This document shows positions 1 to 64,000 of a stretch of 64,000 nucleotides of DNA, piece after piece. The number at the start of each line of letters is the position of its first letter. The first letter of the stretch is position 1. The notes below the pieces were generated by a model. It saw nothing but the letters and a program-made list of their open reading frames with translations. It did no database searches and was not told the origin of the DNA. Source of the DNA: an uncultured Acholeplasmatales bacterium. Lineage in GTDB: Bacteria; Bacillota_I; Bacilli_A; Acholeplasmatales; Anaeroplasmataceae. Both the position numbers and the translations under genes were made by a program. Location: positions 4,481 through 68,480 of the forward strand of contig CALUXJ010000001.1 of NCBI GenBank assembly GCA_944324725.1. The letters run 5' to 3'.

Positions 1-1847
1 GCCCACTAGGCTCTATTCAAAATGCTTTAGCAGAAAGTAAGACTAAAACTCCAACCTATGTTTTTGGTATTATTTTACTTTATTGCATTATACTTGGTAG
101 AACTATTTGTGGCTATTTGTGTCCAGCTGGTTTATTACAAGAATTACTTTATAAAATCAAAACACCTAAACTTAAAAAAAGTAAAGTTACTAGAATCCTG
201 TCATATACAAAGTATGTATTGTTATTTGTCTTTGTCATAGGTATTCCACTAATGTATGCCTTACAAGAGAACAATATGCCAGTTCCTGGTTTTTGTAAAT
301 ATATTTGCCCAGTAGGTACTTTTGAAGGTGGGGTATTCCTTTTAATTCCTCAAAGTAATCAGGACTATTTTGCTATGCTAGGTGGCTTATTCTCCTGGAA
401 ATTCTTAATAATGCTATTAATAGTTTTATCATCTATCTTTATTTATAGAGTATTTTGTCGGTTTTTATGTCCACTTGGTGCAATTTATGGTCTATTTAAT
501 CGCTTATCAATTATCGGGGTTAAGGTCGATAAAAGTAAGTGTACAAATTGTCATGCCTGTGTTAACTTCTGTAAAATGGATGTTAAAGAGGTTGGTGACC
601 ATGAGTGTATTATGTGTGGTGAATGTATAGATGTTTGTAAGGATGACGCTATTAAGTGGAAAAACATTATTAAACGCATTAAAGAAGAAAAGGCTTTAGA
701 AGCTACTTTAGTTTCTGAACTACCTCAACCAATTAATGCTACTGATGTGGCAACTGAAATAAATAGTAAAGCTTTATTAAATACGGCAGCCGTAGAGGTT
801 AAAAATGAAACTTTACCTACAAATACAAACTCTAGTCAGGAGATAAATGCTATTGCTAGTCAAAATACTAATAAAACTAAGAAAAGTAAAAAATCATTGT
901 ACGCTAAGATAGCTGCTTATGTTGGCTTAATTGGTATTTTAATTATTGTTTTAGTATTTACGAATGTGGATTTTAGTAAAAAGTATTATTCACAAAATAT
1001 GATTTTAGATAGCTTCACGACAAAGCTATATTCAGAACAAGAATATAATATTAATAATAGTGAGGCTAGAGTTAAACTACTATATTTCTATGATGTTTAT
1101 GATAAAGATACATTTACTGCTATAGAAGAAGCAACTTCTGAGCACGTTGATTCCATCTTAATCAGTAAATATGATAATAAAGAGGAATATAAATCTCTAG
1201 TAGCGACAGATTTTGCTGCTTCAGCCTTAATTTTTGGCTATGATTCAGTTAATCAAACCGAAATTAGTAAGTTCAGTGAAACGATTAGTTATCCTTATTT
1301 GGTTATTCTTGATAAAGATAATAAGATTGTTGTAGCAGAACAAACTAAATATGATTCCTCATATTATACAAATTACATTATGCCACTAGCTAATGACGTT
1401 GTTATTGGTAACGAAGTTGGTAATATGTGTTTAACTCAAGACATAAAACTTATTAGTGACGATAGTGTAATAAATATTAGTGATTATTTAGGTAAAATTG
1501 TTGTACTTAACTTCTGGTATATAGAATGTGCACCATGTAAGGAAGAATTACCTTACTTTAGTCAAGTTAATTCTGAGTATGATGAAGTAGAAGTTATTGC
1601 TGTTTCTAGTAATATGTGGTACACAATGGCCGAAGAAGATACTAAGGCATATATTGAAGCTCAACAATTTGATTTAACCTATGCCTATGATAATCCAGGT
1701 GAATCCTATACGATTGCCCTTTTTGGTAAGGCCGATGCTTATCCAATGACAATTATAATTGATCAAGAGGGGTATATTCGCTATAAAGCTGCCGGCTCTG
1801 TTAAAGAAGATGTTTTACGTAGTCAAATTGAAGCTTTATTAGCTTAA
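1..1847 (+). CDS. Membrane polyferredoxin (COG0348/NapH-like) fused to extracytoplasmic TlpA/ResA-like thioredoxin domains; 5' end cut by the window edge
   Basis: Frame 3 is open from nt 3 (PLGSIQNALAESKTKTP...GRTICGYLCPAG), so the ATG at 117 in the ORF track is internal. Three CxxCP motifs (CGYLCP, CKYICP, CRFLCP) lie next to TM segments, with two ferredoxin-type motifs (CTNCHACVNFC, CIMCGECIDVC). These are followed by an N/T/S-rich linker, one TM helix (AAYVGLIGILIIVLVF), a Trx-like module without CxxC (VKLLYFYDVYDKDTF) and a C-terminal redoxin module with FWYIECAPCKEE. Confidence 0.85.
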   Translation, partial: PLGSIQNALAESKTKTPTYVFGIILLYCIILGRTICGYLCPAGLLQELLYKIKTPKLKKSKVTRILSYTKYVLLFVFVIGIPLMYALQENNMPVPGFCKYICPVGTFEGGVFLLIPQSNQDYFAMLGGLFSWKFLIMLLIVLSSIFIYRVFCRFLCPLGAIYGLFNRLSIIGVKVDKSKCTNCHACVNFCKMDVKEVGDHECIMCGECIDVCKDDAIKWKNIIKRIKEEKALEATLVSELPQPINATDVATEINSKALLNTAAVEVKNETLPTNTNSSQEINAIASQNTNKTKKSKKSLYAKIAAYVGLIGILIIVLVFTNVDFSKKYYSQNMILDSFTTKLYSEQEYNINNSEARVKLLYFYDVYDKDTFTAIEEATSEHVDSILISKYDNKEEYKSLVATDFAASALIFGYDSVNQTEISKFSETISYPYLVILDKDNKIVVAEQTKYDSSYYTNYIMPLANDVVIGNEVGNMCLTQDIKLISDDSVINISDYLGKIVVLNFWYIECAPCKEELPYFSQVNSEYDEVEVIAVSSNMWYTMAEEDTKAYIEAQQFDLTYAYDNPGESYTIALFGKADAYPMTIIIDQEGYIRYKAAGSVKEDVLRSQIEALLA

Positions 1848-1860
1848 GGAGGGAAATAAA

Positions 1861-3297
1861 TTGCAAAAGATACGAAAATTGTTTTTAGGTTTACTAGCAG
1901 TTGGGTGCTTAAGTCTAACTCTTACTGCTTGTAAAGATGACCCAAGTGTTAGTTCCCTTAGCTTAAGGGGCTATCCTAACACTTTTACGGTGGGGGAAGA
2001 ATTTAGCTCTAAGGGACTATTAGTTGAAGCTACTACAAAAGATGGCACAATTAATGTTAGTGATGTGGCTACTATTGATAATAGTAAAGTTGATATGACT
2101 AAGCCAGGAGTTTATGCTGTTTTAGTTAAATATGAAAATATTGAAATGCCTTATTATATCACTGTAGAACCAGTAGTAAATGAACAAAGATTGATTGCTC
2201 TAGCAGCTGATACAACCAATGTTAAATTAAATTATGCTATTGGCGAAACTTTTGATAGTACAGGCTTAGCTCTTATTGCTACTTATCAAAATTCTAATGA
2301 TGATCCTAATGAAGTTAAATATCTAACTGATTTAACAGATTTTAATATTGTAATAAGGGATAGTAATAATTTAAATGTTACAGGAGCCTTTACAACTTCA
2401 GGTACCTACTATGTTTATGTTACTCAAGGTTCAGTAAGAACAAGCTTTACTATTAATGTTATTAATGAAAGAAGTAGTGTTGCGGATGCTGTTAGTGCAG
2501 CAGTTGCTAATCAAGCTTCAGTAGCTGGTGGTAGTTCTTATAGCACAATTAATTCGAATATTCCTTATGATTATGCTAATACTTCCGTTTTATATGAATA
2601 TGGTGATAATTTATTAGCTTTAAGTTATTATAATGGAGCTAATTATTATGAGTGCTATAGTCTAAAAAATGGCGTAGCTAGTGGTTATAAGGTTAATGAA
2701 GCAACTAACCTATCTAGTGTATTAGCTGATGTAACAGCTGATAGTATCAAAGGTCCAAAATATAGTCTTTGTGCGGGCACAAGAGAATATTTTGGTGCTG
2801 AGCAAATGCTTAAGGCCCTATATGATTTAGGAAATAGCAACCCTAATAACGATTATAGTGAAACAATTAGACGGGTGGGAACTGACACAGGCGGTATCAG
2901 ATATGAGTATAGCTTTAGTTTTGGTCTTTTAGAAAGTCCAGCTGCTAACACTTATTATTTACACAAGATTAGCGTTAGCTTTGCTTTAAGTACTATTAAT
3001 ATTTTAGAATCACTAATAGTTGAATCTAATACATATGTAGTAAATAATTCCAAAACAGATTTTACTATTGTTCCTAAAGGTGAGCCAAATAGCCAGGCCT
3101 TTTATAGTCCAGATAGAGTTTTACCAGGAACTAACTATCCAAGTGATTTCCCAGTTATTACTTCTAATTATTCAGTCAGTGATTGTATGGCTCGTTTAAA
3201 GACAACAACGTCTAAGTCTAGCTATTCTTATAAATATCAAATATCACAATATGGTGGACAACGTACTGCCACTAGTAAATATCCTGATTTAGGCTAG
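1861..3297 (+). CDS. Surface lipoprotein with two N-terminal Ig-like modules; function unknown (paralogue of the next gene)
   Basis: AGGAGGG RBS 7 nt upstream of a TTG start. Signal peptide with lipobox LTLTAC. Two repeats of the pattern Y..TF.VGE.F...GL.V.A........V......D.....PG.Y.V.V.Y. C-terminal block TDFTIVPKGEPNS...DCMARLK is shared with 3310-5805. Confidence 0.75.
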   Translation: MQKIRKLFLGLLAVGCLSLTLTACKDDPSVSSLSLRGYPNTFTVGEEFSSKGLLVEATTKDGTINVSDVATIDNSKVDMTKPGVYAVLVKYENIEMPYYITVEPVVNEQRLIALAADTTNVKLNYAIGETFDSTGLALIATYQNSNDDPNEVKYLTDLTDFNIVIRDSNNLNVTGAFTTSGTYYVYVTQGSVRTSFTINVINERSSVADAVSAAVANQASVAGGSSYSTINSNIPYDYANTSVLYEYGDNLLALSYYNGANYYECYSLKNGVASGYKVNEATNLSSVLADVTADSIKGPKYSLCAGTREYFGAEQMLKALYDLGNSNPNNDYSETIRRVGTDTGGIRYEYSFSFGLLESPAANTYYLHKISVSFALSTINILESLIVESNTYVVNNSKTDFTIVPKGEPNSQAFYSPDRVLPGTNYPSDFPVITSNYSVSDCMARLKTTTSKSSYSYKYQISQYGGQRTATSKYPDLG

Positions 3298-3309
3298 GAG
3301 GTGTCAAGA

Positions 3310-5805
3310 ATGAAAAAAAGAATATTAAGCTTAATCACAGCTTTACTTGCCATTTTTATTCTTGCAGCTTGTAAAACTCAAGCCGTAACAGATTTAAGTT
3401 TATCAGGTTACACGAGTAGTTATACAGTAGGAGATACTTTTAGTAGTTCTGGTCTTATAGTTGAAGCTGTTGCCGGTAGTGAAAAAACTAATGTAACTGC
3501 TGAAGCTAGTATTGATGCTTCTGCAGTTGATATGACTACACCAGGCACTTATGCGGTAGTAGTTAAATATGGTGATGTTCAAAGAGCCTATTATGTAACA
3601 GTAAATGAAGAAGAAAACACACAAACTTTAATTGGTCTCGAGATTGATACTACTAAAGCTAAGCTTAGCTATTTAACGGGTGAAACTTTTAGTAGCGATG
3701 GAATAGCTCTTATTGCTACCTATAGTAATTCGGATGGTTCCTCTGATACAACTAAATATTTAACAGATTTAACTACTTTTACAATTGAGGTTAAGGATAG
3801 TAATTCTAATTTAGTTACAGGTTCTTTTACTAGTGCTGGTAGTTATGAAGTTATAATTAGTCAAAATGATGTTAGTCAAAGCTACAATATAACGGTTACT
3901 AATGGGGCAGCTAGTGTGGAAGCGGCAGTTAACGCTGCGATTGCTAATAAAAATTTAGTGGCTGGTGGGGAATCTATTAATAATGACCCTAATACGAATA
4001 GTTATTTTGGTCGTACCACTGCTAGCTATGAATATGGTCCTAATCTAAATTCTATTACCTATACTTACCAAGGTAATCATTATGTGGAAAATTATTTCAT
4101 AAATAGTGATAACGAAGTAGTAGGTGTAAGAGTTAATGAAGATTTTGTTCAATCTGATAGTGACCCATATGCCAAACCATTAACTATTCTTGATAACTTA
4201 GATAGTAGCTATGTTAATGGTATTGAATATTCACTTTTTGCAGGTAAGGTATATTGTACAGGCGCAGAAACCTTGCTACAAACTTTATATGATTTAGGTA
4301 AGAGTAATCCTAATTATGATTATGCGGAAGCTATTACCGAAAGAAGTAATGATTTAGGTCAAATTGAATATGTTTATAATTTTAGTTTTGGCTATTTAGT
4401 AGAAGCACAAACAACAACTGTTTTCTATTTGAATATGGTTGATGTTTCCTTTACATTAGGCGCAGGTAATTTTTTAGAGTCTTTAGAAGTATCAGATGAT
4501 ATTTATGTTGTTTCTGAGATGATGACACAATTTACTATTATGCCTAAAGGTGAGCCTAATAGTGATATTTTCTATGCGCCAGACCGAATTTTCCCTGATG
4601 GCTCAACAGAAGCTACAACTAATCCAACTACAGGTTATCCTAAAGATTTCCCTGTTATTTTGGATAGTTATACGATTAATGATTGTATGGCTAGATTAAA
4701 ACCTGATGCAGGTACTGCTAGTACACATTATTCTAATTCCTTTAGTATTCATCAATATAGTGGCGAAAGAGATGCGGTTAATAAATACCCAGAATCTGAA
4801 ATTTATGTTCAAAGTTACAATGTGCGTGATACAGCTGGTAACATTTTAGATGATTTGACCTTTGATACAACAATAGATAATTCTAACACCTCTGATAGTG
4901 CTATTAATTTAGTTTTAACAGATTTCAATTCAGAAACAGCTAGAACAATCGATACAGTAAGCTTTATTTATAATGGTAAAAACATTGGTAATTTCTCAGA
5001 TGGTAGTAATGGTTTAATATTGTACTATAATTTGACGGAGAACACATTGCGAATTAGATGTTTCAATTATGGTGTTTATGAATTAGAAATGGTGACATTA
5101 AAGACGAGTAAGAAAATTACTATCAATGTTGATTGGCGGGCACCACTAACCTTTACAACACAGGTTTTCCAAGATAATGTTAATCCAGAATTAGCAACAT
5201 TTGTAAAGCGAAATACGATTGATTGTTTTGTTGGTGATACTATTTACTTTAATGTTGAACCAGATGCAACAGGTGATCCGGAATATATTACAAGTTGTTC
5301 TAATTCTAGTGCAATTATCATTAATAATCCAACAGAAAATTTACCAGAAGTTTTAGTTAATTATCAAGGTTACTTTAGTTCATTTACTACTAATGAAGTT
5401 GGAACTTACGTTATAGATTTAAAATCTAATCGTAATAATATTCACTCAATATTAACAGTTAATGTTAAACCTGAACCTGATTTCTCAGAAAATTTAACTG
5501 GTACCTATACTTTTGAGGCTTTAAGTACTCCCAATAAAGTAATGGGGACAATTACTTTCACTCTTGATTCCGAACTAGAAGGTTTAGGTGGTAGTGCAGA
5601 GATTAAATTAGGTGATTTTACAGAAATAATTTCCTTTAACTATGCTAATAGAGCCTTCAGTAATGTTGGTCATATTGATGGTAATGAGGGACGTATTAGT
5701 TTGTCTTTAAATGAAAATTTAGAGATTGTAATTTCTGGTTCTTATCATTTAGATGGTAATGTTGTTTATTCCTTCAATTCAGTTTTGACACGTCAGGAGG
5801 GATAA
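3310..5805 (+). CDS. Surface lipoprotein, a longer paralogue of 1861-3297 with a C-terminal extension of about 350 aa
   Basis: GGAGG RBS 8 nt before the ATG at 3310 (the track uses GTG at 3301). Lipobox ILAAC. Colinear similarity to the preceding protein (LSLSGYTSSYTVGDTFSSSGLIVEA..., TQFTIMPKGEPNS..., NDCMARLKP). The extra C-terminal region has no motif I recognise. Confidence 0.75.
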   Translation: MKKRILSLITALLAIFILAACKTQAVTDLSLSGYTSSYTVGDTFSSSGLIVEAVAGSEKTNVTAEASIDASAVDMTTPGTYAVVVKYGDVQRAYYVTVNEEENTQTLIGLEIDTTKAKLSYLTGETFSSDGIALIATYSNSDGSSDTTKYLTDLTTFTIEVKDSNSNLVTGSFTSAGSYEVIISQNDVSQSYNITVTNGAASVEAAVNAAIANKNLVAGGESINNDPNTNSYFGRTTASYEYGPNLNSITYTYQGNHYVENYFINSDNEVVGVRVNEDFVQSDSDPYAKPLTILDNLDSSYVNGIEYSLFAGKVYCTGAETLLQTLYDLGKSNPNYDYAEAITERSNDLGQIEYVYNFSFGYLVEAQTTTVFYLNMVDVSFTLGAGNFLESLEVSDDIYVVSEMMTQFTIMPKGEPNSDIFYAPDRIFPDGSTEATTNPTTGYPKDFPVILDSYTINDCMARLKPDAGTASTHYSNSFSIHQYSGERDAVNKYPESEIYVQSYNVRDTAGNILDDLTFDTTIDNSNTSDSAINLVLTDFNSETARTIDTVSFIYNGKNIGNFSDGSNGLILYYNLTENTLRIRCFNYGVYELEMVTLKTSKKITINVDWRAPLTFTTQVFQDNVNPELATFVKRNTIDCFVGDTIYFNVEPDATGDPEYITSCSNSSAIIINNPTENLPEVLVNYQGYFSSFTTNEVGTYVIDLKSNRNNIHSILTVNVKPEPDFSENLTGTYTFEALSTPNKVMGTITFTLDSELEGLGGSAEIKLGDFTEIISFNYANRAFSNVGHIDGNEGRISLSLNENLEIVISGSYHLDGNVVYSFNSVLTRQEG

Positions 5806-5806
5806 G

Positions 5807-7216
5807 ATGGTAAATAATTTTAAGAAAATCAAAGCTAAGTTTACAATAGAAACCTTAATAATAGCCTTATTTGTTGGCTTATTTAGTGGGGTCTTAGTTA
5901 GTTCTATTCTAGTTCTAATTTATAAACAATTAGGCTTAGAATATAACTTGTTATTATTTATTTTAATTGGTGTTGGTGTTTTTGTTTTGTTAAGCTTAAT
6001 CATATTTTTAATCTTTAAGCCTAACAACATTAAGGTTGCCAAGCGAATTGATAGACAATTAAATCTTAAAGAAAAAGTTCATACGATGGTTGAGTATGAG
6101 GGAAAAAATGGTTATTTGATTGATATGCAAAGAGCCGATACTAAAGATAAATTAAATAATCTTAAGGTTAAAAGAGTTAAGATGAAATTTAGTCTATACC
6201 TTCTTATTTTACCAGTTGTAGCTCTTGCCTTTTGTCTAAGTTCAATCATGGTCAAGGGTAAGGAAGTGGATGAACCAGTAGTGGTTGAACCACCAGTTTC
6301 TGGGGATCCATATATTATTGCTCAATTAAGAGATTTGATTAGAGAAGTTAATGAAGACGTTGACTTAATGTCTGATGTTAAGGTAGCCTACACTACTCAT
6401 TTAGAAGATTTAATAGTGGCCATTAATCGACCGGATCTAACTCGTTCAGATGAGGTGGAAGCTGTCAACTCAACAATTACCAATCTCAGTTATTCTAGCA
6501 TTAATTTGAATTCAATTGATAATATTACGCAAGTACTAAGTAATTCAAATTTAGAGGAAATGCATAATTTAGGTGTCGCAATAGCTACCTATGACGAGGA
6601 ACAAATTAATACGGCTTTAGATAGTATTGCCTCTTATGTCAAAAAAGTTTCTGGTAGTCAAAGACAATCAAGTTATGAAAAGTTGGTAGATGAAGGTTTT
6701 CAACTAGTTGATAATGAACGTTTGGAAGATACAGATGAATTATATCAAGTATTTACAGCGTTTAAGACTAATTTAGCTACAGCTATTGCGGACAATAATT
6801 ACAATACGGCAATTGAAGAAGTGGTTAGTGAAGCTAAGGCTGATTTAGCTAGTTCAGTTAAGAGACAGGTAGAAACATTGGTAATGGCTAATTATTTGGA
6901 AGAAAGATTAATTGCTATTTTTGAATTACCAAATACTGACACACCGGTAAATCCTCCAATTCCCGATGTACCTGGAATAGATGAGGATCCAAGTAAGCCT
7001 TCAACAGGTGGTGGTGGTCATGGTGACACAATTTATGCTGGTGATGATATTTTTTATGATCCAGATGAAGGTTTGGTGCCTTATTATGAGGTAATAAGCA
7101 AATATAGTGCTTATATTGAGGGTCTAGTTCAAGATGGAGTTATTTCCGAAGAATTAGCTAACTACTACATTGAATACTTTAACAATTTATATCAAGCAGA
7201 CGAGGGTAATGAATAA
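5807..7216 (+). CDS. Membrane protein of unknown function (two N-terminal TMs, a third TM, an external helical region and a Pro/Gly-rich tail); possibly DUF4175-like
   Basis: ATG 1 nt after the upstream stop, with a GGAGGG RBS. TM helices at about aa 15-38, 48-70 and 128-148. AKRIDRQLNLKEKVHTMVEY follows TM2. Tail PVNPPIPDVPGIDEDPSKPSTGGGGHG. The position immediately upstream of MoxR/DUF58 resembles the uncharacterised partner protein seen in MoxR-DUF58-BatA_N clusters; that family assignment is from memory. Confidence 0.6.
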   Translation: MVNNFKKIKAKFTIETLIIALFVGLFSGVLVSSILVLIYKQLGLEYNLLLFILIGVGVFVLLSLIIFLIFKPNNIKVAKRIDRQLNLKEKVHTMVEYEGKNGYLIDMQRADTKDKLNNLKVKRVKMKFSLYLLILPVVALAFCLSSIMVKGKEVDEPVVVEPPVSGDPYIIAQLRDLIREVNEDVDLMSDVKVAYTTHLEDLIVAINRPDLTRSDEVEAVNSTITNLSYSSINLNSIDNITQVLSNSNLEEMHNLGVAIATYDEEQINTALDSIASYVKKVSGSQRQSSYEKLVDEGFQLVDNERLEDTDELYQVFTAFKTNLATAIADNNYNTAIEEVVSEAKADLASSVKRQVETLVMANYLEERLIAIFELPNTDTPVNPPIPDVPGIDEDPSKPSTGGGGHGDTIYAGDDIFYDPDEGLVPYYEVISKYSAYIEGLVQDGVISEELANYYIEYFNNLYQADEGNE

Positions 7217-7217
7217 T

Positions 7218-8225
7218 ATGGAAAATGTAGAATTAAAAGAACAAGAACTGGAAAAGGTAGCAGAATTTAGTGCTACGATTGCCAAGATTAAAGACGAAAT
7301 CAAAAAGGATGTCGTTGGTCAAGAAGACATTATTAATAATGTTATAATTGCTATTATTGCTGGGGGTAATATTTTACTTGAAGGTGTACCAGGGGTTGGT
7401 AAAACACGTTTGGTTCGTTCATTGAGTCAAATTTTAAGCTTACCATTCTCTAGAATTCAATTTACACCAGATTTAATGCCAAGTGATGTCACTGGTACTA
7501 ATGTAATTGACCGTGATGCTAATGACAAGATGCAAATTGTTTTCCAAAAGGGACCTATTTTTGCTAATTTAATTTTAGCTGATGAAATTAACAGAGCTAC
7601 TCCTAAAACTCAATCAGCTTTACTAGAAGTAATGCAGGAGCATAAAGTTACAATTTCTAATAAAACTTATAAAATGGAAGAACCATTCTTCGTATTAGCT
7701 ACTGAAAACCCAATCGAACAAGATGGTACTTATCCACTTCCTGAAGCTCAAATGGACCGTTTTATGTTTAAGTTATTGATGGGTTTCCCAGGTATCGATG
7801 AACTTAAAGATATCGTTACAATGACACAAATTACAATGGCTGAAACAGCTAATACTATAGTAGATGGTAAGACTATTCTTGCTATGCGTGAATTAGCTAA
7901 AACAGTGCCATTAGTTGATGATGTCCTAACCTATGCAATGCATCTTGTTACAGCAACTCATCCAGAACTTGCTGGTAATGATATTGCAAAGAAATATATT
8001 AGATATGGTGCTTCCCCAAGAGCGGCTCAAGCTATCATTACGGCTAGTAAAGTTAAAGCTTTAATTGATGGCAATTACAATGTATCTTATGATGATATTG
8101 ATGAGCTAGCTTATCCCGTTTTAAGACATAGAATTAAATTATCTTACAATGCTATCAATGATCATTTATCAATCGACGATGTAATAGGACTATTAATTAA
8201 GGATTTAAGAAAGCTTAAGAAATAA
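7218..8225 (+). CDS. moxR: MoxR-family AAA+ ATPase (AAA_3)
   Basis: Walker A LLEGVPGVGKT, FSRIQFTPDLMPSDVTGT, Walker B LADEINRA and LEVMQE...V are typical MoxR motifs. The start was moved to ATG 7218 (GAGGG RBS, 1 nt after the upstream stop) instead of 7170, which overlaps the previous gene. Confidence 0.92.
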   Translation: MENVELKEQELEKVAEFSATIAKIKDEIKKDVVGQEDIINNVIIAIIAGGNILLEGVPGVGKTRLVRSLSQILSLPFSRIQFTPDLMPSDVTGTNVIDRDANDKMQIVFQKGPIFANLILADEINRATPKTQSALLEVMQEHKVTISNKTYKMEEPFFVLATENPIEQDGTYPLPEAQMDRFMFKLLMGFPGIDELKDIVTMTQITMAETANTIVDGKTILAMRELAKTVPLVDDVLTYAMHLVTATHPELAGNDIAKKYIRYGASPRAAQAIITASKVKALIDGNYNVSYDDIDELAYPVLRHRIKLSYNAINDHLSIDDVIGLLIKDLRKLKK

Positions 8226-9103
8226 TGTATTCTATTGATGAAAAATTTTTACAAAAGGTTGAAACCCTAGATCTAATCCTAAAAAATAGTAATTATGGTT
8301 CTTTTGGGGGCAACCATAAATCCAAGTTATTTGGTTCATCGAGTGAATTTGCCGATTATCGTGATTATATGGCCGGTGATGAAATCACTAAAATTGACTG
8401 GAATGCTTATCAAAGGTTTAATAAGCTTTATTTAAAACTTTATTTAGATGAAAGACAGGCTCACAACAAAATTTATATTGATGCGAGCCGGTCTATGGTT
8501 TTTGGTAAAGGTGATAAGGCTGATTATGCCCTTAAACTTGCTGCTATTTTAGCCTATATTTCTATTTGTAATATGGATAAAGTGTCAATTTATTGTATTA
8601 AGGATAATAGAATTGAAGAGGTAGCTATTAATTTATCGAGCAAAGACGCCTACTATAGCGAAATATTAAAGCTAAATAATATTGAGTTTTCAGGTGATTG
8701 CTTTATTAGTGAGAGCTTATTACCTTTAAATGTAGGTTATGGTGATGGCTTGTCTGTTTTGATTTCGGATTTCTTAACTGACAATAATTATGAGGCTGGA
8801 ATTGATCATTTAGTTGATAGAAAAAGAGATGTCTTATGTATTCAAATCCTCTCAAAGGATGAGGTTAAACCTAAAATTCGGGGAAAGGTTCAACTTTACG
8901 ATTCAGAAGACAATAATAAAATTTACAAGAAAAATGTAAATAAGGATGTAATTATTGCCTATGAGAAAGCTCTTAATTACATTAAAGAACGTCTACAAAA
9001 TTATTGTAGTTCACGTAATTCTTCTTATTTATTCGTCCAAAGTAATGCGGATGAAGGAGAAGTATTTATGAATATTTTAACGCAAATGGGGGTATTAAAA
9101 TGA
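8225..9103 (+). CDS. DUF58 domain protein (MoxR-associated, degenerate VWA-like)
   Basis: DYRDYMAGDEITKIDWNAYQRFNKLYLKLY is the hallmark DUF58 motif. TAATG overlap with moxR. Confidence 0.88.
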   Translation: MYSIDEKFLQKVETLDLILKNSNYGSFGGNHKSKLFGSSSEFADYRDYMAGDEITKIDWNAYQRFNKLYLKLYLDERQAHNKIYIDASRSMVFGKGDKADYALKLAAILAYISICNMDKVSIYCIKDNRIEEVAINLSSKDAYYSEILKLNNIEFSGDCFISESLLPLNVGYGDGLSVLISDFLTDNNYEAGIDHLVDRKRDVLCIQILSKDEVKPKIRGKVQLYDSEDNNKIYKKNVNKDVIIAYEKALNYIKERLQNYCSSRNSSYLFVQSNADEGEVFMNILTQMGVLK

Positions 9104-10959
9104 GTTTTTCTTATCCACTTGGTTTTTTGATTCTAATTTTTATCCCTGTTTTAATTATTCTTTATATTCTAAAGAATAAATTTACAGAACAAACAGTATC
9201 TTCGACTTATATTTGGACATTGAGCGAAAAATTCTTAAAAAGAAGAAGACCCATTTCGCGGATATATGGTATATTGAGCTTGGTTTTACAATGTTTACTT
9301 GTTGCGGTTATTGCTTTGGCTGTTGCTCATCCACAAATAAAATTGCCTAATCAGGCTCGTGACTATTGCTTTATTATTGATTCTTCTGGTAGTATGCTAA
9401 TTAAAAATGGAGACAGTACCCGTTATGATTTAGCTAAGGAAGAAATCAGTAGTATTATAGATAATTCCCAATTAGGTTCTACTTATACACTTATTAGTTG
9501 TGCGGAAGAACCAACGGTTATTTATGAAGCGATTACCAATAAGGAAAGTGCTATTTCCCAACTAAATACCTTAACTATCACTAGTTTAGATAGCAAATGT
9601 ATAGATGCTATGCCCTTAGCACAAAGCTTATATGATGATAATCGTTCTTTGCAGGTATACGTAGCTAGTGATAAGGATTATGCTACAAATAACATAAATT
9701 TTATATCCGTAGCTAGTCAATCTCGCAATTTCAGCTTTGCCGATGTTATTTATAATGTTAGCTTACGTCGTCTTACTCTTTCTGGAAAAATAAATTCCTA
9801 CAATGCGAGTGGTGAAGTTAAGGTTGTATTAAATGTCGATGGAGAAGATTTAGCTGAGACTAGTGTTACAGTTAATCTTAATGAAACGGCTGATTTTAAC
9901 TTTACGGATGTTAATGTGACTGAAAACTATCAGTCTATTGCTTTAAGCTTAGTAGCTGATGATGACTTAGCTGCTGATAATACATATATTGCTTATAATT
10001 TGGTTCAAGAAAGAGTTAATAAAACGTTGTTAGTTAGCAATAATCCACTTTATTTAGAATCATTATTAAAGGCAATTGGAACACTTGATTTAAAGGTTAT
10101 AAAGCCAGAAGATTATGATACTAGCATTTATTATGGCTATGGACTTTATATCTTTGATGGTTATAATCCAAATGAATTACCTTCAGATGGTAGTGTATGG
10201 CTAATTAACTTTTCAGATGGTGTAATGAGCGATTATGGCTTTAGCTTTCAAAAAACCTTAGACTATGGTAATGTTGGTATAGTGACTGATTTAAATGATC
10301 GAAGTAATTCACTTTTAAATCAACTAAAAGCCAATTTAACCGGAGATACCTTCTATATTACAAAATATCAAAAATATGGTCTTTATAACAACTTTACTAC
10401 TTTGTTGAGTTGTGAAGGTAATCCAGTTTTGTTTGTGGGAAATACTAATTCTGGTAATAGAGAAGTAGTATTTGCTTTCGATTTACATAACTCAAATTTG
10501 CCACTTTCTATGGACTTTATTGTTTTAGTTAGTAACTTGATTAATTATTCTTTCCCTAACGTAATAGATACTACAGCATATACGGCTGGTGATACCCTAA
10601 ATGTTAATGTTTTAGCTGGTTGCTCAAGCATTGAGGTAATTAATCCTAGTGGTGTTAGTACGTATCTTGATACAAGTAGTTCAATTAGTGAGTATGTTTT
10701 AACAGAATCTGGTACTTATAATGTCAATGTAACTATTGATGGACGGGTAACTAACTTCAAAATTTTTGCTAGTTATCCTGATGCTGAAAGCCAGGTCATT
10801 GAAACACCAGAGGTAGAAAATTTAAGTTTAACTGGTGAACCAGAGGCTCACTATGGTGATGGAATTTACCAAAGCTTAATTTATTTATTTATCGCTTTAG
10901 GTGTTATCTTTATATTAGATTGGATGGTGTATTGTTATGAGCAATATAAGCTTCGCTAA
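9100..10959 (+). CDS. BatA_N (double-TM aerotolerance-regulator N-terminal domain) plus VWA-domain membrane protein, with a C-terminal TM anchor
   Basis: ATGA overlap with the DUF58 gene. N-terminus FSYPLGFLILIFIPVLIILYILK plus a second TM. MIDAS-like motif FIIDSSGSM. C-terminal TM LIYLFIALGVIFILDWMVY. Confidence 0.8.
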   Translation: MSFSYPLGFLILIFIPVLIILYILKNKFTEQTVSSTYIWTLSEKFLKRRRPISRIYGILSLVLQCLLVAVIALAVAHPQIKLPNQARDYCFIIDSSGSMLIKNGDSTRYDLAKEEISSIIDNSQLGSTYTLISCAEEPTVIYEAITNKESAISQLNTLTITSLDSKCIDAMPLAQSLYDDNRSLQVYVASDKDYATNNINFISVASQSRNFSFADVIYNVSLRRLTLSGKINSYNASGEVKVVLNVDGEDLAETSVTVNLNETADFNFTDVNVTENYQSIALSLVADDDLAADNTYIAYNLVQERVNKTLLVSNNPLYLESLLKAIGTLDLKVIKPEDYDTSIYYGYGLYIFDGYNPNELPSDGSVWLINFSDGVMSDYGFSFQKTLDYGNVGIVTDLNDRSNSLLNQLKANLTGDTFYITKYQKYGLYNNFTTLLSCEGNPVLFVGNTNSGNREVVFAFDLHNSNLPLSMDFIVLVSNLINYSFPNVIDTTAYTAGDTLNVNVLAGCSSIEVINPSGVSTYLDTSSSISEYVLTESGTYNVNVTIDGRVTNFKIFASYPDAESQVIETPEVENLSLTGEPEAHYGDGIYQSLIYLFIALGVIFILDWMVYCYEQYKLR

Positions 10960-13588
10960 TCCGTATTTAATATTGATTTTAATTCCAATTTTATTAATTA
11001 TTTTAATTCCCTTTTTTATTACCTTTAGAAAGGATAACATTGGAATTAGAAATATTTTTAGTTTAATATTACACATTGTTATTTCTATTTTAATCGTTTT
11101 TGTTATAGCAGGTATGTCATATAAAACAGCTATTGATGAAACTAACATTTATGTTTTAGCTGACGTATCCTATTCAACTAATCGAAATCTAGATACCATT
11201 GATTCATATGTTAATGAATTGGAACATAATATTGATAATAAAACTAAATTAGGTGTTGTATGTTTTGGAACAGATACACCCTACGTTTTAACTACGCCTG
11301 GTGAAAGACTTAAAAGTGTTAAGCAAGCTGTAACGGAGGAACGGGTTGATCAAAGTGGAACGGATATTGCTGGCGCTTTACGTTACACAGCTAGTTTGTT
11401 TAACGATAGTGTTATTAAACGTATTATCTTAATAACTGATGGTGATGAAACTAATAATGGCAATGTTTTAAATGTAGTTAATGAATTATATTCCCAAAAT
11501 GTCTATGTTGATGCCATTTATTTAGATGATAATTTGCCAAGTGAAGAAAAAGAGGTGCAAATTAATGAAGTTAATTACACCTTGTCAACCTATCAAAACA
11601 AAGCAGAAAGCGTTCAAATAACTATTCAATCTAATACGGATAGTAGTACTTCTTTAATTGAACTTAAAAAAGATGGTAATGTTGTTGAAACACGAGCTCC
11701 TAAATTATCTAAAGGCTTAAATGTCATTACTATGCCGCTAGATACGAGTGTAGCTGGTGAAAATAAATATGAAGTAACAGTTAATGTTACAGGTGATACT
11801 TCACCATATAATAACACATATAGATTTACCCAAACTGTTACAGAAAACATTAAAATATTATATCTAGCAAGTAATGATAATGAAAAAACTAAAGCTAGTA
11901 CCTATTTTAAGAAAGATAACACAGAGGTAACTTATCTAAATATTAGTAAGGATTCTATTCCATACACAGTAGAAGATTTATGTGCTTATGATGAATATGT
12001 ACTTTCAGATGTTGACGTAACAAAAATTAGAAATGGCTCCCAGTTTATGGCAAATCTAGATTTAATGATTTCACGCTATGCTAAAAGTTTGATAACGTTA
12101 GGTAATACTTATACGCAAAACAATAGTGAAGAGTATGAACTCCAAACTTTAGCCGATATGTTGCCGATTAAATATGGGGAAAGCGAAAGAGATGGTAAGT
12201 TAATTTGCTTATTAATTGATATTTCTAAGAGTATGACAGAATCTTACCATTTGCAAACAGCCAAAGAGGCAGCTAATAAAATTGTTGATTTAGCTTCCGA
12301 ATCTGACAATATTATGGTTTTAACCTTAAGTGGTGAAACAGCCTTCCTGCAAATTAGTACTAGTGTTAATGATGGTACAAGATTAACGATTAAAAATAAA
12401 ATTAATTCCGTTGAAGAAAGACAAGGTACACTTATTGGTTCAAGCTTAAATGAAACCTATAAAGCAATTGCTGATTTGCCATTTTTGCAAAAGCAAATCT
12501 ATTTAATTTCTGATGGTCGTAATATGACTGGTGATCCAGTAAATGCTATTGACATTGCCGGTACTATTTATAGAGAAACTGGAACAACTATTTCTTGTAT
12601 TGGTATTGGCTCAGATGATGGTTCCAATTTATTACAAAATATTGCTAAAAGTGCGGCTGGTAAATATTATACAGCTAATGAAGTTAAGGATCTAGAAGAG
12701 CTATTTGACAATGAAATATCTGAAGATGTTGGAGGTACAACTATCCCGACTGGACCGGCATTAGATGTAATTATTAACCGAGAAAGTGATGATACTCTAG
12801 CCAATATTGAAGGTAAAATAGAAGCTATTCGAGGTATGTATGCAGGAACAGCTAAAAATTCAGCAACGACAGTTTTAGACATTATCTACTCTACTAATAT
12901 AAGAGATTATGAGTATCCACTTTACTCTTATTGGCGTTATGGAAATGGCACTGTCTCAAGCTTTTCTTGTGATATTAATTCTACTTATTGGTTAAGTAAT
13001 TGGGGCAGTGGTTCTAATGGTGAAAAGTTCTTGCAAAACCTAGTTACAGCTAATTTACCAAATCAAAGGGAAGAAGTTCCTTTAATTGTTAATGTAGAAA
13101 CAGAAGGTTCAACTAGTTACGTTTATGTAAATACACCAACGTTAAATCCTAATGCTAAATTAGAGTTAACCTTAACTACTCCTGATGGTGAGCAAATTAA
13201 AAGAGAATTAGTTTATACAACAGAAGATTATCAAACTAGCTTCACTTCTAATTTAGTTGGTAGCTATCGTTTAGAGATTGCATATGAATTAAACAATGTT
13301 TCTTATACTAAAGAATATGTCTACGACGTTTCTTACCAAGAAGAATATAATAGCTTTGCTTACTATGAAATATCAAATTTAAATCATATGGTTAATAATG
13401 GTAATCCAGTTTATGAAAATGCAAGTAGTGTAGATTTAAGTATTGATGAGACTAAGAGTACAACTTATACTTATGATTTTACAGTATTATTTATGACTAT
13501 AGCTATTTGCCTATTTGTTGTTGATATCTTTATTAGAAAAGTAAAATGGGCTGATATCAAACAGTTATTTAATAGACATAAGGCCTAA
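10937..13588 (+). CDS. BatA_N-anchored protein with two VWA domains and a C-terminal TM anchor (BatB-like)
   Basis: 23-nt overlap with the upstream gene. N-terminus FANPYLILILIPILLIILIPFF plus a second TM. Two DxSxS MIDAS motifs (VLADVSYS, LLIDISKSM). PLYSYWRYGNGTVSSFSCD...W block as in Bat-cluster VWA proteins. Terminal TM VLFMTIAICLFVVDIFI. Confidence 0.8.
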   Translation: MSNISFANPYLILILIPILLIILIPFFITFRKDNIGIRNIFSLILHIVISILIVFVIAGMSYKTAIDETNIYVLADVSYSTNRNLDTIDSYVNELEHNIDNKTKLGVVCFGTDTPYVLTTPGERLKSVKQAVTEERVDQSGTDIAGALRYTASLFNDSVIKRIILITDGDETNNGNVLNVVNELYSQNVYVDAIYLDDNLPSEEKEVQINEVNYTLSTYQNKAESVQITIQSNTDSSTSLIELKKDGNVVETRAPKLSKGLNVITMPLDTSVAGENKYEVTVNVTGDTSPYNNTYRFTQTVTENIKILYLASNDNEKTKASTYFKKDNTEVTYLNISKDSIPYTVEDLCAYDEYVLSDVDVTKIRNGSQFMANLDLMISRYAKSLITLGNTYTQNNSEEYELQTLADMLPIKYGESERDGKLICLLIDISKSMTESYHLQTAKEAANKIVDLASESDNIMVLTLSGETAFLQISTSVNDGTRLTIKNKINSVEERQGTLIGSSLNETYKAIADLPFLQKQIYLISDGRNMTGDPVNAIDIAGTIYRETGTTISCIGIGSDDGSNLLQNIAKSAAGKYYTANEVKDLEELFDNEISEDVGGTTIPTGPALDVIINRESDDTLANIEGKIEAIRGMYAGTAKNSATTVLDIIYSTNIRDYEYPLYSYWRYGNGTVSSFSCDINSTYWLSNWGSGSNGEKFLQNLVTANLPNQREEVPLIVNVETEGSTSYVYVNTPTLNPNAKLELTLTTPDGEQIKRELVYTTEDYQTSFTSNLVGSYRLEIAYELNNVSYTKEYVYDVSYQEEYNSFAYYEISNLNHMVNNGNPVYENASSVDLSIDETKSTTYTYDFTVLFMTIAICLFVVDIFIRKVKWADIKQLFNRHKA

Positions 13589-13600
13589 AGGAGGGAAAAG

Positions 13601-15052
13601 ATGAAAAGAGTATTAAGTTTTGTTATTTTAATGCTACTAGCATTGTTTACCCTTTCTAGTTGTGTTGGTCAAACAACTGGTCCCCATGGTGGTAATGGTA
13701 ATGGTGGTACCACCGTTGATCCAAATCCGGATGTCGATGATAGTGATCTTATTACTTATACTGTTTCACTTTATCGAAACAATCAAATTTGGATTCCTAA
13801 TATTGAAATCAAAGCCATTTTTGTTAATGACTATTCTGTATCAGAAGTCGTAATTGACGATTTTTACGGGGTGGCTACTTTTAAAGGTGATGGAGATTAT
13901 AATGTGCATCTTAGCACAGTTCCAGCTGGCTATACTTATGATCCTAATATTTATACAGTTGACCCACAACATACAGATTTAATTATTGATCTTTATCCAA
14001 TATCTAGCTTTGATTCAGGTACTGGTGCTGGTCCATATAATCCAGAAGCTTATGACATTAGTAAAACAGGCTATTATAGTGTTCAGCTATCATCTATTAA
14101 TGATAGAAAATATTTCCATTTCTTGCCAACTCAATCTGGCGAATACGCAATTGAGTCATTATGTGATATTTATGCCGATGAGGTTGATCCAATTGGTATC
14201 AAGTATACGGGTAATGAGCACTTTATCAGTGAAGAATATGGCTCAGAAGTGTATCAAGATGGTGGTGTTAGTTTAGAATCAGGTTTTACTACTAACTTCA
14301 AATTTAGTATTACCTTTGATGTTACAGAATTGAATGTAGCTCGAGTCTTTGCTATAGAAGCGGAAAGTAAAATTGAAGAATATCCAGTTACAGTATATTT
14401 TAAGGTTGAATATGTTGATTCTTACTCTAAAGGACCTGCCTTCAATCCTAAAGTTATTGAACCAGAAGAAGCCTCTATAGATGTAACGCCAAAAGAATCA
14501 GGCTCTTTACACTGGTTAACAGACTTAAATGGTGGTGTCCTAGATGTTAGAGATTATGCTTATAACGAAGCTGATGGTTTCTGGCATGTTTATGATGAAG
14601 AAAAATATGCCTCAACTAATGGCTATGGTCCTACACTTGTTTGTCGTGTTAATATCAATATGACTATTCCTGCTATAGGTGATAGTATTGCAACTGCTCT
14701 AAGTTATGGTCCAACTTTTCTATGTTTATTAGGTGATGATGGTGAGCGTCTATGCTATGATTATTTCCTATATGGTAGAGTTGAATCGGGTGGCGTTTTA
14801 CAGGGACCTGTCTTTAATGAAGATGGTTCTAAGCTGGATTATCAAGGCGATTGTTATATGAATTATATGAATAGTGAAGGTATGGTTTACGTAACTAACG
14901 AATTGATGGAATTCTGGCAACTATTAGCTAATAATAAAGAGTACTTTAAAGATGGTATGGGTTGGGTTGAAACTCAAACTAATTCATATGGTCAATACAT
15001 TTCGGCTGGTCAAGAAGATCAATGGCTTTTTGCTTGTGGTTACTATGCCTAG
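13601..15052 (+). CDS. Surface lipoprotein of unknown function (prealbumin/CarboxypepD_reg-like module plus a PPC-like module)
   Basis: AGGAGGG RBS. Lipobox TLSSC followed by a Gly/Asn/Asp-rich linker. DGDYNVHLSTVPAGYTYDPNIY and YYSVQLSS...YFHFLPTQSGEYAIES resemble the modules in 18442-19374. Confidence 0.7.
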   Translation: MKRVLSFVILMLLALFTLSSCVGQTTGPHGGNGNGGTTVDPNPDVDDSDLITYTVSLYRNNQIWIPNIEIKAIFVNDYSVSEVVIDDFYGVATFKGDGDYNVHLSTVPAGYTYDPNIYTVDPQHTDLIIDLYPISSFDSGTGAGPYNPEAYDISKTGYYSVQLSSINDRKYFHFLPTQSGEYAIESLCDIYADEVDPIGIKYTGNEHFISEEYGSEVYQDGGVSLESGFTTNFKFSITFDVTELNVARVFAIEAESKIEEYPVTVYFKVEYVDSYSKGPAFNPKVIEPEEASIDVTPKESGSLHWLTDLNGGVLDVRDYAYNEADGFWHVYDEEKYASTNGYGPTLVCRVNINMTIPAIGDSIATALSYGPTFLCLLGDDGERLCYDYFLYGRVESGGVLQGPVFNEDGSKLDYQGDCYMNYMNSEGMVYVTNELMEFWQLLANNKEYFKDGMGWVETQTNSYGQYISAGQEDQWLFACGYYA

Positions 15053-15069
15053 CATTAAATGATTAAATG

Positions 15070-15115
15070 TCTCTAAGGTAGATAAGTCACTCTGCCTTAG
15101 AGATATTTTTATTTT
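15070..15115 (+). terminator. Intrinsic terminator ending the nine-gene operon
   Basis: 9-bp stem TCTCTAAGG (15070-15078) / CCTTAGAGA (15095-15103) followed by TATTTTTATTTT. Confidence 0.65.
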
Positions 15116-15319
15116 ATATATCTTACTTTTACTTTTTATAATTTTAGAACAGTTGTATAAAGAGTAAAAACAGCTAATAATTGAGATAAATAAGAGGGGT
15201 TTTAGCTAATGCCATTATTGATATATGTTAGTTGTTAGGCAATACTAAGAAAAAACGTTTTAAAAATTTAAAAAAATCGAAAAAATGTGTTTTTTTTAGT
15301 ATAAAATTATAAAACTTGC

Positions 15320-15347
15320 TTGATTTCTTGAATTTTAGAGTTATAAT
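15320..15347 (+). promoter_or_regulatory. Sigma-A-type promoter candidate for 15382-18351
   Basis: TTGATT (15320-15325), 16-nt spacer, TATAAT (15342-15347), about 35 nt upstream of the start codon, in a 329-nt AT-rich intergenic region. Confidence 0.45.
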
Positions 15348-15381
15348 GAAAACAAAATTTAAAAATAGGGGATGAATAGAT

Positions 15382-18351
15382 ATGAAAGGTAAAAAAATTG
15401 TTTTATCTTTAGCAGCTTCATTAGGAGCTGTGGCAGGTTTAGCAGGTTGTAAAGATGATGTAGAAGATGTTACTAAATATAATGTCGTATTTAAAAACGG
15501 AGATACAGTAATATCAAGTGAAGATGTAGTTGAAGGAAGTTATTTTGCTGTTCCTAGTGCTCCAGCAGCAGCCGAAGGTTACTATTTTGTTGGTTGGGAT
15601 GGCAATAATGATGGTCAAGCTGATGATGTCACAAAAGCTACAGCAGATATTACTTATAAAGCTGTCTTTGAAGCACTTCCAGAAGGGGCTAAAACAGTTA
15701 CCTTTAAAAATGGGGATACTATCGTTGGGGTTGTTTTATATAATTCAGGCGATGAAGAAATTGTTGAGCCTCAAGTACCAGCAAAAGCTGGTTATACAGG
15801 TTCATGGGAAGCCTATGAACTAAATGGCGAAGACATTGTTGTTAATGCTAGTTATGTTGCGACACGTTATTTTGTTAATTATGTCGTTGATGGAGTAACT
15901 ATTTCTCGCTTACCATTTACGGTTGAAAACCCTCAAGTTACAGCACCACAAGTTCCAGCAAAAGAAGGCTATAGTGCTGCTTGGGAAACTTATAGCTTAG
16001 ATGGTGTTACAAGCGATATCTATGTTAATGCTATTTATACTGCTAACCCATTAACAATTAACGATTTCTTAGGAATTTACAATAATGGTGAAGAAACTAT
16101 TTCTGTAACTCCTACAGAAGTTGAAGTTTATTTCTATGATACAGATTTTGATCGTTATGTTACTAGAACTTTTGTAGCTGATTCAGAAGAGTCTGATTAT
16201 TATTTCAAAGTTGAAGGTAACAACTTAAATCTATATGACTATATGGATAAAGTGCAAAAGAGCTATCAATTAATTGATGGTAAGTTAGTTGCTAATACCA
16301 ACAAAGTAGAAGTATCTACTTGGGGTTCTTATGAATATAAGGTTGATGGTGTGGTTTCAGCTACCCTAAAGATTGATGAAGATGGCTTCTTATATACGGT
16401 TGGTGATAAGGTTTACGATGCAGCCTACGCAATTGAGAACGATGCAATTGTGGTTATGGTTGGGGAAGATTCTGTAACATTTAATTTAAATTCTAATAAC
16501 AATTATGAATTAACAGTTGGCAATGATACACAAGAGTTTGTTAAGGTCGTTCCTACTGAATGGTATGGTACATATTATTATGCTCAAAATAATCCAAGTT
16601 TAATTACAATTAGTGCTGAAGTGCTTAATGACATTAAACTTGTAAAAGATGGCTTTGAATATCAAGGAACAACCTTCATTCCAACCGATAGTGGTAGTTT
16701 AAACTATATTGATTGGAGTGGCAACTTAGCTGAAGAAAAAGAATATGATTCAGAGGGTAATCCAATTATTCTTGGTTTAGCTGAATATGTTAAACTTGAA
16801 AATCAAGCAGTTCCTGAATCATTATATGGTCTTTATCGGGGCTCATATAGTACAGTTACTATTTCTGAAGAAGGCGTTACTGTTTATGGTACATTAGTTC
16901 CAATGAGCAGTGTGGTTTATAGTGTTGGTAAGACTAGCGATGGGGACGAAATTCGTTTATTATCAGCTAATGGTAATAATTTTAAAGTTGGCGATGGTAC
17001 TCTATCTGATTATGGTACTTACTATAAATCTAATGTTGAAGACACTACAAGTTTAAATACAACAATACCAGCTGAATATGATGCGTATAAAAATATTTTA
17101 TATACTGGTAGTGGTTTATTATTTGAAATGACAGATAATTCTATTTCATATAGTGCTAGTGGTTATGAAAGCTTAAAATTCTATGTTGATGATGCTAAGA
17201 AAATTCATATTTTCAAGAGTACATCTTATGCAATAGCCGATGAAATTATTGTAGAAATTGTTGATGGTAAATTAATGGTTGATGGTGTTGAATATGCTGC
17301 TTTCAACATTGCTTTAGATGATATTGTTGGTACATATTTAAATGGTGATAATGAGATTGTCGTTACTGCTGATGGTATTAATTATTTAGGCGATAAATAT
17401 GCTAAGGCTGATTTAACAATTAGTGTTTATAGTATTAAATTAACAGATACTGTAACTTTAGTGTATGATCCTGATACATTAAGCTTTACAGTTGGCGGTG
17501 TTTCATACACTTATTCTCCAACATTATCTTTACAAATTCCAGAAGAAATGTATGGCTCATATTTCTCTGGCGCAATGGGTCAAATTAAGATTGATAAATC
17601 TGGTGTATATTACATAGATTTATATAATAACAGCAATACTTGTAGTGTAGTTATAGATGGTAATAATTATAGCTTATCTTATGTTCTTTATGGCAGCAAA
17701 ACTTCAATCGACCTTACTTATGATGAAACAAATAAGCAATTTGTTGATGGCGATAATGTTTATACTAAATTACTAGCTCAAGTAGTTCCAAGCACATGGG
17801 TAGAAGGTACTTATGAAGCCAAGGTTATGTCATGGGGTTCTGAAGTAACTTATTCAGTAGTAATTGATGGTAACTCTATTACCTATGTGAACAATTGGGG
17901 AGAAGCTAGTAGCAATTTAATAATTGTTTCCGATACTAATTTCTATATTGGAACAAATTCATTTGTCTATGATGTTGAAACTCATACCATTTCTGCTAAT
18001 ATTCCAGGTGCTGGTAGTGTTGTCTTTGAATTTGTTAGTTCAAATGATGGTGGAAATTCTGAAGCTTCTACTGAAATTAACTCAGCAATGATTGGAACCT
18101 GGACAGGTACAGGTACAACTGATGAATATTGGACCGTTGAAATAGTTGATGAAGATGGAACAGTGACATTAGCTTGGGCAACTGGTATTGGTAGTACCCC
18201 TAATTCTTTTTCGTATACTGTTATTGATGAAAATACGATTAAGGATGTAGCTGGGTATCAGTTCCACTATGACGCAGATAGAAGTATGTTAATTGTAACA
18301 GACACTTTCGAAGATTTGATTGTAGCTGAATTAACACTTGGTGGTAGATAA
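15382..18351 (+). CDS. Large surface lipoprotein: three Listeria-Bacteroides (Flg_new) repeats followed by about seven repeats of an unassigned module
   Basis: Lipobox LAGC. Flg_new signatures GYYFVGWDG, GYTGSWEAY and GYSAAWETY. Recurring module starts: FLGIYNNG, WYGTYYYA, LYGLYRGS, IVGTYLNG, MYGSYFSG, VEGTYEAK and MIGTWTGT. Confidence 0.75.
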   Translation: MKGKKIVLSLAASLGAVAGLAGCKDDVEDVTKYNVVFKNGDTVISSEDVVEGSYFAVPSAPAAAEGYYFVGWDGNNDGQADDVTKATADITYKAVFEALPEGAKTVTFKNGDTIVGVVLYNSGDEEIVEPQVPAKAGYTGSWEAYELNGEDIVVNASYVATRYFVNYVVDGVTISRLPFTVENPQVTAPQVPAKEGYSAAWETYSLDGVTSDIYVNAIYTANPLTINDFLGIYNNGEETISVTPTEVEVYFYDTDFDRYVTRTFVADSEESDYYFKVEGNNLNLYDYMDKVQKSYQLIDGKLVANTNKVEVSTWGSYEYKVDGVVSATLKIDEDGFLYTVGDKVYDAAYAIENDAIVVMVGEDSVTFNLNSNNNYELTVGNDTQEFVKVVPTEWYGTYYYAQNNPSLITISAEVLNDIKLVKDGFEYQGTTFIPTDSGSLNYIDWSGNLAEEKEYDSEGNPIILGLAEYVKLENQAVPESLYGLYRGSYSTVTISEEGVTVYGTLVPMSSVVYSVGKTSDGDEIRLLSANGNNFKVGDGTLSDYGTYYKSNVEDTTSLNTTIPAEYDAYKNILYTGSGLLFEMTDNSISYSASGYESLKFYVDDAKKIHIFKSTSYAIADEIIVEIVDGKLMVDGVEYAAFNIALDDIVGTYLNGDNEIVVTADGINYLGDKYAKADLTISVYSIKLTDTVTLVYDPDTLSFTVGGVSYTYSPTLSLQIPEEMYGSYFSGAMGQIKIDKSGVYYIDLYNNSNTCSVVIDGNNYSLSYVLYGSKTSIDLTYDETNKQFVDGDNVYTKLLAQVVPSTWVEGTYEAKVMSWGSEVTYSVVIDGNSITYVNNWGEASSNLIIVSDTNFYIGTNSFVYDVETHTISANIPGAGSVVFEFVSSNDGGNSEASTEINSAMIGTWTGTGTTDEYWTVEIVDEDGTVTLAWATGIGSTPNSFSYTVIDENTIKDVAGYQFHYDADRSMLIVTDTFEDLIVAELTLGGR

Positions 18352-18372
18352 TATAAAATTTTAATATATAGT

Positions 18373-18410
18373 AATAGAGGTGGCCTTTTTGGGGCACCTC
18401 TATTATTGCG
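18373..18410 (+). terminator. Hairpin terminator candidate
   Basis: 10-bp stem AATAGAGGTG / CACCTCTATT. The downstream U-tract is weak (ATTATTG). Confidence 0.5.
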
Positions 18411-18441
18411 AATAATAATATTTAATTAAAAGGTGGTTTAA

Positions 18442-19374
18442 ATGAAAAAAATACTTGGCTTAATAATATCAGTATTGGTATTAAGCTTTTCTCTAACAGC
18501 TTGTAAGGGCGATGATTCTTATACAGTAACATTTGAAAGCAATGGTGGTTCTACAGTTGCTAGTCAAACAATAAATGCTGGTGGTTTGGTTACTGAACCA
18601 GCTGATCCTACAAAGGATGGTTATAAATTTGCTAATTGGTACAGTGATAGTGCCTTAACTGATGAATGGAATTTTGCTAGTGATACGGTTAATAGCAATA
18701 TTACTCTTTATGCAAAATGGGAAGAAGAATACACTGGTTATATGGTTACTATTGTTGATGATGCAAATAAGCCAGTAAGTAATGTTATAGTTCAATGGTG
18801 TAATTCTGAAAAATGCTTTGGTGGCACGAGTTTTACGGATGCTAATGGTGTACTTAAAAATGCAAATTTAGCAGATGACACTTATAATGTTCATTTATTA
18901 AGAGGCGTTCCTGAAGGTTACGTTTATAATCCAAATGTTCAAACAACTCCTACTAATAAGCAAATTACTATTCAATTAGTCAAAGTTAATACTTTAGCTG
19001 GTGAAGGAACAGTTGCAAGCCCTTATACAGTTACACCTGGAGCTTATCAAATTGCTGTAGAAAGTATGTCTAGTCGAGCTTATTATTCATTTACTCCAAC
19101 CGAAGCTGGTACTTATGTTTTTGAATCTCATATTATGGCTTTACAAAATATGGAACCTCTTCAAATGATTATGGCAACTTATACAGATGGTACTTTCACT
19201 GAAGATGTTGAACTTATTGATGGTGGCGGTGTTGGTACTAATTTCAAGTACGAAGTAGAAGTAGCTGCAGCTGATGTAAATAAAACAATTTATTTCGTTA
19301 TTCAACCTAGTCAAGATCCTAAGCTTAATCAACATTTCCCAAATGAATTTTATTTTGATATAGTGAAAAAGTAA
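18442..19374 (+). CDS. Surface lipoprotein: one Flg_new repeat plus the prealbumin-like and PPC-like modules shared with 13601-15052
   Basis: Lipobox LTAC. GYKFANWYSDSALTDEWNFASDTVNSNITLYAKW, DDTYNVHLLRGVPEGYVYNPNV and YYSFTPTEAGTYVFES. Confidence 0.75.
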   Translation: MKKILGLIISVLVLSFSLTACKGDDSYTVTFESNGGSTVASQTINAGGLVTEPADPTKDGYKFANWYSDSALTDEWNFASDTVNSNITLYAKWEEEYTGYMVTIVDDANKPVSNVIVQWCNSEKCFGGTSFTDANGVLKNANLADDTYNVHLLRGVPEGYVYNPNVQTTPTNKQITIQLVKVNTLAGEGTVASPYTVTPGAYQIAVESMSSRAYYSFTPTEAGTYVFESHIMALQNMEPLQMIMATYTDGTFTEDVELIDGGGVGTNFKYEVEVAAADVNKTIYFVIQPSQDPKLNQHFPNEFYFDIVKK

Positions 19375-19383
19375 GAAATGTTG

Positions 19384-19389
19384 TATAAT
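19384..19389 (+). promoter_or_regulatory. -10 box candidate (TATAAT) inside the 17-mer AAATGTTGTATAATATA, which recurs upstream of pgk
   Basis: The identical 17-mer is found at 19376-19392 and 41496-41512, in both cases in an intergenic region ahead of a + strand gene. Confidence 0.35.
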
Positions 19390-19435
19390 ATAAAAGTCGT
19401 GATTTGTAAAATTTAATTCGTGAAGGAGGTTAAAT

Positions 19436-20518
19436 ATGCGAAAGTTTACATCGTTGTTGATGCTTTGCTTATTTAGCATTTTCTTATTGGCAAGTTGTAG
19501 TAAAAATGAAACAAGATCAGGTTATTGTGTTACCTTCCATCTTGAAGGAGCAACGTATCAACAAAGTGAAGAAATAAGGTATTATTACCCTAGCAATCCA
19601 GATGGCACTTTAATTTTCGAACCTAATGATTTAATTTCTTCCCCAACTGACAAAGTGGCTAAAAATGGTTATTATTTAGAAGGTTGGTATTTATCGACAG
19701 ATTTTAAGCCTACGGAAAAGTGGGATTTTGCTAAAGATAAATTAACAGCAGAAGGTTTAAATCTTTATGCTAATTGGAAATTAGAAACAGTCTATAAGTT
19801 TGCTGTTAAATCATTAATTGATGAAACAACATTAGGCGAATATACGGTTAGTGCTGGTGAAACATTTAATGATTATCTTCACTATGTAGATAATGTTGAA
19901 GGATATACATTTGTTGAATATCGAGATGAAGATGGTAATGTTATTGAAGAAGATGAATATGCTCACCCAGGTGGTGATGTAGATACAACAATCGATATTT
20001 ACGCTTATTTTATTGAGGGGGACTATACGATTGTCCGTTCTTATGATGATTTAGAAGATGCTATCAATCATAAAACAAACATTTATTTATATAATGATAT
20101 AGATTGTGATGGTGAAGATTTGGCATTTGGCGATTTTATTAATCGTATTTTCTTGGGTAATGGCCACACAATTTATGATTTTGGCTATAATGACCTTTTA
20201 AGTAGTGGTTTAGTAGATGGTATTAAATATATTAGCTTATTCAATACAATCGAAAATTCGACTATTAGTGATGTTTCTTTCATAGAAGGAACTATTACTT
20301 ATGGTAATTATACTAAAGTGAATGAAATTCACATTTATCCATGTGCTCTGTATATCAATGATTCAACAATAAATAACATAAAAATTACCTATTCTTTAAG
20401 TGTTTATGGTAATGATGCTAAAGAAAAAACAAATGAGCACTCTGATTTTGCAATAGAAAGTAATTGCGCGCAAAATATTACTAATGTTTCAATAGATAAA
20501 ATAAGTGAAAAGAGGTAA
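19436..20518 (+). CDS. Surface lipoprotein: Flg_new repeat(s) plus a GLUG-like/beta-helix-like C-terminal region
   Basis: GGAGG RBS. Lipobox LLASC. GYYLEGWYLSTDFKPTEKWDFAKDKLTAEGLNLYANW. FINRIFLGNGHTIYDF resembles the F.G.FDGNGHTI motif of GLUG domains. Confidence 0.7.
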   Translation: MRKFTSLLMLCLFSIFLLASCSKNETRSGYCVTFHLEGATYQQSEEIRYYYPSNPDGTLIFEPNDLISSPTDKVAKNGYYLEGWYLSTDFKPTEKWDFAKDKLTAEGLNLYANWKLETVYKFAVKSLIDETTLGEYTVSAGETFNDYLHYVDNVEGYTFVEYRDEDGNVIEEDEYAHPGGDVDTTIDIYAYFIEGDYTIVRSYDDLEDAINHKTNIYLYNDIDCDGEDLAFGDFINRIFLGNGHTIYDFGYNDLLSSGLVDGIKYISLFNTIENSTISDVSFIEGTITYGNYTKVNEIHIYPCALYINDSTINNIKITYSLSVYGNDAKEKTNEHSDFAIESNCAQNITNVSIDKISEKR

Positions 20519-20521
20519 AAC

Positions 20522-23182
20522 ATGAAAAAAGTATTGGAATCACTAATTTTAGCACCTTTGGCAGCCTTAGCTTTAGTTGGCTGTGCTAAGGAACAAACAA
20601 ATCCTGATGATGGAGGCACAAGTAATGGTGCTAATGAGACAACTCCACTAATCTTTTCTAGTGAAGAGGTAGATGGTGTATTTAACCCATTTTATTCTTC
20701 AACAAGTGCCGATAGTACGATTGTTGGTATGACTCAATTAAGTTTGATTGGTAATGATAAAAATGGTCAACCTATTTGTGGTGATGATGAAGCAGTAGTT
20801 GCCTATGATTATGATGTTGTAACAACAGGTACTGGTAGTAACCAAAAGACAACATATTATTTTGTTCTTAAAAATAATGTTAGGTTTTCTGATGGTTCAT
20901 TATTAACAATTAGAGATGTTTTATTCAATTTATATGAATATTTAGATCCAGCATACACAGGTTCAACTACTATCTATTCCACTGATATAGTTGGTTTACA
21001 AGAATATAGAACCCAAGAATCTGATGAAAATGAGCAAGATGATTTCAAAAAACGTTTTGAAAATAATGCTCAGACTCGAATCCAAAATTTACTATATGCT
21101 TATTATGAAGTTGTTGATGGCGAAATTTCTCCTAATTTTACAATTGATGAGTTTAGAGAAGCTCTTAAAGAAACAAGTTTTTACAATGATGGTAGTGAAG
21201 AGGGCTTGGAATTAATTGCTGATTATGATAAAGCATTAGAACTATTTGAAGAAGAATTAAATTCAGACTATAGTAATTCAGTTGACACTTATTCTGACTT
21301 TACTTTAGAGGGTGAAAATGGTAATGTCATCAAACCATTTACCACAGATGTAGAAATGTTCTTATATAATGAAGGATATTTGACATTTGATAAAAATGGT
21401 AATGATGGTAATGGTGAATTATCTTTCACTTGGGGTTCACCAGAAGATGCTAAAGATTACAGCAAAGAACAAGCTATAGAAGCAATTTATAATGATATTG
21501 TACCTAATCAGTTAGACCAAGTAATCCAATATTGGGCTACTGCTACTGATTTATTTACATATTTAACTAATGTCGAAATGGAAAAATATTTTTCTAGTTT
21601 AGATACTGATTTGGAATTCCCAAATATTTCTGGTATTAAATTTGCTAACAAAGATACCGTTGTAACAGTTAATGGCGAGGAATATGATAAGGTAGAATAT
21701 GAAGAAGATGGTATAACACCAAAAGAAGGATATAATGAAGTTTTATCAATTGAGATTAATGGTGTTGACCCTAAGGCTATTTGGAACTTTGCATTTCCTG
21801 TAGCACCAATGTATTACTATTCCTCAACTGATTATAATGGAAAGAATTATATTGATTCTTTTGATTTTGAATCTAATTTTGGCGTAGAATATAATTCCCA
21901 AAGCTTCCAAGAAGATGTAATTAAAGATTCAAATAAGATTGGCGTTCCAGTTGGCGCAGGTGCTTACATGGCAAGTAAGGCTTCAGGTGGAACTGATAAT
22001 GTTACTAGTGGAGATTTCTTAGAGAACAATGTTATTTATTTTGAAAGGAATCCATATTTTGTAATGGGTAAACCTATTATCAATAAGATTCGTTATACTG
22101 TTGTTTCTACAACTCAAATGATTAACTCTTTAAGTACTGGTGCCATTGATTATGTAACACCAAACTCAACAACTGATAACAAAGAAGAACTTGAAGCTTT
22201 GAAAGAGCAAGGTAAGCAAATCAATTATAAGACTGTACAAAGTTTAGGTTATGGTTATATTGGCGTTAATGCTACATATGTTCCAACCCTAGAAGTAAGA
22301 CAGGCAATAATGCATGCTATTGACACTTCTTTAACTGTTAATTATTATGGCGGTAGTGCAAAACCAATTTATCGTGGTATGTCATTATCAAGCTGGGCTT
22401 ATCCACAAGGAGCAACAGCCTACTATCCATTTATTGGTGGTAGAATTCCATCTAACTTATCAATAGTAAATCCATTCTATGCTGATTTTGTTGAGGAAAA
22501 GGGTAAATCTGCTGGTGATACTTTCACAGAAGCAGAACAAATAGAATTCATTAAGTCTCTAGTTGAGAGTGCTGGTTATTCAATTGGTGGCGATGGTGTT
22601 TATCGTGATTCTAATGGTAATGTATTAAGATATACATTTACAATTGCTGGCAGTGAAACTGAGCACCCTGCTTTCAGTGCTTTTAATAAAGCAGCTACTT
22701 TATTAAATAAATGTGGTTTTGATGTTGAGGCTAAAAATGATGCCAATGCATTAAAGAAGTTAAATAATGGTAGTTTAGCTGTTTGGGCTGCTGCTTGGAG
22801 TAGTACAATTGATCCAGATATGTATCAAGTTTATCATAAAGATTCTACAGCTGGTTCTGTTAAAAACTGGGGTTATAATACTATCCTAGCTAATACTGGT
22901 GGTAGATTTGATAGAGAAAATAGCATTCTTGATGATTTATCAGAAAAGATTGAAGAAGCAAGAGAGACTAATGTTCAATCTGAAAGAGCATTAATTTATT
23001 CTGATGCCCTTGATTTAGTAATGCAACTAGCCGTTGAACTTCCATGTTATCAACGTGATGATTTATTTGCTTATAATACAGCTAAATTAGATGAATCTTC
23101 TTTATTGTCTGATGATGAAGTTTCATCATTCATAAGCTATACGAATAAAATTTGGAATATAAGATTAAATGAAGCACAATAA
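20522..23182 (+). CDS. oppA: Oligopeptide ABC transporter substrate-binding lipoprotein (family 5 SBP), unusually large at 886 aa
   Basis: Lipobox LVGC. VRFSDGSLLTIRDVLFNLYEYLDP is a typical SBP_bac_5 motif. Located upstream of oppBCDF. An insert of about 230 aa lies between the first SBP motif and ISGIKFANKD. Confidence 0.85.
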   Translation: MKKVLESLILAPLAALALVGCAKEQTNPDDGGTSNGANETTPLIFSSEEVDGVFNPFYSSTSADSTIVGMTQLSLIGNDKNGQPICGDDEAVVAYDYDVVTTGTGSNQKTTYYFVLKNNVRFSDGSLLTIRDVLFNLYEYLDPAYTGSTTIYSTDIVGLQEYRTQESDENEQDDFKKRFENNAQTRIQNLLYAYYEVVDGEISPNFTIDEFREALKETSFYNDGSEEGLELIADYDKALELFEEELNSDYSNSVDTYSDFTLEGENGNVIKPFTTDVEMFLYNEGYLTFDKNGNDGNGELSFTWGSPEDAKDYSKEQAIEAIYNDIVPNQLDQVIQYWATATDLFTYLTNVEMEKYFSSLDTDLEFPNISGIKFANKDTVVTVNGEEYDKVEYEEDGITPKEGYNEVLSIEINGVDPKAIWNFAFPVAPMYYYSSTDYNGKNYIDSFDFESNFGVEYNSQSFQEDVIKDSNKIGVPVGAGAYMASKASGGTDNVTSGDFLENNVIYFERNPYFVMGKPIINKIRYTVVSTTQMINSLSTGAIDYVTPNSTTDNKEELEALKEQGKQINYKTVQSLGYGYIGVNATYVPTLEVRQAIMHAIDTSLTVNYYGGSAKPIYRGMSLSSWAYPQGATAYYPFIGGRIPSNLSIVNPFYADFVEEKGKSAGDTFTEAEQIEFIKSLVESAGYSIGGDGVYRDSNGNVLRYTFTIAGSETEHPAFSAFNKAATLLNKCGFDVEAKNDANALKKLNNGSLAVWAAAWSSTIDPDMYQVYHKDSTAGSVKNWGYNTILANTGGRFDRENSILDDLSEKIEEARETNVQSERALIYSDALDLVMQLAVELPCYQRDDLFAYNTAKLDESSLLSDDEVSSFISYTNKIWNIRLNEAQ

Positions 23183-23183
23183 T

Positions 23184-23207
23184 AGGGACCTTTTTGGTCC
23201 CTTTATT
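23184..23207 (+). terminator. Hairpin between oppA and oppB (a possible partial terminator that would favour oppA transcript excess)
   Basis: AGGGACC-TTTTT-GGTCCCT followed by TTATT. Confidence 0.6.
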
Positions 23208-23233
23208 GGAAAAAAATAGTGGAGGGATAATAG

Positions 23234-24241
23234 ATGATTAAATATATCATCAAACGATTGCTAGTTTCCCTAATTGTATTATTTGGGGTTTCTGTTTTAA
23301 TATATACCTTGGTTAGAATGATGCCTAATGATTATATTGATAATAAATATCATGAACAATTATTAATTGGCACAGTTTCTCAAGAGCAAATTGATGCATT
23401 TAAAGCTTTATATGGCTTAAATGATAATAGTTTTTTTGGTATTGTTAAAGGTTATTTAAACTGGCTTGGTAATGCACTTAGAGGTGATTTAGGAATTTCT
23501 TTTAAATATGAAAAAAAAGTAGCGGATGTTATCACTACTAATATGTGGACTTCATTTACAATAGCTTTAATTGCAACAATTTTACAATTTTTAATTGCTA
23601 TTCCGTTAGGTATTTCTAGTGCTACCCATCAGTATTCTGTACGTGATTATACAGTTACGGTTTTAACAATGATTGGTATTTCTTTACCAACATATTTCTT
23701 AGCGGCTATTGTCGTTAAGATTTTCTCAGTTGATTTGGGATGGTTCCCTAATAGTGGTCTAGTTGATCCTAGTGCAACCTACCCGGACACAATAGCTGGT
23801 TGGTTTGCTGAGTTAGGTGATAAGATTCATCACTTGGTACTACCGATATTTGTATCAGTTATTTTGTCAATTGGTGGTTTAATGCGTTATACTAGAACAA
23901 ATATGCTTGAGGTATTAAATGCCGATTATATTAGAACTGCTCGGGCTAAAGGCTTATCTGAACGTAAAGTAATTTATAAGCATGCCTTTAGAAATACATT
24001 AATTCCGCTTGTCACTATCTTGGCTGGTATTTTGCCATCTTTATTTGGTGGTATGATGATAACGGAACAAGTATTTGGTATTAATGGTATTGGTCGTTTG
24101 GCTTACACGGCTCTACAAGATGGCGATATTCCATTTGTTATGGGTTACAATATGTTCTTAGCGGTTTTGACAGTTATTGGTACATTACTATCTGATTTAA
24201 TGTATTCAATCGTTGACCCACGGGTAAATTTGAGTAAGTAG
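23234..24241 (+). CDS. oppB: Oligopeptide ABC transporter permease
   Basis: N-terminus MIKYIIKRLLVSLIVLFGVSVLIY, and ADYIRTARAKGLSERKVIYKHAFRN (EAA loop), are typical of DppB/OppB. Confidence 0.92.
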   Translation: MIKYIIKRLLVSLIVLFGVSVLIYTLVRMMPNDYIDNKYHEQLLIGTVSQEQIDAFKALYGLNDNSFFGIVKGYLNWLGNALRGDLGISFKYEKKVADVITTNMWTSFTIALIATILQFLIAIPLGISSATHQYSVRDYTVTVLTMIGISLPTYFLAAIVVKIFSVDLGWFPNSGLVDPSATYPDTIAGWFAELGDKIHHLVLPIFVSVILSIGGLMRYTRTNMLEVLNADYIRTARAKGLSERKVIYKHAFRNTLIPLVTILAGILPSLFGGMMITEQVFGINGIGRLAYTALQDGDIPFVMGYNMFLAVLTVIGTLLSDLMYSIVDPRVNLSK

Positions 24242-24249
24242 GTGAGTTT

Positions 24250-25314
24250 ATGAATACTGAATTAATTGCAGATGAAGAAAAGATTGAAACTGAAGTAGCG
24301 CAAGATGAAGCTACCTCAGAAGTTTTTGAAGAAGAAACTCACTACAAGCAAATGAGTCCAATCAAATTAGTTTTGCGACGTTTTTTCCGTTCTCGCTTAT
24401 CTATTGTTGGATTAGTAATGATAGTATTATTGTTTTTGTTTAGCTTTGTGGGTCCATTAATTTATACCAAATGGGGTGAAACAACCGTAGATTATACACC
24501 TAGTGTGGATGTGGTTGAAAAATCCTACGAAATGGAAGTGGATGGAGTTACAATAACTATTTATGAACAAGTAGATGTTGTTAAGTCCATTAATTCTAAA
24601 GCTTGGCCAAGTTGGGATCACTTACTTGGCACAGATAGTTATGGTATGGATATTTTCTCCCGTTTAATGTATGGTGGTAGAATATCTTTATCTATCGGTT
24701 TTATAGTTGTTATTTTGGAGACTATTTTAGGTATAATTATTGGCGGTATAGCGGGCTATTTTGGTAAATGGGTCGATCAAGTATTAATGAGAATAGTTGA
24801 TATATTTAACTGTATTCCTACTTTACCAATTTTGTTGATTGCTTCAGCTTTGCTAGATGCAAGAGATGTTCCAGGTTCAATGCGTATCTATTACTTAATG
24901 ATTATAATAACCATTTTTGGTTGGTCTGGAACGGCGCGTTTAGTTAGAGGGCAAATTTTAAGTTTAAGAGAACAAGAATATATTACTGCCACCGAGGTAA
25001 TGGGATTACCAGTTTGGCGTAAAATATTTAAACATTTAATTCCTAATGTTATGCCACAGTTAATTGTTTCTATGACTCTAGGTTTAGGTAGTGTCATTCT
25101 TTATGAATCAACCTTAAGTTTCTTAGGTCTAGGTGTACAATTACCTTATGCAGCTTGGGGTACAATGATTTCCGCATCTAATGATCCAGTTGTTTTAGCA
25201 AATTATCCATTTATTTGGTTACCAGCTGGTTTCATGATAGTACTTGCAGTTTTAGGCTTTAACTTTGTTGGTGATGGCTTAAGAGATGCGATGGATCCTA
25301 AATCAAAGAAGTAG
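24250..25314 (+). CDS. oppC: Oligopeptide ABC transporter permease
   Basis: HLLGTDSYGMDIFSRLMYGGRISL and EQEYITATEVMGLPVWRKIFKHLIPN are typical of OppC/DppC. Confidence 0.92.
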   Translation: MNTELIADEEKIETEVAQDEATSEVFEEETHYKQMSPIKLVLRRFFRSRLSIVGLVMIVLLFLFSFVGPLIYTKWGETTVDYTPSVDVVEKSYEMEVDGVTITIYEQVDVVKSINSKAWPSWDHLLGTDSYGMDIFSRLMYGGRISLSIGFIVVILETILGIIIGGIAGYFGKWVDQVLMRIVDIFNCIPTLPILLIASALLDARDVPGSMRIYYLMIIITIFGWSGTARLVRGQILSLREQEYITATEVMGLPVWRKIFKHLIPNVMPQLIVSMTLGLGSVILYESTLSFLGLGVQLPYAAWGTMISASNDPVVLANYPFIWLPAGFMIVLAVLGFNFVGDGLRDAMDPKSKK

Positions 25315-25323
25315 GTGGTTGAG

Positions 25324-26505
25324 ATGAAAAAAAAGAAAAATAAAGGCAATTACCTTACTTTGAAAGAAAGTCGTCAAATAATTAAACATAATATTAAACA
25401 AATGAAATATTATGAAAAATTAAAGAAGGCCAATGTTAATCCTGAAGTTTATACAACGACTATGCATGATCCTAATAATGTTGTAGAAATTGAAAATTTA
25501 CATACAGTATTCTTTACAGATAATGGTACGGTTAATTCTGTTAATGGTGTATCTTTTAATATTCCAAAAAACAAGGTTGTCGGTGTAGTTGGTGAATCTG
25601 GTTGCGGTAAAAGTGTTACTTCTCTATCAATTATGCAACTAGTTCAATCTCCGCAAGGTCAAATTGTTGGAGGTCAAATTAGATTTAATACAGATGATTT
25701 GGGCTATGATGATAAAGGTAATAAGTTAGCTTATGATATTACTAAAATGTCAACCAAGGATATGTACAAGATTAGGGGTAAGGATATCACAATGATTTTC
25801 CAAGAACCAATGACATCTTTAAATCCTATTTTTACGATTGGTTATCAACTAGATGAAGTTATGTTCATTCACTCTCCTAATATGTCCAAGGAAGAAGTAA
25901 AACAACATAGTATTGATATGCTTATTAAAGTTGGTATATCAATGCCAGAACGTACTTATAATTCTTATCCACATGAATTATCTGGTGGTATGCGGCAAAG
26001 AGTTATGATAGCTATGGCTTTAGCTGGTAGTCCAAAACTAATTATTGCTGATGAACCAACTACTGCACTAGATGTTACTATTCAAGCTCAAATTCTTGAT
26101 CTTTTGAAGAGTATTCAAAAGGAAATTGGCTGTTCTATTATGCTAATTACTCATGATTTAGGAGTAATTGCCGAAATGGCTGATGAGGTAATTGTTATGT
26201 ATGCTGGTCGGGTTATTGAACGAGGAACGGTTAGGGAAATTTTTAATAATCCTAAACATCCGTATACGATTGGTTTGCAAAAATCTAAACCACTTATTAA
26301 TTCAAATGTTAATGAGCCACTTTATTCTATTCCTGGTCAAGTACCAAACCCAATTAATATGCCTAATCATTGCTTCTTTAAATCTAGATGTGATAAATGC
26401 ATAGCTAAATGCAATGGGGAATATCCAGGAGAAATTAAAATTAGTGATACTCATTACGTATCATGTTATTTATATGATAAGGGGGAAAATGTAGATGGAA
26501 AATAA
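25324..26505 (+). CDS. oppD: Oligopeptide ABC transporter ATPase with a Lys-rich N-terminal extension of about 50 aa
   Basis: Walker A GESGCGKS, signature LSGGMRQR, Walker [13 protein letters not shown], and the C-terminal oligo_HPY region (HPYTIGL). The start is set at ATG 25324 (AGGTGG RBS) rather than GTG 25315. Confidence 0.9.
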
Positions 26506-28036
26506 GAAAATTCTTGAAGTTAAAAACATCAAATTATATTTTCCTCTTAATAAGAATTTATTAGGTAAACCACGGCAATTCTTAAGAGCTGTTGATGATA
26601 TTAGCTTTAATTTAAATGTGGGAGAAACAATCGGGGTTGTTGGTGAATCTGGTTGTGGTAAGACTACTTTAGGTAGAACAATTTTAAGACTTTATAATCC
26701 AACTGGTGGTAAAGCTATTTATTATGGCCGTGATGTTGAAGAGTTTTTACCAAGCTATTACATTAAAGCTATTAAACGTTTACCTCTTTATAAGATGTTA
26801 ATTGAGAAACGTCTCCAAAAAGATATGGCTAATCAGGCTGAGGGAAAAAATGATTTTATTGATGAGATTATTAATAAATCTGCTGAAATTACCGGAGCCT
26901 TAATACTTAGTTCAAATATTAATGAAATCAAACATTTATTATTAAGAAAAATAAAATTACATAGACAAATTGTTAAATTAAATAATAAAATTATTGATTT
27001 AAGTTATAAAAATAATACAGAAGAAAAAGTGGCTGAATTAAAGGAAAAAGTAGTTAATTTAGATAATGAATATAAAACTGTTTTGGTTGAAATAGAAAAT
27101 ATTAAAGCCACAATTAAAAAAGAAAACCCGCAACAATATGATGAATTAGAAGGAAAAATGGATAGAGGTATTAATTTAGGAAAATTAAAACCTAATGAAA
27201 TGCGTAAACTGCGGGTTGATATCCAGCTTGTTTTCCAAGATCCATATTCTTCATTACCACCAAGAATGACTGTTGGTAGTATTATTAGCGAAGCTGTTAA
27301 GGTTCACCATATTGTTCCTAAAGCTGAAGTTTTTGATTATGTTATTAACATAATGAAACAATGTGGTCTACAAGAACAATTCTATGATCGTTATCCTCAT
27401 GAATTTAGTGGTGGCCAACGTCAAAGAATTTGTATTGCAAGAGCTTTAGCTGTAAAACCTAAATTAATAATTTGTGATGAGCCAGTTAGTGCACTAGATG
27501 TATCAATTCAAGCTCAAATTATTAATTTGTTGAAAAATTTACAAAATACACTAGGCTTAACTTATATTTTTATTTCGCATGATTTATCAGTTGTTAAGTA
27601 TATCACTAATAAAATATTAGTTATGTATCTAGGAAACTTAATGGAATATGCCGATACGGAAAAACTATTTGCTAATCCATTGCATCCATATACCGAAGCT
27701 TTGTTCTCCGCAGTTCCTAATCCTGATCCGGATGCAAAAATGAATCGTATCATTTTAAATGGCTATATTCCGTCACCTGCTAATCCACCTAAGGGTTGCA
27801 AATTTAATACACGTTGTCCTAAAGCGATGATGATTTGTAAATTCTTGCCACCTAAGATGTTAGAAGTAGAAGAAAAACATTACGTATGTTGTCATTTATG
27901 TGATCAGGAAGTATTAGCTAAGCGAGCTGAGTTAGAAGCTAATTATGAAAAAGAACAACAGGCTTTAGCCATAGCTGAAGCGGAAAAAGAAGCTACTAAA
28001 AAGGGCTTCTTAAAAAAGAAAGTTGTCAAGAAATAG
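26495..28036 (+). CDS. oppF: Oligopeptide ABC transporter ATPase carrying a coiled-coil-like insertion of about 150 aa and a Lys-rich tail
   Basis: Walker A GESGCGKTT (aa 50-58), Q-loop VFQDP only at aa 246-250, signature FSGGQRQR, Walker B LIICDEPVSALD, HPYT motif. 513 aa in total. Confidence 0.9.
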   Translation: MENKKILEVKNIKLYFPLNKNLLGKPRQFLRAVDDISFNLNVGETIGVVGESGCGKTTLGRTILRLYNPTGGKAIYYGRDVEEFLPSYYIKAIKRLPLYKMLIEKRLQKDMANQAEGKNDFIDEIINKSAEITGALILSSNINEIKHLLLRKIKLHRQIVKLNNKIIDLSYKNNTEEKVAELKEKVVNLDNEYKTVLVEIENIKATIKKENPQQYDELEGKMDRGINLGKLKPNEMRKLRVDIQLVFQDPYSSLPPRMTVGSIISEAVKVHHIVPKAEVFDYVINIMKQCGLQEQFYDRYPHEFSGGQRQRICIARALAVKPKLIICDEPVSALDVSIQAQIINLLKNLQNTLGLTYIFISHDLSVVKYITNKILVMYLGNLMEYADTEKLFANPLHPYTEALFSAVPNPDPDAKMNRIILNGYIPSPANPPKGCKFNTRCPKAMMICKFLPPKMLEVEEKHYVCCHLCDQEVLAKRAELEANYEKEQQALAIAEAEKEATKKGFLKKKVVKK

Positions 28037-28246
28037 ATGAAGAAGAAAGTAGAATACAGAGACGATGGTCATACTGTTTATAGTATGGACGGCTTACAAA
28101 AAGAAAAGAAGGGGAATTTAGAGGTTACTCGTAAGGAAAGATGGGCAATCATTAGGGCAGCTATGGCTGTTTATCTTCCCCGCTTTCTTCTAATTATTCT
28201 AGCTTTTACGATAGCCATTTTACTAATTTATTTTTGGCTTAAATAA
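28037..28246 (+). CDS. Small single-TM protein translationally coupled to oppF
   Basis: The ATG immediately follows the oppF TAG (TAGATG). 69 aa with a basic N-terminus and a C-terminal TM FLLIILAFTIAILLIYFWL. Confidence 0.5.
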   Translation: MKKKVEYRDDGHTVYSMDGLQKEKKGNLEVTRKERWAIIRAAMAVYLPRFLLIILAFTIAILLIYFWLK

Positions 28247-28262
28247 TTAATAGGAGGGGAAC

Positions 28263-31200
28263 ATGAAAGTTCTTATTAAAAGATTTTTAGCTTTATTTGG
28301 TGCTATTATTATCGTTTGTTGTGTATCATGTGCTGAAAGTGAAACTACTAATGATTCAACCAATACAACAACAGAAGATACACATAATATGCCTTTGCTT
28401 TTAACAGATGCCAATGTTTCGCAAGAATCACGTCTATCTATGATGAAGGCTAGTGCTATTAAAGAAAATAACGGATATTTAGATAGCGATGAGGTTTCTT
28501 TAATTATTGAATTAGATAGTGATTCTTTGATTGATGAATACATTAATGTGTATTCAACCAAGTATGATACAATAGCTGATTACGCTAGAAGCCCAGAAGG
28601 TATCAAAAAAGCTCAACAAATTACTAAGGAACAAAATAGTTTTATTCAAAAACTTGAAAGTAAGGGTTACATTGATACTACTTTGTATCAATATAACACA
28701 GTAATGAATGGTATTGCTATTAAAACCACTTATGGTAATTTAGCGAAAATTGATACTTTAGATAATGTTTCACATACTTATATGTCTGAAACTTATAATT
28801 TACCACAATCTACTAGTGTTGCCGATGATGGTGCAGTAACTAATGTAGTTGATGTGTACGAAACTGGTATTTTTGACTCATCTAGTGTACCTTATGATGG
28901 TGAAGGTACATCAGTTGCTATTTTAGATAGTGGTTTTGATATTACGCATGAAGTTTTCCAAAATTGTGATCCTGAAACCCCAGCTATTTCTCGTGAAGAT
29001 GTAGCCGATGTTTTAGAGGAAACAGTTGCTTATAAAAATACGACAGGTCTTATTGTGGATGATGTTTATAAAAACGTTAAAGTTCCTTTTGCTTTTGACT
29101 ATGCCGATTATGATTTTGATGTAGAACCTACTACATCTAACCATGGTACACACGTTGCAGGTATCATAGGTGGTAAATATGATGGTGAAATTACGACGGT
29201 TGATGGTTCAACTTATGATAGTTTTACAGGTGTAGCTACAAAAACTCAATTAGTTTTAATGAAGGTTTTCTCTGACTTAACTGATGGTGCAGATACTGAA
29301 GATCTACTTGCTGGCCTAGAAGATGCAGTTTTACTTCAAGTTGATGCTATTAATATGTCTCTTGGTACCTCTTGTGGTTTCTCTAGAGAATATGATAATC
29401 AAGCTCTAAATGAAGTTTATAACAACATTAACAATGCGGGTATTAGTCTAGTTGTTGCTGCAAGTAATAGTTATAGCTCCGGTTTTGGTGGCGAAGATTC
29501 TAACACTAATAAGGTTACTAACCCTGAATCTTCAACTGTTGGTTCACCTTCAACTTATTATGGTGCTTTATCTGTTGCCTCAATTAGTGGTACTAAGTCT
29601 AACTATATTGTTGGTCCAGATAATTTCATTTTCTTCTATGAAGAATCAAGCTCTTATTCTTCAGGTAATTATTATAACAATTTCTACAATGATTTGGGTA
29701 TAAAGGGCACAGATGATGTCGAAATTAAATATGTAACAGTCCCTGGTTATGGCTTAAGAAGCAATTATTCAGGAATTAATGTTGAAGGTAAGATTGCTTT
29801 AGTAAAACGTGGTGATAATACCTTTGAAGAAAAATGTGCTATTGCTAAAGATGAGGGAGCACGAGGTATAATTATTTATAATAATATTCCTGGTGATATC
29901 ACGATGTCGACAGGTAAGGTTAGTGATTTCCCTGCTATTTCTGTAACTAAGGATGTCGGTGATATTTTAGCTAAGAATAAAACGGGTATTTTAACCTTTA
30001 ATGGCAATTATGAGGCTGGTCCATTTATGTCTGATTTCTCAAGCTGGGGTCCAACATCTGATTTAAAATTAAAGCCAGAAATTACTGCCCATGGTGGTAA
30101 TATTGTTTCAGCTGTCCCTGGTGGTGGTTATGATAAATTAAGTGGCACTTCAATGGCTTGTCCTAATATGTGTGGTATTGTCGTTCTAGTAAGACAATAT
30201 TTAAAAGAGAAATATCCTGATTATACGGCTAAACAAATTTCTGATATGGCTTATCAATTATTGATGTCTACAGCTACTATTGCTTTAAATGAAGAAGGTA
30301 ATCCTTATTCTCCACGTAAACAAGGAGCAGGTCTTGCTAGTCTAGAAAAAGCCACTACAACAGGTGCTTATATTACAGTTAATGATAATCCAGGTAATGG
30401 TTTACTAGCAGGTAATCGTCCTAAATTAGAGCTTGGTGATGATAAGGATAGAACAGGCGTTTATGAGATGACCTTTAATGTAGTAAACATTTCTAATCAA
30501 CCATTGAGCTATGAAATTGCAATTAGTGGTATGACGGAATCTGTATCATCTTCTGATAAAGATTATGTAGCTGAAATGAGCTATATGTTAAATGGTGCAT
30601 TATCAGTTGATGAAGTTAGCGATAACATTAAACTGGATGGAAAAATAATCACTATTCCAGCTAATACAACTGGTACAGTAACTATTACATATACTTTAAC
30701 AGCAGAAGATAAAAAATATATTGAAGATTCCTTCCCATATGGTATGTATGTTGAAGGTTATGTTGAATTGATCGCAACTGATGAAAATAACAATATTTCC
30801 TTAAATGCTCCTTTCTTGGCCTTCTTTGGTGATTGGACGGAGGCTCCTATTTTTGATAAGACCTTCTATGAGGTGGAATCAGAAGCTTACGATGATTCAA
30901 TTGATGACGAAGATAAGATTAAGGCAGATTATTATGCAACAGTTCCATTTGGTACTTATTATGATAGCTATGTAATTTCTCTTGGAACTTATGTTTATAA
31001 TATGGATTTAACTCAATATAGCCAAATTCCAGCTCGGGAAGATCATATAGCAATTTCAAGTAATGCAGGTACTATTAATGGTATTAATGGTATTTACACA
31101 GGTTTATTAAGAAATGTAGCTAAAATGGTTTATACTATTACAGATAACGTAACTGGTGAGGTTATTTATAACTTTACTGACTATAATTGTAATAAGGCCT

Positions 31201-34200
31201 TTTCCAATAGTGGAGCTGGGGCTGTACCTTATTTTGAAAGACTTTCTATTGATCCAATTGCCTTAGATATGGTTAATAATCGTGAATATACATTCAAGAT
31301 GCAAGCCTATATGGATTATGGTGATGGTGGTATTAGTGCTAACGTACGAAACAATTACACTTTTAACTTCACTATGGATGATGAAGCACCAATTATTTTG
31401 GGAGCCGACTATGAAAAGGTATATGATAAGACTTTAAAGAAAGATAGATATTATGTCACTTTAACAGTTTCTGATAATCAATATGTACAATCTGTTACAC
31501 CGATTGTCTTTACAGAAAATGGTGCTAACTATACGACTTTAACAACATATCCATATCCAGTATACGGTGATAAGGGTGAAAAGACTACAGTTAAATTTGA
31601 AATAACTGATTATATGGAAAGTGTTTATTTTGACGATGTTTCTCATAATACACTAGGCTTTGTTATTGATGATTATGCTTTAAACTCTAATATTTATTTA
31701 TGCTCTATGCCAGGAACTAAAGGTAATTTAAAGTTTACTAGTGATGGCACTATGGAAGGTACTAATAAAACTCAACAAATTATTAATGCTGGTGAGGTAG
31801 TTGATTTAACTCAATATTTGACTTCTGATGATTCTTCAATTTCTATGGGAAAGGATTACCTAGAATATTTAGATTGGACTTCATCTAATCCAGATGTAGC
31901 AATTGTTGATAAGGGTCAGGTAATTGGTTTAAAGGCTGGTACTACGACCATTACGGTTTCTAATCCAACCTTTAATGTTGGTAGTGCTTCTTTGACGGTT
32001 AGAGTCTCTGGTACAAGTAATGATGCCATTGATGATGCAAAGCTCGAAAGTATTAATTTCATTTATTTTGATGTAATTAATGGCCATCCGGCAGCAGGTG
32101 AATCTAATGTTTTGGGTAATGAAACAGACCGAACATTCATTTCATCGCTTCCTACTAATAATATAGGAGCATCTGTCTTGTCAGTGTACCCAGGTGAAAC
32201 GATTAAATTAACATATAATATTGAACCTTGGTATTTACCTGAAAGTAGATATGAGGTAACTTATACAAGTACAAATCAAAAGGTGGCCACAGTAACTCAA
32301 GATGGTGAAGTAACTAGTTTAGCTGAAGGTACAACTACTATTAGGCTAACTATTAAGGTTGATGGTAAACAGTCTAACATGATGGCTCTCTTATCATTAA
32401 CAGTTAAGGATCCATTTGTTATTGAAAACCGAGTATTAAATTATTACAAAGGTGTTGGCGGTGATATTATTATTCCAGACGACGAAGGAATAATGCAAAT
32501 AGGATCATATGCTTTCTCCTTATATAACATCGATTATAATATTCCAGTTACAGAGGATGATTTAGATGCCAATAAAGTTCCTCAAACTAATACAACTATT
32601 ACTTCAGTAGTAATTCCTGAAGGTGTAACGACAATTGGTAAGATGGCTTTCGCAAGTCTAGTTAATTTAGAAAAGGTTGTTCTACCTTCTACAGTTACGA
32701 CAATTGAAGAAATGGCCTTTATGAACTGTCCAAAATTAAAGGAAATTAATTTGGAAAATGTTACAACTATTGAATATGAGGCGTTTAAAGGCTGTACGAG
32801 TCTTGAAACTGTGGATTTAGGTGATGTATATTCTGTTTCTTATAATGTTTTTGAAGGTTGTACAAGTTTAAATAACGTTGATTTAACAACTTTAAGAAGT
32901 AGTGGAAAAGAAATATTTAAGGATTGTACAAGCTTGACTAATGTTGTCATAACACCAAATACTAAGTTATCTAATGGAATGTTTGCTGGTAGTGGTTTGG
33001 CATCTGTTGCTTTAGGTCAAGACCGAATTCCTGACTATTGCTTCCAAAATTGTCAAAATTTAGTTTCTGTAACATTCACTAATGATTTAGTTTATATTGG
33101 TACAAGTGCTTTTGAAAACACTGGTTTAAGTCAAGTTGATTTTGCTAAAGGAGTAGAATATTTCTACGCTAGAGCCTTTGCAAATTGCCAAAATTTGGTT
33201 ACTTTAGCTTTACCTAATTCGGAATTTACATTAGCCGATGAAGTGTTTAAGGACTCAAGTAATTTGACAACGCTTGAATTTGCTCAAAATACTAAGATTA
33301 CTAAAGTTGGTCTAGATGTTTTTGCTAATACGAATTTAACTAATTTTGTAGCTAGTTCAGATAGCAATTATAGTGTTTCTGATAATAGTGGAGTTTTATT
33401 AAGTGCGGATGGCACAAAAATAATTTTTGTTGCTCCAATGGCTAACATCACTGATTATGAGGTTCCAAGCAGTGTAACAGAGATTACTGAAGGTGCCTTT
33501 GCAAATAATAATACTTTAGAAACACTAACCATAACTAATCCAAATACGACAATTGCAGCTAATGCTTTTGCTAATTGCTCAAATTTAACAACAATTAATT
33601 TACCTTCTGAAGCAGGAGTTAAGATTTTAGACTATGCTTTCTATGACAATGCTAATTTAACTACTATAAACAATTTAGACAAAGTAATTGAAATCGGCAG
33701 CTATTCATTTGCCAATTCAGGTCTAACAAATGTTGTTGTGAATACTGATATTGGTAGTTATGCTTTTGCAGGTTCTAAATTAACAAGTATTACAACAGGC
33801 GCAAATATTTCAATAAATGACCATGCTTTTTATGGCAATACAGCTTTAAAAACGGTTGTTTTAGGAGATAATGTTACTATTAATAATTATGCCTTTGCAG
33901 CTTGTTCAGCCCTTAATTCTATTAATCTAGAAAAGGCAAATGGAACACTTGGAGACTATGCTTTCTATCAAGATAAGGCTTTAACGGCTATTAATTTAGA
34001 TAATATTACTACAATTGGAACTTATGCTTTTGCAGAATGTTCTAATTTAACAAATGTTAGTCTTCCAGTTGTTGAAACTATTGGAGCTTATGCTTTCTCT
34101 AAAGAAGATAGCAAGGCTATTGCTCCACGTATGACAACAATTAGTTTACCAACTAGTCTTAAGACAATTGGTGATGGAGCTTTCAAAGATTTAATGTATT

Positions 34201-35780
34201 TAGCAAATGTTTCTTTACCAGAAGGACTTGTAAATTTAGGAAAGGGTGCTTTCTCAGGTTGTAGTGATTTAGAAACAGTAGTCTTACCAAGTACGTTAAC
34301 TATCATCAGCGAAGAAGCATTTAGAGATTGTTCTAAATTAAGCAGTATTAATTTGGAAAATATTGAAGTGATTGGTAAAAATTCCTTCATTAATTGTAAG
34401 GCTTTGACTAAGATAAACTTAGCTAGTGCTACAACAATAAATTATGGTGCTTTTGCCTCTAATACTAATTTAGTTACAGTGGAAAATGCTAATCTTGTAA
34501 CTTATGTTGGAGATTATGCTTTCCAAAGTGCTAAGTTCAGTACTATTAGTTTGCCACAATTAGCTTATATTGGTCAGGCTGCTTTCTCTAGCTGTCCTAA
34601 TTTAGTAGAGTTCACTTTAAGTGATGATTTAGTTTATGTTGGTACTAATGCTTTCTTTAGCTCTAATGCTTTGAAAGAGTTTAACTACAATGATAATGGT
34701 ACTAAGAAGACAAATGGTCAAATTAATAGTTATGCCTTATTAGATAATGGTATCCTATATACTTATGCAGAAAATGATTATTTAGCCTTAAATCAAGTTC
34801 CTGCGGCTTTAGATATTGAAACATTAGAAGTATTGGATAATACACAAATAATCAACCCATATGCTGGTAATATGAACACGAACGTTAAACATTTAATCTT
34901 CCCAGATACTTTAAGTGTTATTTCGAATTTTGCTTTCTATGGTTATACAGCTTTGGAAAGTGTAGAATTTAGATCATTTACTGCTCCAAAATTAGAAAGC
35001 TTTATGATTGAAGATACTGAAATTAGCCCAACTGATCCAGGTTATGAATTCTTTAACTATGCATATCATTTGTGGACTAACCCATATCCATATTATCAAT
35101 TTAAAGATCGGGTTGGGTCTATTGCAACTTTACAATTAATTCTACCAGCCAATACAGGTGTGATTGGTTATGATACTTTAATTTATGAAGGTTACTTTGG
35201 TGATATTGCTAACGCTACCCATAGTGATTATGTAGCTAAAGATAATAATACCATTGCATTCCTTGAAATTGTTAATAAGGTGCCAGCTGTTGCAGATGTT
35301 ACGTTAGATGATGATGACTTGATTACAGAAGCAGTAACTTGTCTAAATGCTTTAAGTCAAGATTTAACTCAGTTTGGCTATACAAGTGAAGAAGTAGCAC
35401 AAATGAAAGCTAAAGTTGAAGATGCAAGATATCAGTTATATGCTTTAAAGCGTGCTCAAGGCAGTGAAGCAGTAAGAAATGTTCAAGCTATTTTAGATAA
35501 TCTTGATACTACCTTTGATTTAGCTAATTTAGAAGAATTAGCAAATATTGCTAGTCAAATTAATGCTTTATCACGTGATGAACAAAACATTCTTGATTTA
35601 AGAAATTACGATAAGTTAAAAGACTCATATAATCTATATTTACAGAAGGTTGAGGAAGATGCTAAAGTTGTTGATAATATAACTACTAACGGTTACAATT
35701 ATAGTTTAGTTACTTCCTTGGTAGCTGCTACTAGCTTACTTGGTGTCTCATTAGCCTTAATATTTAAAAGTTTATTATAA
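28263..35780 (+). CDS. Giant cell-envelope subtilase (S8 with PA insert, C5a-peptidase/lactocepin-like) fused to Big_2 domains, a long BspA-type LRR array and a C-terminal TM anchor
   Basis: GGAGGGG RBS and a signal peptide. I9-like propeptide. Catalytic Asp VAILDSGFD, His SNHGTHVAGIIGG and Ser LSGTSMACPNMCG. PA domain GKIALVKRGDNTFEEKCAIAKDEGARGIIIYNN. Big_2-like WTSSNPDVAIVDKGQVIGLKAGTTTITV and YTSTNQKVATVTQDGEVTSLAEGTTTIRL. Many repeats of type I...AF..C..L..V.LP. Terminal TM LVAATSLLGVSLALIF. Confidence 0.9.
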   Translation: MKVLIKRFLALFGAIIIVCCVSCAESETTNDSTNTTTEDTHNMPLLLTDANVSQESRLSMMKASAIKENNGYLDSDEVSLIIELDSDSLIDEYINVYSTKYDTIADYARSPEGIKKAQQITKEQNSFIQKLESKGYIDTTLYQYNTVMNGIAIKTTYGNLAKIDTLDNVSHTYMSETYNLPQSTSVADDGAVTNVVDVYETGIFDSSSVPYDGEGTSVAILDSGFDITHEVFQNCDPETPAISREDVADVLEETVAYKNTTGLIVDDVYKNVKVPFAFDYADYDFDVEPTTSNHGTHVAGIIGGKYDGEITTVDGSTYDSFTGVATKTQLVLMKVFSDLTDGADTEDLLAGLEDAVLLQVDAINMSLGTSCGFSREYDNQALNEVYNNINNAGISLVVAASNSYSSGFGGEDSNTNKVTNPESSTVGSPSTYYGALSVASISGTKSNYIVGPDNFIFFYEESSSYSSGNYYNNFYNDLGIKGTDDVEIKYVTVPGYGLRSNYSGINVEGKIALVKRGDNTFEEKCAIAKDEGARGIIIYNNIPGDITMSTGKVSDFPAISVTKDVGDILAKNKTGILTFNGNYEAGPFMSDFSSWGPTSDLKLKPEITAHGGNIVSAVPGGGYDKLSGTSMACPNMCGIVVLVRQYLKEKYPDYTAKQISDMAYQLLMSTATIALNEEGNPYSPRKQGAGLASLEKATTTGAYITVNDNPGNGLLAGNRPKLELGDDKDRTGVYEMTFNVVNISNQPLSYEIAISGMTESVSSSDKDYVAEMSYMLNGALSVDEVSDNIKLDGKIITIPANTTGTVTITYTLTAEDKKYIEDSFPYGMYVEGYVELIATDENNNISLNAPFLAFFGDWTEAPIFDKTFYEVESEAYDDSIDDEDKIKADYYATVPFGTYYDSYVISLGTYVYNMDLTQYSQIPAREDHIAISSNAGTINGINGIYTGLLRNVAKMVYTITDNVTGEVIYNFTDYNCNKAFSNSGAGAVPYFERLSIDPIALDMVNNREYTFKMQAYMDYGDGGISANVRNNYTFNFTMDDEAPIILGADYEKVYDKTLKKDRYYVTLTVSDNQYVQSVTPIVFTENGANYTTLTTYPYPVYGDKGEKTTVKFEITDYMESVYFDDVSHNTLGFVIDDYALNSNIYLCSMPGTKGNLKFTSDGTMEGTNKTQQIINAGEVVDLTQYLTSDDSSISMGKDYLEYLDWTSSNPDVAIVDKGQVIGLKAGTTTITVSNPTFNVGSASLTVRVSGTSNDAIDDAKLESINFIYFDVINGHPAAGESNVLGNETDRTFISSLPTNNIGASVLSVYPGETIKLTYNIEPWYLPESRYEVTYTSTNQKVATVTQDGEVTSLAEGTTTIRLTIKVDGKQSNMMALLSLTVKDPFVIENRVLNYYKGVGGDIIIPDDEGIMQIGSYAFSLYNIDYNIPVTEDDLDANKVPQTNTTITSVVIPEGVTTIGKMAFASLVNLEKVVLPSTVTTIEEMAFMNCPKLKEINLENVTTIEYEAFKGCTSLETVDLGDVYSVSYNVFEGCTSLNNVDLTTLRSSGKEIFKDCTSLTNVVITPNTKLSNGMFAGSGLASVALGQDRIPDYCFQNCQNLVSVTFTNDLVYIGTSAFENTGLSQVDFAKGVEYFYARAFANCQNLVTLALPNSEFTLADEVFKDSSNLTTLEFAQNTKITKVGLDVFANTNLTNFVASSDSNYSVSDNSGVLLSADGTKIIFVAPMANITDYEVPSSVTEITEGAFANNNTLETLTITNPNTTIAANAFANCSNLTTINLPSEAGVKILDYAFYDNANLTTINNLDKVIEIGSYSFANSGLTNVVVNTDIGSYAFAGSKLTSITTGANISINDHAFYGNTALKTVVLGDNVTINNYAFAACSALNSINLEKANGTLGDYAFYQDKALTAINLDNITTIGTYAFAECSNLTNVSLPVVETIGAYAFSKEDSKAIAPRMTTISLPTSLKTIGDGAFKDLMYLANVSLPEGLVNLGKGAFSGCSDLETVVLPSTLTIISEEAFRDCSKLSSINLENIEVIGKNSFINCKALTKINLASATTINYGAFASNTNLVTVENANLVTYVGDYAFQSAKFSTISLPQLAYIGQAAFSSCPNLVEFTLSDDLVYVGTNAFFSSNALKEFNYNDNGTKKTNGQINSYALLDNGILYTYAENDYLALNQVPAALDIETLEVLDNTQIINPYAGNMNTNVKHLIFPDTLSVISNFAFYGYTALESVEFRSFTAPKLESFMIEDTEISPTDPGYEFFNYAYHLWTNPYPYYQFKDRVGSIATLQLILPANTGVIGYDTLIYEGYFGDIANATHSDYVAKDNNTIAFLEIVNKVPAVADVTLDDDDLITEAVTCLNALSQDLTQFGYTSEEVAQMKAKVEDARYQLYALKRAQGSEAVRNVQAILDNLDTTFDLANLEELANIASQINALSRDEQNILDLRNYDKLKDSYNLYLQKVEEDAKVVDNITTNGYNYSLVTSLVAATSLLGVSLALIFKSLL
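32420..34990 (+). repeat. Protein-level leucine-rich repeat array (BspA/LRR_5 type) within the subtilase gene
   Basis: Dozens of units of about 22-25 aa, such as IGKMAFASLVNLEKVVLPSTVTTIEEMAFMNCPKLKEINLENVTTIEYEAFKGCTSLETVDL. The nucleotide copies are diverged, so this is not a perfect DNA tandem repeat. Confidence 0.8.
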
Positions 35781-35794
35781 GGAGGAGTAAGAAA

Positions 35795-36373
35795 ATGAAA
35801 AAATTAGGTTTATTTCTTGTTTTAATCATAGCTTTATTCAGTTTTACTTCTTGTAATAATAATAACGATGAGCCTAAAACACCAGAAGCTCAATTTGTTA
35901 GTATTATGACAAATATTAATGATAATCTAAAAGATTGTACGAATGTTGTTTATGACTCTAGTATTATGGATGGTAGTGTATTAGTTAAGGGTATTAATAA
36001 GAATGTTAACATTGTTAAAAATTCAGATGGTTCTTTAAGTTTAACGGTTACTACCACAAATCAAAATTTAAGTAGTGATTTCGTTTTAGAGGAACAAGTT
36101 TTAACAGATTATATCGATGGTCAAATGCCAGAAACCTTATTCGCTTATAATTTTAGCTATGCTTCCTTTAGTGAAATTACAATGACAGAAACAAGTATAA
36201 CAGGAGTTATTAGAAGTGCCGATGTTAGCACAGCTTTAAATACTACGGTAAATAATAATAGTGATTTAGCTGTTACAATTAATTATGCAGAAGGCAAGAT
36301 TACTGATTTTGCCTTTAGCTATACAACAACTAATGGAAATTCAGTTACTATTAATGCTACCTATAGTTACTAA
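35795..36373 (+). CDS. Small lipoprotein of unknown function, 14 nt downstream of the subtilase
   Basis: GGAGG RBS. Lipobox FTSC followed by NNNNDEPK. 192 aa with no recognisable motif. Confidence 0.65.
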   Translation: MKKLGLFLVLIIALFSFTSCNNNNDEPKTPEAQFVSIMTNINDNLKDCTNVVYDSSIMDGSVLVKGINKNVNIVKNSDGSLSLTVTTTNQNLSSDFVLEEQVLTDYIDGQMPETLFAYNFSYASFSEITMTETSITGVIRSADVSTALNTTVNNNSDLAVTINYAEGKITDFAFSYTTTNGNSVTINATYSY

Positions 36374-36385
36374 TAAATAATAATT

Positions 36386-36436
36386 AAAGACCGATTTAAC
36401 TAGGAAGAGTCTTTCTAGCTTAATCGGTCTTTTTTA
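36386..36436 (+). terminator. Intrinsic terminator after the subtilase/lipoprotein unit
   Basis: Long imperfect hairpin AGACCGATTTAACTAG...CTAGCTTAATCGGTCT followed by TTTTTT. Confidence 0.75.
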
Positions 36437-36467
36437 CGCAAAAATAGTAATTTTTAGTATATTTTAT

Positions 36468-36503
36468 TAAAAAAACTAGTAACGAATCGTTACTAATTTT
36501 TTA
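36468..36503 (-). terminator. Intrinsic terminator for the minus-strand EF-G-like/esterase-like unit
   Basis: Stem TAGTAAC / GTTACTA (36477-36495), flanked by an A-run on the + strand (a U-run on the minus transcript). Lies just downstream of the stop at 36518. Confidence 0.65.
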
Positions 36504-36517
36504 TTTTTCTTTTATAA

Positions 36518-37228
36518 TTACTGTTCAATTTGCTTTATAAATAATTTTAAATAATAATGCCAGGAAAGTTCATCATGTTTGCCTTTAGGCCAAATCACGA
36601 GTTTAGCAGGCATATGCTTTTTAAGACATAAATTATAATACCATTGACTAGCTAAAATATAGTCATTATTTGTAAATTCACCATCCGAAAACTCTTTTTC
36701 ACCTACCGCAATAAAATTAAGAGTTTGATTATTTGGTTTAATCAACTTCGCAGTTTTATTATAATCTAAGAAGAAGGCACTAGAGAAGAGTGCTAAACCA
36801 TTAAAGTATGAACTTAGTTCTAAGGCTGGTAAAGTTGCTAAAGAAGAAGAGATAAGATAACGTTTGGTAATATTTAAGCCCTTTTCACAACAGGGTAATA
36901 CAAGATTTGTGAAATCACTAATAAAAGAATTGTGAAATTTTGTATCGTTATTGATTCCTAATTTGTTTAACTTGAAGGGAGTATACATACTAAAACGTGT
37001 TATATCATTAGGACTATTGATAGCTATGGCAATATATGGCTTATGTAAGTGATCTAAGATGCGTAAAGCCTTTAAGCTTTTATGATAAACTGCAAATTCA
37101 TCCTTAAAAGCATTTTGCCCATCTAGAAAGTAAAAAGCTATATGAATATTATTTTTGGTAAGAGAAGCTTTAGTTGTTATAGTATAAAAATAATCACTAT
37201 AACTAGACTTAATAGCAAATTGTTTCAT
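36518..37228 (-). CDS. Esterase-family (alpha/beta hydrolase, esterase D/Fes-like) protein with a degenerate nucleophile motif
   Basis: FYFLDGQN and the overall length resemble the 'putative esterase' family. The expected GxSxG position reads ISSSLA. The start codon shares a base with the stop of the upstream EF-G-like gene (37228). Confidence 0.45.
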   Translation of the reverse strand: MKQFAIKSSYSDYFYTITTKASLTKNNIHIAFYFLDGQNAFKDEFAVYHKSLKALRILDHLHKPYIAIAINSPNDITRFSMYTPFKLNKLGINNDTKFHNSFISDFTNLVLPCCEKGLNITKRYLISSSLATLPALELSSYFNGLALFSSAFFLDYNKTAKLIKPNNQTLNFIAVGEKEFSDGEFTNNDYILASQWYYNLCLKKHMPAKLVIWPKGKHDELSWHYYLKLFIKQIEQ

Positions 37229-39282
37229 TAATTTAATTTATTTTGGGCAATGACTTTGTCCTTTAAATAAGCTGGAACTTCTTCATAGCTTAAGAATTCC
37301 CGATTAAAGTAGGCACTAGATTGCGTTATCGCTTTTAATTCTTGGGCATAATTTAAAATTTCAGCTTCTGGAACAGTTGCTACAATTTCTTGGTTGCCAT
37401 CACCCTTATCATTCATTTCTAAAACTTTAGCTCGTTTTTGATTTAAATCAGATAAAACATCCCCAAGATATTGACTTTGAACATTGATAGTAATCTTATA
37501 AATTGGCTCTAAAATAATTGGGTTAGCCTTCATATAAGCATCCTTGAAAGCTAAAATAGCTGCCATCTTAAAGGCCATTTCGTTAGAATCAACAGAATGA
37601 TATTTACCATCAAGAAGAGTGGCCTTAACATTTATAACAGGGAAACCAGCAAGTAGGCCTTGTTGCATAGCTTCAAGGAAACCCTTTTCTACAGCAGGGA
37701 AGTAGTTTTTCGGTACAGCACCACCAAAGACCTCTTCAGTAAAATAAGTATGATCAGCTGGTGAGAAACGCATTTGAACAACCCCATAATAACCAGCCCC
37801 ACCACTTTGCTTGATATAGCGGCCATCACCAAGGGCTTCTTTAGTAATACTTTCGCGATAGACAATTTTTGGATCTTCAGTTTTTACTTCTACCTTATAT
37901 ACATTTTTCATTTTTTCTAGAATGTAAGATAAGTGAGATAGACCAGCCCCACCAAGTAGTAATTGTTTAGTTTCCTGATTACGTTTTACTTCAACAGTTG
38001 GGTCTTCAATCATAATTTTTTGTAAAACTTGTGATAATTTATCCTCATCAGCTTTGTTCTTAGGTATTAGAGCTAAAAAGATGACAGCTGTAGGATATTT
38101 TACAGGTTTATAGGTTACAATATTTTTAGGTGAGCAAAGCGTATAGCTAGATCTAACATTAGAAAGTTTTGTAGTAGCGGCTATATCACCAGCATGAACT
38201 TCTTGAACATTTGTTTGGGTTTTACCACACATAGTAAAGAGAGTTGTAATTTTTTCGGTTTTGCCGGTTTGTGGTACATAGATATCGTCACCTAATTTTA
38301 ATACGCCAGAATTTACTTTAAAAATATTTATTACGCCGGCATATGGATCAACGATAGTTTTGAACACATAGGCTGAGAATGGTTCTGAATCATTTGTCTT
38401 TCTCTCAACAACACTGCCATCACTAGTTTGGACTTGATAAGGCTTAAGATCGCTTGGAGATGGTAAATAATCTACCATCATGCTTAAAAGGGTATGAATA
38501 CCTATGTTTTTGGTAGCAGAACCAACAATAACAGGAATTAAATCACCGTTTAAGACACCATCTCTTAGCCCTTTATGAATTTCTTCTCTAGTTAATTCTT
38601 CCCCGGCAAAGAATTTTTCAAGTAATTCCTCATTAGTGGAGGCAACAGCTTCACAAATAGTGTTATGTAATTCAAATATCTTAGCCCGTTTATCTGGATA
38701 AATTTCGTCATCTACACATTCAACCCCATTATATTTGCGAGCTTTAAGATCAACGACATTAACAAAACCATCAAAATTAGCCTCATGGCCAATTGGGTAG
38801 CTAAATGGCACAGCATTTTTACCAAGTTTAGTTCTAATTTCAGTCAATATGTCTTCAAAATTAACGTTTTCTTTATCCATTTTGTTGACATAAATAATGG
38901 TTGGAATATTGCGTCTTCTTAATGTATGCCAATGTTTTAAAGTACCGACTTGGACACCACTAGCAGCATCAATAACTAAAATGGCTCCCTTGATTAAACG
39001 AGTTACACTTAAGATTTCTCCAACAAAATCATCATTGCCCGGTAAATCAATTAAGTTAAGCTTATGGTCATTATAGTATACGGGTACGACACTTGCATTA
39101 ATAGAAGAGCCTCGACTATGTTCTTCATCAGAATAGTCGGAAATAGTATTTTTCTTTTCTACCTCTCCTTTTTGTTTTATTAATCCTGTGGCATAAGCGA
39201 AGGCTTCAACTAAAGTAGTCTTGCCACTACCAAGGTGTCCTAGGATAGCCACATCTCTGATATTGTCTGCATTATATATCAT
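37228..39282 (-). CDS. EF-G family translational GTPase paralogue (not the canonical fusA context)
   Basis: G1 GHLGSGKTT, G2-region RGSSI, G3 DLPGNDDF, G4 NKMD, G5 GSATKN. EF-G domains II-V are recognisable (LLGGAGLSHL, HSVDSNEMAFKMAA). 684 aa. Not adjacent to rpsL/rpsG/tuf. Confidence 0.85.
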   Translation of the reverse strand: MIYNADNIRDVAILGHLGSGKTTLVEAFAYATGLIKQKGEVEKKNTISDYSDEEHSRGSSINASVVPVYYNDHKLNLIDLPGNDDFVGEILSVTRLIKGAILVIDAASGVQVGTLKHWHTLRRRNIPTIIYVNKMDKENVNFEDILTEIRTKLGKNAVPFSYPIGHEANFDGFVNVVDLKARKYNGVECVDDEIYPDKRAKIFELHNTICEAVASTNEELLEKFFAGEELTREEIHKGLRDGVLNGDLIPVIVGSATKNIGIHTLLSMMVDYLPSPSDLKPYQVQTSDGSVVERKTNDSEPFSAYVFKTIVDPYAGVINIFKVNSGVLKLGDDIYVPQTGKTEKITTLFTMCGKTQTNVQEVHAGDIAATTKLSNVRSSYTLCSPKNIVTYKPVKYPTAVIFLALIPKNKADEDKLSQVLQKIMIEDPTVEVKRNQETKQLLLGGAGLSHLSYILEKMKNVYKVEVKTEDPKIVYRESITKEALGDGRYIKQSGGAGYYGVVQMRFSPADHTYFTEEVFGGAVPKNYFPAVEKGFLEAMQQGLLAGFPVINVKATLLDGKYHSVDSNEMAFKMAAILAFKDAYMKANPIILEPIYKITINVQSQYLGDVLSDLNQKRAKVLEMNDKGDGNQEIVATVPEAEILNYAQELKAITQSSAYFNREFLSYEEVPAYLKDKVIAQNKLN

Positions 39283-39382
39283 TTTATTACCTTCTTTCTT
39301 TTTGAAAACGTTATCATTAAGGTTATTATAGCATAAGAAAAAATAAAGATAAATAAAATTGTTTTAGTAATGATAATTTTTT

Positions 39383-39391
39383 TGTTATAAT
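39383..39391 (+). promoter_or_regulatory. Extended -10 promoter candidate (TGtTATAAT) for 39420-39971
   Basis: TGTTATAAT at 39383-39391, about 28 nt upstream of the ATG. Confidence 0.4.
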
Positions 39392-39419
39392 AGGAATAAA
39401 AGTAAAGGGAAGTGCTAAG

Positions 39420-39971
39420 ATGGAGCGATTTATTTTAACCACAGAGACTAATAAAACATTTACTCAAGAAATAAAAAATTTTTTTATGGTTAAAAATGAA
39501 AAAATTATAGACAATATGCATATTTTATTCTTGAATAATATTTCTCTTGAGGATGTTATTCATACCATTAGAGCTTTAACTGTTGATTTATTATTAGAAA
39601 ATAAGGTTTATATTAGTGGTAGTAAAACTAACTTGATGCGTGAATTAGAGTTTGCTATAAAGGGTTTTAGCAACTTAGATAATGGCATTTATTTAGCTCC
39701 TCAGCTTTTAACTCAAGCCCAAAATAAAAAGGAAGCATTAAAAATTCTTTTAGATAAATATTATGATGATCATAATTTTATGGAATTGTTAAATACATTT
39801 TTTAACAATAATTTAAATGTAGTAGTTTCAGCTAACCTTTTGTACATGCATCGCAATACGTTACTATATAAAATTAATGCCTTTTACGAGTATACTGGCT
39901 TTAATGTCAAAAATTTTAAAGACGCAGCAGTTTTATATATGAGCCTGTGCGAGAAAAATAGTGTTATCTAA
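39420..39971 (+). CDS. PucR-type C-terminal HTH domain regulator (small, 183 aa)
   Basis: The C-terminal SANLLYMHRNTLLYKINAFYEYTGFNVKNFKDA matches the PucR-family HTH pattern (hrnTl.yRl.ki...tG.d). Confidence 0.6.
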   Translation: MERFILTTETNKTFTQEIKNFFMVKNEKIIDNMHILFLNNISLEDVIHTIRALTVDLLLENKVYISGSKTNLMRELEFAIKGFSNLDNGIYLAPQLLTQAQNKKEALKILLDKYYDDHNFMELLNTFFNNNLNVVVSANLLYMHRNTLLYKINAFYEYTGFNVKNFKDAAVLYMSLCEKNSVI

Positions 39972-40315
39972 GCTAATTAATTATTTAAACTTTACGATAG
40001 CTTAATAATTTTTGTGTCTAAAAAAATTAAAAGAACTATTTTATTTATACAATTTGATGAAAAAAAGCAAATTAAGTTTTTTGGCAAATTAATGCCTTAA
40101 TTTGAGGCTATGCAACTAAAGAAAAGTATAATATACTACCTAAGGAAAGTGTGGTTATTGCTAGCTTAAAGTTTGAGACAATTATTAGATGATAAAGTAA
40201 GAAAATATAAATTGATTAGAAAAAGTCATGCTTTTTAGTAAATTTTTGTGCATTATGTCTATAGTTTAGCGCTTTCACAAGCAGTATAATTATCCTAGAT
40301 TTTGAGGAGGATTTT

Positions 40316-41422
40316 ATGGCTACATTAAGTTTAAGAAATATTAATAAGATATATCCTAACGGCGTTCAAGCAGTTTTTGACTTTAATCTTGAAATAGCTG
40401 ATAAGGAATTTATTGTTTTTGTAGGCCCATCTGGCTGTGGTAAATCTACTACACTTAGAATGATTGCTGGTCTAGAAGAAATTTCTTCAGGTGAACTTTA
40501 TATTGATGGTGAATTAATGAATGATGTTTCACCTAAGGATAGAGGAATTGCGATGGTTTTCCAATCATATGCTCTATATCCTCACATGACGGTTTATGAT
40601 AATATGGCTTTTGGTCTAGTTTTAAGAAGAGTACCAAGAGAAGAAATTCAAAAAAGAGTTAATGAAGCAGCTGAAATATTAGGTTTAACACCATATTTAA
40701 AGAGAAAGCCAAAGGCTTTATCAGGTGGTCAAAGACAAAGAGTTGCTTTAGGTAGAGCTATTGTTCGTGATGCTAAGGTATTCTTAATGGACGAACCATT
40801 ATCTAACCTTGATGCTAAACTACGTGTTACTATGCGTACAGAAATTACTAAGTTACATCGTCGTATTGGTTCAACTACCATTTATGTAACTCATGACCAA
40901 ACAGAAGCCATGACAATGGCAACAAGAATTGTTGTTATGTGTGATGGTCGTGTTCAACAAGTTGGTACACCAGAAGAAATTTATACTAATCCTGCTAATG
41001 TTTTCGTTGCTGGTTTTATCGGTACTCCACCAATGAACTTTATTACAGGTACCGTTAATAGTTCAGGTTTATTTAGTACTACACACGGAACTTATCATGT
41101 TCAAATCCCGGCTGGCAAACTAGACGTTTTAAAGAGCAAAGGTTATATTGGCAAGGAATTAATTTTAGGTATTAGACCAGAAGATATTCACGATGAACCA
41201 ATTGTTATGGAAACTTACCCAGACGCTACTGTTGAATTAACGGTTGATGTATCTGAATTACTAGGTGCAGATACAAATATTTATACAACAATGGATGGAT
41301 GTTCTGTAACAGCTTCTGTAGGTGCTCGTGATGATTTATCTATTGGTAGTAAAGTTAAATTAGCATTTGACATGAATAAATGTCACTTCTTTGACAAAGA
41401 TACGGAAAAAGTTATACACTAA
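40316..41422 (+). CDS. msmK: Orphan carbohydrate (CUT1-type) ABC transporter ATPase, MsmX/MsmK/UgpC-like
   Basis: GPSGCGKSTTLRMIAGLEEISSGELYIDG, VFQSYALYPHMTVYDNMAFGL, LSGGQRQRVALGRAIV, and a C-terminal TOBE-like region. No permease or SBP gene is adjacent. Confidence 0.88.
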   Translation: MATLSLRNINKIYPNGVQAVFDFNLEIADKEFIVFVGPSGCGKSTTLRMIAGLEEISSGELYIDGELMNDVSPKDRGIAMVFQSYALYPHMTVYDNMAFGLVLRRVPREEIQKRVNEAAEILGLTPYLKRKPKALSGGQRQRVALGRAIVRDAKVFLMDEPLSNLDAKLRVTMRTEITKLHRRIGSTTIYVTHDQTEAMTMATRIVVMCDGRVQQVGTPEEIYTNPANVFVAGFIGTPPMNFITGTVNSSGLFSTTHGTYHVQIPAGKLDVLKSKGYIGKELILGIRPEDIHDEPIVMETYPDATVELTVDVSELLGADTNIYTTMDGCSVTASVGARDDLSIGSKVKLAFDMNKCHFFDKDTEKVIH

Positions 41423-41424
41423 TT

Positions 41425-41447
41425 AAGAGGCTTTAGAGCCTCTTTAT
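41425..41447 (+). terminator. Hairpin terminator candidate after msmK
   Basis: AAGAGGCT-TTAG-AGCCTCTT followed by a short T-rich tract. Confidence 0.55.
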
Positions 41448-41503
41448 AGCGCTTACATAATACTTTAGTTTAATTAAAGTCTTTAAAAAAACACAAAATG
41501 TTG

Positions 41504-41509
41504 TATAAT
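41504..41509 (+). promoter_or_regulatory. -10 box candidate for the pgk operon (inside the shared 17-mer AAATGTTGTATAATATA)
   Basis: TATAAT at 41504-41509, 41 nt upstream of the pgk ATG. The -35 is weak. Confidence 0.4.
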
Positions 41510-41550
41510 ATATTGTAGAGATTTTATAGCTATAATGGAGGTATTTTATA

Positions 41551-42741
41551 ATGGCTAAAAAAGTAGTATCTGATTTAAACTTAAATGGTAAAAAAGTTTT
41601 AATTAGAGTTGATTTTAACGTTCCTATGAAAGATGGTGTTATCACTGATGACACTCGTATTAGAGCAGCTTTACCTACAATTAAATATGTTTTAGATAAT
41701 GGTGGTAAGGCAATTGTCTTCTCTCATCTTGGACGTATTAAGAAAGAAGAAGATTTAGCAAAGGGTGATATGGCACCAGTTGCAAAACATTTTGAAGAAT
41801 TATTAGGTAAAAAAGTTACTTTTGTTAATGCAACAAGAGGTAAAGAATTAGAAGATGCTATCGCTAAGATGAATGTTGGCGATGTAGTAATGTTCCAAAA
41901 CACTCGTTATGAAGATTTAGATGGTAAGAAAGAATCTTCAAATGATCCTGAACTTGGTGCATATTGGGCTAGTCTAGGTGATGTATTTGTTAATGATGCT
42001 TTTGGTACTGCGCATAGAGCTCATGCTTCTAACGTTGGTATTGCATCTCACATCAGTGAAAGTGCTGCTGGTTTCTTATTAGATAAGGAAATTAAGTTCA
42101 TCGGTGGTGCTGTTGACAATCCTAAACATCCATATGTTGCTATTCTTGGTGGTGCTAAGGTATCAGATAAGATTGGCGTTATTTCTGAATTAATTAAGAA
42201 AGCTGATAAGATTTTAATTGGTGGCGGTATGATGTTCACTTTCTTAAAGGCTTTAGGTCATAACATTGGTAAATCTTTATGTGAAGATGATAAGGTTGAA
42301 TTAGCAAAAGAATTATTAAAAGAAGCAGATGGCAAGATTGTTTTACCAGTTGATGCTGTTTGTGCTAAAGAATTTGCTGATGTTAAAGGCGAAGTTAAAG
42401 ATGTTGATAATATTGCTTCAGATGATATGGGCTTAGATATTGGTCCTAAGACATTAGAATTATTTACAAATGAATTAAAGGGTGCTGCTACAGTAGTATG
42501 GAATGGACCTATGGGTGTATTCGAAATGAAGAATTTTGCTGCTGGTACATTAGGTATCTGTGAAGCTATCGCTCATCTTGATGGTGCAATCACTATTGTT
42601 GGTGGTGGTGATAGTGTTGCCGCTGTTGAAAAATTAGGTTATGCTGAAAAGTTCAGCCATGTTTCAACTGGTGGTGGTGCATCTCTTGAATATTTAGAAG
42701 GTAAAGTATTACCAGGTATCGCTTGTTTATCAGAAAAGTAA
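41551..42741 (+). CDS. pgk: Phosphoglycerate kinase
   Basis: [35 protein letters not shown] and GGGDS are classic Pgk motifs. Confidence 0.97.
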
Positions 42742-42754
42742 TAAGGAGAATTTT

Positions 42755-43003
42755 ATGACAAAATCAGTTACTGTTAAAAGCACAGTAGGTTTACACGCGG
42801 CTTTAGCAGCAAAGGTAGTCCAAGCTGCATCAAAATATAATGTAGATATTAATTTAATTTATAATGATCGCACTATTGATGTTAAATCAATTTTAGGACT
42901 TATGTCTTTAGCAATTCCTTCAGGCGAAAATGTGATTATCGAAGCAACCGGTAATCAAGCTGAAGCTGCTATTGATGATATTGCAAGTATCTTATCAAAA
43001 TAA
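42755..43003 (+). CDS. ptsH: HPr-like phosphocarrier/regulatory protein with non-canonical residues after His15
   Basis: 82 aa. GLHAALAA in place of GIHARPA (His present, Arg17 and Pro18 replaced). The Ser46 region VKSILGLMSLAI is conserved. Confidence 0.8.
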   Translation: MTKSVTVKSTVGLHAALAAKVVQAASKYNVDINLIYNDRTIDVKSILGLMSLAIPSGENVIIEATGNQAEAAIDDIASILSK

Positions 43004-43026
43004 TTTTTAGAAAAGGTGTATTTTAA

Positions 43027-43779
43027 ATGAGAAAACCAATGATGGTCGCAAACTGGAAGATGAACAAAACTCGGGATGAGGCTTTAGCTTTCATTTATGC
43101 TATTAACGAGAACCTTCCTTCTTGTGATGTAGTGGACACAGTTATTTGTGCTCCAGCTATTTTGTTGCGCGACTTAGTAAAAAGACAAGGTGACAACCTT
43201 CGCATTGGCGCACAAAATATGTATTACGAAGAATTTGGCGCTTTTACTGGAGAAATTAGTCCTGTAATGCTACAAACTACTGGTGTAGAGTATGTAATAG
43301 TTGGTCATAGTGAAAGACGTAGTTTATTTGGTGAGAGTGACGAACTAGTTAATAAGAAAGTCCTTTCTGCTATTAATCATGGTCTTAAGCCTATCCTTTG
43401 TGTAGGTGAAACATTAGATCAAAGAGAACTAGGTATTACTTCTAGTGTCATTAGAAAGCAGTTAGAAATTGCTTTAAATGGAGTATCTGTTAAAGATGTT
43501 AGCAATGTAATTATTGCATATGAACCAGTTTGGGCAATTGGAACAGGTAAAACAGCTGCTAGTAGTGATGCTGAAGAAGAATGCAAAAACATCAGACAAG
43601 CAATTAAAGAATTATATAATGCAGTTACTGCTGATGAAATGCGTATTTTATATGGTGGTTCTATGAAACCAGCAAATGCTAAGGAACTAGTAAGCATGCC
43701 TAATATTGATGGCGGTTTAGTTGGTGGAGCTAGCTTAGATCCAAATTCTTTCTTAGAATTAGTTAAATGCTGTGAATAA
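43027..43779 (+). CDS. tpiA: Triosephosphate isomerase
   Basis: ANWKMN, VGHSERR, AYEPVWAIGTG and GGASL motifs. Confidence 0.97.
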   Translation: MRKPMMVANWKMNKTRDEALAFIYAINENLPSCDVVDTVICAPAILLRDLVKRQGDNLRIGAQNMYYEEFGAFTGEISPVMLQTTGVEYVIVGHSERRSLFGESDELVNKKVLSAINHGLKPILCVGETLDQRELGITSSVIRKQLEIALNGVSVKDVSNVIIAYEPVWAIGTGKTAASSDAEEECKNIRQAIKELYNAVTADEMRILYGGSMKPANAKELVSMPNIDGGLVGGASLDPNSFLELVKCCE

Positions 43780-43785
43780 AGAATT

Positions 43786-43826
43786 GGAGTTCATTTCACT
43801 TTTTAGTGATTTGGACTCTTTTTTTA
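43786..43826 (+). terminator. Intrinsic terminator after tpiA
   Basis: Imperfect hairpin GGAGTTCATTTCACT-TTTT-AGTGATTTGGACTC followed by TTTTTTT. Confidence 0.7.
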
Positions 43827-43930
43827 TGCTTCAAAATTGCACCTATAAAATAACAATTTAATAAAATTAATCAATTTATATAAAAAAATTAATTTTATTA
43901 ATTAAAACATTAAAAAAATTAATTTATATA

Positions 43931-43958
43931 TTGACTTTAATTAATAAAGATGTATTAT
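43931..43958 (+). promoter_or_regulatory. Sigma-A-type promoter candidate for the small-ORF/DUF2089 operon
   Basis: TTGACT (43931-43936), 16-nt spacer, TATTAT (43953-43958). Two copies of TAAAAAAATTAATTT lie upstream (43881 and 43911). Confidence 0.5.
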
Positions 43959-43980
43959 ATAAATAAAGAGGGTGATTATA

Positions 43981-44136
43981 ATGTTATTCAAGTATATTAA
44001 TTACAAAAATATGAAAGATGAAATTAAAACTATAGATTGGCGACCAGTATATTTAAAACCTACTTTTGGGCAAATATCAATGGATGCTGAACAAAATGGT
44101 TATATTTGTATTGATAAAAGTGATTTATTGAAATAG
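43981..44136 (+). CDS. 51-aa ORF not in the supplied track (below its length cut-off); function unknown
   Basis: AGAGGGTG RBS 5 nt before the ATG. Translation MLFKYINYKNMKDEIKTIDWRPVYLKPTFGQISMDAEQNGYICIDKSDLLK. Its TAG stop lies within the TAGGAGG RBS of the next gene. Confidence 0.5.
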   Translation: MLFKYINYKNMKDEIKTIDWRPVYLKPTFGQISMDAEQNGYICIDKSDLLK

Positions 44137-44145
44137 GAGGATAAA

Positions 44146-44529
44146 ATGTATAACGTATTAACTAAATGTCCGGTTTGTGGTGGGGAGTTAAAGGTCACCA
44201 AATTAGAATGTACTAATTGTAATAGTAAAATTGAAGGAGAGTTCAAATTATCTAAATTTAACTATTTAAGTGATGAACAACTTAAATTCGCTTTAGTGTT
44301 TTTAAAAAATGCTGGCAACATTAAGGCAGTGGAAAAGGAGCTAGACATCTCTTATCCAACAGTTAAGAAAAATTTAGATGAATTAATCGAGGCGCTCGGC
44401 TTTTCAAAGGTTGATATTAAAGGAGAAGTAACAGAATATAATAATCGCAAAGATGTTTTAGCTGCTTTAAAGGATAATCGAATTTCTTATGAAGAAGCTA
44501 AAAAGATTTTAGCAGGCTTGGAGGAATAA
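44146..44529 (+). CDS. DUF2089 protein (zinc ribbon plus HTH)
   Basis: CPVCGGELKVTKLECTNCNSKIEGEF and LSDEQLKFALVFLKNAGNIKAVEKELDISYPTVKKNLDE. Confidence 0.78.
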   Translation: MYNVLTKCPVCGGELKVTKLECTNCNSKIEGEFKLSKFNYLSDEQLKFALVFLKNAGNIKAVEKELDISYPTVKKNLDELIEALGFSKVDIKGEVTEYNNRKDVLAALKDNRISYEEAKKILAGLEE

Positions 44530-44531
44530 AA

Positions 44532-45356
44532 ATGTTAGAAATATATTTAGAGGAACTAGAAAAAAGTTTAACCCAACATAATATTTCTTCGGCACAAATA
44601 CTTGAAAAAATTAAAGAACAAATTGAGCTTTATGAAGAAGCTAACTTAACAGAGGAGGAAATTATTAAAAGGTTACCAAGTATTGATGAACTTATTTATC
44701 AAAATTTGCAAGTAAAGGCTGCTGAAAAACAATCAGTATTATTAGAATTGGATTTAAAAAGTTGCTCAGATTTGGTTATCAAATCAAGTCCCAATCCTGG
44801 TATTAGCTATCAAATTGATGATGATTTACTACCTTATTTTGAGATAGAAAAATTAAAAGAAAAGCTTTATATCAGGGAAAAGTCCAAATTATTTAGCAAT
44901 AAGATTAGTTCTTATGACTTAACTATACTATGCGGTCCAGATATCTCATTTAGTGATATTAATATCAATGTTATTAGCACGGATGTTAGTTTGTTTTTTT
45001 TAACGATTAATAAATTGAGATTAAATGCCGTTAGTGGTGATATTTCTTTAAAAGATTTAATTATTTCCAACGCAAGTATAAGTAGTGTTAGCGGCGATTT
45101 ACGCATTGTTAATGGATCAATTAATGAAGATTGTAAATTGTCAACCGTTAGTGGTGATATAGACATGCTAAATACTAGTTTAAATGCTAATACAAGTATT
45201 AAAACAGTAAGTGGTGATGCCATATTAAAGGGAAATAATATTGATCAAAACAAAATTACGATGAGTACGATTTCTGGGGATTTACAAATTAATAAGCGAG
45301 TAGTGGGAACTTCACTATCTAGTAAGTTACAAAATATGTTTAAGAATATGTTTTAA
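44532..45356 (+). CDS. DUF1700-like N-terminal region fused to a DUF4097 ('putative adhesin', beta-helical) domain
   Basis: N-terminus MLEIYLEELEKSL...EEEIIKRL. Repeated VSGDI/ISGDL units (AVSGDISL, SVSGDLRI, TVSGDIDM, TVSGDAIL, TISGDLQI). Confidence 0.65.
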   Translation: MLEIYLEELEKSLTQHNISSAQILEKIKEQIELYEEANLTEEEIIKRLPSIDELIYQNLQVKAAEKQSVLLELDLKSCSDLVIKSSPNPGISYQIDDDLLPYFEIEKLKEKLYIREKSKLFSNKISSYDLTILCGPDISFSDININVISTDVSLFFLTINKLRLNAVSGDISLKDLIISNASISSVSGDLRIVNGSINEDCKLSTVSGDIDMLNTSLNANTSIKTVSGDAILKGNNIDQNKITMSTISGDLQINKRVVGTSLSSKLQNMFKNMF

Positions 45357-45385
45357 TTTAGCGATTTTTGTTTGGAGGTGAGGGT

Positions 45386-47170
45386 ATGGAATATGGCTTT
45401 TTTCGTACATTAAAAAGACAGTTTAAAATAATAAATACCCAAAAGAAATACTATATTTATTTGCTTTATTTTTTAGAACTGATAGCTAAAGGTGCTATTC
45501 CAGTTATTAGTTTATTTATGTTAGAAATAGTGATTGATGCCTTGAGCAAAAACGACTTTAATTATGTTTTAAAACCCATTCTAATTATTATAGGATTGCT
45601 TTTAATTTTAGGCGTTATCTCAACCCTGTGTGAGCATTTAGAACAAAGTATATTTTTAAAAATTAGAATGACAGAATTTCCTAAACTTGCTCAGTTATAT
45701 CGCGAGATGAATTATGAATTTGTGGAGGATGAAGCTTTTAACGAGGAGTATCGCCTAGCAACAACTACCTTTGATGGCGATAATATGGGTTTTCAGGGAA
45801 CTTATTCGATTCTATTTAAAATTTTTCCAACGTTATTTACAATTATTCTTTTAACTATCCTATTAATAAAGATTAGTATTTATATTTTATTTGCCGTTTT
45901 GTTAAGCGCAGGAGTAGGTATTGCCATTAATCTTTTAATGTTTAAGTACCAAGCTAAGGTTTATCCTCGACTCAAAAATGCTAATAATCAAATTTATTAT
46001 TTTGAAAAAACTTTAGCTGATTATCATTATGGCAAAGATATAAGAGTTTATGGTATGCAAGACTATCTAGATAATATTTACTCTAATCAATTAATTTCCT
46101 ATAAGACAGTTTTAAAAGATATAGCTAATAAACGTTTTCAATATAGTTTTTTAGAATTACTATGTCTATTAATTTTAGATGCAGCAAGTTTCTTTTTGCT
46201 AGCTCAAGCTTACTATCAACAAATAATAACAATTGGTGCTCTAACTCTTTATTTGGGCGTAGTAGTAGCACTTAACACAAGTATAAAGACACTAGGTACT
46301 TTAGCTATCAGTTTAGTTAAAAATGTGAAATATACAAGTGATTACTATAATTTTTTGGAAAAATATGATTTTTACGGCAATTGGGGAACTAAAAAGGCTT
46401 TAGTGGATGAGGCTCTAACAATTGAATTAAAAAATGTTTCTTTTAAATATCCTAAAACTGATAAAATGGTTTTAGAAAATATTAATTTAAAAATAAGTCG
46501 AGGTGAAAAACTAGCTATTGTCGGAGAAAATGGAGCTGGTAAGTCCACCCTTATCAAATTAATTTGTGGTTTATTTAGACCAACGGCAGGTCAAATTCTT
46601 ATTAATGGTATCAATATCAATGAGTTTGCGAGAGAAGAGTATTATAAAATGATTGCCTGTGTTTTCCAAGAAGTAAATTTATATAGCGGAACAATTTTGG
46701 AAAATGTTTGTGGTGATACTCAAGATTTAGTCGCTAAGGAGAAAGCAAAAGCAGCATTAAGTAAGTTAGGACTAGATGCTAAAATTAATAGCTTACCTAA
46801 AAAATATGATCAGCCAGTTTTAAAAAGTGTCGAAGAAGATGGAGTTGAATTAAGTGGTGGCGAAGCACAAAGGATAGCTATTGCTAGAGCACTATATAAA
46901 GATGCGCCACTTGTAATTCTAGATGAGCCAACGGCTGCCCTTGATGCTTTAGCAGAAGCTAAGATATATGAATCATTTGCCGACTTAGTAAAAGGCCGAA
47001 CTGCCATTTATATATCACATCGACTCTCTTCTACTAAATTTTGCGACCATATAGCTTTATTTAGTAAAGAGGGCTTAATAGAGTATGGTACCCATGAGGA
47101 ATTATTGGCTTTACATGGCCATTATTACGAGATGTTTATGGTACAAGGTAAATACTATAGGGAGGGATAA
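45386..47170 (+). CDS. ABC exporter half-transporter (TMD-NBD), subunit 1 of a probable heterodimer
   Basis: Six predicted TMs followed by Walker A GENGAGKST, signature LSGGEAQRIAIARAL and Walker B LVILDEPTAALD. The start is set at ATG 45386 (GGAGGTGAGGG RBS) rather than TTG 45368. Confidence 0.88.
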   Translation: MEYGFFRTLKRQFKIINTQKKYYIYLLYFLELIAKGAIPVISLFMLEIVIDALSKNDFNYVLKPILIIIGLLLILGVISTLCEHLEQSIFLKIRMTEFPKLAQLYREMNYEFVEDEAFNEEYRLATTTFDGDNMGFQGTYSILFKIFPTLFTIILLTILLIKISIYILFAVLLSAGVGIAINLLMFKYQAKVYPRLKNANNQIYYFEKTLADYHYGKDIRVYGMQDYLDNIYSNQLISYKTVLKDIANKRFQYSFLELLCLLILDAASFFLLAQAYYQQIITIGALTLYLGVVVALNTSIKTLGTLAISLVKNVKYTSDYYNFLEKYDFYGNWGTKKALVDEALTIELKNVSFKYPKTDKMVLENINLKISRGEKLAIVGENGAGKSTLIKLICGLFRPTAGQILINGININEFAREEYYKMIACVFQEVNLYSGTILENVCGDTQDLVAKEKAKAALSKLGLDAKINSLPKKYDQPVLKSVEEDGVELSGGEAQRIAIARALYKDAPLVILDEPTAALDALAEAKIYESFADLVKGRTAIYISHRLSSTKFCDHIALFSKEGLIEYGTHEELLALHGHYYEMFMVQGKYYREG

Positions 47171-47172
47171 TT

Positions 47173-48927
47173 ATGCAAAGAATTTTAACTAAAATTATAA
47201 ATTTAGCCTATCACATTTATCCAACCTATTTTTATGTATTAATCTTTAAGGTTATAGTTGATACAGGAATCATTCTTTTTAATTCCTTTTATATTTCGTA
47301 TATTATAACCTTAGTAACTACAAAAAACTTTACCGCAATAGTTCCTAGTTTGATCTTTTTAATTGGTTGTGATGTATTTTTAAATGCAATATTAAAAGTT
47401 TTAAATAAATATAATGAATATCAAGTTGATTATTTAGCTAGACTCATTTACAAAAAAGTTGTTATGCATTTAAATGAGGTTAAATTTCAATATATTGAGG
47501 ACGCAAAAAATCAAGAGCGAATTGAAAATATTAAATTTGCGGTCTATTCCCAAGGAGCGATTAATCAAACCCTGACTAATTTTACCTCCTTTTTAACAGC
47601 TCTCATCACTATTATTTCTTTGATTGGTTCGCTCATTTTTTTAGAACCACTACTGATACTAATTACTCTAGTAGGTTTTATATTAACAATTTTAATTTCA
47701 CTGATTAATTATAAGGCTACAATGAAATTCTTTCATGATATTATTCCCATTAATAGACGTTATTCCTATTATTTAGATGTTTTGAATTTGCCGCAATATC
47801 AGAAGGATTTAAGAATTTTTTCTTTAGGCGAACATATGCAAAGACAACTTGTAATATTCTCTCATAAAACAGAAGAGCAATTTATAAAGTTTTCCTTAAA
47901 AAGTGGCATTATAAACGCAGTTAATACAATTTTTAATTATGTGGAACTAGGTTTAATATATCTCTTAATTGCTTACAATACTATTAGTAAAAAGCTTGGT
48001 ATACCTAGTTTTACTTTACAAGTTAATTTAGCTACTAATCTATATACTAATTTAAATACGGCATTTAGTAGTTTTGTGCAATTAATGCGGTTTAGAAATT
48101 ATTTAAGACCAATTGTTGAAGTAATGAATTTACCTAAAGCCCAAAGTATAGGAACGCTTAAGTTAAATCATTTTTCAAGTTTAGAATTTAGGAATGTTAC
48201 ATTTGCCTATCCAAATACGAATAGTTTAGTTTTAGATGATGTTAGTTTTAAAATTAACGCTGGTGAAAAAATTGCTTTAGTTGGTTTAAATGGGGCCGGC
48301 AAATCGACTATTGTTAAATTAGTTTGTCGTCTCTATGAGGTTGATAAGGGAGAAATCTTGATTAATGGTCACAATATTTTAGATTATGACTTAAATAGTT
48401 ACTATGAGTTGATTAGTACGGTTTTTCAAGATTATAAGCTTTTTGCCATTTCTTTACGGGATAATATTTTAATTGGCAAGGATAAAGATATTAGCCCAAT
48501 TTTAAAAGAACTAAATCTAACGGAAGTGATTGCTAAATTGCCACAAAAACTAGATTCTTATTATAGCAAGGAGTTTAATGAAAATGGAGTTGAGCTAAGT
48601 GGTGGTGAAGCCCAAAAAATTGCCATTGCCCGTTGTTTAGCTAGGAATAGTGACTTTGTCATATTAGATGAGCCAACAGCCGCCCTTGATCCATTAGCTG
48701 AAGCTAATATTTATGCCAACTTTAAAGAATTAGCAAGTGATAGGACAGCTATCTATATTTCTCACCGTTTGGCCTCAGCTATTTTTTGTGATAAGGTTTT
48801 AGTATTAGATAATGGTAAGATTGTTGACTATGCTCCACATAAGGTTTTAATGCAAAAACCCGAGAGTTTATATGCTAAATTGTTTAATTTACAAAAAGAA
48901 AATTATAAGACTGCAAAAAATATGTAG
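47173..48927 (+). CDS. ABC exporter half-transporter (TMD-NBD), subunit 2
   Basis: Walker A GLNGAGKST, signature LSGGEAQKIAIARCL, Walker B FVILDEPTAALD. Starts 2 nt after the upstream stop. Confidence 0.88.
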   Translation: MQRILTKIINLAYHIYPTYFYVLIFKVIVDTGIILFNSFYISYIITLVTTKNFTAIVPSLIFLIGCDVFLNAILKVLNKYNEYQVDYLARLIYKKVVMHLNEVKFQYIEDAKNQERIENIKFAVYSQGAINQTLTNFTSFLTALITIISLIGSLIFLEPLLILITLVGFILTILISLINYKATMKFFHDIIPINRRYSYYLDVLNLPQYQKDLRIFSLGEHMQRQLVIFSHKTEEQFIKFSLKSGIINAVNTIFNYVELGLIYLLIAYNTISKKLGIPSFTLQVNLATNLYTNLNTAFSSFVQLMRFRNYLRPIVEVMNLPKAQSIGTLKLNHFSSLEFRNVTFAYPNTNSLVLDDVSFKINAGEKIALVGLNGAGKSTIVKLVCRLYEVDKGEILINGHNILDYDLNSYYELISTVFQDYKLFAISLRDNILIGKDKDISPILKELNLTEVIAKLPQKLDSYYSKEFNENGVELSGGEAQKIAIARCLARNSDFVILDEPTAALDPLAEANIYANFKELASDRTAIYISHRLASAIFCDKVLVLDNGKIVDYAPHKVLMQKPESLYAKLFNLQKENYKTAKNM

Positions 48928-48947
48928 TCTTTTTTTCTTTTTTTTAT
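48908..48947 (+). terminator. Intrinsic terminator overlapping the ABC gene stop codon
   Basis: AGACTGCA-AAAAATA-TGTAGTCT (one G:U pair) followed by TTTTTTTCTTTTTTTT. Confidence 0.7.
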
Positions 48948-48953
48948 AATTTG

Positions 48954-48962
48954 TGGTATAAT
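48954..48962 (+). promoter_or_regulatory. Extended -10 promoter candidate (TGgTATAAT) for the tsaE operon
   Basis: TGGTATAAT at 48954-48962, about 31 nt upstream of the tsaE ATG. Confidence 0.45.
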
Positions 48963-48993
48963 TAGAGCGCTTTAAATTAAGGAGGGAATTTCG

Positions 48994-49443
48994 ATGGAAT
49001 TTTTCACCAATTCAGCTGAGGAAACTATAGCTTTAGGTATAAAAATCGCTAAGACTTTAATGCCTGGTGATGTCCTTTTGTTAACAGGTGATTTGTCAGG
49101 TGGTAAGACTACAATCACTAAAGGAATCGGTCAAGGCTTAGGCGTAAGGAGAATTATTAATTCACCAACCTTTAATATTGTTAAAACCTATCAGGGTCAA
49201 AATGTGACATTAAACCATTTTGATTTATATCGCCTACAGGGTTTAAATAATGATTTTGATTTAGAAGAGTATTTTACAAATGACAGTATTTGCGTAATAG
49301 AATGGCCTTATAATATTGAAGAGCTTTTACCGCAAGAATATTTAGCCATAGATTTAGTCGATTTAGGAGACAATAAGAGAAAAATAACGATCAGGCCAGT
49401 TGGTAAACGTTATGAAGGAAGGGATTATACATGTTTAGTTTAA
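48994..49443 (+). CDS. tsaE: tRNA t6A37 biosynthesis ATPase TsaE
   Basis: GDLSGGKTTITKG, SPTFNIV, HFDLYR. Confidence 0.9.
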   Translation: MEFFTNSAEETIALGIKIAKTLMPGDVLLLTGDLSGGKTTITKGIGQGLGVRRIINSPTFNIVKTYQGQNVTLNHFDLYRLQGLNNDFDLEEYFTNDSICVIEWPYNIEELLPQEYLAIDLVDLGDNKRKITIRPVGKRYEGRDYTCLV

Positions 49444-50009
49444 TTTGTGATTCAGCCACCTCAACCCTTTATATGGCTTTATTACATGATGATGAGGTCT
49501 TAGCTGAAAAATATTACGTAGATGGTCGTAATCATAGTGTTCACATTGTTTCAGGCTTAGCCGAGATGTTAAAGGCTAACCACTTAGAGGCTAAAAATAT
49601 TGATCGTTTCATTTGTGGTATTGGACCAGGTTCATATACAGGGGTTAGAATGGCGGTTACAGTAGCTAAAATGTTTGGCGCCTTTATGCCTACCAAGGTT
49701 TATCAAATATCAACTTTAGCTTTGATGTCTAGTGCGACTAGCGGTAAAGTTTTAACTTATATAGATGCAAGAAATGGTAATGTTTTTGGTGCTATTTATG
49801 AAAATGGTAAGCCACTAGTTGCTGATTCTTTTATAGCTTTAGCGGCTTTAAAAGAAAAAGCTTATGATATTGAGGTAGCTAATGGTAATTTTAAGGTTAA
49901 TCCTCAATTAGTCTTAAAGTTAGCTACTCCTGTAGCTGAACCAGACTTACTGGTTCCTAATTATTTACGTGACACAGAAGCGGAGCGTAATTTAAATGCA
50001 AAATTATAG
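49431..50009 (+). CDS. tsaB: tRNA t6A37 biosynthesis protein TsaB
   Basis: GIGPGSYTGVRMAVTVAK, plus its position between tsaE and rimI/tsaD. Confidence 0.88.
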   Translation: MFSLICDSATSTLYMALLHDDEVLAEKYYVDGRNHSVHIVSGLAEMLKANHLEAKNIDRFICGIGPGSYTGVRMAVTVAKMFGAFMPTKVYQISTLALMSSATSGKVLTYIDARNGNVFGAIYENGKPLVADSFIALAALKEKAYDIEVANGNFKVNPQLVLKLATPVAEPDLLVPNYLRDTEAERNLNAKL

Positions 50010-50370
50010 TGCCGAAATTAAGGCGCTAGAAGAAGCTAATTTTGGTTCTAGTTTTACAGATTTAACTAATTTCCAGGTTGAAATTATCACTAAAGAAAAT
50101 AATTTAGCTGCTTATCTAATTTATCAAGCAGTTTTAGATGAGGCGGAAATTGTTAGTGTTTATGTTAAACCAGCCTATCGTAAGCAAGGTTTAGCTACAA
50201 AGCTTTTCAGTAATATCAAAAATAAGTATCAAGAAATCTTTTTAGAAGTAAATGAAAATAATCAAGCAGCCTTATCACTTTATGCAAAATTAGGCTTTAC
50301 AACTTATAATGTAAGGCCTAAGTATTATCACAATAAGGATGCGGCTATTTTAATGAAATGGAGTCGATAA
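49996..50370 (+). CDS. rimI: Ribosomal-protein-alanine N-acetyltransferase-like GNAT (short, 124 aa)
   Basis: YRKQGLATKLF (acetyl-CoA motif A), NNQAALSLYAKLGF, and the conserved tsaB-rimI-tsaD context. Confidence 0.75.
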   Translation: MQNYSAEIKALEEANFGSSFTDLTNFQVEIITKENNLAAYLIYQAVLDEAEIVSVYVKPAYRKQGLATKLFSNIKNKYQEIFLEVNENNQAALSLYAKLGFTTYNVRPKYYHNKDAAILMKWSR

Positions 50371-50371
50371 A

Positions 50372-51364
50372 ATGTTAATTTTAGGTGTTGAATCTAGCTG
50401 TGATGAGACTAGTGTAGCTATTGTCCGGGATGGTAAAGAAGTATTAGCCAATGTTGTCTTATCACAAATTGATATTCATACAAAATTTGGGGGAGTAGTA
50501 CCAGAAGTAGCTTCTCGTAACCATGTTTATCAAGTATCATTAGTATTTAAGGAGGCTTTCACTAGGGCAGCCATTAAACCAGAAGAAATTGATGCGGTAG
50601 CTGTAACTTATGCCCCTGGTTTGATTGGTTCTTTATTGGTAGGCTTAACGGCCGCTAAGACTTTTGCCTTAATGTACAATAAACCAATAATTCCAATTCA
50701 TCATTTAGCAGGTCATATTTATGCTAATGCCATTGAGCATGAAATGAAGTTCCCAGCTATTGCACTAGTTGTATCTGGTGGTAACACTGAACTTGTCTAT
50801 ATGAAGGATAATTATGACTTTGCAATTATTGGCGAGACTTATGATGACGCAGTAGGTGAATCATATGATAAGGTAGCGCGGGTTTTAGGCTTAGGTTATC
50901 CTGGTGGACCAGTTGTCGATAAAATGGCGCAAAGCGGAAAGATAACATATAAGCTTCCTAAACCATATGTTGATAACTTTAATTTTAGCTTTTCTGGTTT
51001 AAAAAGCGCAGTTATAAATCTAGCTCATAATGAAGAACAAAGAGGAAATGCGATTAGAAAAGAAGATTTAGCAGCTTCCTTCCAAGATGTAGTTACAGAA
51101 ATTTTAGTTAACAAAACCTTTAAAGCTTGTGCGGCTTACAATGTTAAAAATATAATTGTTGCTGGTGGGGTTTCTGCCAATAAAGGTTTAAAGGAACGCT
51201 TTAATAAAGAGAATGATGGTAGTTATACTATCAATATACCAAGTATTAAATATTGTACGGATAACGCCGCTATGATAGCAGTAGCGGGCTATTATCGGCA
51301 ACAAAAAAAGAAAGATTTTGCTGATCTTTCTTTAAATGCTTATGCTAATTTGGAATTAGAATAG
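50372..51364 (+). CDS. tsaD: tRNA N6-adenosine threonylcarbamoyltransferase TsaD
   Basis: ILGVESSCDETSVAIV, HHLAGHI, GESYDKVARVLGLGYPGGP, VAGGVSAN. Confidence 0.96.
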   Translation: MLILGVESSCDETSVAIVRDGKEVLANVVLSQIDIHTKFGGVVPEVASRNHVYQVSLVFKEAFTRAAIKPEEIDAVAVTYAPGLIGSLLVGLTAAKTFALMYNKPIIPIHHLAGHIYANAIEHEMKFPAIALVVSGGNTELVYMKDNYDFAIIGETYDDAVGESYDKVARVLGLGYPGGPVVDKMAQSGKITYKLPKPYVDNFNFSFSGLKSAVINLAHNEEQRGNAIRKEDLAASFQDVVTEILVNKTFKACAAYNVKNIIVAGGVSANKGLKERFNKENDGSYTINIPSIKYCTDNAAMIAVAGYYRQQKKKDFADLSLNAYANLELE

Positions 51365-52412
51365 GAAATATAATATAGAATTTAACTCCATTGTTTAGAT
51401 TAATTAGTCCATAATCTAACTGGTGTTTTTCTAAAATTTCTTTTACGATATAAAGACCAAGGCCATTGCCATGGTCTTCTTTTTTTGTACGGGATTTATC
51501 AACGCGGTAAAAGGGTTCAAAGACCTTCTTTAAATCATCTTTGGCAATAGTAATACCATAGTTAATAATTTCTAAAACATGATAATTAGGAGTTTCTTTA
51601 ATTTCAATAGTAATTTTCTCTTTCCTTGGTGAATATACAATAGCATTTAAAATAACATTTGCTAGAACCTTTTTAAACTGAATAGCATTAAGAGGATAAG
51701 TGAAATCAAGGCTACCTAAGATAGAAATTTCTTTTTGGTATTTTGTGATTAAAGGAGCATAAAAGTTGAGAGTTTCTTCAATTAAGTCCCTAAGGTTGAT
51801 ATTTTTAGCTTCCAAATTGTAATTTGTACTATCGATTTTATAAATATTAACTATATCTTGTAGCATAATTGTTGTTTTATCACATTCACTGATAATATTG
51901 TTAAGCTCTTTAATTTTATCTTCCTCGGAAAAGATATCATCTAATATCCCTGATGCTGTAGCTTCAATAACGGCAAGAGGAGTTTTAATTTCATGGGAAA
52001 TGCTAGCGACTAGTTGTTTTTTATTTTCTAAATCTAATTTATATTGTTCGTAATAAGTGGTATTTTCATTTAAAACTTCTTGATATTGCTTTTCTAACTG
52101 TTTCATCTTAGTTGTCAAAATAGTTATTTGTTGATTTAATTCATTTAATTCGCGGATTTGTTCAGGCAAAAGTGAAGGGGCACAATTGCCATCATTGTAA
52201 TATTTAAGGTATTTTATTGTTCGTTTAATCGGTTTGACAAATAAAGAAAAAATCAAAAAAACATAGAAAAAAATCAAAATAAAAACTAGTAATATATTAA
52301 TTAAATAGAGGTAATTATTAGTACGAAAGAGAATGTTGATGATTAGGGCTAGGGCAAGAAAAAAAACCGCACTAATTGTTAGCAATACAAAACTTTTAGT
52401 TTTCATTGACAC
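51345..52412 (-). CDS. Sensor histidine kinase with two closely spaced TMs (intramembrane-sensing type)
   Basis: H-box SISHEIKTPLAVIE, N-box NVILNAIVYSP, G-box GNGLGLYIVKEI. The loop between TM1 and TM2 is only a few residues. The 3' end overlaps the tsaD 3' end by 20 nt (convergent). Confidence 0.88.
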   Translation of the reverse strand: MSMKTKSFVLLTISAVFFLALALIINILFRTNNYLYLINILLVFILIFFYVFLIFSLFVKPIKRTIKYLKYYNDGNCAPSLLPEQIRELNELNQQITILTTKMKQLEKQYQEVLNENTTYYEQYKLDLENKKQLVASISHEIKTPLAVIEATASGILDDIFSEEDKIKELNNIISECDKTTIMLQDIVNIYKIDSTNYNLEAKNINLRDLIEETLNFYAPLITKYQKEISILGSLDFTYPLNAIQFKKVLANVILNAIVYSPRKEKITIEIKETPNYHVLEIINYGITIAKDDLKKVFEPFYRVDKSRTKKEDHGNGLGLYIVKEILEKHQLDYGLINLNNGVKFYIIFPILIPN

Positions 52413-53076
52413 TAAACATATACCCTAAACCAAAAACAGTTTTAATATAGTTATAGGGTTTTAATGCCTTTCGTAAATTTTTAATGTATGTATCAACAAT
52501 ACGATTATCGACATAAACTTCCATACCCCATATTTCATCTAAAAGTAGACTACGAGAAAGAGCACGCTCCTTATTTTCAATTAAATAAGATAAAAGTTTA
52601 AACTCTGTTTTAGACAAGTTTAAATCCTGATTATCTAAAGATGCTTTCATTGACCCAAAGTCTAAAGAGATATTGGCTATGTTATAGGTTTTTTTCATGG
52701 TTTCAGGTTGTTTAATTCGTTCAAGTAAATTATTGACTTTCATCACGAGAATTTTAGGTTTAAGAGGCTTAACAATATAATCATCAATTTTTAAATTGTA
52801 GCCTTTAATCATATCACTTTCTTCTCCTAAGGCAGTCATAATTATGATGGGAATATTAGATGTAGAACGAATTCTCTTAGCCACTTCAAAACCATCAATT
52901 TTAGGGAGCATAATATCTAAAATAATTAAATCAAGCTTAGCATTAGCAAATATGTCTAAAGCCTTTTGACCATCAGTTGCCTCATAAACTTCGTAGCCTG
53001 CTCGCTTGAAATAATTTGAAAGTATTCTTAAAATATTTACTTCGTCCTCGACAATTAAAATATTACTTTTATTCAT
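52396..53076 (-). CDS. OmpR/PhoB-family response regulator
   Basis: ILIVEDE, receiver Asp in LIILDIMLP, and a winged-helix C-terminus (VDNRIVDTYIKNLRKAL...TVFGLGY). Overlaps the kinase gene by 17 nt. Confidence 0.92.
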   Translation of the reverse strand: MNKSNILIVEDEVNILRILSNYFKRAGYEVYEATDGQKALDIFANAKLDLIILDIMLPKIDGFEVAKRIRSTSNIPIIIMTALGEESDMIKGYNLKIDDYIVKPLKPKILVMKVNNLLERIKQPETMKKTYNIANISLDFGSMKASLDNQDLNLSKTEFKLLSYLIENKERALSRSLLLDEIWGMEVYVDNRIVDTYIKNLRKALKPYNYIKTVFGLGYMFSVNEN

Positions 53077-53142
53077 CTTTCATACCTCTTGCATCATTAT
53101 AGCATAAATTAAAATTTTTTTCTTTATTATCATAATAAAATT

Positions 53143-53151
53143 TGCTATAAT
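53143..53151 (+). promoter_or_regulatory. Extended -10 promoter candidate (TGcTATAAT) for 53182-54006
   Basis: TGCTATAAT at 53143-53151, in the divergent intergenic region. Confidence 0.4.
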
Positions 53152-53181
53152 AGTAAAACGAAAGGAAAGTGAGTGTTTTAT

Positions 53182-54006
53182 ATGCGTTTAAATCCAAAAG
53201 TTTATCAATTAGCTGAAGGTTATGAACCGGTTGAAACTCAAGAATTTGATGGTCGTATAGTGCAAGTTTATTATTTAGATGACTTTGATGCAATATATAA
53301 CCAAAATGTACCTAAGGGTAAATTTGTTGTATGGACTAGTGCAAATGGAACGGATTATAGATTATTTATTGAAAAAGGTTTTTATCATGAAGTACATGAA
53401 TTGTATACACAACCAATCAATAAAATATGGTTGGATTTCTGGGATCAATGTGATGATGTAACTAAGAAATATAATTTTAGAATTTTGATACCGCTAGCTA
53501 TTGTGTGCTTAGCGATATATATTATTTTAAACTTTATTCCAGGAATTGAATCATGGAGTATTTACGCTCAACTTGCAGTATTCATTGTTTTCATTGGTGG
53601 TATGTTAGTACTTAATAAGCTAACTAAAAACAAAATTGCTGAATATAATAAAGCCAGTGTTAACCTAATTAAAGAAGAATTAACACCAGAAGGCTTTGAT
53701 GCCATAATTGAAAAGCAAAAAGAGTATATTGATCGATTCTTTGATGAAAAGCAAAAAGAAATTGATGCGGAATTAGCTGCAGAGGAAGAAAAAGAAAAAG
53801 CAGAAGCTACAGAAGAAAATAAGGTGGCTTATGTAGATGAAGAGCCTTCAGACTCTGCTAGTGATGAAGTAAAAAGTGCTTTAGATGAGCCAAAAGATAT
53901 TGTTGAAGAACCTGATAATCTAATGCACGAACCTAAGGATGTTATTAAAAAAGCAGATAGTCATTTAGACGATGTAGTTGAAAACAAAAACAATAAACAA
54001 GAGTAG
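53182..54006 (+). CDS. Membrane protein of unknown function with an acidic C-terminal tail
   Basis: Two TMs (LIPLAIVCLAIYIILNFI, LAVFIVFIGGMLVLN) followed by an E/K/D-rich tail. The start is ambiguous between GTG 53173 and ATG 53182. Confidence 0.6.
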   Translation: MRLNPKVYQLAEGYEPVETQEFDGRIVQVYYLDDFDAIYNQNVPKGKFVVWTSANGTDYRLFIEKGFYHEVHELYTQPINKIWLDFWDQCDDVTKKYNFRILIPLAIVCLAIYIILNFIPGIESWSIYAQLAVFIVFIGGMLVLNKLTKNKIAEYNKASVNLIKEELTPEGFDAIIEKQKEYIDRFFDEKQKEIDAELAAEEEKEKAEATEENKVAYVDEEPSDSASDEVKSALDEPKDIVEEPDNLMHEPKDVIKKADSHLDDVVENKNNKQE

Positions 54007-54015
54007 GTAACATAT

Positions 54016-55968
54016 ATGAAAAACAAATATGATACATTAGCAGTTAATACTTTGCGGGTTTTAAGTGCTAGTATGATTACTAAGGCAAAAAGTGGTCATC
54101 CAGGAATTTGTTTGGGAAGTGCACCTATTGTTCATGTATTATTTACTGAATTTTTAAATAACTATAGCGGTAATAGTAAATGGCCAGGTCGTGATCGGTT
54201 TGTTTTAAGTGCTGGTCATGGTTCAGCGCTTTTGTATGCTTTATTGCATGTTAGTGGTTTTGATTTAAATATGGAAGATTTAATGGCCTTTAGGCAAAAG
54301 GGAAGTAGGACACCAGGACACCCAGAGTATGGACATACTGCGGGAGTAGAGGTTACTACTGGACCTCTTGGTCAAGGTTTAGCTACAGCAGTTGGTTTTG
54401 CAATGGCGGAAAAGAATTTGGCTAGTCGTTATAATAAGCCAGATGCAACTTTATTTGATTACAAAACCTACGTTTTATGTGGCGATGGTGATCTTCAAGA
54501 AGGCTTAGCAATGGAGGCTTGTTCATTAGCAGGAAACTTTAAATTGGATAATTTAGTTGTTTTGTTTGATTCTAATGATATTCAACTTGATGGTCCAACC
54601 TATAAGGCTACCTCTGATAATATTAAATTAAAATTTGAAGCTATGAACTGGTCTTATTTAAAGGTTGAGGATGGTAATGATTTAGTAGCTATTAGTAAAG
54701 CTATTGCTAAAGCTAATAGTTTAGATAAACCAACTATCATAGAAATAAAAACTATTATTGGCTATGGGGCAAGTAATCAAGGCACTAGTGCTGTTCATGG
54801 TAAACCATTGACAGCTGAACAATTAGAGGAATTAAAAGTAAATTTAGATTATCATTATCCTGAATTTACGGTTCCAAGTGAGGTTTATGATTTATATGCC
54901 CAAACCTTTGGTAAAAGAAGCAAGGCTAGTTATGACAAGTACCAAGATACTTTACAATACTATAAAGAAAAATATCCAAATGAATACAATGAGCTAACAA
55001 TTTTACTTAATAACAACTATCAAGCTAAAGATATTGATTTACCTATTTATGATAGCCCAATTTCAACGCGTAAAGTTACGGGTCAAGTTTTAAGTAAACT
55101 AGCAGAATATTACCCTGGCCTTGTAGCCGGTTCTGCAGATTTGGCAAGCTCATGTATGATTAAGGGTATTGCAGGTGATTTTGCTTATGATAATTATGCT
55201 GGTCGTAATGTTTGCTACGGCGTTAGAGAGCATGCAATGGCTAGTATAGTTAATGGTTTAACTTTAAGTGGACTTAAGGGTGTTGGTTCGGGTTTCTTTG
55301 TATTTTCGGATTATTTAAAAGATTCTATTCGCTTGGGAGCTATTATGCATATTCCAAGTCTATTCATTTTCTCACATGATAGTGTATGTGTTGGTGAAGA
55401 TGGACCAACACATGAGCCGGTTGAACAGTTGGCAGGCTTAAGAGCTATGCCTAATTTAAATGTTGTTCGCCCAGCAGATGCTAAGGAAGCAACATGGGCT
55501 GTTTTAGGGGCTATGCATAATAATACCTATCCTACTGTAATTACTACATCTAGGCAAGATTTACCAGTTTTAGCTGAAACAAATTATTTAGGCTTTATTA
55601 AGGGGGCTTATATTTGTTTTGAGCCAAAGACAGAACCAACCCACATTATTATAAGTTGTGGTTCAGACTTAAATATTTGTCTACAAGCTGCCAAAGAATT
55701 AGAGGCAGAAGGAGTAATGACAAGAGTAGTTAGTATGCCATCTGAATTTATCTTCCGTATGCAAACAGAAGAGTATAAAGAATTAGTTCTTCCACACAAG
55801 ATTACTAAGCGTTTAGCGGTAGAAATGGGTTCAACTCAGCCATGGTATCGTTATGCTAGTAATGTTTTAGGAATTGATGATTTTGGTCAATCAATGCCAA
55901 TCAAACAAATTTATGAGTTCTATGGTTTTACAACATCTCATATTAAAGAATTGATTGAAAAAATGTAG
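54016..55968 (+). CDS. tkt: Transketolase
   Basis: GHPGICLGSAP, SAGHGSALLYALLHVSG, CGDGDLQEG, EDGPTHEPVEQL. Confidence 0.97.
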   Translation: MKNKYDTLAVNTLRVLSASMITKAKSGHPGICLGSAPIVHVLFTEFLNNYSGNSKWPGRDRFVLSAGHGSALLYALLHVSGFDLNMEDLMAFRQKGSRTPGHPEYGHTAGVEVTTGPLGQGLATAVGFAMAEKNLASRYNKPDATLFDYKTYVLCGDGDLQEGLAMEACSLAGNFKLDNLVVLFDSNDIQLDGPTYKATSDNIKLKFEAMNWSYLKVEDGNDLVAISKAIAKANSLDKPTIIEIKTIIGYGASNQGTSAVHGKPLTAEQLEELKVNLDYHYPEFTVPSEVYDLYAQTFGKRSKASYDKYQDTLQYYKEKYPNEYNELTILLNNNYQAKDIDLPIYDSPISTRKVTGQVLSKLAEYYPGLVAGSADLASSCMIKGIAGDFAYDNYAGRNVCYGVREHAMASIVNGLTLSGLKGVGSGFFVFSDYLKDSIRLGAIMHIPSLFIFSHDSVCVGEDGPTHEPVEQLAGLRAMPNLNVVRPADAKEATWAVLGAMHNNTYPTVITTSRQDLPVLAETNYLGFIKGAYICFEPKTEPTHIIISCGSDLNICLQAAKELEAEGVMTRVVSMPSEFIFRMQTEEYKELVLPHKITKRLAVEMGSTQPWYRYASNVLGIDDFGQSMPIKQIYEFYGFTTSHIKELIEKM

Positions 55969-55972
55969 AGGG

Positions 55973-56215
55973 ATGATTAAGGTGACATTACACAAAATAG
56001 CCAAAGAAGATTTAAAAACTTATAGATATCAGCTACTATTGTCAGTTTTTTATTCCATTATGTTGGCAATTGTCTATGGTTATTGGACAATTGTAGCATT
56101 AAATGCATTTTATTTAGGAGTAATAGTCTTTTTAGGGTTTATTCTAGTTGGGAGTATAGTTTACTATTTCTGGGTTAATTATTTAAAAAACAAAAAAGAA
56201 AAGGTAGATGAATAA
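55973..56215 (+). CDS. Small two-TM membrane protein of unknown function
   Basis: TMs LLLSVFYSIMLAIVYGYW and LGVIVFLGFILVGSIVYYFWV. The start is uncertain (TTG 55955, ATG 55973 or GTG 55982). Overlaps the tkt stop region. Confidence 0.45.
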   Translation: MIKVTLHKIAKEDLKTYRYQLLLSVFYSIMLAIVYGYWTIVALNAFYLGVIVFLGFILVGSIVYYFWVNYLKNKKEKVDE

Positions 56216-56915
56216 AATGTACACAAAAAATATTAGAAACTGGGTAGACATGTTAAAAGATGGGGAATTATTCTTTGCTAAACAAACTTATGTAGACTAT
56301 TTTGCAGATATGCAAGAGAACACTTTTTATCAACTATTGGCGCGCCTTAGCAACGAGGGGACAATAAAAAATCTATCTAAGGGCCTTTATTATAAACCAT
56401 ATGCTAATGATTCTAGTAAAGAGCCTAATAAGGAAAATATTATTGAGTTCTTAACTAATAAGGGACGTAATGGTTGTGTAACAGGTGGCAGTTTCTATAA
56501 AGAAAAAGGTATCATTAACTATGATGTGGATTTTGAATATGTTTTTACAAACCTATTAGATATAAAGAGTGTTAGAAAAATTGGCGGTATGTCAGTTTTC
56601 AATTTGGATGTCGATTTTCGTAACGAAATGTATCTAAATATTATTGAATGTTTAGAATTAATAGAGCATATTGACTCTTTTACTAATGTTGATTATGAAG
56701 CATTATACCGTTATTTACGTTCTTTTGCTTCACGTTTCAGTCAATCAGCTTTACTTAAGGTGATTTCTTTACGTAAGTATAAAAAGAGAGTCATTGCGGC
56801 TATCGTTATGATTTTAACTAAATTTAATGTGATTAACACATTACAAAAATTATTAAATAAAGCTAGTAAATATGAAATTCCAGTTAGTATAATAAAAGCT
56901 TTAGATTGGGAGTAA
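56208..56915 (+). CDS. AbiEi/DUF6088-like winged-helix protein (type IV TA antitoxin-like), no partner toxin visible
   Basis: The N-terminus ...FYQLLARLSNEGTIKNLSKGLYYKP matches the L.RL...G.i..l.rGlY pattern of AbiEi-type antitoxin domains. The rest has no recognised motif. Confidence 0.4.
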   Translation: MNKMYTKNIRNWVDMLKDGELFFAKQTYVDYFADMQENTFYQLLARLSNEGTIKNLSKGLYYKPYANDSSKEPNKENIIEFLTNKGRNGCVTGGSFYKEKGIINYDVDFEYVFTNLLDIKSVRKIGGMSVFNLDVDFRNEMYLNIIECLELIEHIDSFTNVDYEALYRYLRSFASRFSQSALLKVISLRKYKKRVIAAIVMILTKFNVINTLQKLLNKASKYEIPVSIIKALDWE

Positions 56916-56918
56916 AAT

Positions 56919-58205
56919 ATGATTGATATTAAATTTTTAAGGGAAAACCCGGATGTTGTTAAACAAAACATCAAAAATAAGTTTCAAGACGAAAAACTGC
57001 CATTAGTTGATGAAGTTATTGCGTTAGATGAACAAATTAGAAAAAATAAAGGTGAAGTTGAAACCTTAAGAGCTAAACGTAATAAAAGCTCACAATTAAT
57101 TGGTAGCTTAATGCGCGAAGGTAAAAAAGAGGAAGCTAACAAGTGTAAAGAAGAAGTTAGCCAAATCAATGATACAATAACAAAAATCGATGAAGAATTA
57201 ACTAAGCTTGAAGCAGAGTTAAAACATCGAATGATGATAATTCCAAATATAATTGATAAGTCAGTACCTATTGGTCGTAATGATTCTGAAAATGTTGAAA
57301 GAGAAAGATTTTTAGAACCTACGCAATATGATTTTGAAGTTCCATATCATTTAGATATTATTGAAAAATTAAATGGTATTGATCTTGATTCAGCACGTCG
57401 AGTTGCAGGTAATGGTTTTTACTATTTAATTGGCAACATTGCCCGCTTACATAGTGCGGTTTTAGCTTATGCTAGAGACTTTATGATTAATAAAGGCTTT
57501 ACCTATGTTATTCCACCATATATGATTCGTTCTAATGTAGTTGATGGCGTTATGTCTTTCAGTGAAATGGATCAAATGATGTATAAGATTGAAGGTGAAG
57601 ATCTTTACTTAATTGGTACTAGTGAACATTCAATGATTGGTAAGTTTATTGGTCAAATTCTAGATAAATCTAAATTGCCATATACCTACACTTCATATAG
57701 CCCATGCTTTAGAAAAGAAAAGGGTGCTCATGGTATTGAAGAAAGAGGTATTTATCGTATCCATCAATTTGAAAAACAAGAAATGATTGTTGTATGTGAG
57801 CCAGAAGACTCAATGGAATGGTTTAAGAAGATGTATAGTTATACAGTTGAACTATTCGTTTCTATGGGTATTCCTTGTCGTACGCTTGAATGTTGTAGTG
57901 GTGACTTGGCTGATTTAAAGGTTAAATCAATAGATGTTGAAGCTTGGTCTCCACGCCAAAAGAAATATTTTGAAGTTGGTTCATGTTCTAACCTTGGTGA
58001 TGCCCAAGCTAGAAGGTTAGGTATTAGAATTAAGGGTGATAAGGGCAATTATTTTGCTCATACCTTAAATAATACAGTAGTTGCTCCACCAAGAATGTTA
58101 ATAGCTTTACTAGAAAACCACTTACATGCTGATGGTAGTGTAGATATTCCAGAAGTATTGTGGCCATACATGGGTGGAACTAAAAAATTAGAACCAAATA
58201 AATAA
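56919..58205 (+). CDS. serS: Seryl-tRNA synthetase
   Basis: MIDIKFLRENPD, an N-terminal coiled coil, class II motifs (FRKEKGAHG, YRIHQFEKQE, GSCSN) and TLNNTVVA. Confidence 0.96.
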   Translation: MIDIKFLRENPDVVKQNIKNKFQDEKLPLVDEVIALDEQIRKNKGEVETLRAKRNKSSQLIGSLMREGKKEEANKCKEEVSQINDTITKIDEELTKLEAELKHRMMIIPNIIDKSVPIGRNDSENVERERFLEPTQYDFEVPYHLDIIEKLNGIDLDSARRVAGNGFYYLIGNIARLHSAVLAYARDFMINKGFTYVIPPYMIRSNVVDGVMSFSEMDQMMYKIEGEDLYLIGTSEHSMIGKFIGQILDKSKLPYTYTSYSPCFRKEKGAHGIEERGIYRIHQFEKQEMIVVCEPEDSMEWFKKMYSYTVELFVSMGIPCRTLECCSGDLADLKVKSIDVEAWSPRQKKYFEVGSCSNLGDAQARRLGIRIKGDKGNYFAHTLNNTVVAPPRMLIALLENHLHADGSVDIPEVLWPYMGGTKKLEPNK

Positions 58206-58227
58206 GACAGACTAGTCTGTCTTATTT
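58203..58227 (+). terminator. Intrinsic terminator after serS
   Basis: TAAGACAGAC-TA-GTCTGTCTTA perfect inverted repeat followed by TTTG. Confidence 0.65.
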
Positions 58228-58252
58228 GTGTTTTATAGAAAGGATTTTAAAA

Positions 58253-58999
58253 ATGCGTTTTATCAGTTGGAATGTTAATGGAATAAGAGCATGTTGGGAA
58301 AAAGGTTTTTTAGACTTTTTTAAACAGGTTGATGCTGATATCTTTGCTATTCAGGAAACCAAAATGCAAGAAGGGCAAAAGGATATTACTATTCCAGGAT
58401 ATCATTGCTATATGAATAGTGCAGAAAAAAAGGGATATAGTGGAACTTTAATTTATACTAAGGAGGAGCCTTTAAGTGTTCATTATGGTTTGCTTGCTGG
58501 TAAATATAATGATGAAGGTCGAGTTATAACTTTAGAATATCCAAACTACTATTTTATAACGATGTATACACCAAATAGTCAGGACCAGTTAAAAAGATTA
58601 AACTATCGTCTTGAATATGAAGAATCATTGAGAGAGTATTTAAAAACCTTAACCAAGCCAGTTGTCTTATGTGGAGATCTTAATGTTGCTCACCAAGAGA
58701 TAGATATTAAAAATCCGAAGGCAAATGAAAGAAATGCAGGCTTTACTATTGAGGAACGAACAGCTTTTTCAACATTATTAGCGGAAGGTTATTTAGACAC
58801 ATTTAGACATTTACATCCTGATTTGGTAAAATATTCGTGGTGGAGCTACCGCATGAATGCCAGAGCTAAAGGAATTGGTTGGAGAATCGATTACTTTTTA
58901 GTTTCTAATAGCTTGGCTTCGCAGGTAGCTGTTGCCGATATTTATACTGATATTTTTGGTAGCGATCATGCACCAATATTATTAGAGATAGCGTTGTAA
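58253..58999 (+). CDS. xth: Exodeoxyribonuclease III (AP endonuclease)
   Basis: MRFISWNVNGIR, IQETK, GDLNVAH, WWSYR, SDHAP. The start is set at ATG 58253 because the track's TTG at 58226 lies inside the serS terminator. Confidence 0.93.
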   Translation: MRFISWNVNGIRACWEKGFLDFFKQVDADIFAIQETKMQEGQKDITIPGYHCYMNSAEKKGYSGTLIYTKEEPLSVHYGLLAGKYNDEGRVITLEYPNYYFITMYTPNSQDQLKRLNYRLEYEESLREYLKTLTKPVVLCGDLNVAHQEIDIKNPKANERNAGFTIEERTAFSTLLAEGYLDTFRHLHPDLVKYSWWSYRMNARAKGIGWRIDYFLVSNSLASQVAVADIYTDIFGSDHAPILLEIAL

Positions 59000-59011
59000 G
59001 GAGGTAATTAT

Positions 59012-59836
59012 ATGACATATCAAATTGTTGTTGATAGTGCAGCAGATATTACGACAAAAGAATATCTAGATGCTAAATATCCAGTTAAGGTGGTTCCTTT
59101 AACTATTAAAATTGGTAGTAAGGAACATATTGATGATGATTCTTTAGATACGAAAAATTTATTAGCTGAAATGGCTGCCTCTAAAGAAAAACAAACAACA
59201 TCTTGTCCTAATCCGGGCGCATTTGAAGCTATCTTTAGAGAAGCAGATTATACGTTTTGTATTACAATTTCTTCTAAATTATCTGGCACCTATAATAGTG
59301 CTTGTCTAGCACGCGATATTGTCAAAAAAGATGGTCATGAAGTAGCAGTTATTGACTCTAAGGCTGTGGCTGGTGTTGAGCGTTTAATGACTCATGATAT
59401 TATTTCTTTATTAAATGAGGGGAAATCTTTTCCGGAAGTTGCTAGTCAAATTAAGTCAGAAAACTACCAACTATTATTCGTTTTATCTAGTTTTGACAAT
59501 TTAGTTAAAAATGGTCGTATGAATAAGTTTACAGGAATGGTCGCTTCATTTTTATCCATTAGACCTTTATTTTGTGCCGACAATGGTGAAATAAAATTAA
59601 TTAAAAAAGTTCGTACTCTTACTAAATCTTTAAATAGCTTAGTTGATGAGATGCCTAACTTGACTCCTAAGTTTAGTAAGGTTGTTATAACCTATGTTGA
59701 TAATTTGCCAACAGCTGAATCATTAAAGGCTAATATTTTGGCTAAATATGCTAATGTTGAGGTTGAGTTAGTGCCTACTAGAGGCCTAACGACTTTTTAT
59801 GCTCAACAAAACGGCATAATAGTGTCTTTCCGTTAA
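59012..59836 (+). CDS. degV: DegV family fatty-acid-binding protein
   Basis: IVVDSAADI, TSCPNPGAF and SSKLSGTYNSA are typical DegV motifs. Confidence 0.9.
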   Translation: MTYQIVVDSAADITTKEYLDAKYPVKVVPLTIKIGSKEHIDDDSLDTKNLLAEMAASKEKQTTSCPNPGAFEAIFREADYTFCITISSKLSGTYNSACLARDIVKKDGHEVAVIDSKAVAGVERLMTHDIISLLNEGKSFPEVASQIKSENYQLLFVLSSFDNLVKNGRMNKFTGMVASFLSIRPLFCADNGEIKLIKKVRTLTKSLNSLVDEMPNLTPKFSKVVITYVDNLPTAESLKANILAKYANVEVELVPTRGLTTFYAQQNGIIVSFR

Positions 59837-59837
59837 G

Positions 59838-61007
59838 ATGTTTAATATTTATTTAAATAAGAATGTTGTTAAGGAATATAAAAGTTCTAGTCCTTTTATA
59901 TATAACAACGAAGTTAATAGTTTTGCCGGAGAAATTAAAAGTGGAAGTATAGCCAAGGTTTATACCTATGACCATAATTTTGTTGGCTTAGGCTTTTTTA
60001 ATGCTGATAGTAAGATTATGGTGCGGTTACTTACAGACAAGGATATAGTAATTAATAGGAGCTTTTGGTTAGAACGTCTAGCCTTAGCCATTAGTCATAG
60101 AGAAAATCTCAATTTAACAGCTAGTAATGCTTTACGTTTAGTATTTGGTGAGGCTGATTTGTTACCAGGGTTAGTAGTAGATAAATATGCCGATATTTTG
60201 GTTTGTCAGTTTACCTCTTTAGGAATGTATAATTTAATGGAGGAAATATGTTCTTGTTTAGTGGAATTATTACACCCCCGGGGCATTTATTATCGTAATG
60301 ATACTAGTGTTAATGCCAAAGAAGGAATACCTTTAACCAAGGGTTTCTTATATAATGAATTTCCTACTCAAGTTTTAGTAGAAGAAAATGGTTTAAAGTT
60401 TTATGTTGATGTAGAAAACGGTCAAAAAACAGGTTATTTTTTAGATCAAAAGTTTAATAGAGATAACCTTAAATATTATGTTAAGGGTAAGGTTGTCCTC
60501 GATTGTTTTTCACATACTGGTGGCTTTGCCTTAAATGCTGCTAAAAATGGGGCTAAAGAGGTAATGGCAGTTGATATTTCTGAATTAGCTGTAAATACTA
60601 TTTTAGCTAATGCTAAGCTTAATGACTTTACTAACATAAATGCTTGTTGTTGCGATGTTTTTGATTATTTAAGAGAAGAGGAAATTAAGGATAAGTATGA
60701 TGTGATAGTACTTGATCCACCAGCCTTTACTAAAGCTAAAGAAACAGTCAAAAAAGCATATAAAGGCTACAAAGATATTAATCTTCAAGCTTTAAAAGCT
60801 TTGAAAAAGGGTGGCTATTTAGTGACTTTTTCCTGCTCTCAGCATATGACACTTGATTTGTTTTTAGCTATGCTTAAGGATGCTGTCAGTGATAGTAAAA
60901 GAATTTGTCAAATGGTAGATTTTCGAATTCAGGCCCCTGACCATCCTACCTTGCTTAATGGTTTAGAATTGTACCTAAAATGTGTCATTTTACGGGTTTT
61001 AGATTAA
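59838..61007 (+). CDS. rlmI: Class I SAM-dependent rRNA (m5C) methyltransferase, RlmI-like, with an N-terminal PUA-like domain
   Basis: GLVVDKYADILVCQF, QKTGYFLDQKFNR, VLDCFSHTGGFAL, VLDPPAF. Confidence 0.85.
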   Translation: MFNIYLNKNVVKEYKSSSPFIYNNEVNSFAGEIKSGSIAKVYTYDHNFVGLGFFNADSKIMVRLLTDKDIVINRSFWLERLALAISHRENLNLTASNALRLVFGEADLLPGLVVDKYADILVCQFTSLGMYNLMEEICSCLVELLHPRGIYYRNDTSVNAKEGIPLTKGFLYNEFPTQVLVEENGLKFYVDVENGQKTGYFLDQKFNRDNLKYYVKGKVVLDCFSHTGGFALNAAKNGAKEVMAVDISELAVNTILANAKLNDFTNINACCCDVFDYLREEEIKDKYDVIVLDPPAFTKAKETVKKAYKGYKDINLQALKALKKGGYLVTFSCSQHMTLDLFLAMLKDAVSDSKRICQMVDFRIQAPDHPTLLNGLELYLKCVILRVLD

Positions 61008-61022
61008 TTGGAGTTGAGATGA

Positions 61023-61832
61023 ATGATTGAGATAAAGGATTTATGGTATGCTTATACCGAAAAAGATCAAGCCTTAAGAGGTATTGATTTAACCATTCAT
61101 AATGAGGAGTGGCTGGCTATTTTAGGTCATAATGGTAGTGGTAAATCAACTTTGTCTAAACTTTTAGTAGGACTTTTAGAACCAACTAAAGGTTCAATTT
61201 ATTATGATGGCATAGAATTAAATGAAAAAAGTATTGGCGAAATTCGAAAAAAGGTAGGTATTGTTTTTCAAAATCCTGATAATCAATTTGTTGGGGTTAA
61301 TGTTAAATATGATGTGGCCTTTGGGCTAGAAAATCGTAATATTGAACGAACTCAAATGCATGAATTAGTAACCAAATGGACTAAAGAAGTTGGCATGTAT
61401 GACTATTTAGAGCGGGAACCAAATACTTTATCAGGCGGGCAAAAACAAAGAGTAGCAATTGCGGGTATTTTAGCTTTAAATCAAGAGGTAATTATTCTTG
61501 ATGAGGCTACTTCAATGCTTGATCCTGATGGGGTTAAAGATATAACTAATTTAATTGTTTCCTTGAAAAATAATTATCATAAAACAATTATTACAATTAC
61601 TCATGATTTAGATTTAGCCAAATTAGCTGACCGTGTAATCGTTTTAAAGGATGGGCAAATTATAGGTGATGGCTTGCCAGAAGATATTTTTAAACAAAGA
61701 GAATTACTACAAAGCTCCAATTTAGATATGCCTTTTAAAATGCGTATTTATCATGAGGCGATGAGTGATCCAATTTTACGTCAAAATAAAAAGCTGGAGG
61801 AGATATTATGGCAATATCATTTAGAGAAGTAG
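61023..61832 (+). CDS. ecfA1: ECF transporter ATPase component A1
   Basis: Walker A GHNGSGKST, VFQNPDNQF, LSGGQKQRVAIAG, ILDEATSMLD. Position upstream of ecfA2-ecfT-truA. Confidence 0.93.
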   Translation: MIEIKDLWYAYTEKDQALRGIDLTIHNEEWLAILGHNGSGKSTLSKLLVGLLEPTKGSIYYDGIELNEKSIGEIRKKVGIVFQNPDNQFVGVNVKYDVAFGLENRNIERTQMHELVTKWTKEVGMYDYLEREPNTLSGGQKQRVAIAGILALNQEVIILDEATSMLDPDGVKDITNLIVSLKNNYHKTIITITHDLDLAKLADRVIVLKDGQIIGDGLPEDIFKQRELLQSSNLDMPFKMRIYHEAMSDPILRQNKKLEEILWQYHLEK

Positions 61833-62668
61833 AACATAATTATGCTGGCCTACGTAAGAATGATTATGTTGCCGCTTTACATAATATCAATTTAGATATT
61901 GCTGCCCAAGATGAATTTGTGGCTGTAGTTGGACAAACTGGTTCTGGCAAGTCGACTTTAGTTAGTCATATGAATGCCTTATTATTGCCAACTAAGGGTT
62001 CTGTTCATATTTTTGACTACGTTATCACTCCTAAAAAGAGAAAAAATCCTAAATTAAAACCAATCAGAAAAAGAATAGGCTTTGTTTTCCAATTTCCAGA
62101 GTATCAATTATTTGAGGAGACAGTTTTAAAAGATATTATGTTTGGTCCCTTGAATTTTGGTTATAAGGAAGAAGAGGCAAAACAAAGAGCCTTACAGGCA
62201 GCTAAAATGTTAGGTATTGGAGCGGATTTACTAGAAAAATCACCATTTAATTTATCCGGTGGTCAAATGCGCAAAGTGGCAATTGCAGGCATTCTAGCTT
62301 ATAATCCAGATATTTTGCTATTAGATGAACCAACCCGTGGTCTTGACCCTAAGACTGCTCTTGAAGTCATGGAAATTTTTAATAGGGTTAATAAGGAATA
62401 TAAAAAGACAATAGTAGTCATAACTCATGATATGAATTTAGTCTATAAATATGCCACTAGAGTTATTGGTATGAAGGACGGAATGGTAAAGTTTGATGGT
62501 AAACCAATTGATTTATTCAGTTCAAATATTTATAAAGAGTGTCATTTAACTAAACCAGATTTATTATGTCTAATTGATTACTTAAATGAAAAAATGAATT
62601 TAAACCTAGGCTATGATATTTATAGTGAAGAAGAACTATTAAAGCGGTTAAAGGAAGTGATTTTATGA
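61808..62668 (+). CDS. ecfA2: ECF transporter ATPase component A2
   Basis: GQTGSGKST, VFQFPEYQLFEETV, LSGGQMRKVAIAG, LLDEPTRGLD. Confidence 0.93.
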   Translation: MAISFREVEHNYAGLRKNDYVAALHNINLDIAAQDEFVAVVGQTGSGKSTLVSHMNALLLPTKGSVHIFDYVITPKKRKNPKLKPIRKRIGFVFQFPEYQLFEETVLKDIMFGPLNFGYKEEEAKQRALQAAKMLGIGADLLEKSPFNLSGGQMRKVAIAGILAYNPDILLLDEPTRGLDPKTALEVMEIFNRVNKEYKKTIVVITHDMNLVYKYATRVIGMKDGMVKFDGKPIDLFSSNIYKECHLTKPDLLCLIDYLNEKMNLNLGYDIYSEEELLKRLKEVIL

Positions 62669-63630
62669 ATGGTATAACTATCGGTCAATATATTCCTGGT
62701 AATAGTTGGCTTCATAGATTAGATCCGCGTAATAAAATTATTTTAACTATCATTTATATGGTTTTGATTTTTATCATTCCTAATATTTATGCGATGATAG
62801 GTTTACTTGGTCTTTATATTCTTTTATATTTGACTACACGGTTGCCAATAAAAAGATTTATTAAGGGTCTTAAACCAATATTATTTTTACTTACGTTTAC
62901 CTTTATCTTGCAGGTTGTTTATACCAAAAGTGGCGATTTGCTTTATACCTTTCACTTTCATTTTGGACTATACCAGCTTTTAATGATAATTGCTTTAGTA
63001 TTAATTTATTTTTTTACAGCTAAGTATATTCCGCTTCGCTTTTTATACCTTTTAACTATTTTTATTTTATGTTTTGTTGTTCAATTGTTTGATTTCAAGA
63101 CGTTAATGTTTGGTCACTATAATTTTGAGATTTATAGTGGTGGTTTAATTCAAGGCTCATTCATCTTTTTAAGAATTGTTTTAATGGTGGGGATTACGAG
63201 TCTATTAACCTTTTCAACTATGTCAAATGATATTAATAATGGCTTACAATCAATATTGAGTCCTTTAGCGAAAATTAAGGTTCCCGTTGGAACCATTTCG
63301 ATGATTTTTTCTCTAACCTTACGTTTTATTCCACTTTTATTTGATGAAACTAACAAAATAATGCGAGCTCAGGCTTCTCGCGGAGTAGATTTTGCAGAGG
63401 GAAGTATTAAAAGTAAGGTGACCCAAATTATCTCTTTATTAATCCCAATGTTTGTTTTAGCCTTTAATAAAGCAGATGACCTAGCTAATGCGATGGAAAC
63501 TAGAGGTTATATAGTAGGAGAAAAGCGCAGTCGTTATGATGAACTGAAATTACAAGCTGTCGATTTTGTAGCAGTAGGTGTGACCATAATTTTATTAGCA
63601 GGAGTTATAACACTCAATGTCTTATTATAG
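62665..63630 (+). CDS. ecfT: ECF transporter transmembrane component T
   Basis: ATGA overlap with ecfA2. LHRLDPRNKI, a multi-TM profile, and the ARG-type motifs QASRGVDF and AMETRGY. Confidence 0.92.
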   Translation: MNGITIGQYIPGNSWLHRLDPRNKIILTIIYMVLIFIIPNIYAMIGLLGLYILLYLTTRLPIKRFIKGLKPILFLLTFTFILQVVYTKSGDLLYTFHFHFGLYQLLMIIALVLIYFFTAKYIPLRFLYLLTIFILCFVVQLFDFKTLMFGHYNFEIYSGGLIQGSFIFLRIVLMVGITSLLTFSTMSNDINNGLQSILSPLAKIKVPVGTISMIFSLTLRFIPLLFDETNKIMRAQASRGVDFAEGSIKSKVTQIISLLIPMFVLAFNKADDLANAMETRGYIVGEKRSRYDELKLQAVDFVAVGVTIILLAGVITLNVLL

Positions 63631-64000
63631 ATATAAAGCTACTATAAGCTATGATGGCTATAATTATTATGGCTTTGAAAGACAGGGTAATTTACCAACG
63701 ATTGAACTAGCTTTAACAACGGCCTTTATTAATTGGTTGGGACAAGAGATTAAAGTAGTTGGTTCTGGGCGTACAGATAAATTAGTTCATGCTTATGGCC
63801 AGGTTATTCATTTTGATTTGACCCAAGCTCTGAAACCAGAAATTATTCAAAAGGCTCTAAATAGCTTTTTACCCTTAGATATTCGTATTATGGCAGTTGA
63901 AGCGGTAGATATAACTTTTCATGCGCGCTTTAGTGCTAAGAAAAAGGAATATCATTATAAAATTACAACTAAAGCCAATGATGTTTTTAGTTTAAGATAT
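63617..64000 (+). CDS. truA: tRNA pseudouridine(38-40) synthase TruA, 3' end cut by the window edge (absent from the ORF track)
   Basis: ATG at 63617. MSYYRYKATISYDGYNYYGFERQ... and the catalytic-Asp motif GSGRTDKLVHA. The frame is open to nt 64000. Conserved ecfT-truA synteny. Confidence 0.88.
   Translation, partial: MSYYRYKATISYDGYNYYGFERQGNLPTIELALTTAFINWLGQEIKVVGSGRTDKLVHAYGQVIHFDLTQALKPEIIQKALNSFLPLDIRIMAVEAVDITFHARFSAKKKEYHYKITTKANDVFSLRY

Follow-up and report, generated by a model that had tools for sequence, protein, structure and literature searches.

In gut bacteria of a group related to Anaeroplasma, some 11 genes form a cluster made up of two envelope modules, each of which is separately conserved. 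Module R comprises the genes u1, u2 and g1; module M comprises g4, genes for MoxR and DUF58 proteins (g5 and g6), g7, g8 and g9, together with g2 and g3. The best explanation, to which we give a probability of about 0.5, is that a module exporting reductant (R) and a Bat-like module (M) are coupled in this lineage. Such functional coupling is plausible, and the clustering of genes apparently made for exporting reducing power with a MoxR/VWA module offers a testable lead on the function of Bat-type systems.

Layout and ends of the cluster

The window analysed here is a 64,000-nt stretch of contig CALUXJ010000001.1, and the source contig was also read beyond its left edge for upstream genes. ORF calls gave nine + strand genes in tight series within the window: g1, which is open at the left edge with its 5' end cut (1-1847; ORF 117(cut)-1847), g2 (1861-3297), g3 (3310-5805; 831 aa), g4 (5807-7216), g5 (7218-8225), g6 (8225-9103), g7 (9100-10959), g8 (10937-13588) and g9 (13601-15052). 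Recomputed junctions from g1 to g9 were 13, 12, 1, 1, -1 (TAATG), -4 (ATGA), -23 and 12 nt, and thus the nine genes and spacings of a first-pass annotation of this sequence were reproduced exactly. Its description as a nine-gene operon holds for the window, where nine is a minimum: g1 is cut, and the source contig carries u2 (258 aa), which ends 3 nt before g1, and u1 (1072 aa), which lies a further 88 nt upstream of u2. The transcription unit starts beyond the window's left edge.

The cluster ends at an intrinsic terminator-like hairpin with a T run (15065-15118, + strand; hairpin 15065-15108), whose 18-bp stem contains 5 GC pairs and is followed by TTATTTTATA. This is the only strong hairpin found and corresponds to the first convincing terminator placed earlier at 15070-15115. 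The three other matches have stems of 5-6 bp and all lie within coding sequence; in total, four terminator-like matches were found versus 5.7 ± 2.3 expected. Because the genes of this series overlap or are separated by at most 13 nt, with no terminator before 15065, modules R and M are probably co-expressed in the window's species, as our model supposes for its lineage. The terminator is followed by a 329-nt gap with a promoter-like site at 15320-15347, and further downstream are genes for Flg_new lipoproteins, for an Opp ABC system of peptide uptake and for a giant subtilase/LRR protein. Nearly all genes of the 64-kb window lie on the + strand and gaps are short.

The iron-sulphur/thioredoxin module

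Full-length g1 has 678 aa (P0001 in the source contig), of which the window holds residues 65-678 and lacks residues 1-64. Judged from its sequence, g1 is a NapH/MauN-like membrane iron-sulphur protein followed by an inactive and an active (CAPC) TlpA/ResA-like thioredoxin domain. Pfam domains Fer4_5 (in two stretches), Fer4 and AhpC-TSA/Redoxin were found, and NCBIfam matched ResA/TlpA and also NapH/MauN, the latter with 90 bits and therefore under the family cut-off of 213. Across 55 homologues, all 20 motif cysteines were invariant. Among these are two CxxCxxCxxxC [4Fe-4S] motifs (C244-C276; 540-638, + strand), which form invariant columns with Fer4/Fer4_7 matches and are predicted to be cytoplasmic from NapH homology and flanking charges. 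The last transmembrane helix (residues about 365-388; 903-974, + strand; hydropathy peak 2.56) divides a K-rich cytoplasmic linker, with 4 K/R within the 15 residues preceding the helix, from the acidic thioredoxin domains. The tail has 21 K+R versus 47 D+E, a pattern shared by all other exported domains of the cluster. By the positive-inside rule the domain with the CAPC active site (C573, P575, C576; 1527-1538, + strand; invariant in 55 homologues) is predicted to lie outside the membrane. The previously proposed arrangement of cytoplasmic FeS clusters and an external CxxC thioredoxin agrees with this topology, and a cytoplasmic placement of the CxxC domain was not seen under the same rule.

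Residues 390-678 were modelled by AF2 as two thioredoxin folds with pLDDT>90, and Foldseek matched them to ResA, TlpA and Etrx (TMt 0.8-0.87). The membrane domain, which carries three CX3CP motifs and an N-terminal invariant CX5CX2CX6C motif, was poorly modelled (pLDDT<50), so that the electron path and the side of the extra cysteine motifs remain predictions. The extra conserved cysteine motifs of g1 and u2 may face outside.

The neighbouring u2 encodes a CXXC membrane protein with a match above cut-off to the CD1871A CXXC family, and its CXXC tail is predicted outside the membrane by the charge rule. In 77 of 80 genome loci it immediately precedes g1. A thioredoxin lipoprotein with a g9-like domain is encoded by u1, and about 32 of the 80 loci have a u1 orthologue (E down to 1e-101) close to u2-g1. 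Relatives of g1 are present in at least 595 species. The redox set as such can not be called undescribed, as it had been earlier, since a 2025 preprint reported a 4Fe-4S/CxxC/TlpA operon of the same gene composition and termed it uncharacterised (bioRxiv 10.1101/2025.11.06.686285). That operon belongs to gut Firmicutes, including Clostridia, its 4Fe-4S protein has transmembrane segments, and its CxxC gene usually lies between the TlpA and 4Fe-4S genes; for its role the preprint gives no more than a statistical biomarker association (bioRxiv 10.1101/2025.11.06.686285). We liken the two by description. Unlike in the preprint operon, for which MoxR/VWA neighbours are not reported, the redox set is here joined to a MoxR block, and g1 in the window's lineage carries two thioredoxin folds.

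NapH-like proteins are known as modular units that conduct electrons across membranes (PMC8238504; PMC5928378). Like NapH, NosR and PceC (RdhC), g1 combines a CX3CP membrane module with C-terminal 2x[4Fe-4S] and ties both to an extracytoplasmic redox domain. This outer module is however a thioredoxin fold and not a flavinylated FMN domain, g1 has three CX3CP motifs as well as the extra invariant CX5CX2CX6C, and the partners NapG, NosZ or a dehalogenase are absent here. Module R can also be compared with the pathways from CcdA/DsbD to ResA, TlpA or Etrx1-2, such as CcdA-Etrx-MsrAB2 of S. pneumoniae (PMC3914529), in which a membrane-anchored or lipoprotein CxxC domain of the same TlpA/ResA fold on the outer side depends on cross-membrane electrons. 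In contrast to these, in g1 the thioredoxin forms one polypeptide with a NapH-like FeS membrane protein, its partner being a CD1871A-type CXXC membrane protein, and the cluster has no adjacent Msr or cytochrome-maturation genes. Among the surrounding genes that were examined, none for CcdA/DsbD was found.

We infer an electron route in which g1 would act as a NapH/NosR-type membrane iron-sulphur protein with u2 as its obligate partner. The two cytoplasmic [4Fe-4S] clusters would be fed by an electron donor in the cytoplasm or the membrane, and transmembrane passage might proceed via the three CX3CP motifs, the N-terminal CX5CX2CX6C and the CXXC tail of u2. Electrons would then reach the outward ResA/TlpA-like CAPC domain of g1 and from there the thioredoxin lipoprotein u1, with the FeS membrane domain and u2 possibly taking the role that CcdA/DsbD have for ResA, TlpA or Etrx.

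The MoxR/DUF58/VWA block and its lipoproteins

The conserved MoxR block opens with g4; in almost every related locus of sufficient length, a homologue of g4 stands before MoxR. The g4 product has three hydrophobic helices, in line with its earlier description as a 3-TM protein, and its predicted topology includes a 45-residue basic cytoplasmic loop and an acidic outer domain of roughly 317 residues; no family was found above cut-off in Pfam, nor any in NCBIfam or PDB. The g5 product is a MoxR-type AAA+ ATPase (AAA_3 and AAA_lid_2; Pfam AAA_3 209 bits) with Walker A GVPGVGKT and Walker B LADE read from the translation, and shows 65-94% identity to related loci. Pfam assigned g6 to DUF58 (82 bits versus a cut-off of 23.4); no membrane helix or hydrophobic segment was found in it. 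In g7 (Pfam BatA and VWA_2; MIDAS DSSGS, D94) a BatA_N double helix is predicted to lead into an outward VWA domain and a long outer region, after which come a C-terminal helix and a short tail on the inner side, and conservation was highest in the basic inter-helix loop (WxLSE[KR]FLK) and a C-terminal DWxVYCYEQ..LR. In g8 (Pfam VWA/VWA_2 twice; MIDAS D76 and D428), the predicted layout is a pair of N-terminal helices, then two VWA domains facing outward and, at the C terminus, a helix with a basic tail. The MIDAS DxSxS motif is kept in all three VWA domains, which together with the C-terminal domain of g4 are predicted to lie outside the membrane by the positive-inside rule. Nearly all previous domain calls (AAA_3, DUF58, BatA plus VWA in g7, two VWA in g8) were thereby confirmed by Pfam. 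The call of BatA_N in g8 was not: Pfam gave none at E<=0.01, and the likeness is confined to the two N-terminal helices.

Module M is nearest to Bat/MRP-type MoxR operons (B. fragilis batA-E, Leptospira, Borrelia bb0170-0176, R. leguminosarum RL3499-3502), with which it shares, in order, a MoxR AAA_3 protein, a DUF58 protein, a membrane protein with BatA_N and VWA, and a second VWA membrane protein. The extracytoplasmic VWA domain, predicted here, is a further likeness, and for the BatA-type protein BB0173 a periplasmic VWA domain was determined by experiment (PMC5700661). Unlike in Bat operons, TPR (BatC/BatE), BatD and SH3 proteins are lacking, with no Pfam match to any of these in the cluster at E<=0.01; the missing TPR proteins had already been noticed. 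The cluster instead has g4 and the beta-sandwich lipoprotein g9 as constant extras and often Big_3 lipoproteins, its second VWA protein carries a pair of such domains and has an anchor at each end, and the host belongs to a Gram-positive-derived, probably wall-less lineage.

Lipoboxes were found in g2 (LTAC), g3 and g9. Both g2 (E 3e-10) and g3, whose start ATG agrees with the gene call of the source contig, contain the Ig-like Pfam domain Big_3 and are 45% identical across the whole of g2, as befits the paralogous pair proposed before. A Big_3 lipoprotein is frequent beside the MoxR block, and relatives of g2 adjoin it in other lineages, either before or after the block, so that the surface lipoproteins noted before are conserved partners of the block. 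The last gene of the block, g9, encodes a lipoprotein that is all-beta and belongs to an unannotated family, with 1423 representatives found at E<=1e-3: no Pfam family was found for the window's g9, and 44 family members gave stray weak Pfam matches alone, each in at most two members. The AF2 model (pLDDT 88) matched only beta-sandwich binding modules in the PDB, with folds likened to C-CPE, the ColG collagen-binding domain, pilins and CBMs. C479 is the sole invariant cysteine of mature g9. The family HMM also matched u1 and Clostridia proteins next to u2-g1, a similarity that is remote in the case of u1, with HMM E-values from small databases and hhalign statistics that seemed uncalibrated. 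Of the 80 loci, 24 have domains of this kind beside u2-g1, most of them being Clostridia loci without MoxR, and by sequence similarity the g9-like domain links modules R and M, being present with both.

As a Bat-like MoxR system, module M would comprise a cytoplasmic ATPase and DUF58 protein working on membrane proteins through their conserved inner loops and tails, and we infer this action across the membrane. The membrane proteins would display their MIDAS-bearing VWA domains on the cell surface and might assemble with, or remodel, lipoproteins there. The probable meeting point of modules R and M is the g9-type domain, and R may keep its one invariant cysteine reduced or handle it reductively. 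According to an older proposal, which the first-pass annotation gave correctly, Bat supplies reducing power to the extracytoplasmic side (PMC3557215). In Leptospira, bat mutants had no phenotype under oxidative stress (PMC3557215), and this counts against the proposed coupling.

Linkage of the modules and alternative explanations

The MoxR block adjoined redox genes in 11 of 12 distinct lineages with the Bacilli-type FeS-thioredoxin gene (no two of the ten full-length g1 copies compared were more than 71% identical), and one triad lineage had no such neighbour. No MoxR/DUF58/VWA gene was found within 10 kb of the FeS-thioredoxin gene in any of 75 Clostridia-type loci. Among 14 MoxR-block lineages that could be judged on both flanks, seven had redox genes and seven had none within about 6 kb, and no thioredoxin ORF was present in the flanks of the latter. 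The linkage noted before thus recurs and is not a one-off juxtaposition, but it is lineage-specific, with the polyferredoxin-thioredoxin gene absent near about half of the MoxR blocks. A less probable explanation is that two unrelated systems are merely neighbours, one for general surface thiol upkeep and one for a redox-independent MoxR/VWA job, adjacent and read through owing solely to synteny inherited in small, compact genomes with marked strand bias. The unlinked Clostridia loci and MoxR blocks fit this explanation, as do the strand bias and short gaps of the window. Gene order moreover tracks clade, which leaves only about 3-4 independent events, and since the Opp operon likewise stays adjacent to the cluster in relatives, some, perhaps much, of the linkage could reflect inherited synteny. 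Against mere neighbourhood, adjacency occurs in three gene orders (A, B, C) and outlasts two block rearrangements, the neighbour was lost in just the one Bacilli-type triad lineage, and g9-type domains occur in both modules, fused to thioredoxin in u1.

MoxR-VWA pairs are established cofactor-insertion chaperones. The cluster resembles NorQ/NorD, CoxD/CoxE, CbbQ/CbbO and RavA/ViaA in combining an AAA+ MoxR ATPase with MIDAS-bearing VWA proteins, so that the MoxR/DUF58/VWA proteins might be a maturation machine for the redox conduit that inserts or repairs a metal or FeS centre in g1/u2 or u1. Retention of MIDAS in all three VWA domains and the additional cysteine motifs of g1 and u2, maybe on the outer face, would suit such a role. 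We regard it as quite improbable, because u2-g1 lacked a MoxR block nearby in all 75 Clostridia loci and MoxR blocks also occur without the triad nearby. In those chaperones, furthermore, the VWA partner is cytoplasmic and touches the ATPase directly, whereas the VWA domains here are predicted outside, away from MoxR, leaving DUF58 as the sole soluble partner in the cluster.

An unlikely reading is that the whole region is an island for surface adhesion and nutrient acquisition, in which the redox set merely maintains cysteine-bearing exported proteins of an anaerobe. The VWA and Ig-like surface proteins, the downstream genes, the Opp system adjoining the cluster in relatives too, and the resemblance of g9 to binding modules would be consistent with it. 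Ligand binding is nevertheless a prediction from fold likeness, and the strong terminator and 329-nt gap after g9 set the cluster apart. This reading overlaps with the coupling of R and M, and the two do not exclude each other. The giant protein encoded downstream is a 2505-aa S8 protease.

Extent and domain composition of the cluster

Within window positions 1-15052 we found nine + strand ORFs encoding, in this order, for a FeS-thioredoxin fusion (g1), two lipoproteins (g2, g3), a 3-TM protein (g4), MoxR (g5), a DUF58 protein (g6), proteins with one (g7) and two (g8) VWA domains, and a further lipoprotein (g9). Recomputed junctions from g1 to g9 were 13, 12, 1, 1, -1 (TAATG), -4 (ATGA), -23 and 12 nt, and GGAGG-type ribosome-binding sites preceded g2, g3, g4 and g9. 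The sole strong terminator-like structure for this region was an 18-bp hairpin followed by a T run (15065-15108). Three other terminator-type matches were stems of 5-6 bp within genes, and the total of 4 was no excess over shuffled sequences (5.7 +/- 2.3). A 329-nt spacer with a promoter-like site (15320-15347) separated g9 from the next gene.

The first ORF, g1, was open at the left edge of the window; the protein has 678 aa in full, of which residues 1-64 are missing from the window. We took the upstream 10 kb from the source contig (ena:ERZ28613918 scaffold_150) by exact sequence look-up. A gene for a 258-aa membrane protein (u2) stops 3 nt 5' of g1, and another for a 1072-aa lipoprotein (u1) lies a further 88 nt upstream; it is preceded by a 238-nt gap with a promoter-like TTTACA-17-TAAAAT and then by a polyphosphate kinase gene. 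Since g1 ran off the edge and u2 and u1 were found beyond it, the predicted transcription unit is one of about 11 genes beginning outside the window. The first-pass annotation had described an operon of nine genes; its ORFs, junctions and terminator were reproduced, but the window edge had truncated the unit. Nearly all of its domain calls were confirmed by Pfam, the one exception being BatA_N in g8.

The 88-nt spacer between u1 and u2 contained a stable hairpin (off-window, L002:9166-9199), as did the corresponding spacers of related loci (L007:9179-9208, L157:4010-4036, L159:9170-9202, L009:9175-9209, L158:9144-9171, L160:9148-9172 and L005:9133-9174). It was seen in every lineage examined (-15 to -22 kcal/mol, z -3.3 to -5.4), usually with a T-rich stretch after it, and its place and structure were conserved while its sequences were unrelated among lineages. 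It looks like a partial terminator, an attenuator or an mRNA-stabilising hairpin, any of which would seem to set the expression of u1 apart from that of u2, g1 and the later genes.

A putative reductant-export set of u1, u2 and g1

The g1 protein showed Pfam matches to Fer4_5 (two stretches), Fer4 and AhpC-TSA/Redoxin. Among NCBIfam models its N-terminal half was nearest to NapH/MauN (TIGR02163; 90.5 bits, under the family cut-off of 213) and its C-terminal part to ResA/TlpA. Invariant cysteines in 55 homologues comprised a CX5CX2CX6C motif (C48-C64), three CX3CP motifs (C100/104, C162/166 and C216/220), two C-terminal CxxCxxCxxxC cluster motifs (C244-254 and C266-276) and a CAPC site (C573/576). 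The layout of NapH/MauN, with CX3CP-bearing membrane helices and two C-terminal cluster motifs, is therefore common to g1, whereas the family cut-off score and the NapG-type partner are not; neither such a partner nor a respiratory reductase was found in the window or the upstream 10 kb. Published work treats NapH-like proteins as modular conduits for electrons across the membrane; their outer domain is usually flavinylated, and fusion to a thioredoxin is not among the forms it describes (PMC8238504). The role of CX3CP motifs is unknown (PMC5928378).

The CX5CX2CX6C motif (NCYSCPGA...ACPLG, residues 48-64 of the full-length g1 protein P0001, immediately before the first base of the window) stands ahead of the first NapH-like helix, and to our knowledge E. 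coli NapH has nothing like it. Judged by homology, this motif may be exposed on the outer face along with the middle CX3CP motif and the CXXC tail of u2; one side of the membrane would then carry eight conserved cysteines.

AlphaFold2 (AF2) predicted two thioredoxin folds for g1 residues about 390-678 (pLDDT >90), with CxxC in the second only. In Foldseek this part matched ResA, TlpA, StoA and the pneumococcal surface thioredoxins Etrx1/2 (TMt 0.8-0.87), and fold and CxxC are thus common to g1 and the TlpA/ResA/DsbE proteins. The full-length model, aimed at the place of the cysteine motifs in the membrane, was usable for the thioredoxin half only, since the membrane/FeS half was poorly modelled (pLDDT <50). 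Hydropathy and charge analysis placed the last helix of g1 at ~365-388, with a K-rich segment before it and an acidic tail after it (K+R 21 vs D+E 47). All other exported domains of the cluster showed this acidic signature (K+R/D+E: u1 49/166, g4 tail 17/62, g7 26/64, g8 60/112, g9 22/71). The charge rule and this composition together suggest that the CAPC domain lies outside the membrane, as the first-pass annotation had proposed in describing an external CxxC thioredoxin, and not in the cytoplasm.

The u1 gene encoded for a lipoprotein with a ResA-like CSWC thioredoxin domain. Five helices were predicted for u2, which ended in ...ICTECIGLG, a tail kept in all lineages examined, and matched the NCBIfam model of the CD1871A family CXXC proteins (NF040920; 39.3 bits vs cut-off 32); a literature search for CD1871A found no paper. 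Neither DsbD nor CcdA was among the Pfam matches of the scanned window ORFs and the called genes of related loci. A role as CcoG-like cupric reductase or in cytochrome maturation was not favoured, as the CcoG model gave 17 bits and cytochrome or copper genes were not seen. In an Anaeroplasma sp. MAG the g1 orthologue was called as two overlapping genes (L089:1781-3728; a 317-aa Fer4_5 and a 333-aa Redoxin protein), either a natural split of the fusion or an assembly frameshift.

The g1 family comprised 3748 clusters at E<=1e-3, and relatives of the u2-g1(-u1) set were encoded in at least 595 species-level genomes of gut Firmicutes; the set looks like a possible alternative to CcdA/DsbD for powering extracytoplasmic thioredoxins. 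A preprint of November 2025, which offers no biochemistry, reports a 'previously uncharacterized' operon of gut Clostridia that marks immunotherapy side effects as a biomarker and encodes a TlpA reductase, a CxxC protein and a 4Fe-4S protein that has transmembrane segments (10.1101/2025.11.06.686285). Compared by description, its composition and order agree with those of u1-u2-g1, the CxxC gene being central. Because an operon of the same composition is statistically tied to such side effects, the mechanism of this set is worth knowing.

The MoxR block and the g9-type domain

Bat-type MoxR-DUF58-VWA operons occur widely, yet 25 years on there is no consensus on their biochemical role. In the present block g5 matched AAA_3 (209 bits) and AAA_lid_2 (57 bits) and carried a Walker A motif; g6, directly 3' of moxR with a TAATG overlap, matched DUF58 (82 bits vs cut-off 23.4). 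The g7 protein was of BatA type, with the BatA_N double helix and a VWA domain (BatA 41.5 bits, cut-off 25.9; VWA_2 38 bits, cut-off 27). Two VWA domains and two N-terminal helices were found in g8, for which Pfam did not call BatA_N and the Leptospira BatA model scored 41 bits against a cut-off of 380. Both g2 and g3 contained Big_3, g2 being 45% identical to g3 over its whole length, and g4 and g9 had no Pfam match above cut-off. The block thus has the AAA_3 and lid domains, the DUF58 gene after moxR and the BatA features of Bat/MRP-type MoxR operons, but BatC/BatE and BatD were not found: TPR, BatD and SH3 had no Pfam match at E<=0.01 in the nine window proteins, and none of them was seen in related loci. 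The lack of TPR proteins noticed in the first-pass annotation was in this way borne out.

Hydropathy and charge indicated no true membrane helices in MoxR and DUF58, the weak hydropathy peak of MoxR being the strand leading into the P-loop. In both g7 and g8, two N-terminal helices joined by a basic loop were followed by a large acidic VWA region and a C-terminal helix whose short tail was basic. From this pattern the VWA domains are predicted to face outward, tethered at both ends; an outward VWA domain is in line with the topology determined by experiment for Borrelia BB0173 (PMC5700661). All three VWA domains kept the MIDAS DxSxS motif (g7 D94, g8 D76 and g8 D428). Three helices, a 45-residue basic inner loop and an acidic outer domain of roughly 317 residues were predicted for g4, which matched nothing significant among PDB sequences. 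Conservation in the g7 family was highest in the peptides WxLSE[KR]FLK of the inner loop and DWxVYCYEQ..LR of the C-terminal tail, making these obvious candidate sites for action of the cytoplasmic ATPase and DUF58 protein.

A defence function of the block was also considered and rejected. PADLOC returned only weak generic AAA matches and nothing for the other cluster proteins, the bpMoxR model scored only 49 bits on g5 as compared to 209 for AAA_3, and the beta-propeller or effector partners and defence-model matches of MoxR-vWA conflict systems (VMAP, PADLOC) were not found here.

The last gene of the block, g9 (window 13601-15052), belonged to no Pfam family, and 44 family members gave only stray weak matches in at most 2 members each. 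Nevertheless, of 1.84 billion cluster representatives, 1423 belonged to the family at E<=1e-3 and 371 at E<=1e-30, and the family may merit a domain definition of its own. Conserved C-terminal motifs were DGYYHV, VT.EL..LQ and QWLFACGYY, and C479, in WLFACGYY, was the sole invariant cysteine of the mature protein. The AF2 model was good (pLDDT 88) and all-beta. Foldseek against the PDB gave only binding-type beta-sandwiches at domain level (pilin, the C-CPE claudin-binding domain, the ColG collagen-binding domain and CBMs; TMq<=0.22); with no enzyme fold among them, we did not adopt a catalytic role.

Of the cluster proteins, only the u1 family was matched by the g9 family HMM (E 2e-11 to 3e-3 in a 19-sequence set), and four motifs were common to both and present twice in u1: yFxFxPxxSGxY, (N/E)DGYYHV, G.vpVT.EL..LQ and QWL..C.YY. 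Alignment of the two families with hhalign (-norealign) gave probabilities of 99.9 and 99.6, on which we did not rely and used HMM searches instead, as trivial matches of 5-11 columns also scored about 98.7. When run on 6090 ORFs from all loci, the g9 HMM detected g9-like proteins of full length next to u2-g1 in Clostridia (E 1e-13 to 1e-34). Of 80 g1-centred loci, 24 had an ORF carrying the C-terminal domain of g9, and in eleven of the 24 it was fused to a thioredoxin. HMMs of the non-thioredoxin parts of u1 detected orthologues near u2-g1 in about 32 of the 80 loci (E down to 1e-101) and also matched the Clostridia g9-like ORFs (1e-8 to 1e-11). The usual layout in Clostridia, [u2 g1 ->][<- g9-like][<- u1-like], and these matches argue that u1, u2, g1 and a g9-type protein are the widely conserved set. 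The similarity of g9 and u1 is remote, and it is good supporting evidence for a relationship, not proof. In the lineage of the window the g4-g8 genes stand between g1 and g9, and most MoxR blocks without the redox set also end in a g9-type protein.

Linkage of the two modules and their surroundings

We searched with tblastn for all cluster proteins in the 80 best genome loci of g1 relatives. While u2 was directly upstream of g1 in 77 of these, MoxR, DUF58 and VWA homologues occurred near g1 only in the Bacilli-type loci with enough flank, L009 (Anaeroplasma sp.) and L010 ('CAG:307'), and in none of 75 Clostridia-type loci. Further Bacilli-type lineages were added from neighbourhoods of g1 homologues and from loci found through g7. 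The MoxR block adjoined the redox genes in eleven such lineages and was missing from one (L005/L006), with between-lineage g1 identity of at most 71% (ten full-length copies compared). Three gene orders were seen: u1 u2 g1 [Big_3] g4..g9 (order A; window, L091, L089), u1 u2 g1 g4..g9 [Big_3] (order B; L007, L157, L159, L097) and [Big_3] g4..g9 u1 u2 g1 (order C; L009, the L010/L116 group, L158, L160). As gene order tracked the g1 phylogeny, these lineages would represent about 3-4 independent events, not 11.

In the reverse direction we queried the g7 family (993 clusters, named in Anaeroplasma, Acholeplasmatales and some 'Clostridia' MAGs) and fetched 66 metagenome loci. A core of g4-like protein, MoxR, DUF58, g7 and g8 recurred in sufficiently long loci down to 31-36% g7 identity, joined in most of them by a g9-like protein and often adjoined by a g2/g3-like Big_3 lipoprotein, even without redox genes. 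Counting g7 clusters at >=75% identity with usable flanks on both sides, the redox set was adjacent in 7 and absent in 7, and the flanks of the latter contained no thioredoxin ORFs. The redox set (module R) and the MoxR block with its Big_3 lipoproteins (module M) are thus separable, and often but not always neighbours. No paper tying a u1-u2-g1-type set to MoxR/VWA genes was found in the literature, nor anything relevant on Mollicutes and MoxR.

We give a probability of about 0.5 to the cluster being a composite of both modules with a coupling mechanism. Electrons would enter the two cytoplasmic [4Fe-4S] clusters of g1, cross the membrane via its conserved cysteine motifs and the CXXC tail of u2 (outer face by the charge rule), and reduce the CAPC domain of g1 and next u1, so that module R might serve as a supply line for surface thioredoxins independent of CcdA/DsbD. 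In module M, MoxR and DUF58 would work on conserved loops and tails of g4, g7 and g8 from the cytoplasmic side, and might in this way build or reshape a complex outside the membrane that is made up of VWA domains and the lipoproteins g9 and g2/g3. Coupling would come from co-expression of both modules in this lineage and from the g9-type domain as shared element, its conserved cysteine being a candidate client. A plain neighbourhood of the two modules without functional coupling, with which the seven g7 clusters lacking the redox set would be compatible, seems somewhat unlikely given the adjacency in eleven lineages and the domain common to g9 and u1. What remains is shared by readings of the locus as a chaperone for the conduit or as a surface island. 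Domains, gene order, conservation counts and the thioredoxin fold are established here, while topology, the electron path, action of MoxR across the membrane and the coupling are inferred; all of these links are so far drawn from genomic data.

A more specific form of the coupled reading, which we consider rather unlikely, is that in wall-less gut Bacilli a CcdA/DsbD-independent reductant exporter (NapH-like FeS membrane protein, CXXC partner and fused or lipoprotein thioredoxins) supplies a surface complex driven by MoxR, in which VWA proteins are combined with lipoproteins based on a new beta-sandwich domain that bears a cysteine. If true, this would be a new route for electrons across the membrane to thioredoxins and the first concrete molecular support for the proposal of Tang et al. 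(1999), as quoted in PMC3557215, that Bat reduces damaged periplasmic proteins or exports reducing equivalents. Leptospira bat mutants had no oxidative phenotype, and the function 'remains elusive' (PMC3557215). No part of the cluster is of a new kind, but the way the parts are combined, the fusion of a NapH-like conduit to a thioredoxin alongside a CXXC partner, and the g9-type domain represent new variants. Of the interpretation in the first-pass annotation, an envelope redox or surface-maintenance machine joining a Bat-like module to the fusion and lipoproteins, the linkage is kept in relatives and the topology fits, but the linkage is specific to certain lineages and the redox half had already been flagged in the preprint. 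A MoxR block repeatedly kept beside a reductant-export set with a common domain leads to the hypothesis that the thiol state of the block's surface lipoproteins is controlled, and the locus offers a testable handle on Bat-type MoxR function and on a widespread redox operon of gut bacteria.

Downstream of the terminator, g10 (15382-18351) began with its own promoter-like site and encoded for an acidic lipoprotein of 989 aa in which a single weak Flg_new repeat was recognised; homologues stood at the same position in L089 and L091 (28-42% identity). A 310-aa Flg_new lipoprotein (18442-19374) matched g9 HMM positions 1-263 (E 1e-27), corresponding to the N-terminal and middle parts of g9 without the C-terminal domain, and similar short paralogues followed the cluster in L009, L010, L089, L091, L157, L158 and L160. 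Next came an Opp-type oligopeptide ABC operon with an 886-aa SBP_bac_5 protein (20522-28036) and a gene for a 2505-aa protein with S8 subtilase, PA, Fn3 and Big_2 domains and nine BspA-type LRR stretches (28263-35780). In relatives too the Opp operon adjoined the cluster, lying upstream of it in order B and downstream in orders A and C, which suggests that a neighbourhood for surface functions or nutrient acquisition has been conserved. Over the entire window (1-64000), 33 of 37 ORFs of >=120 aa were on the + strand, and GC skew was positive except for a dip at 36-40 kb, the site of two - strand genes, one for an EF-G-family GTPase. ORF strands and skew fit a compact chromosome of low GC (about 32%) with strong strand bias.
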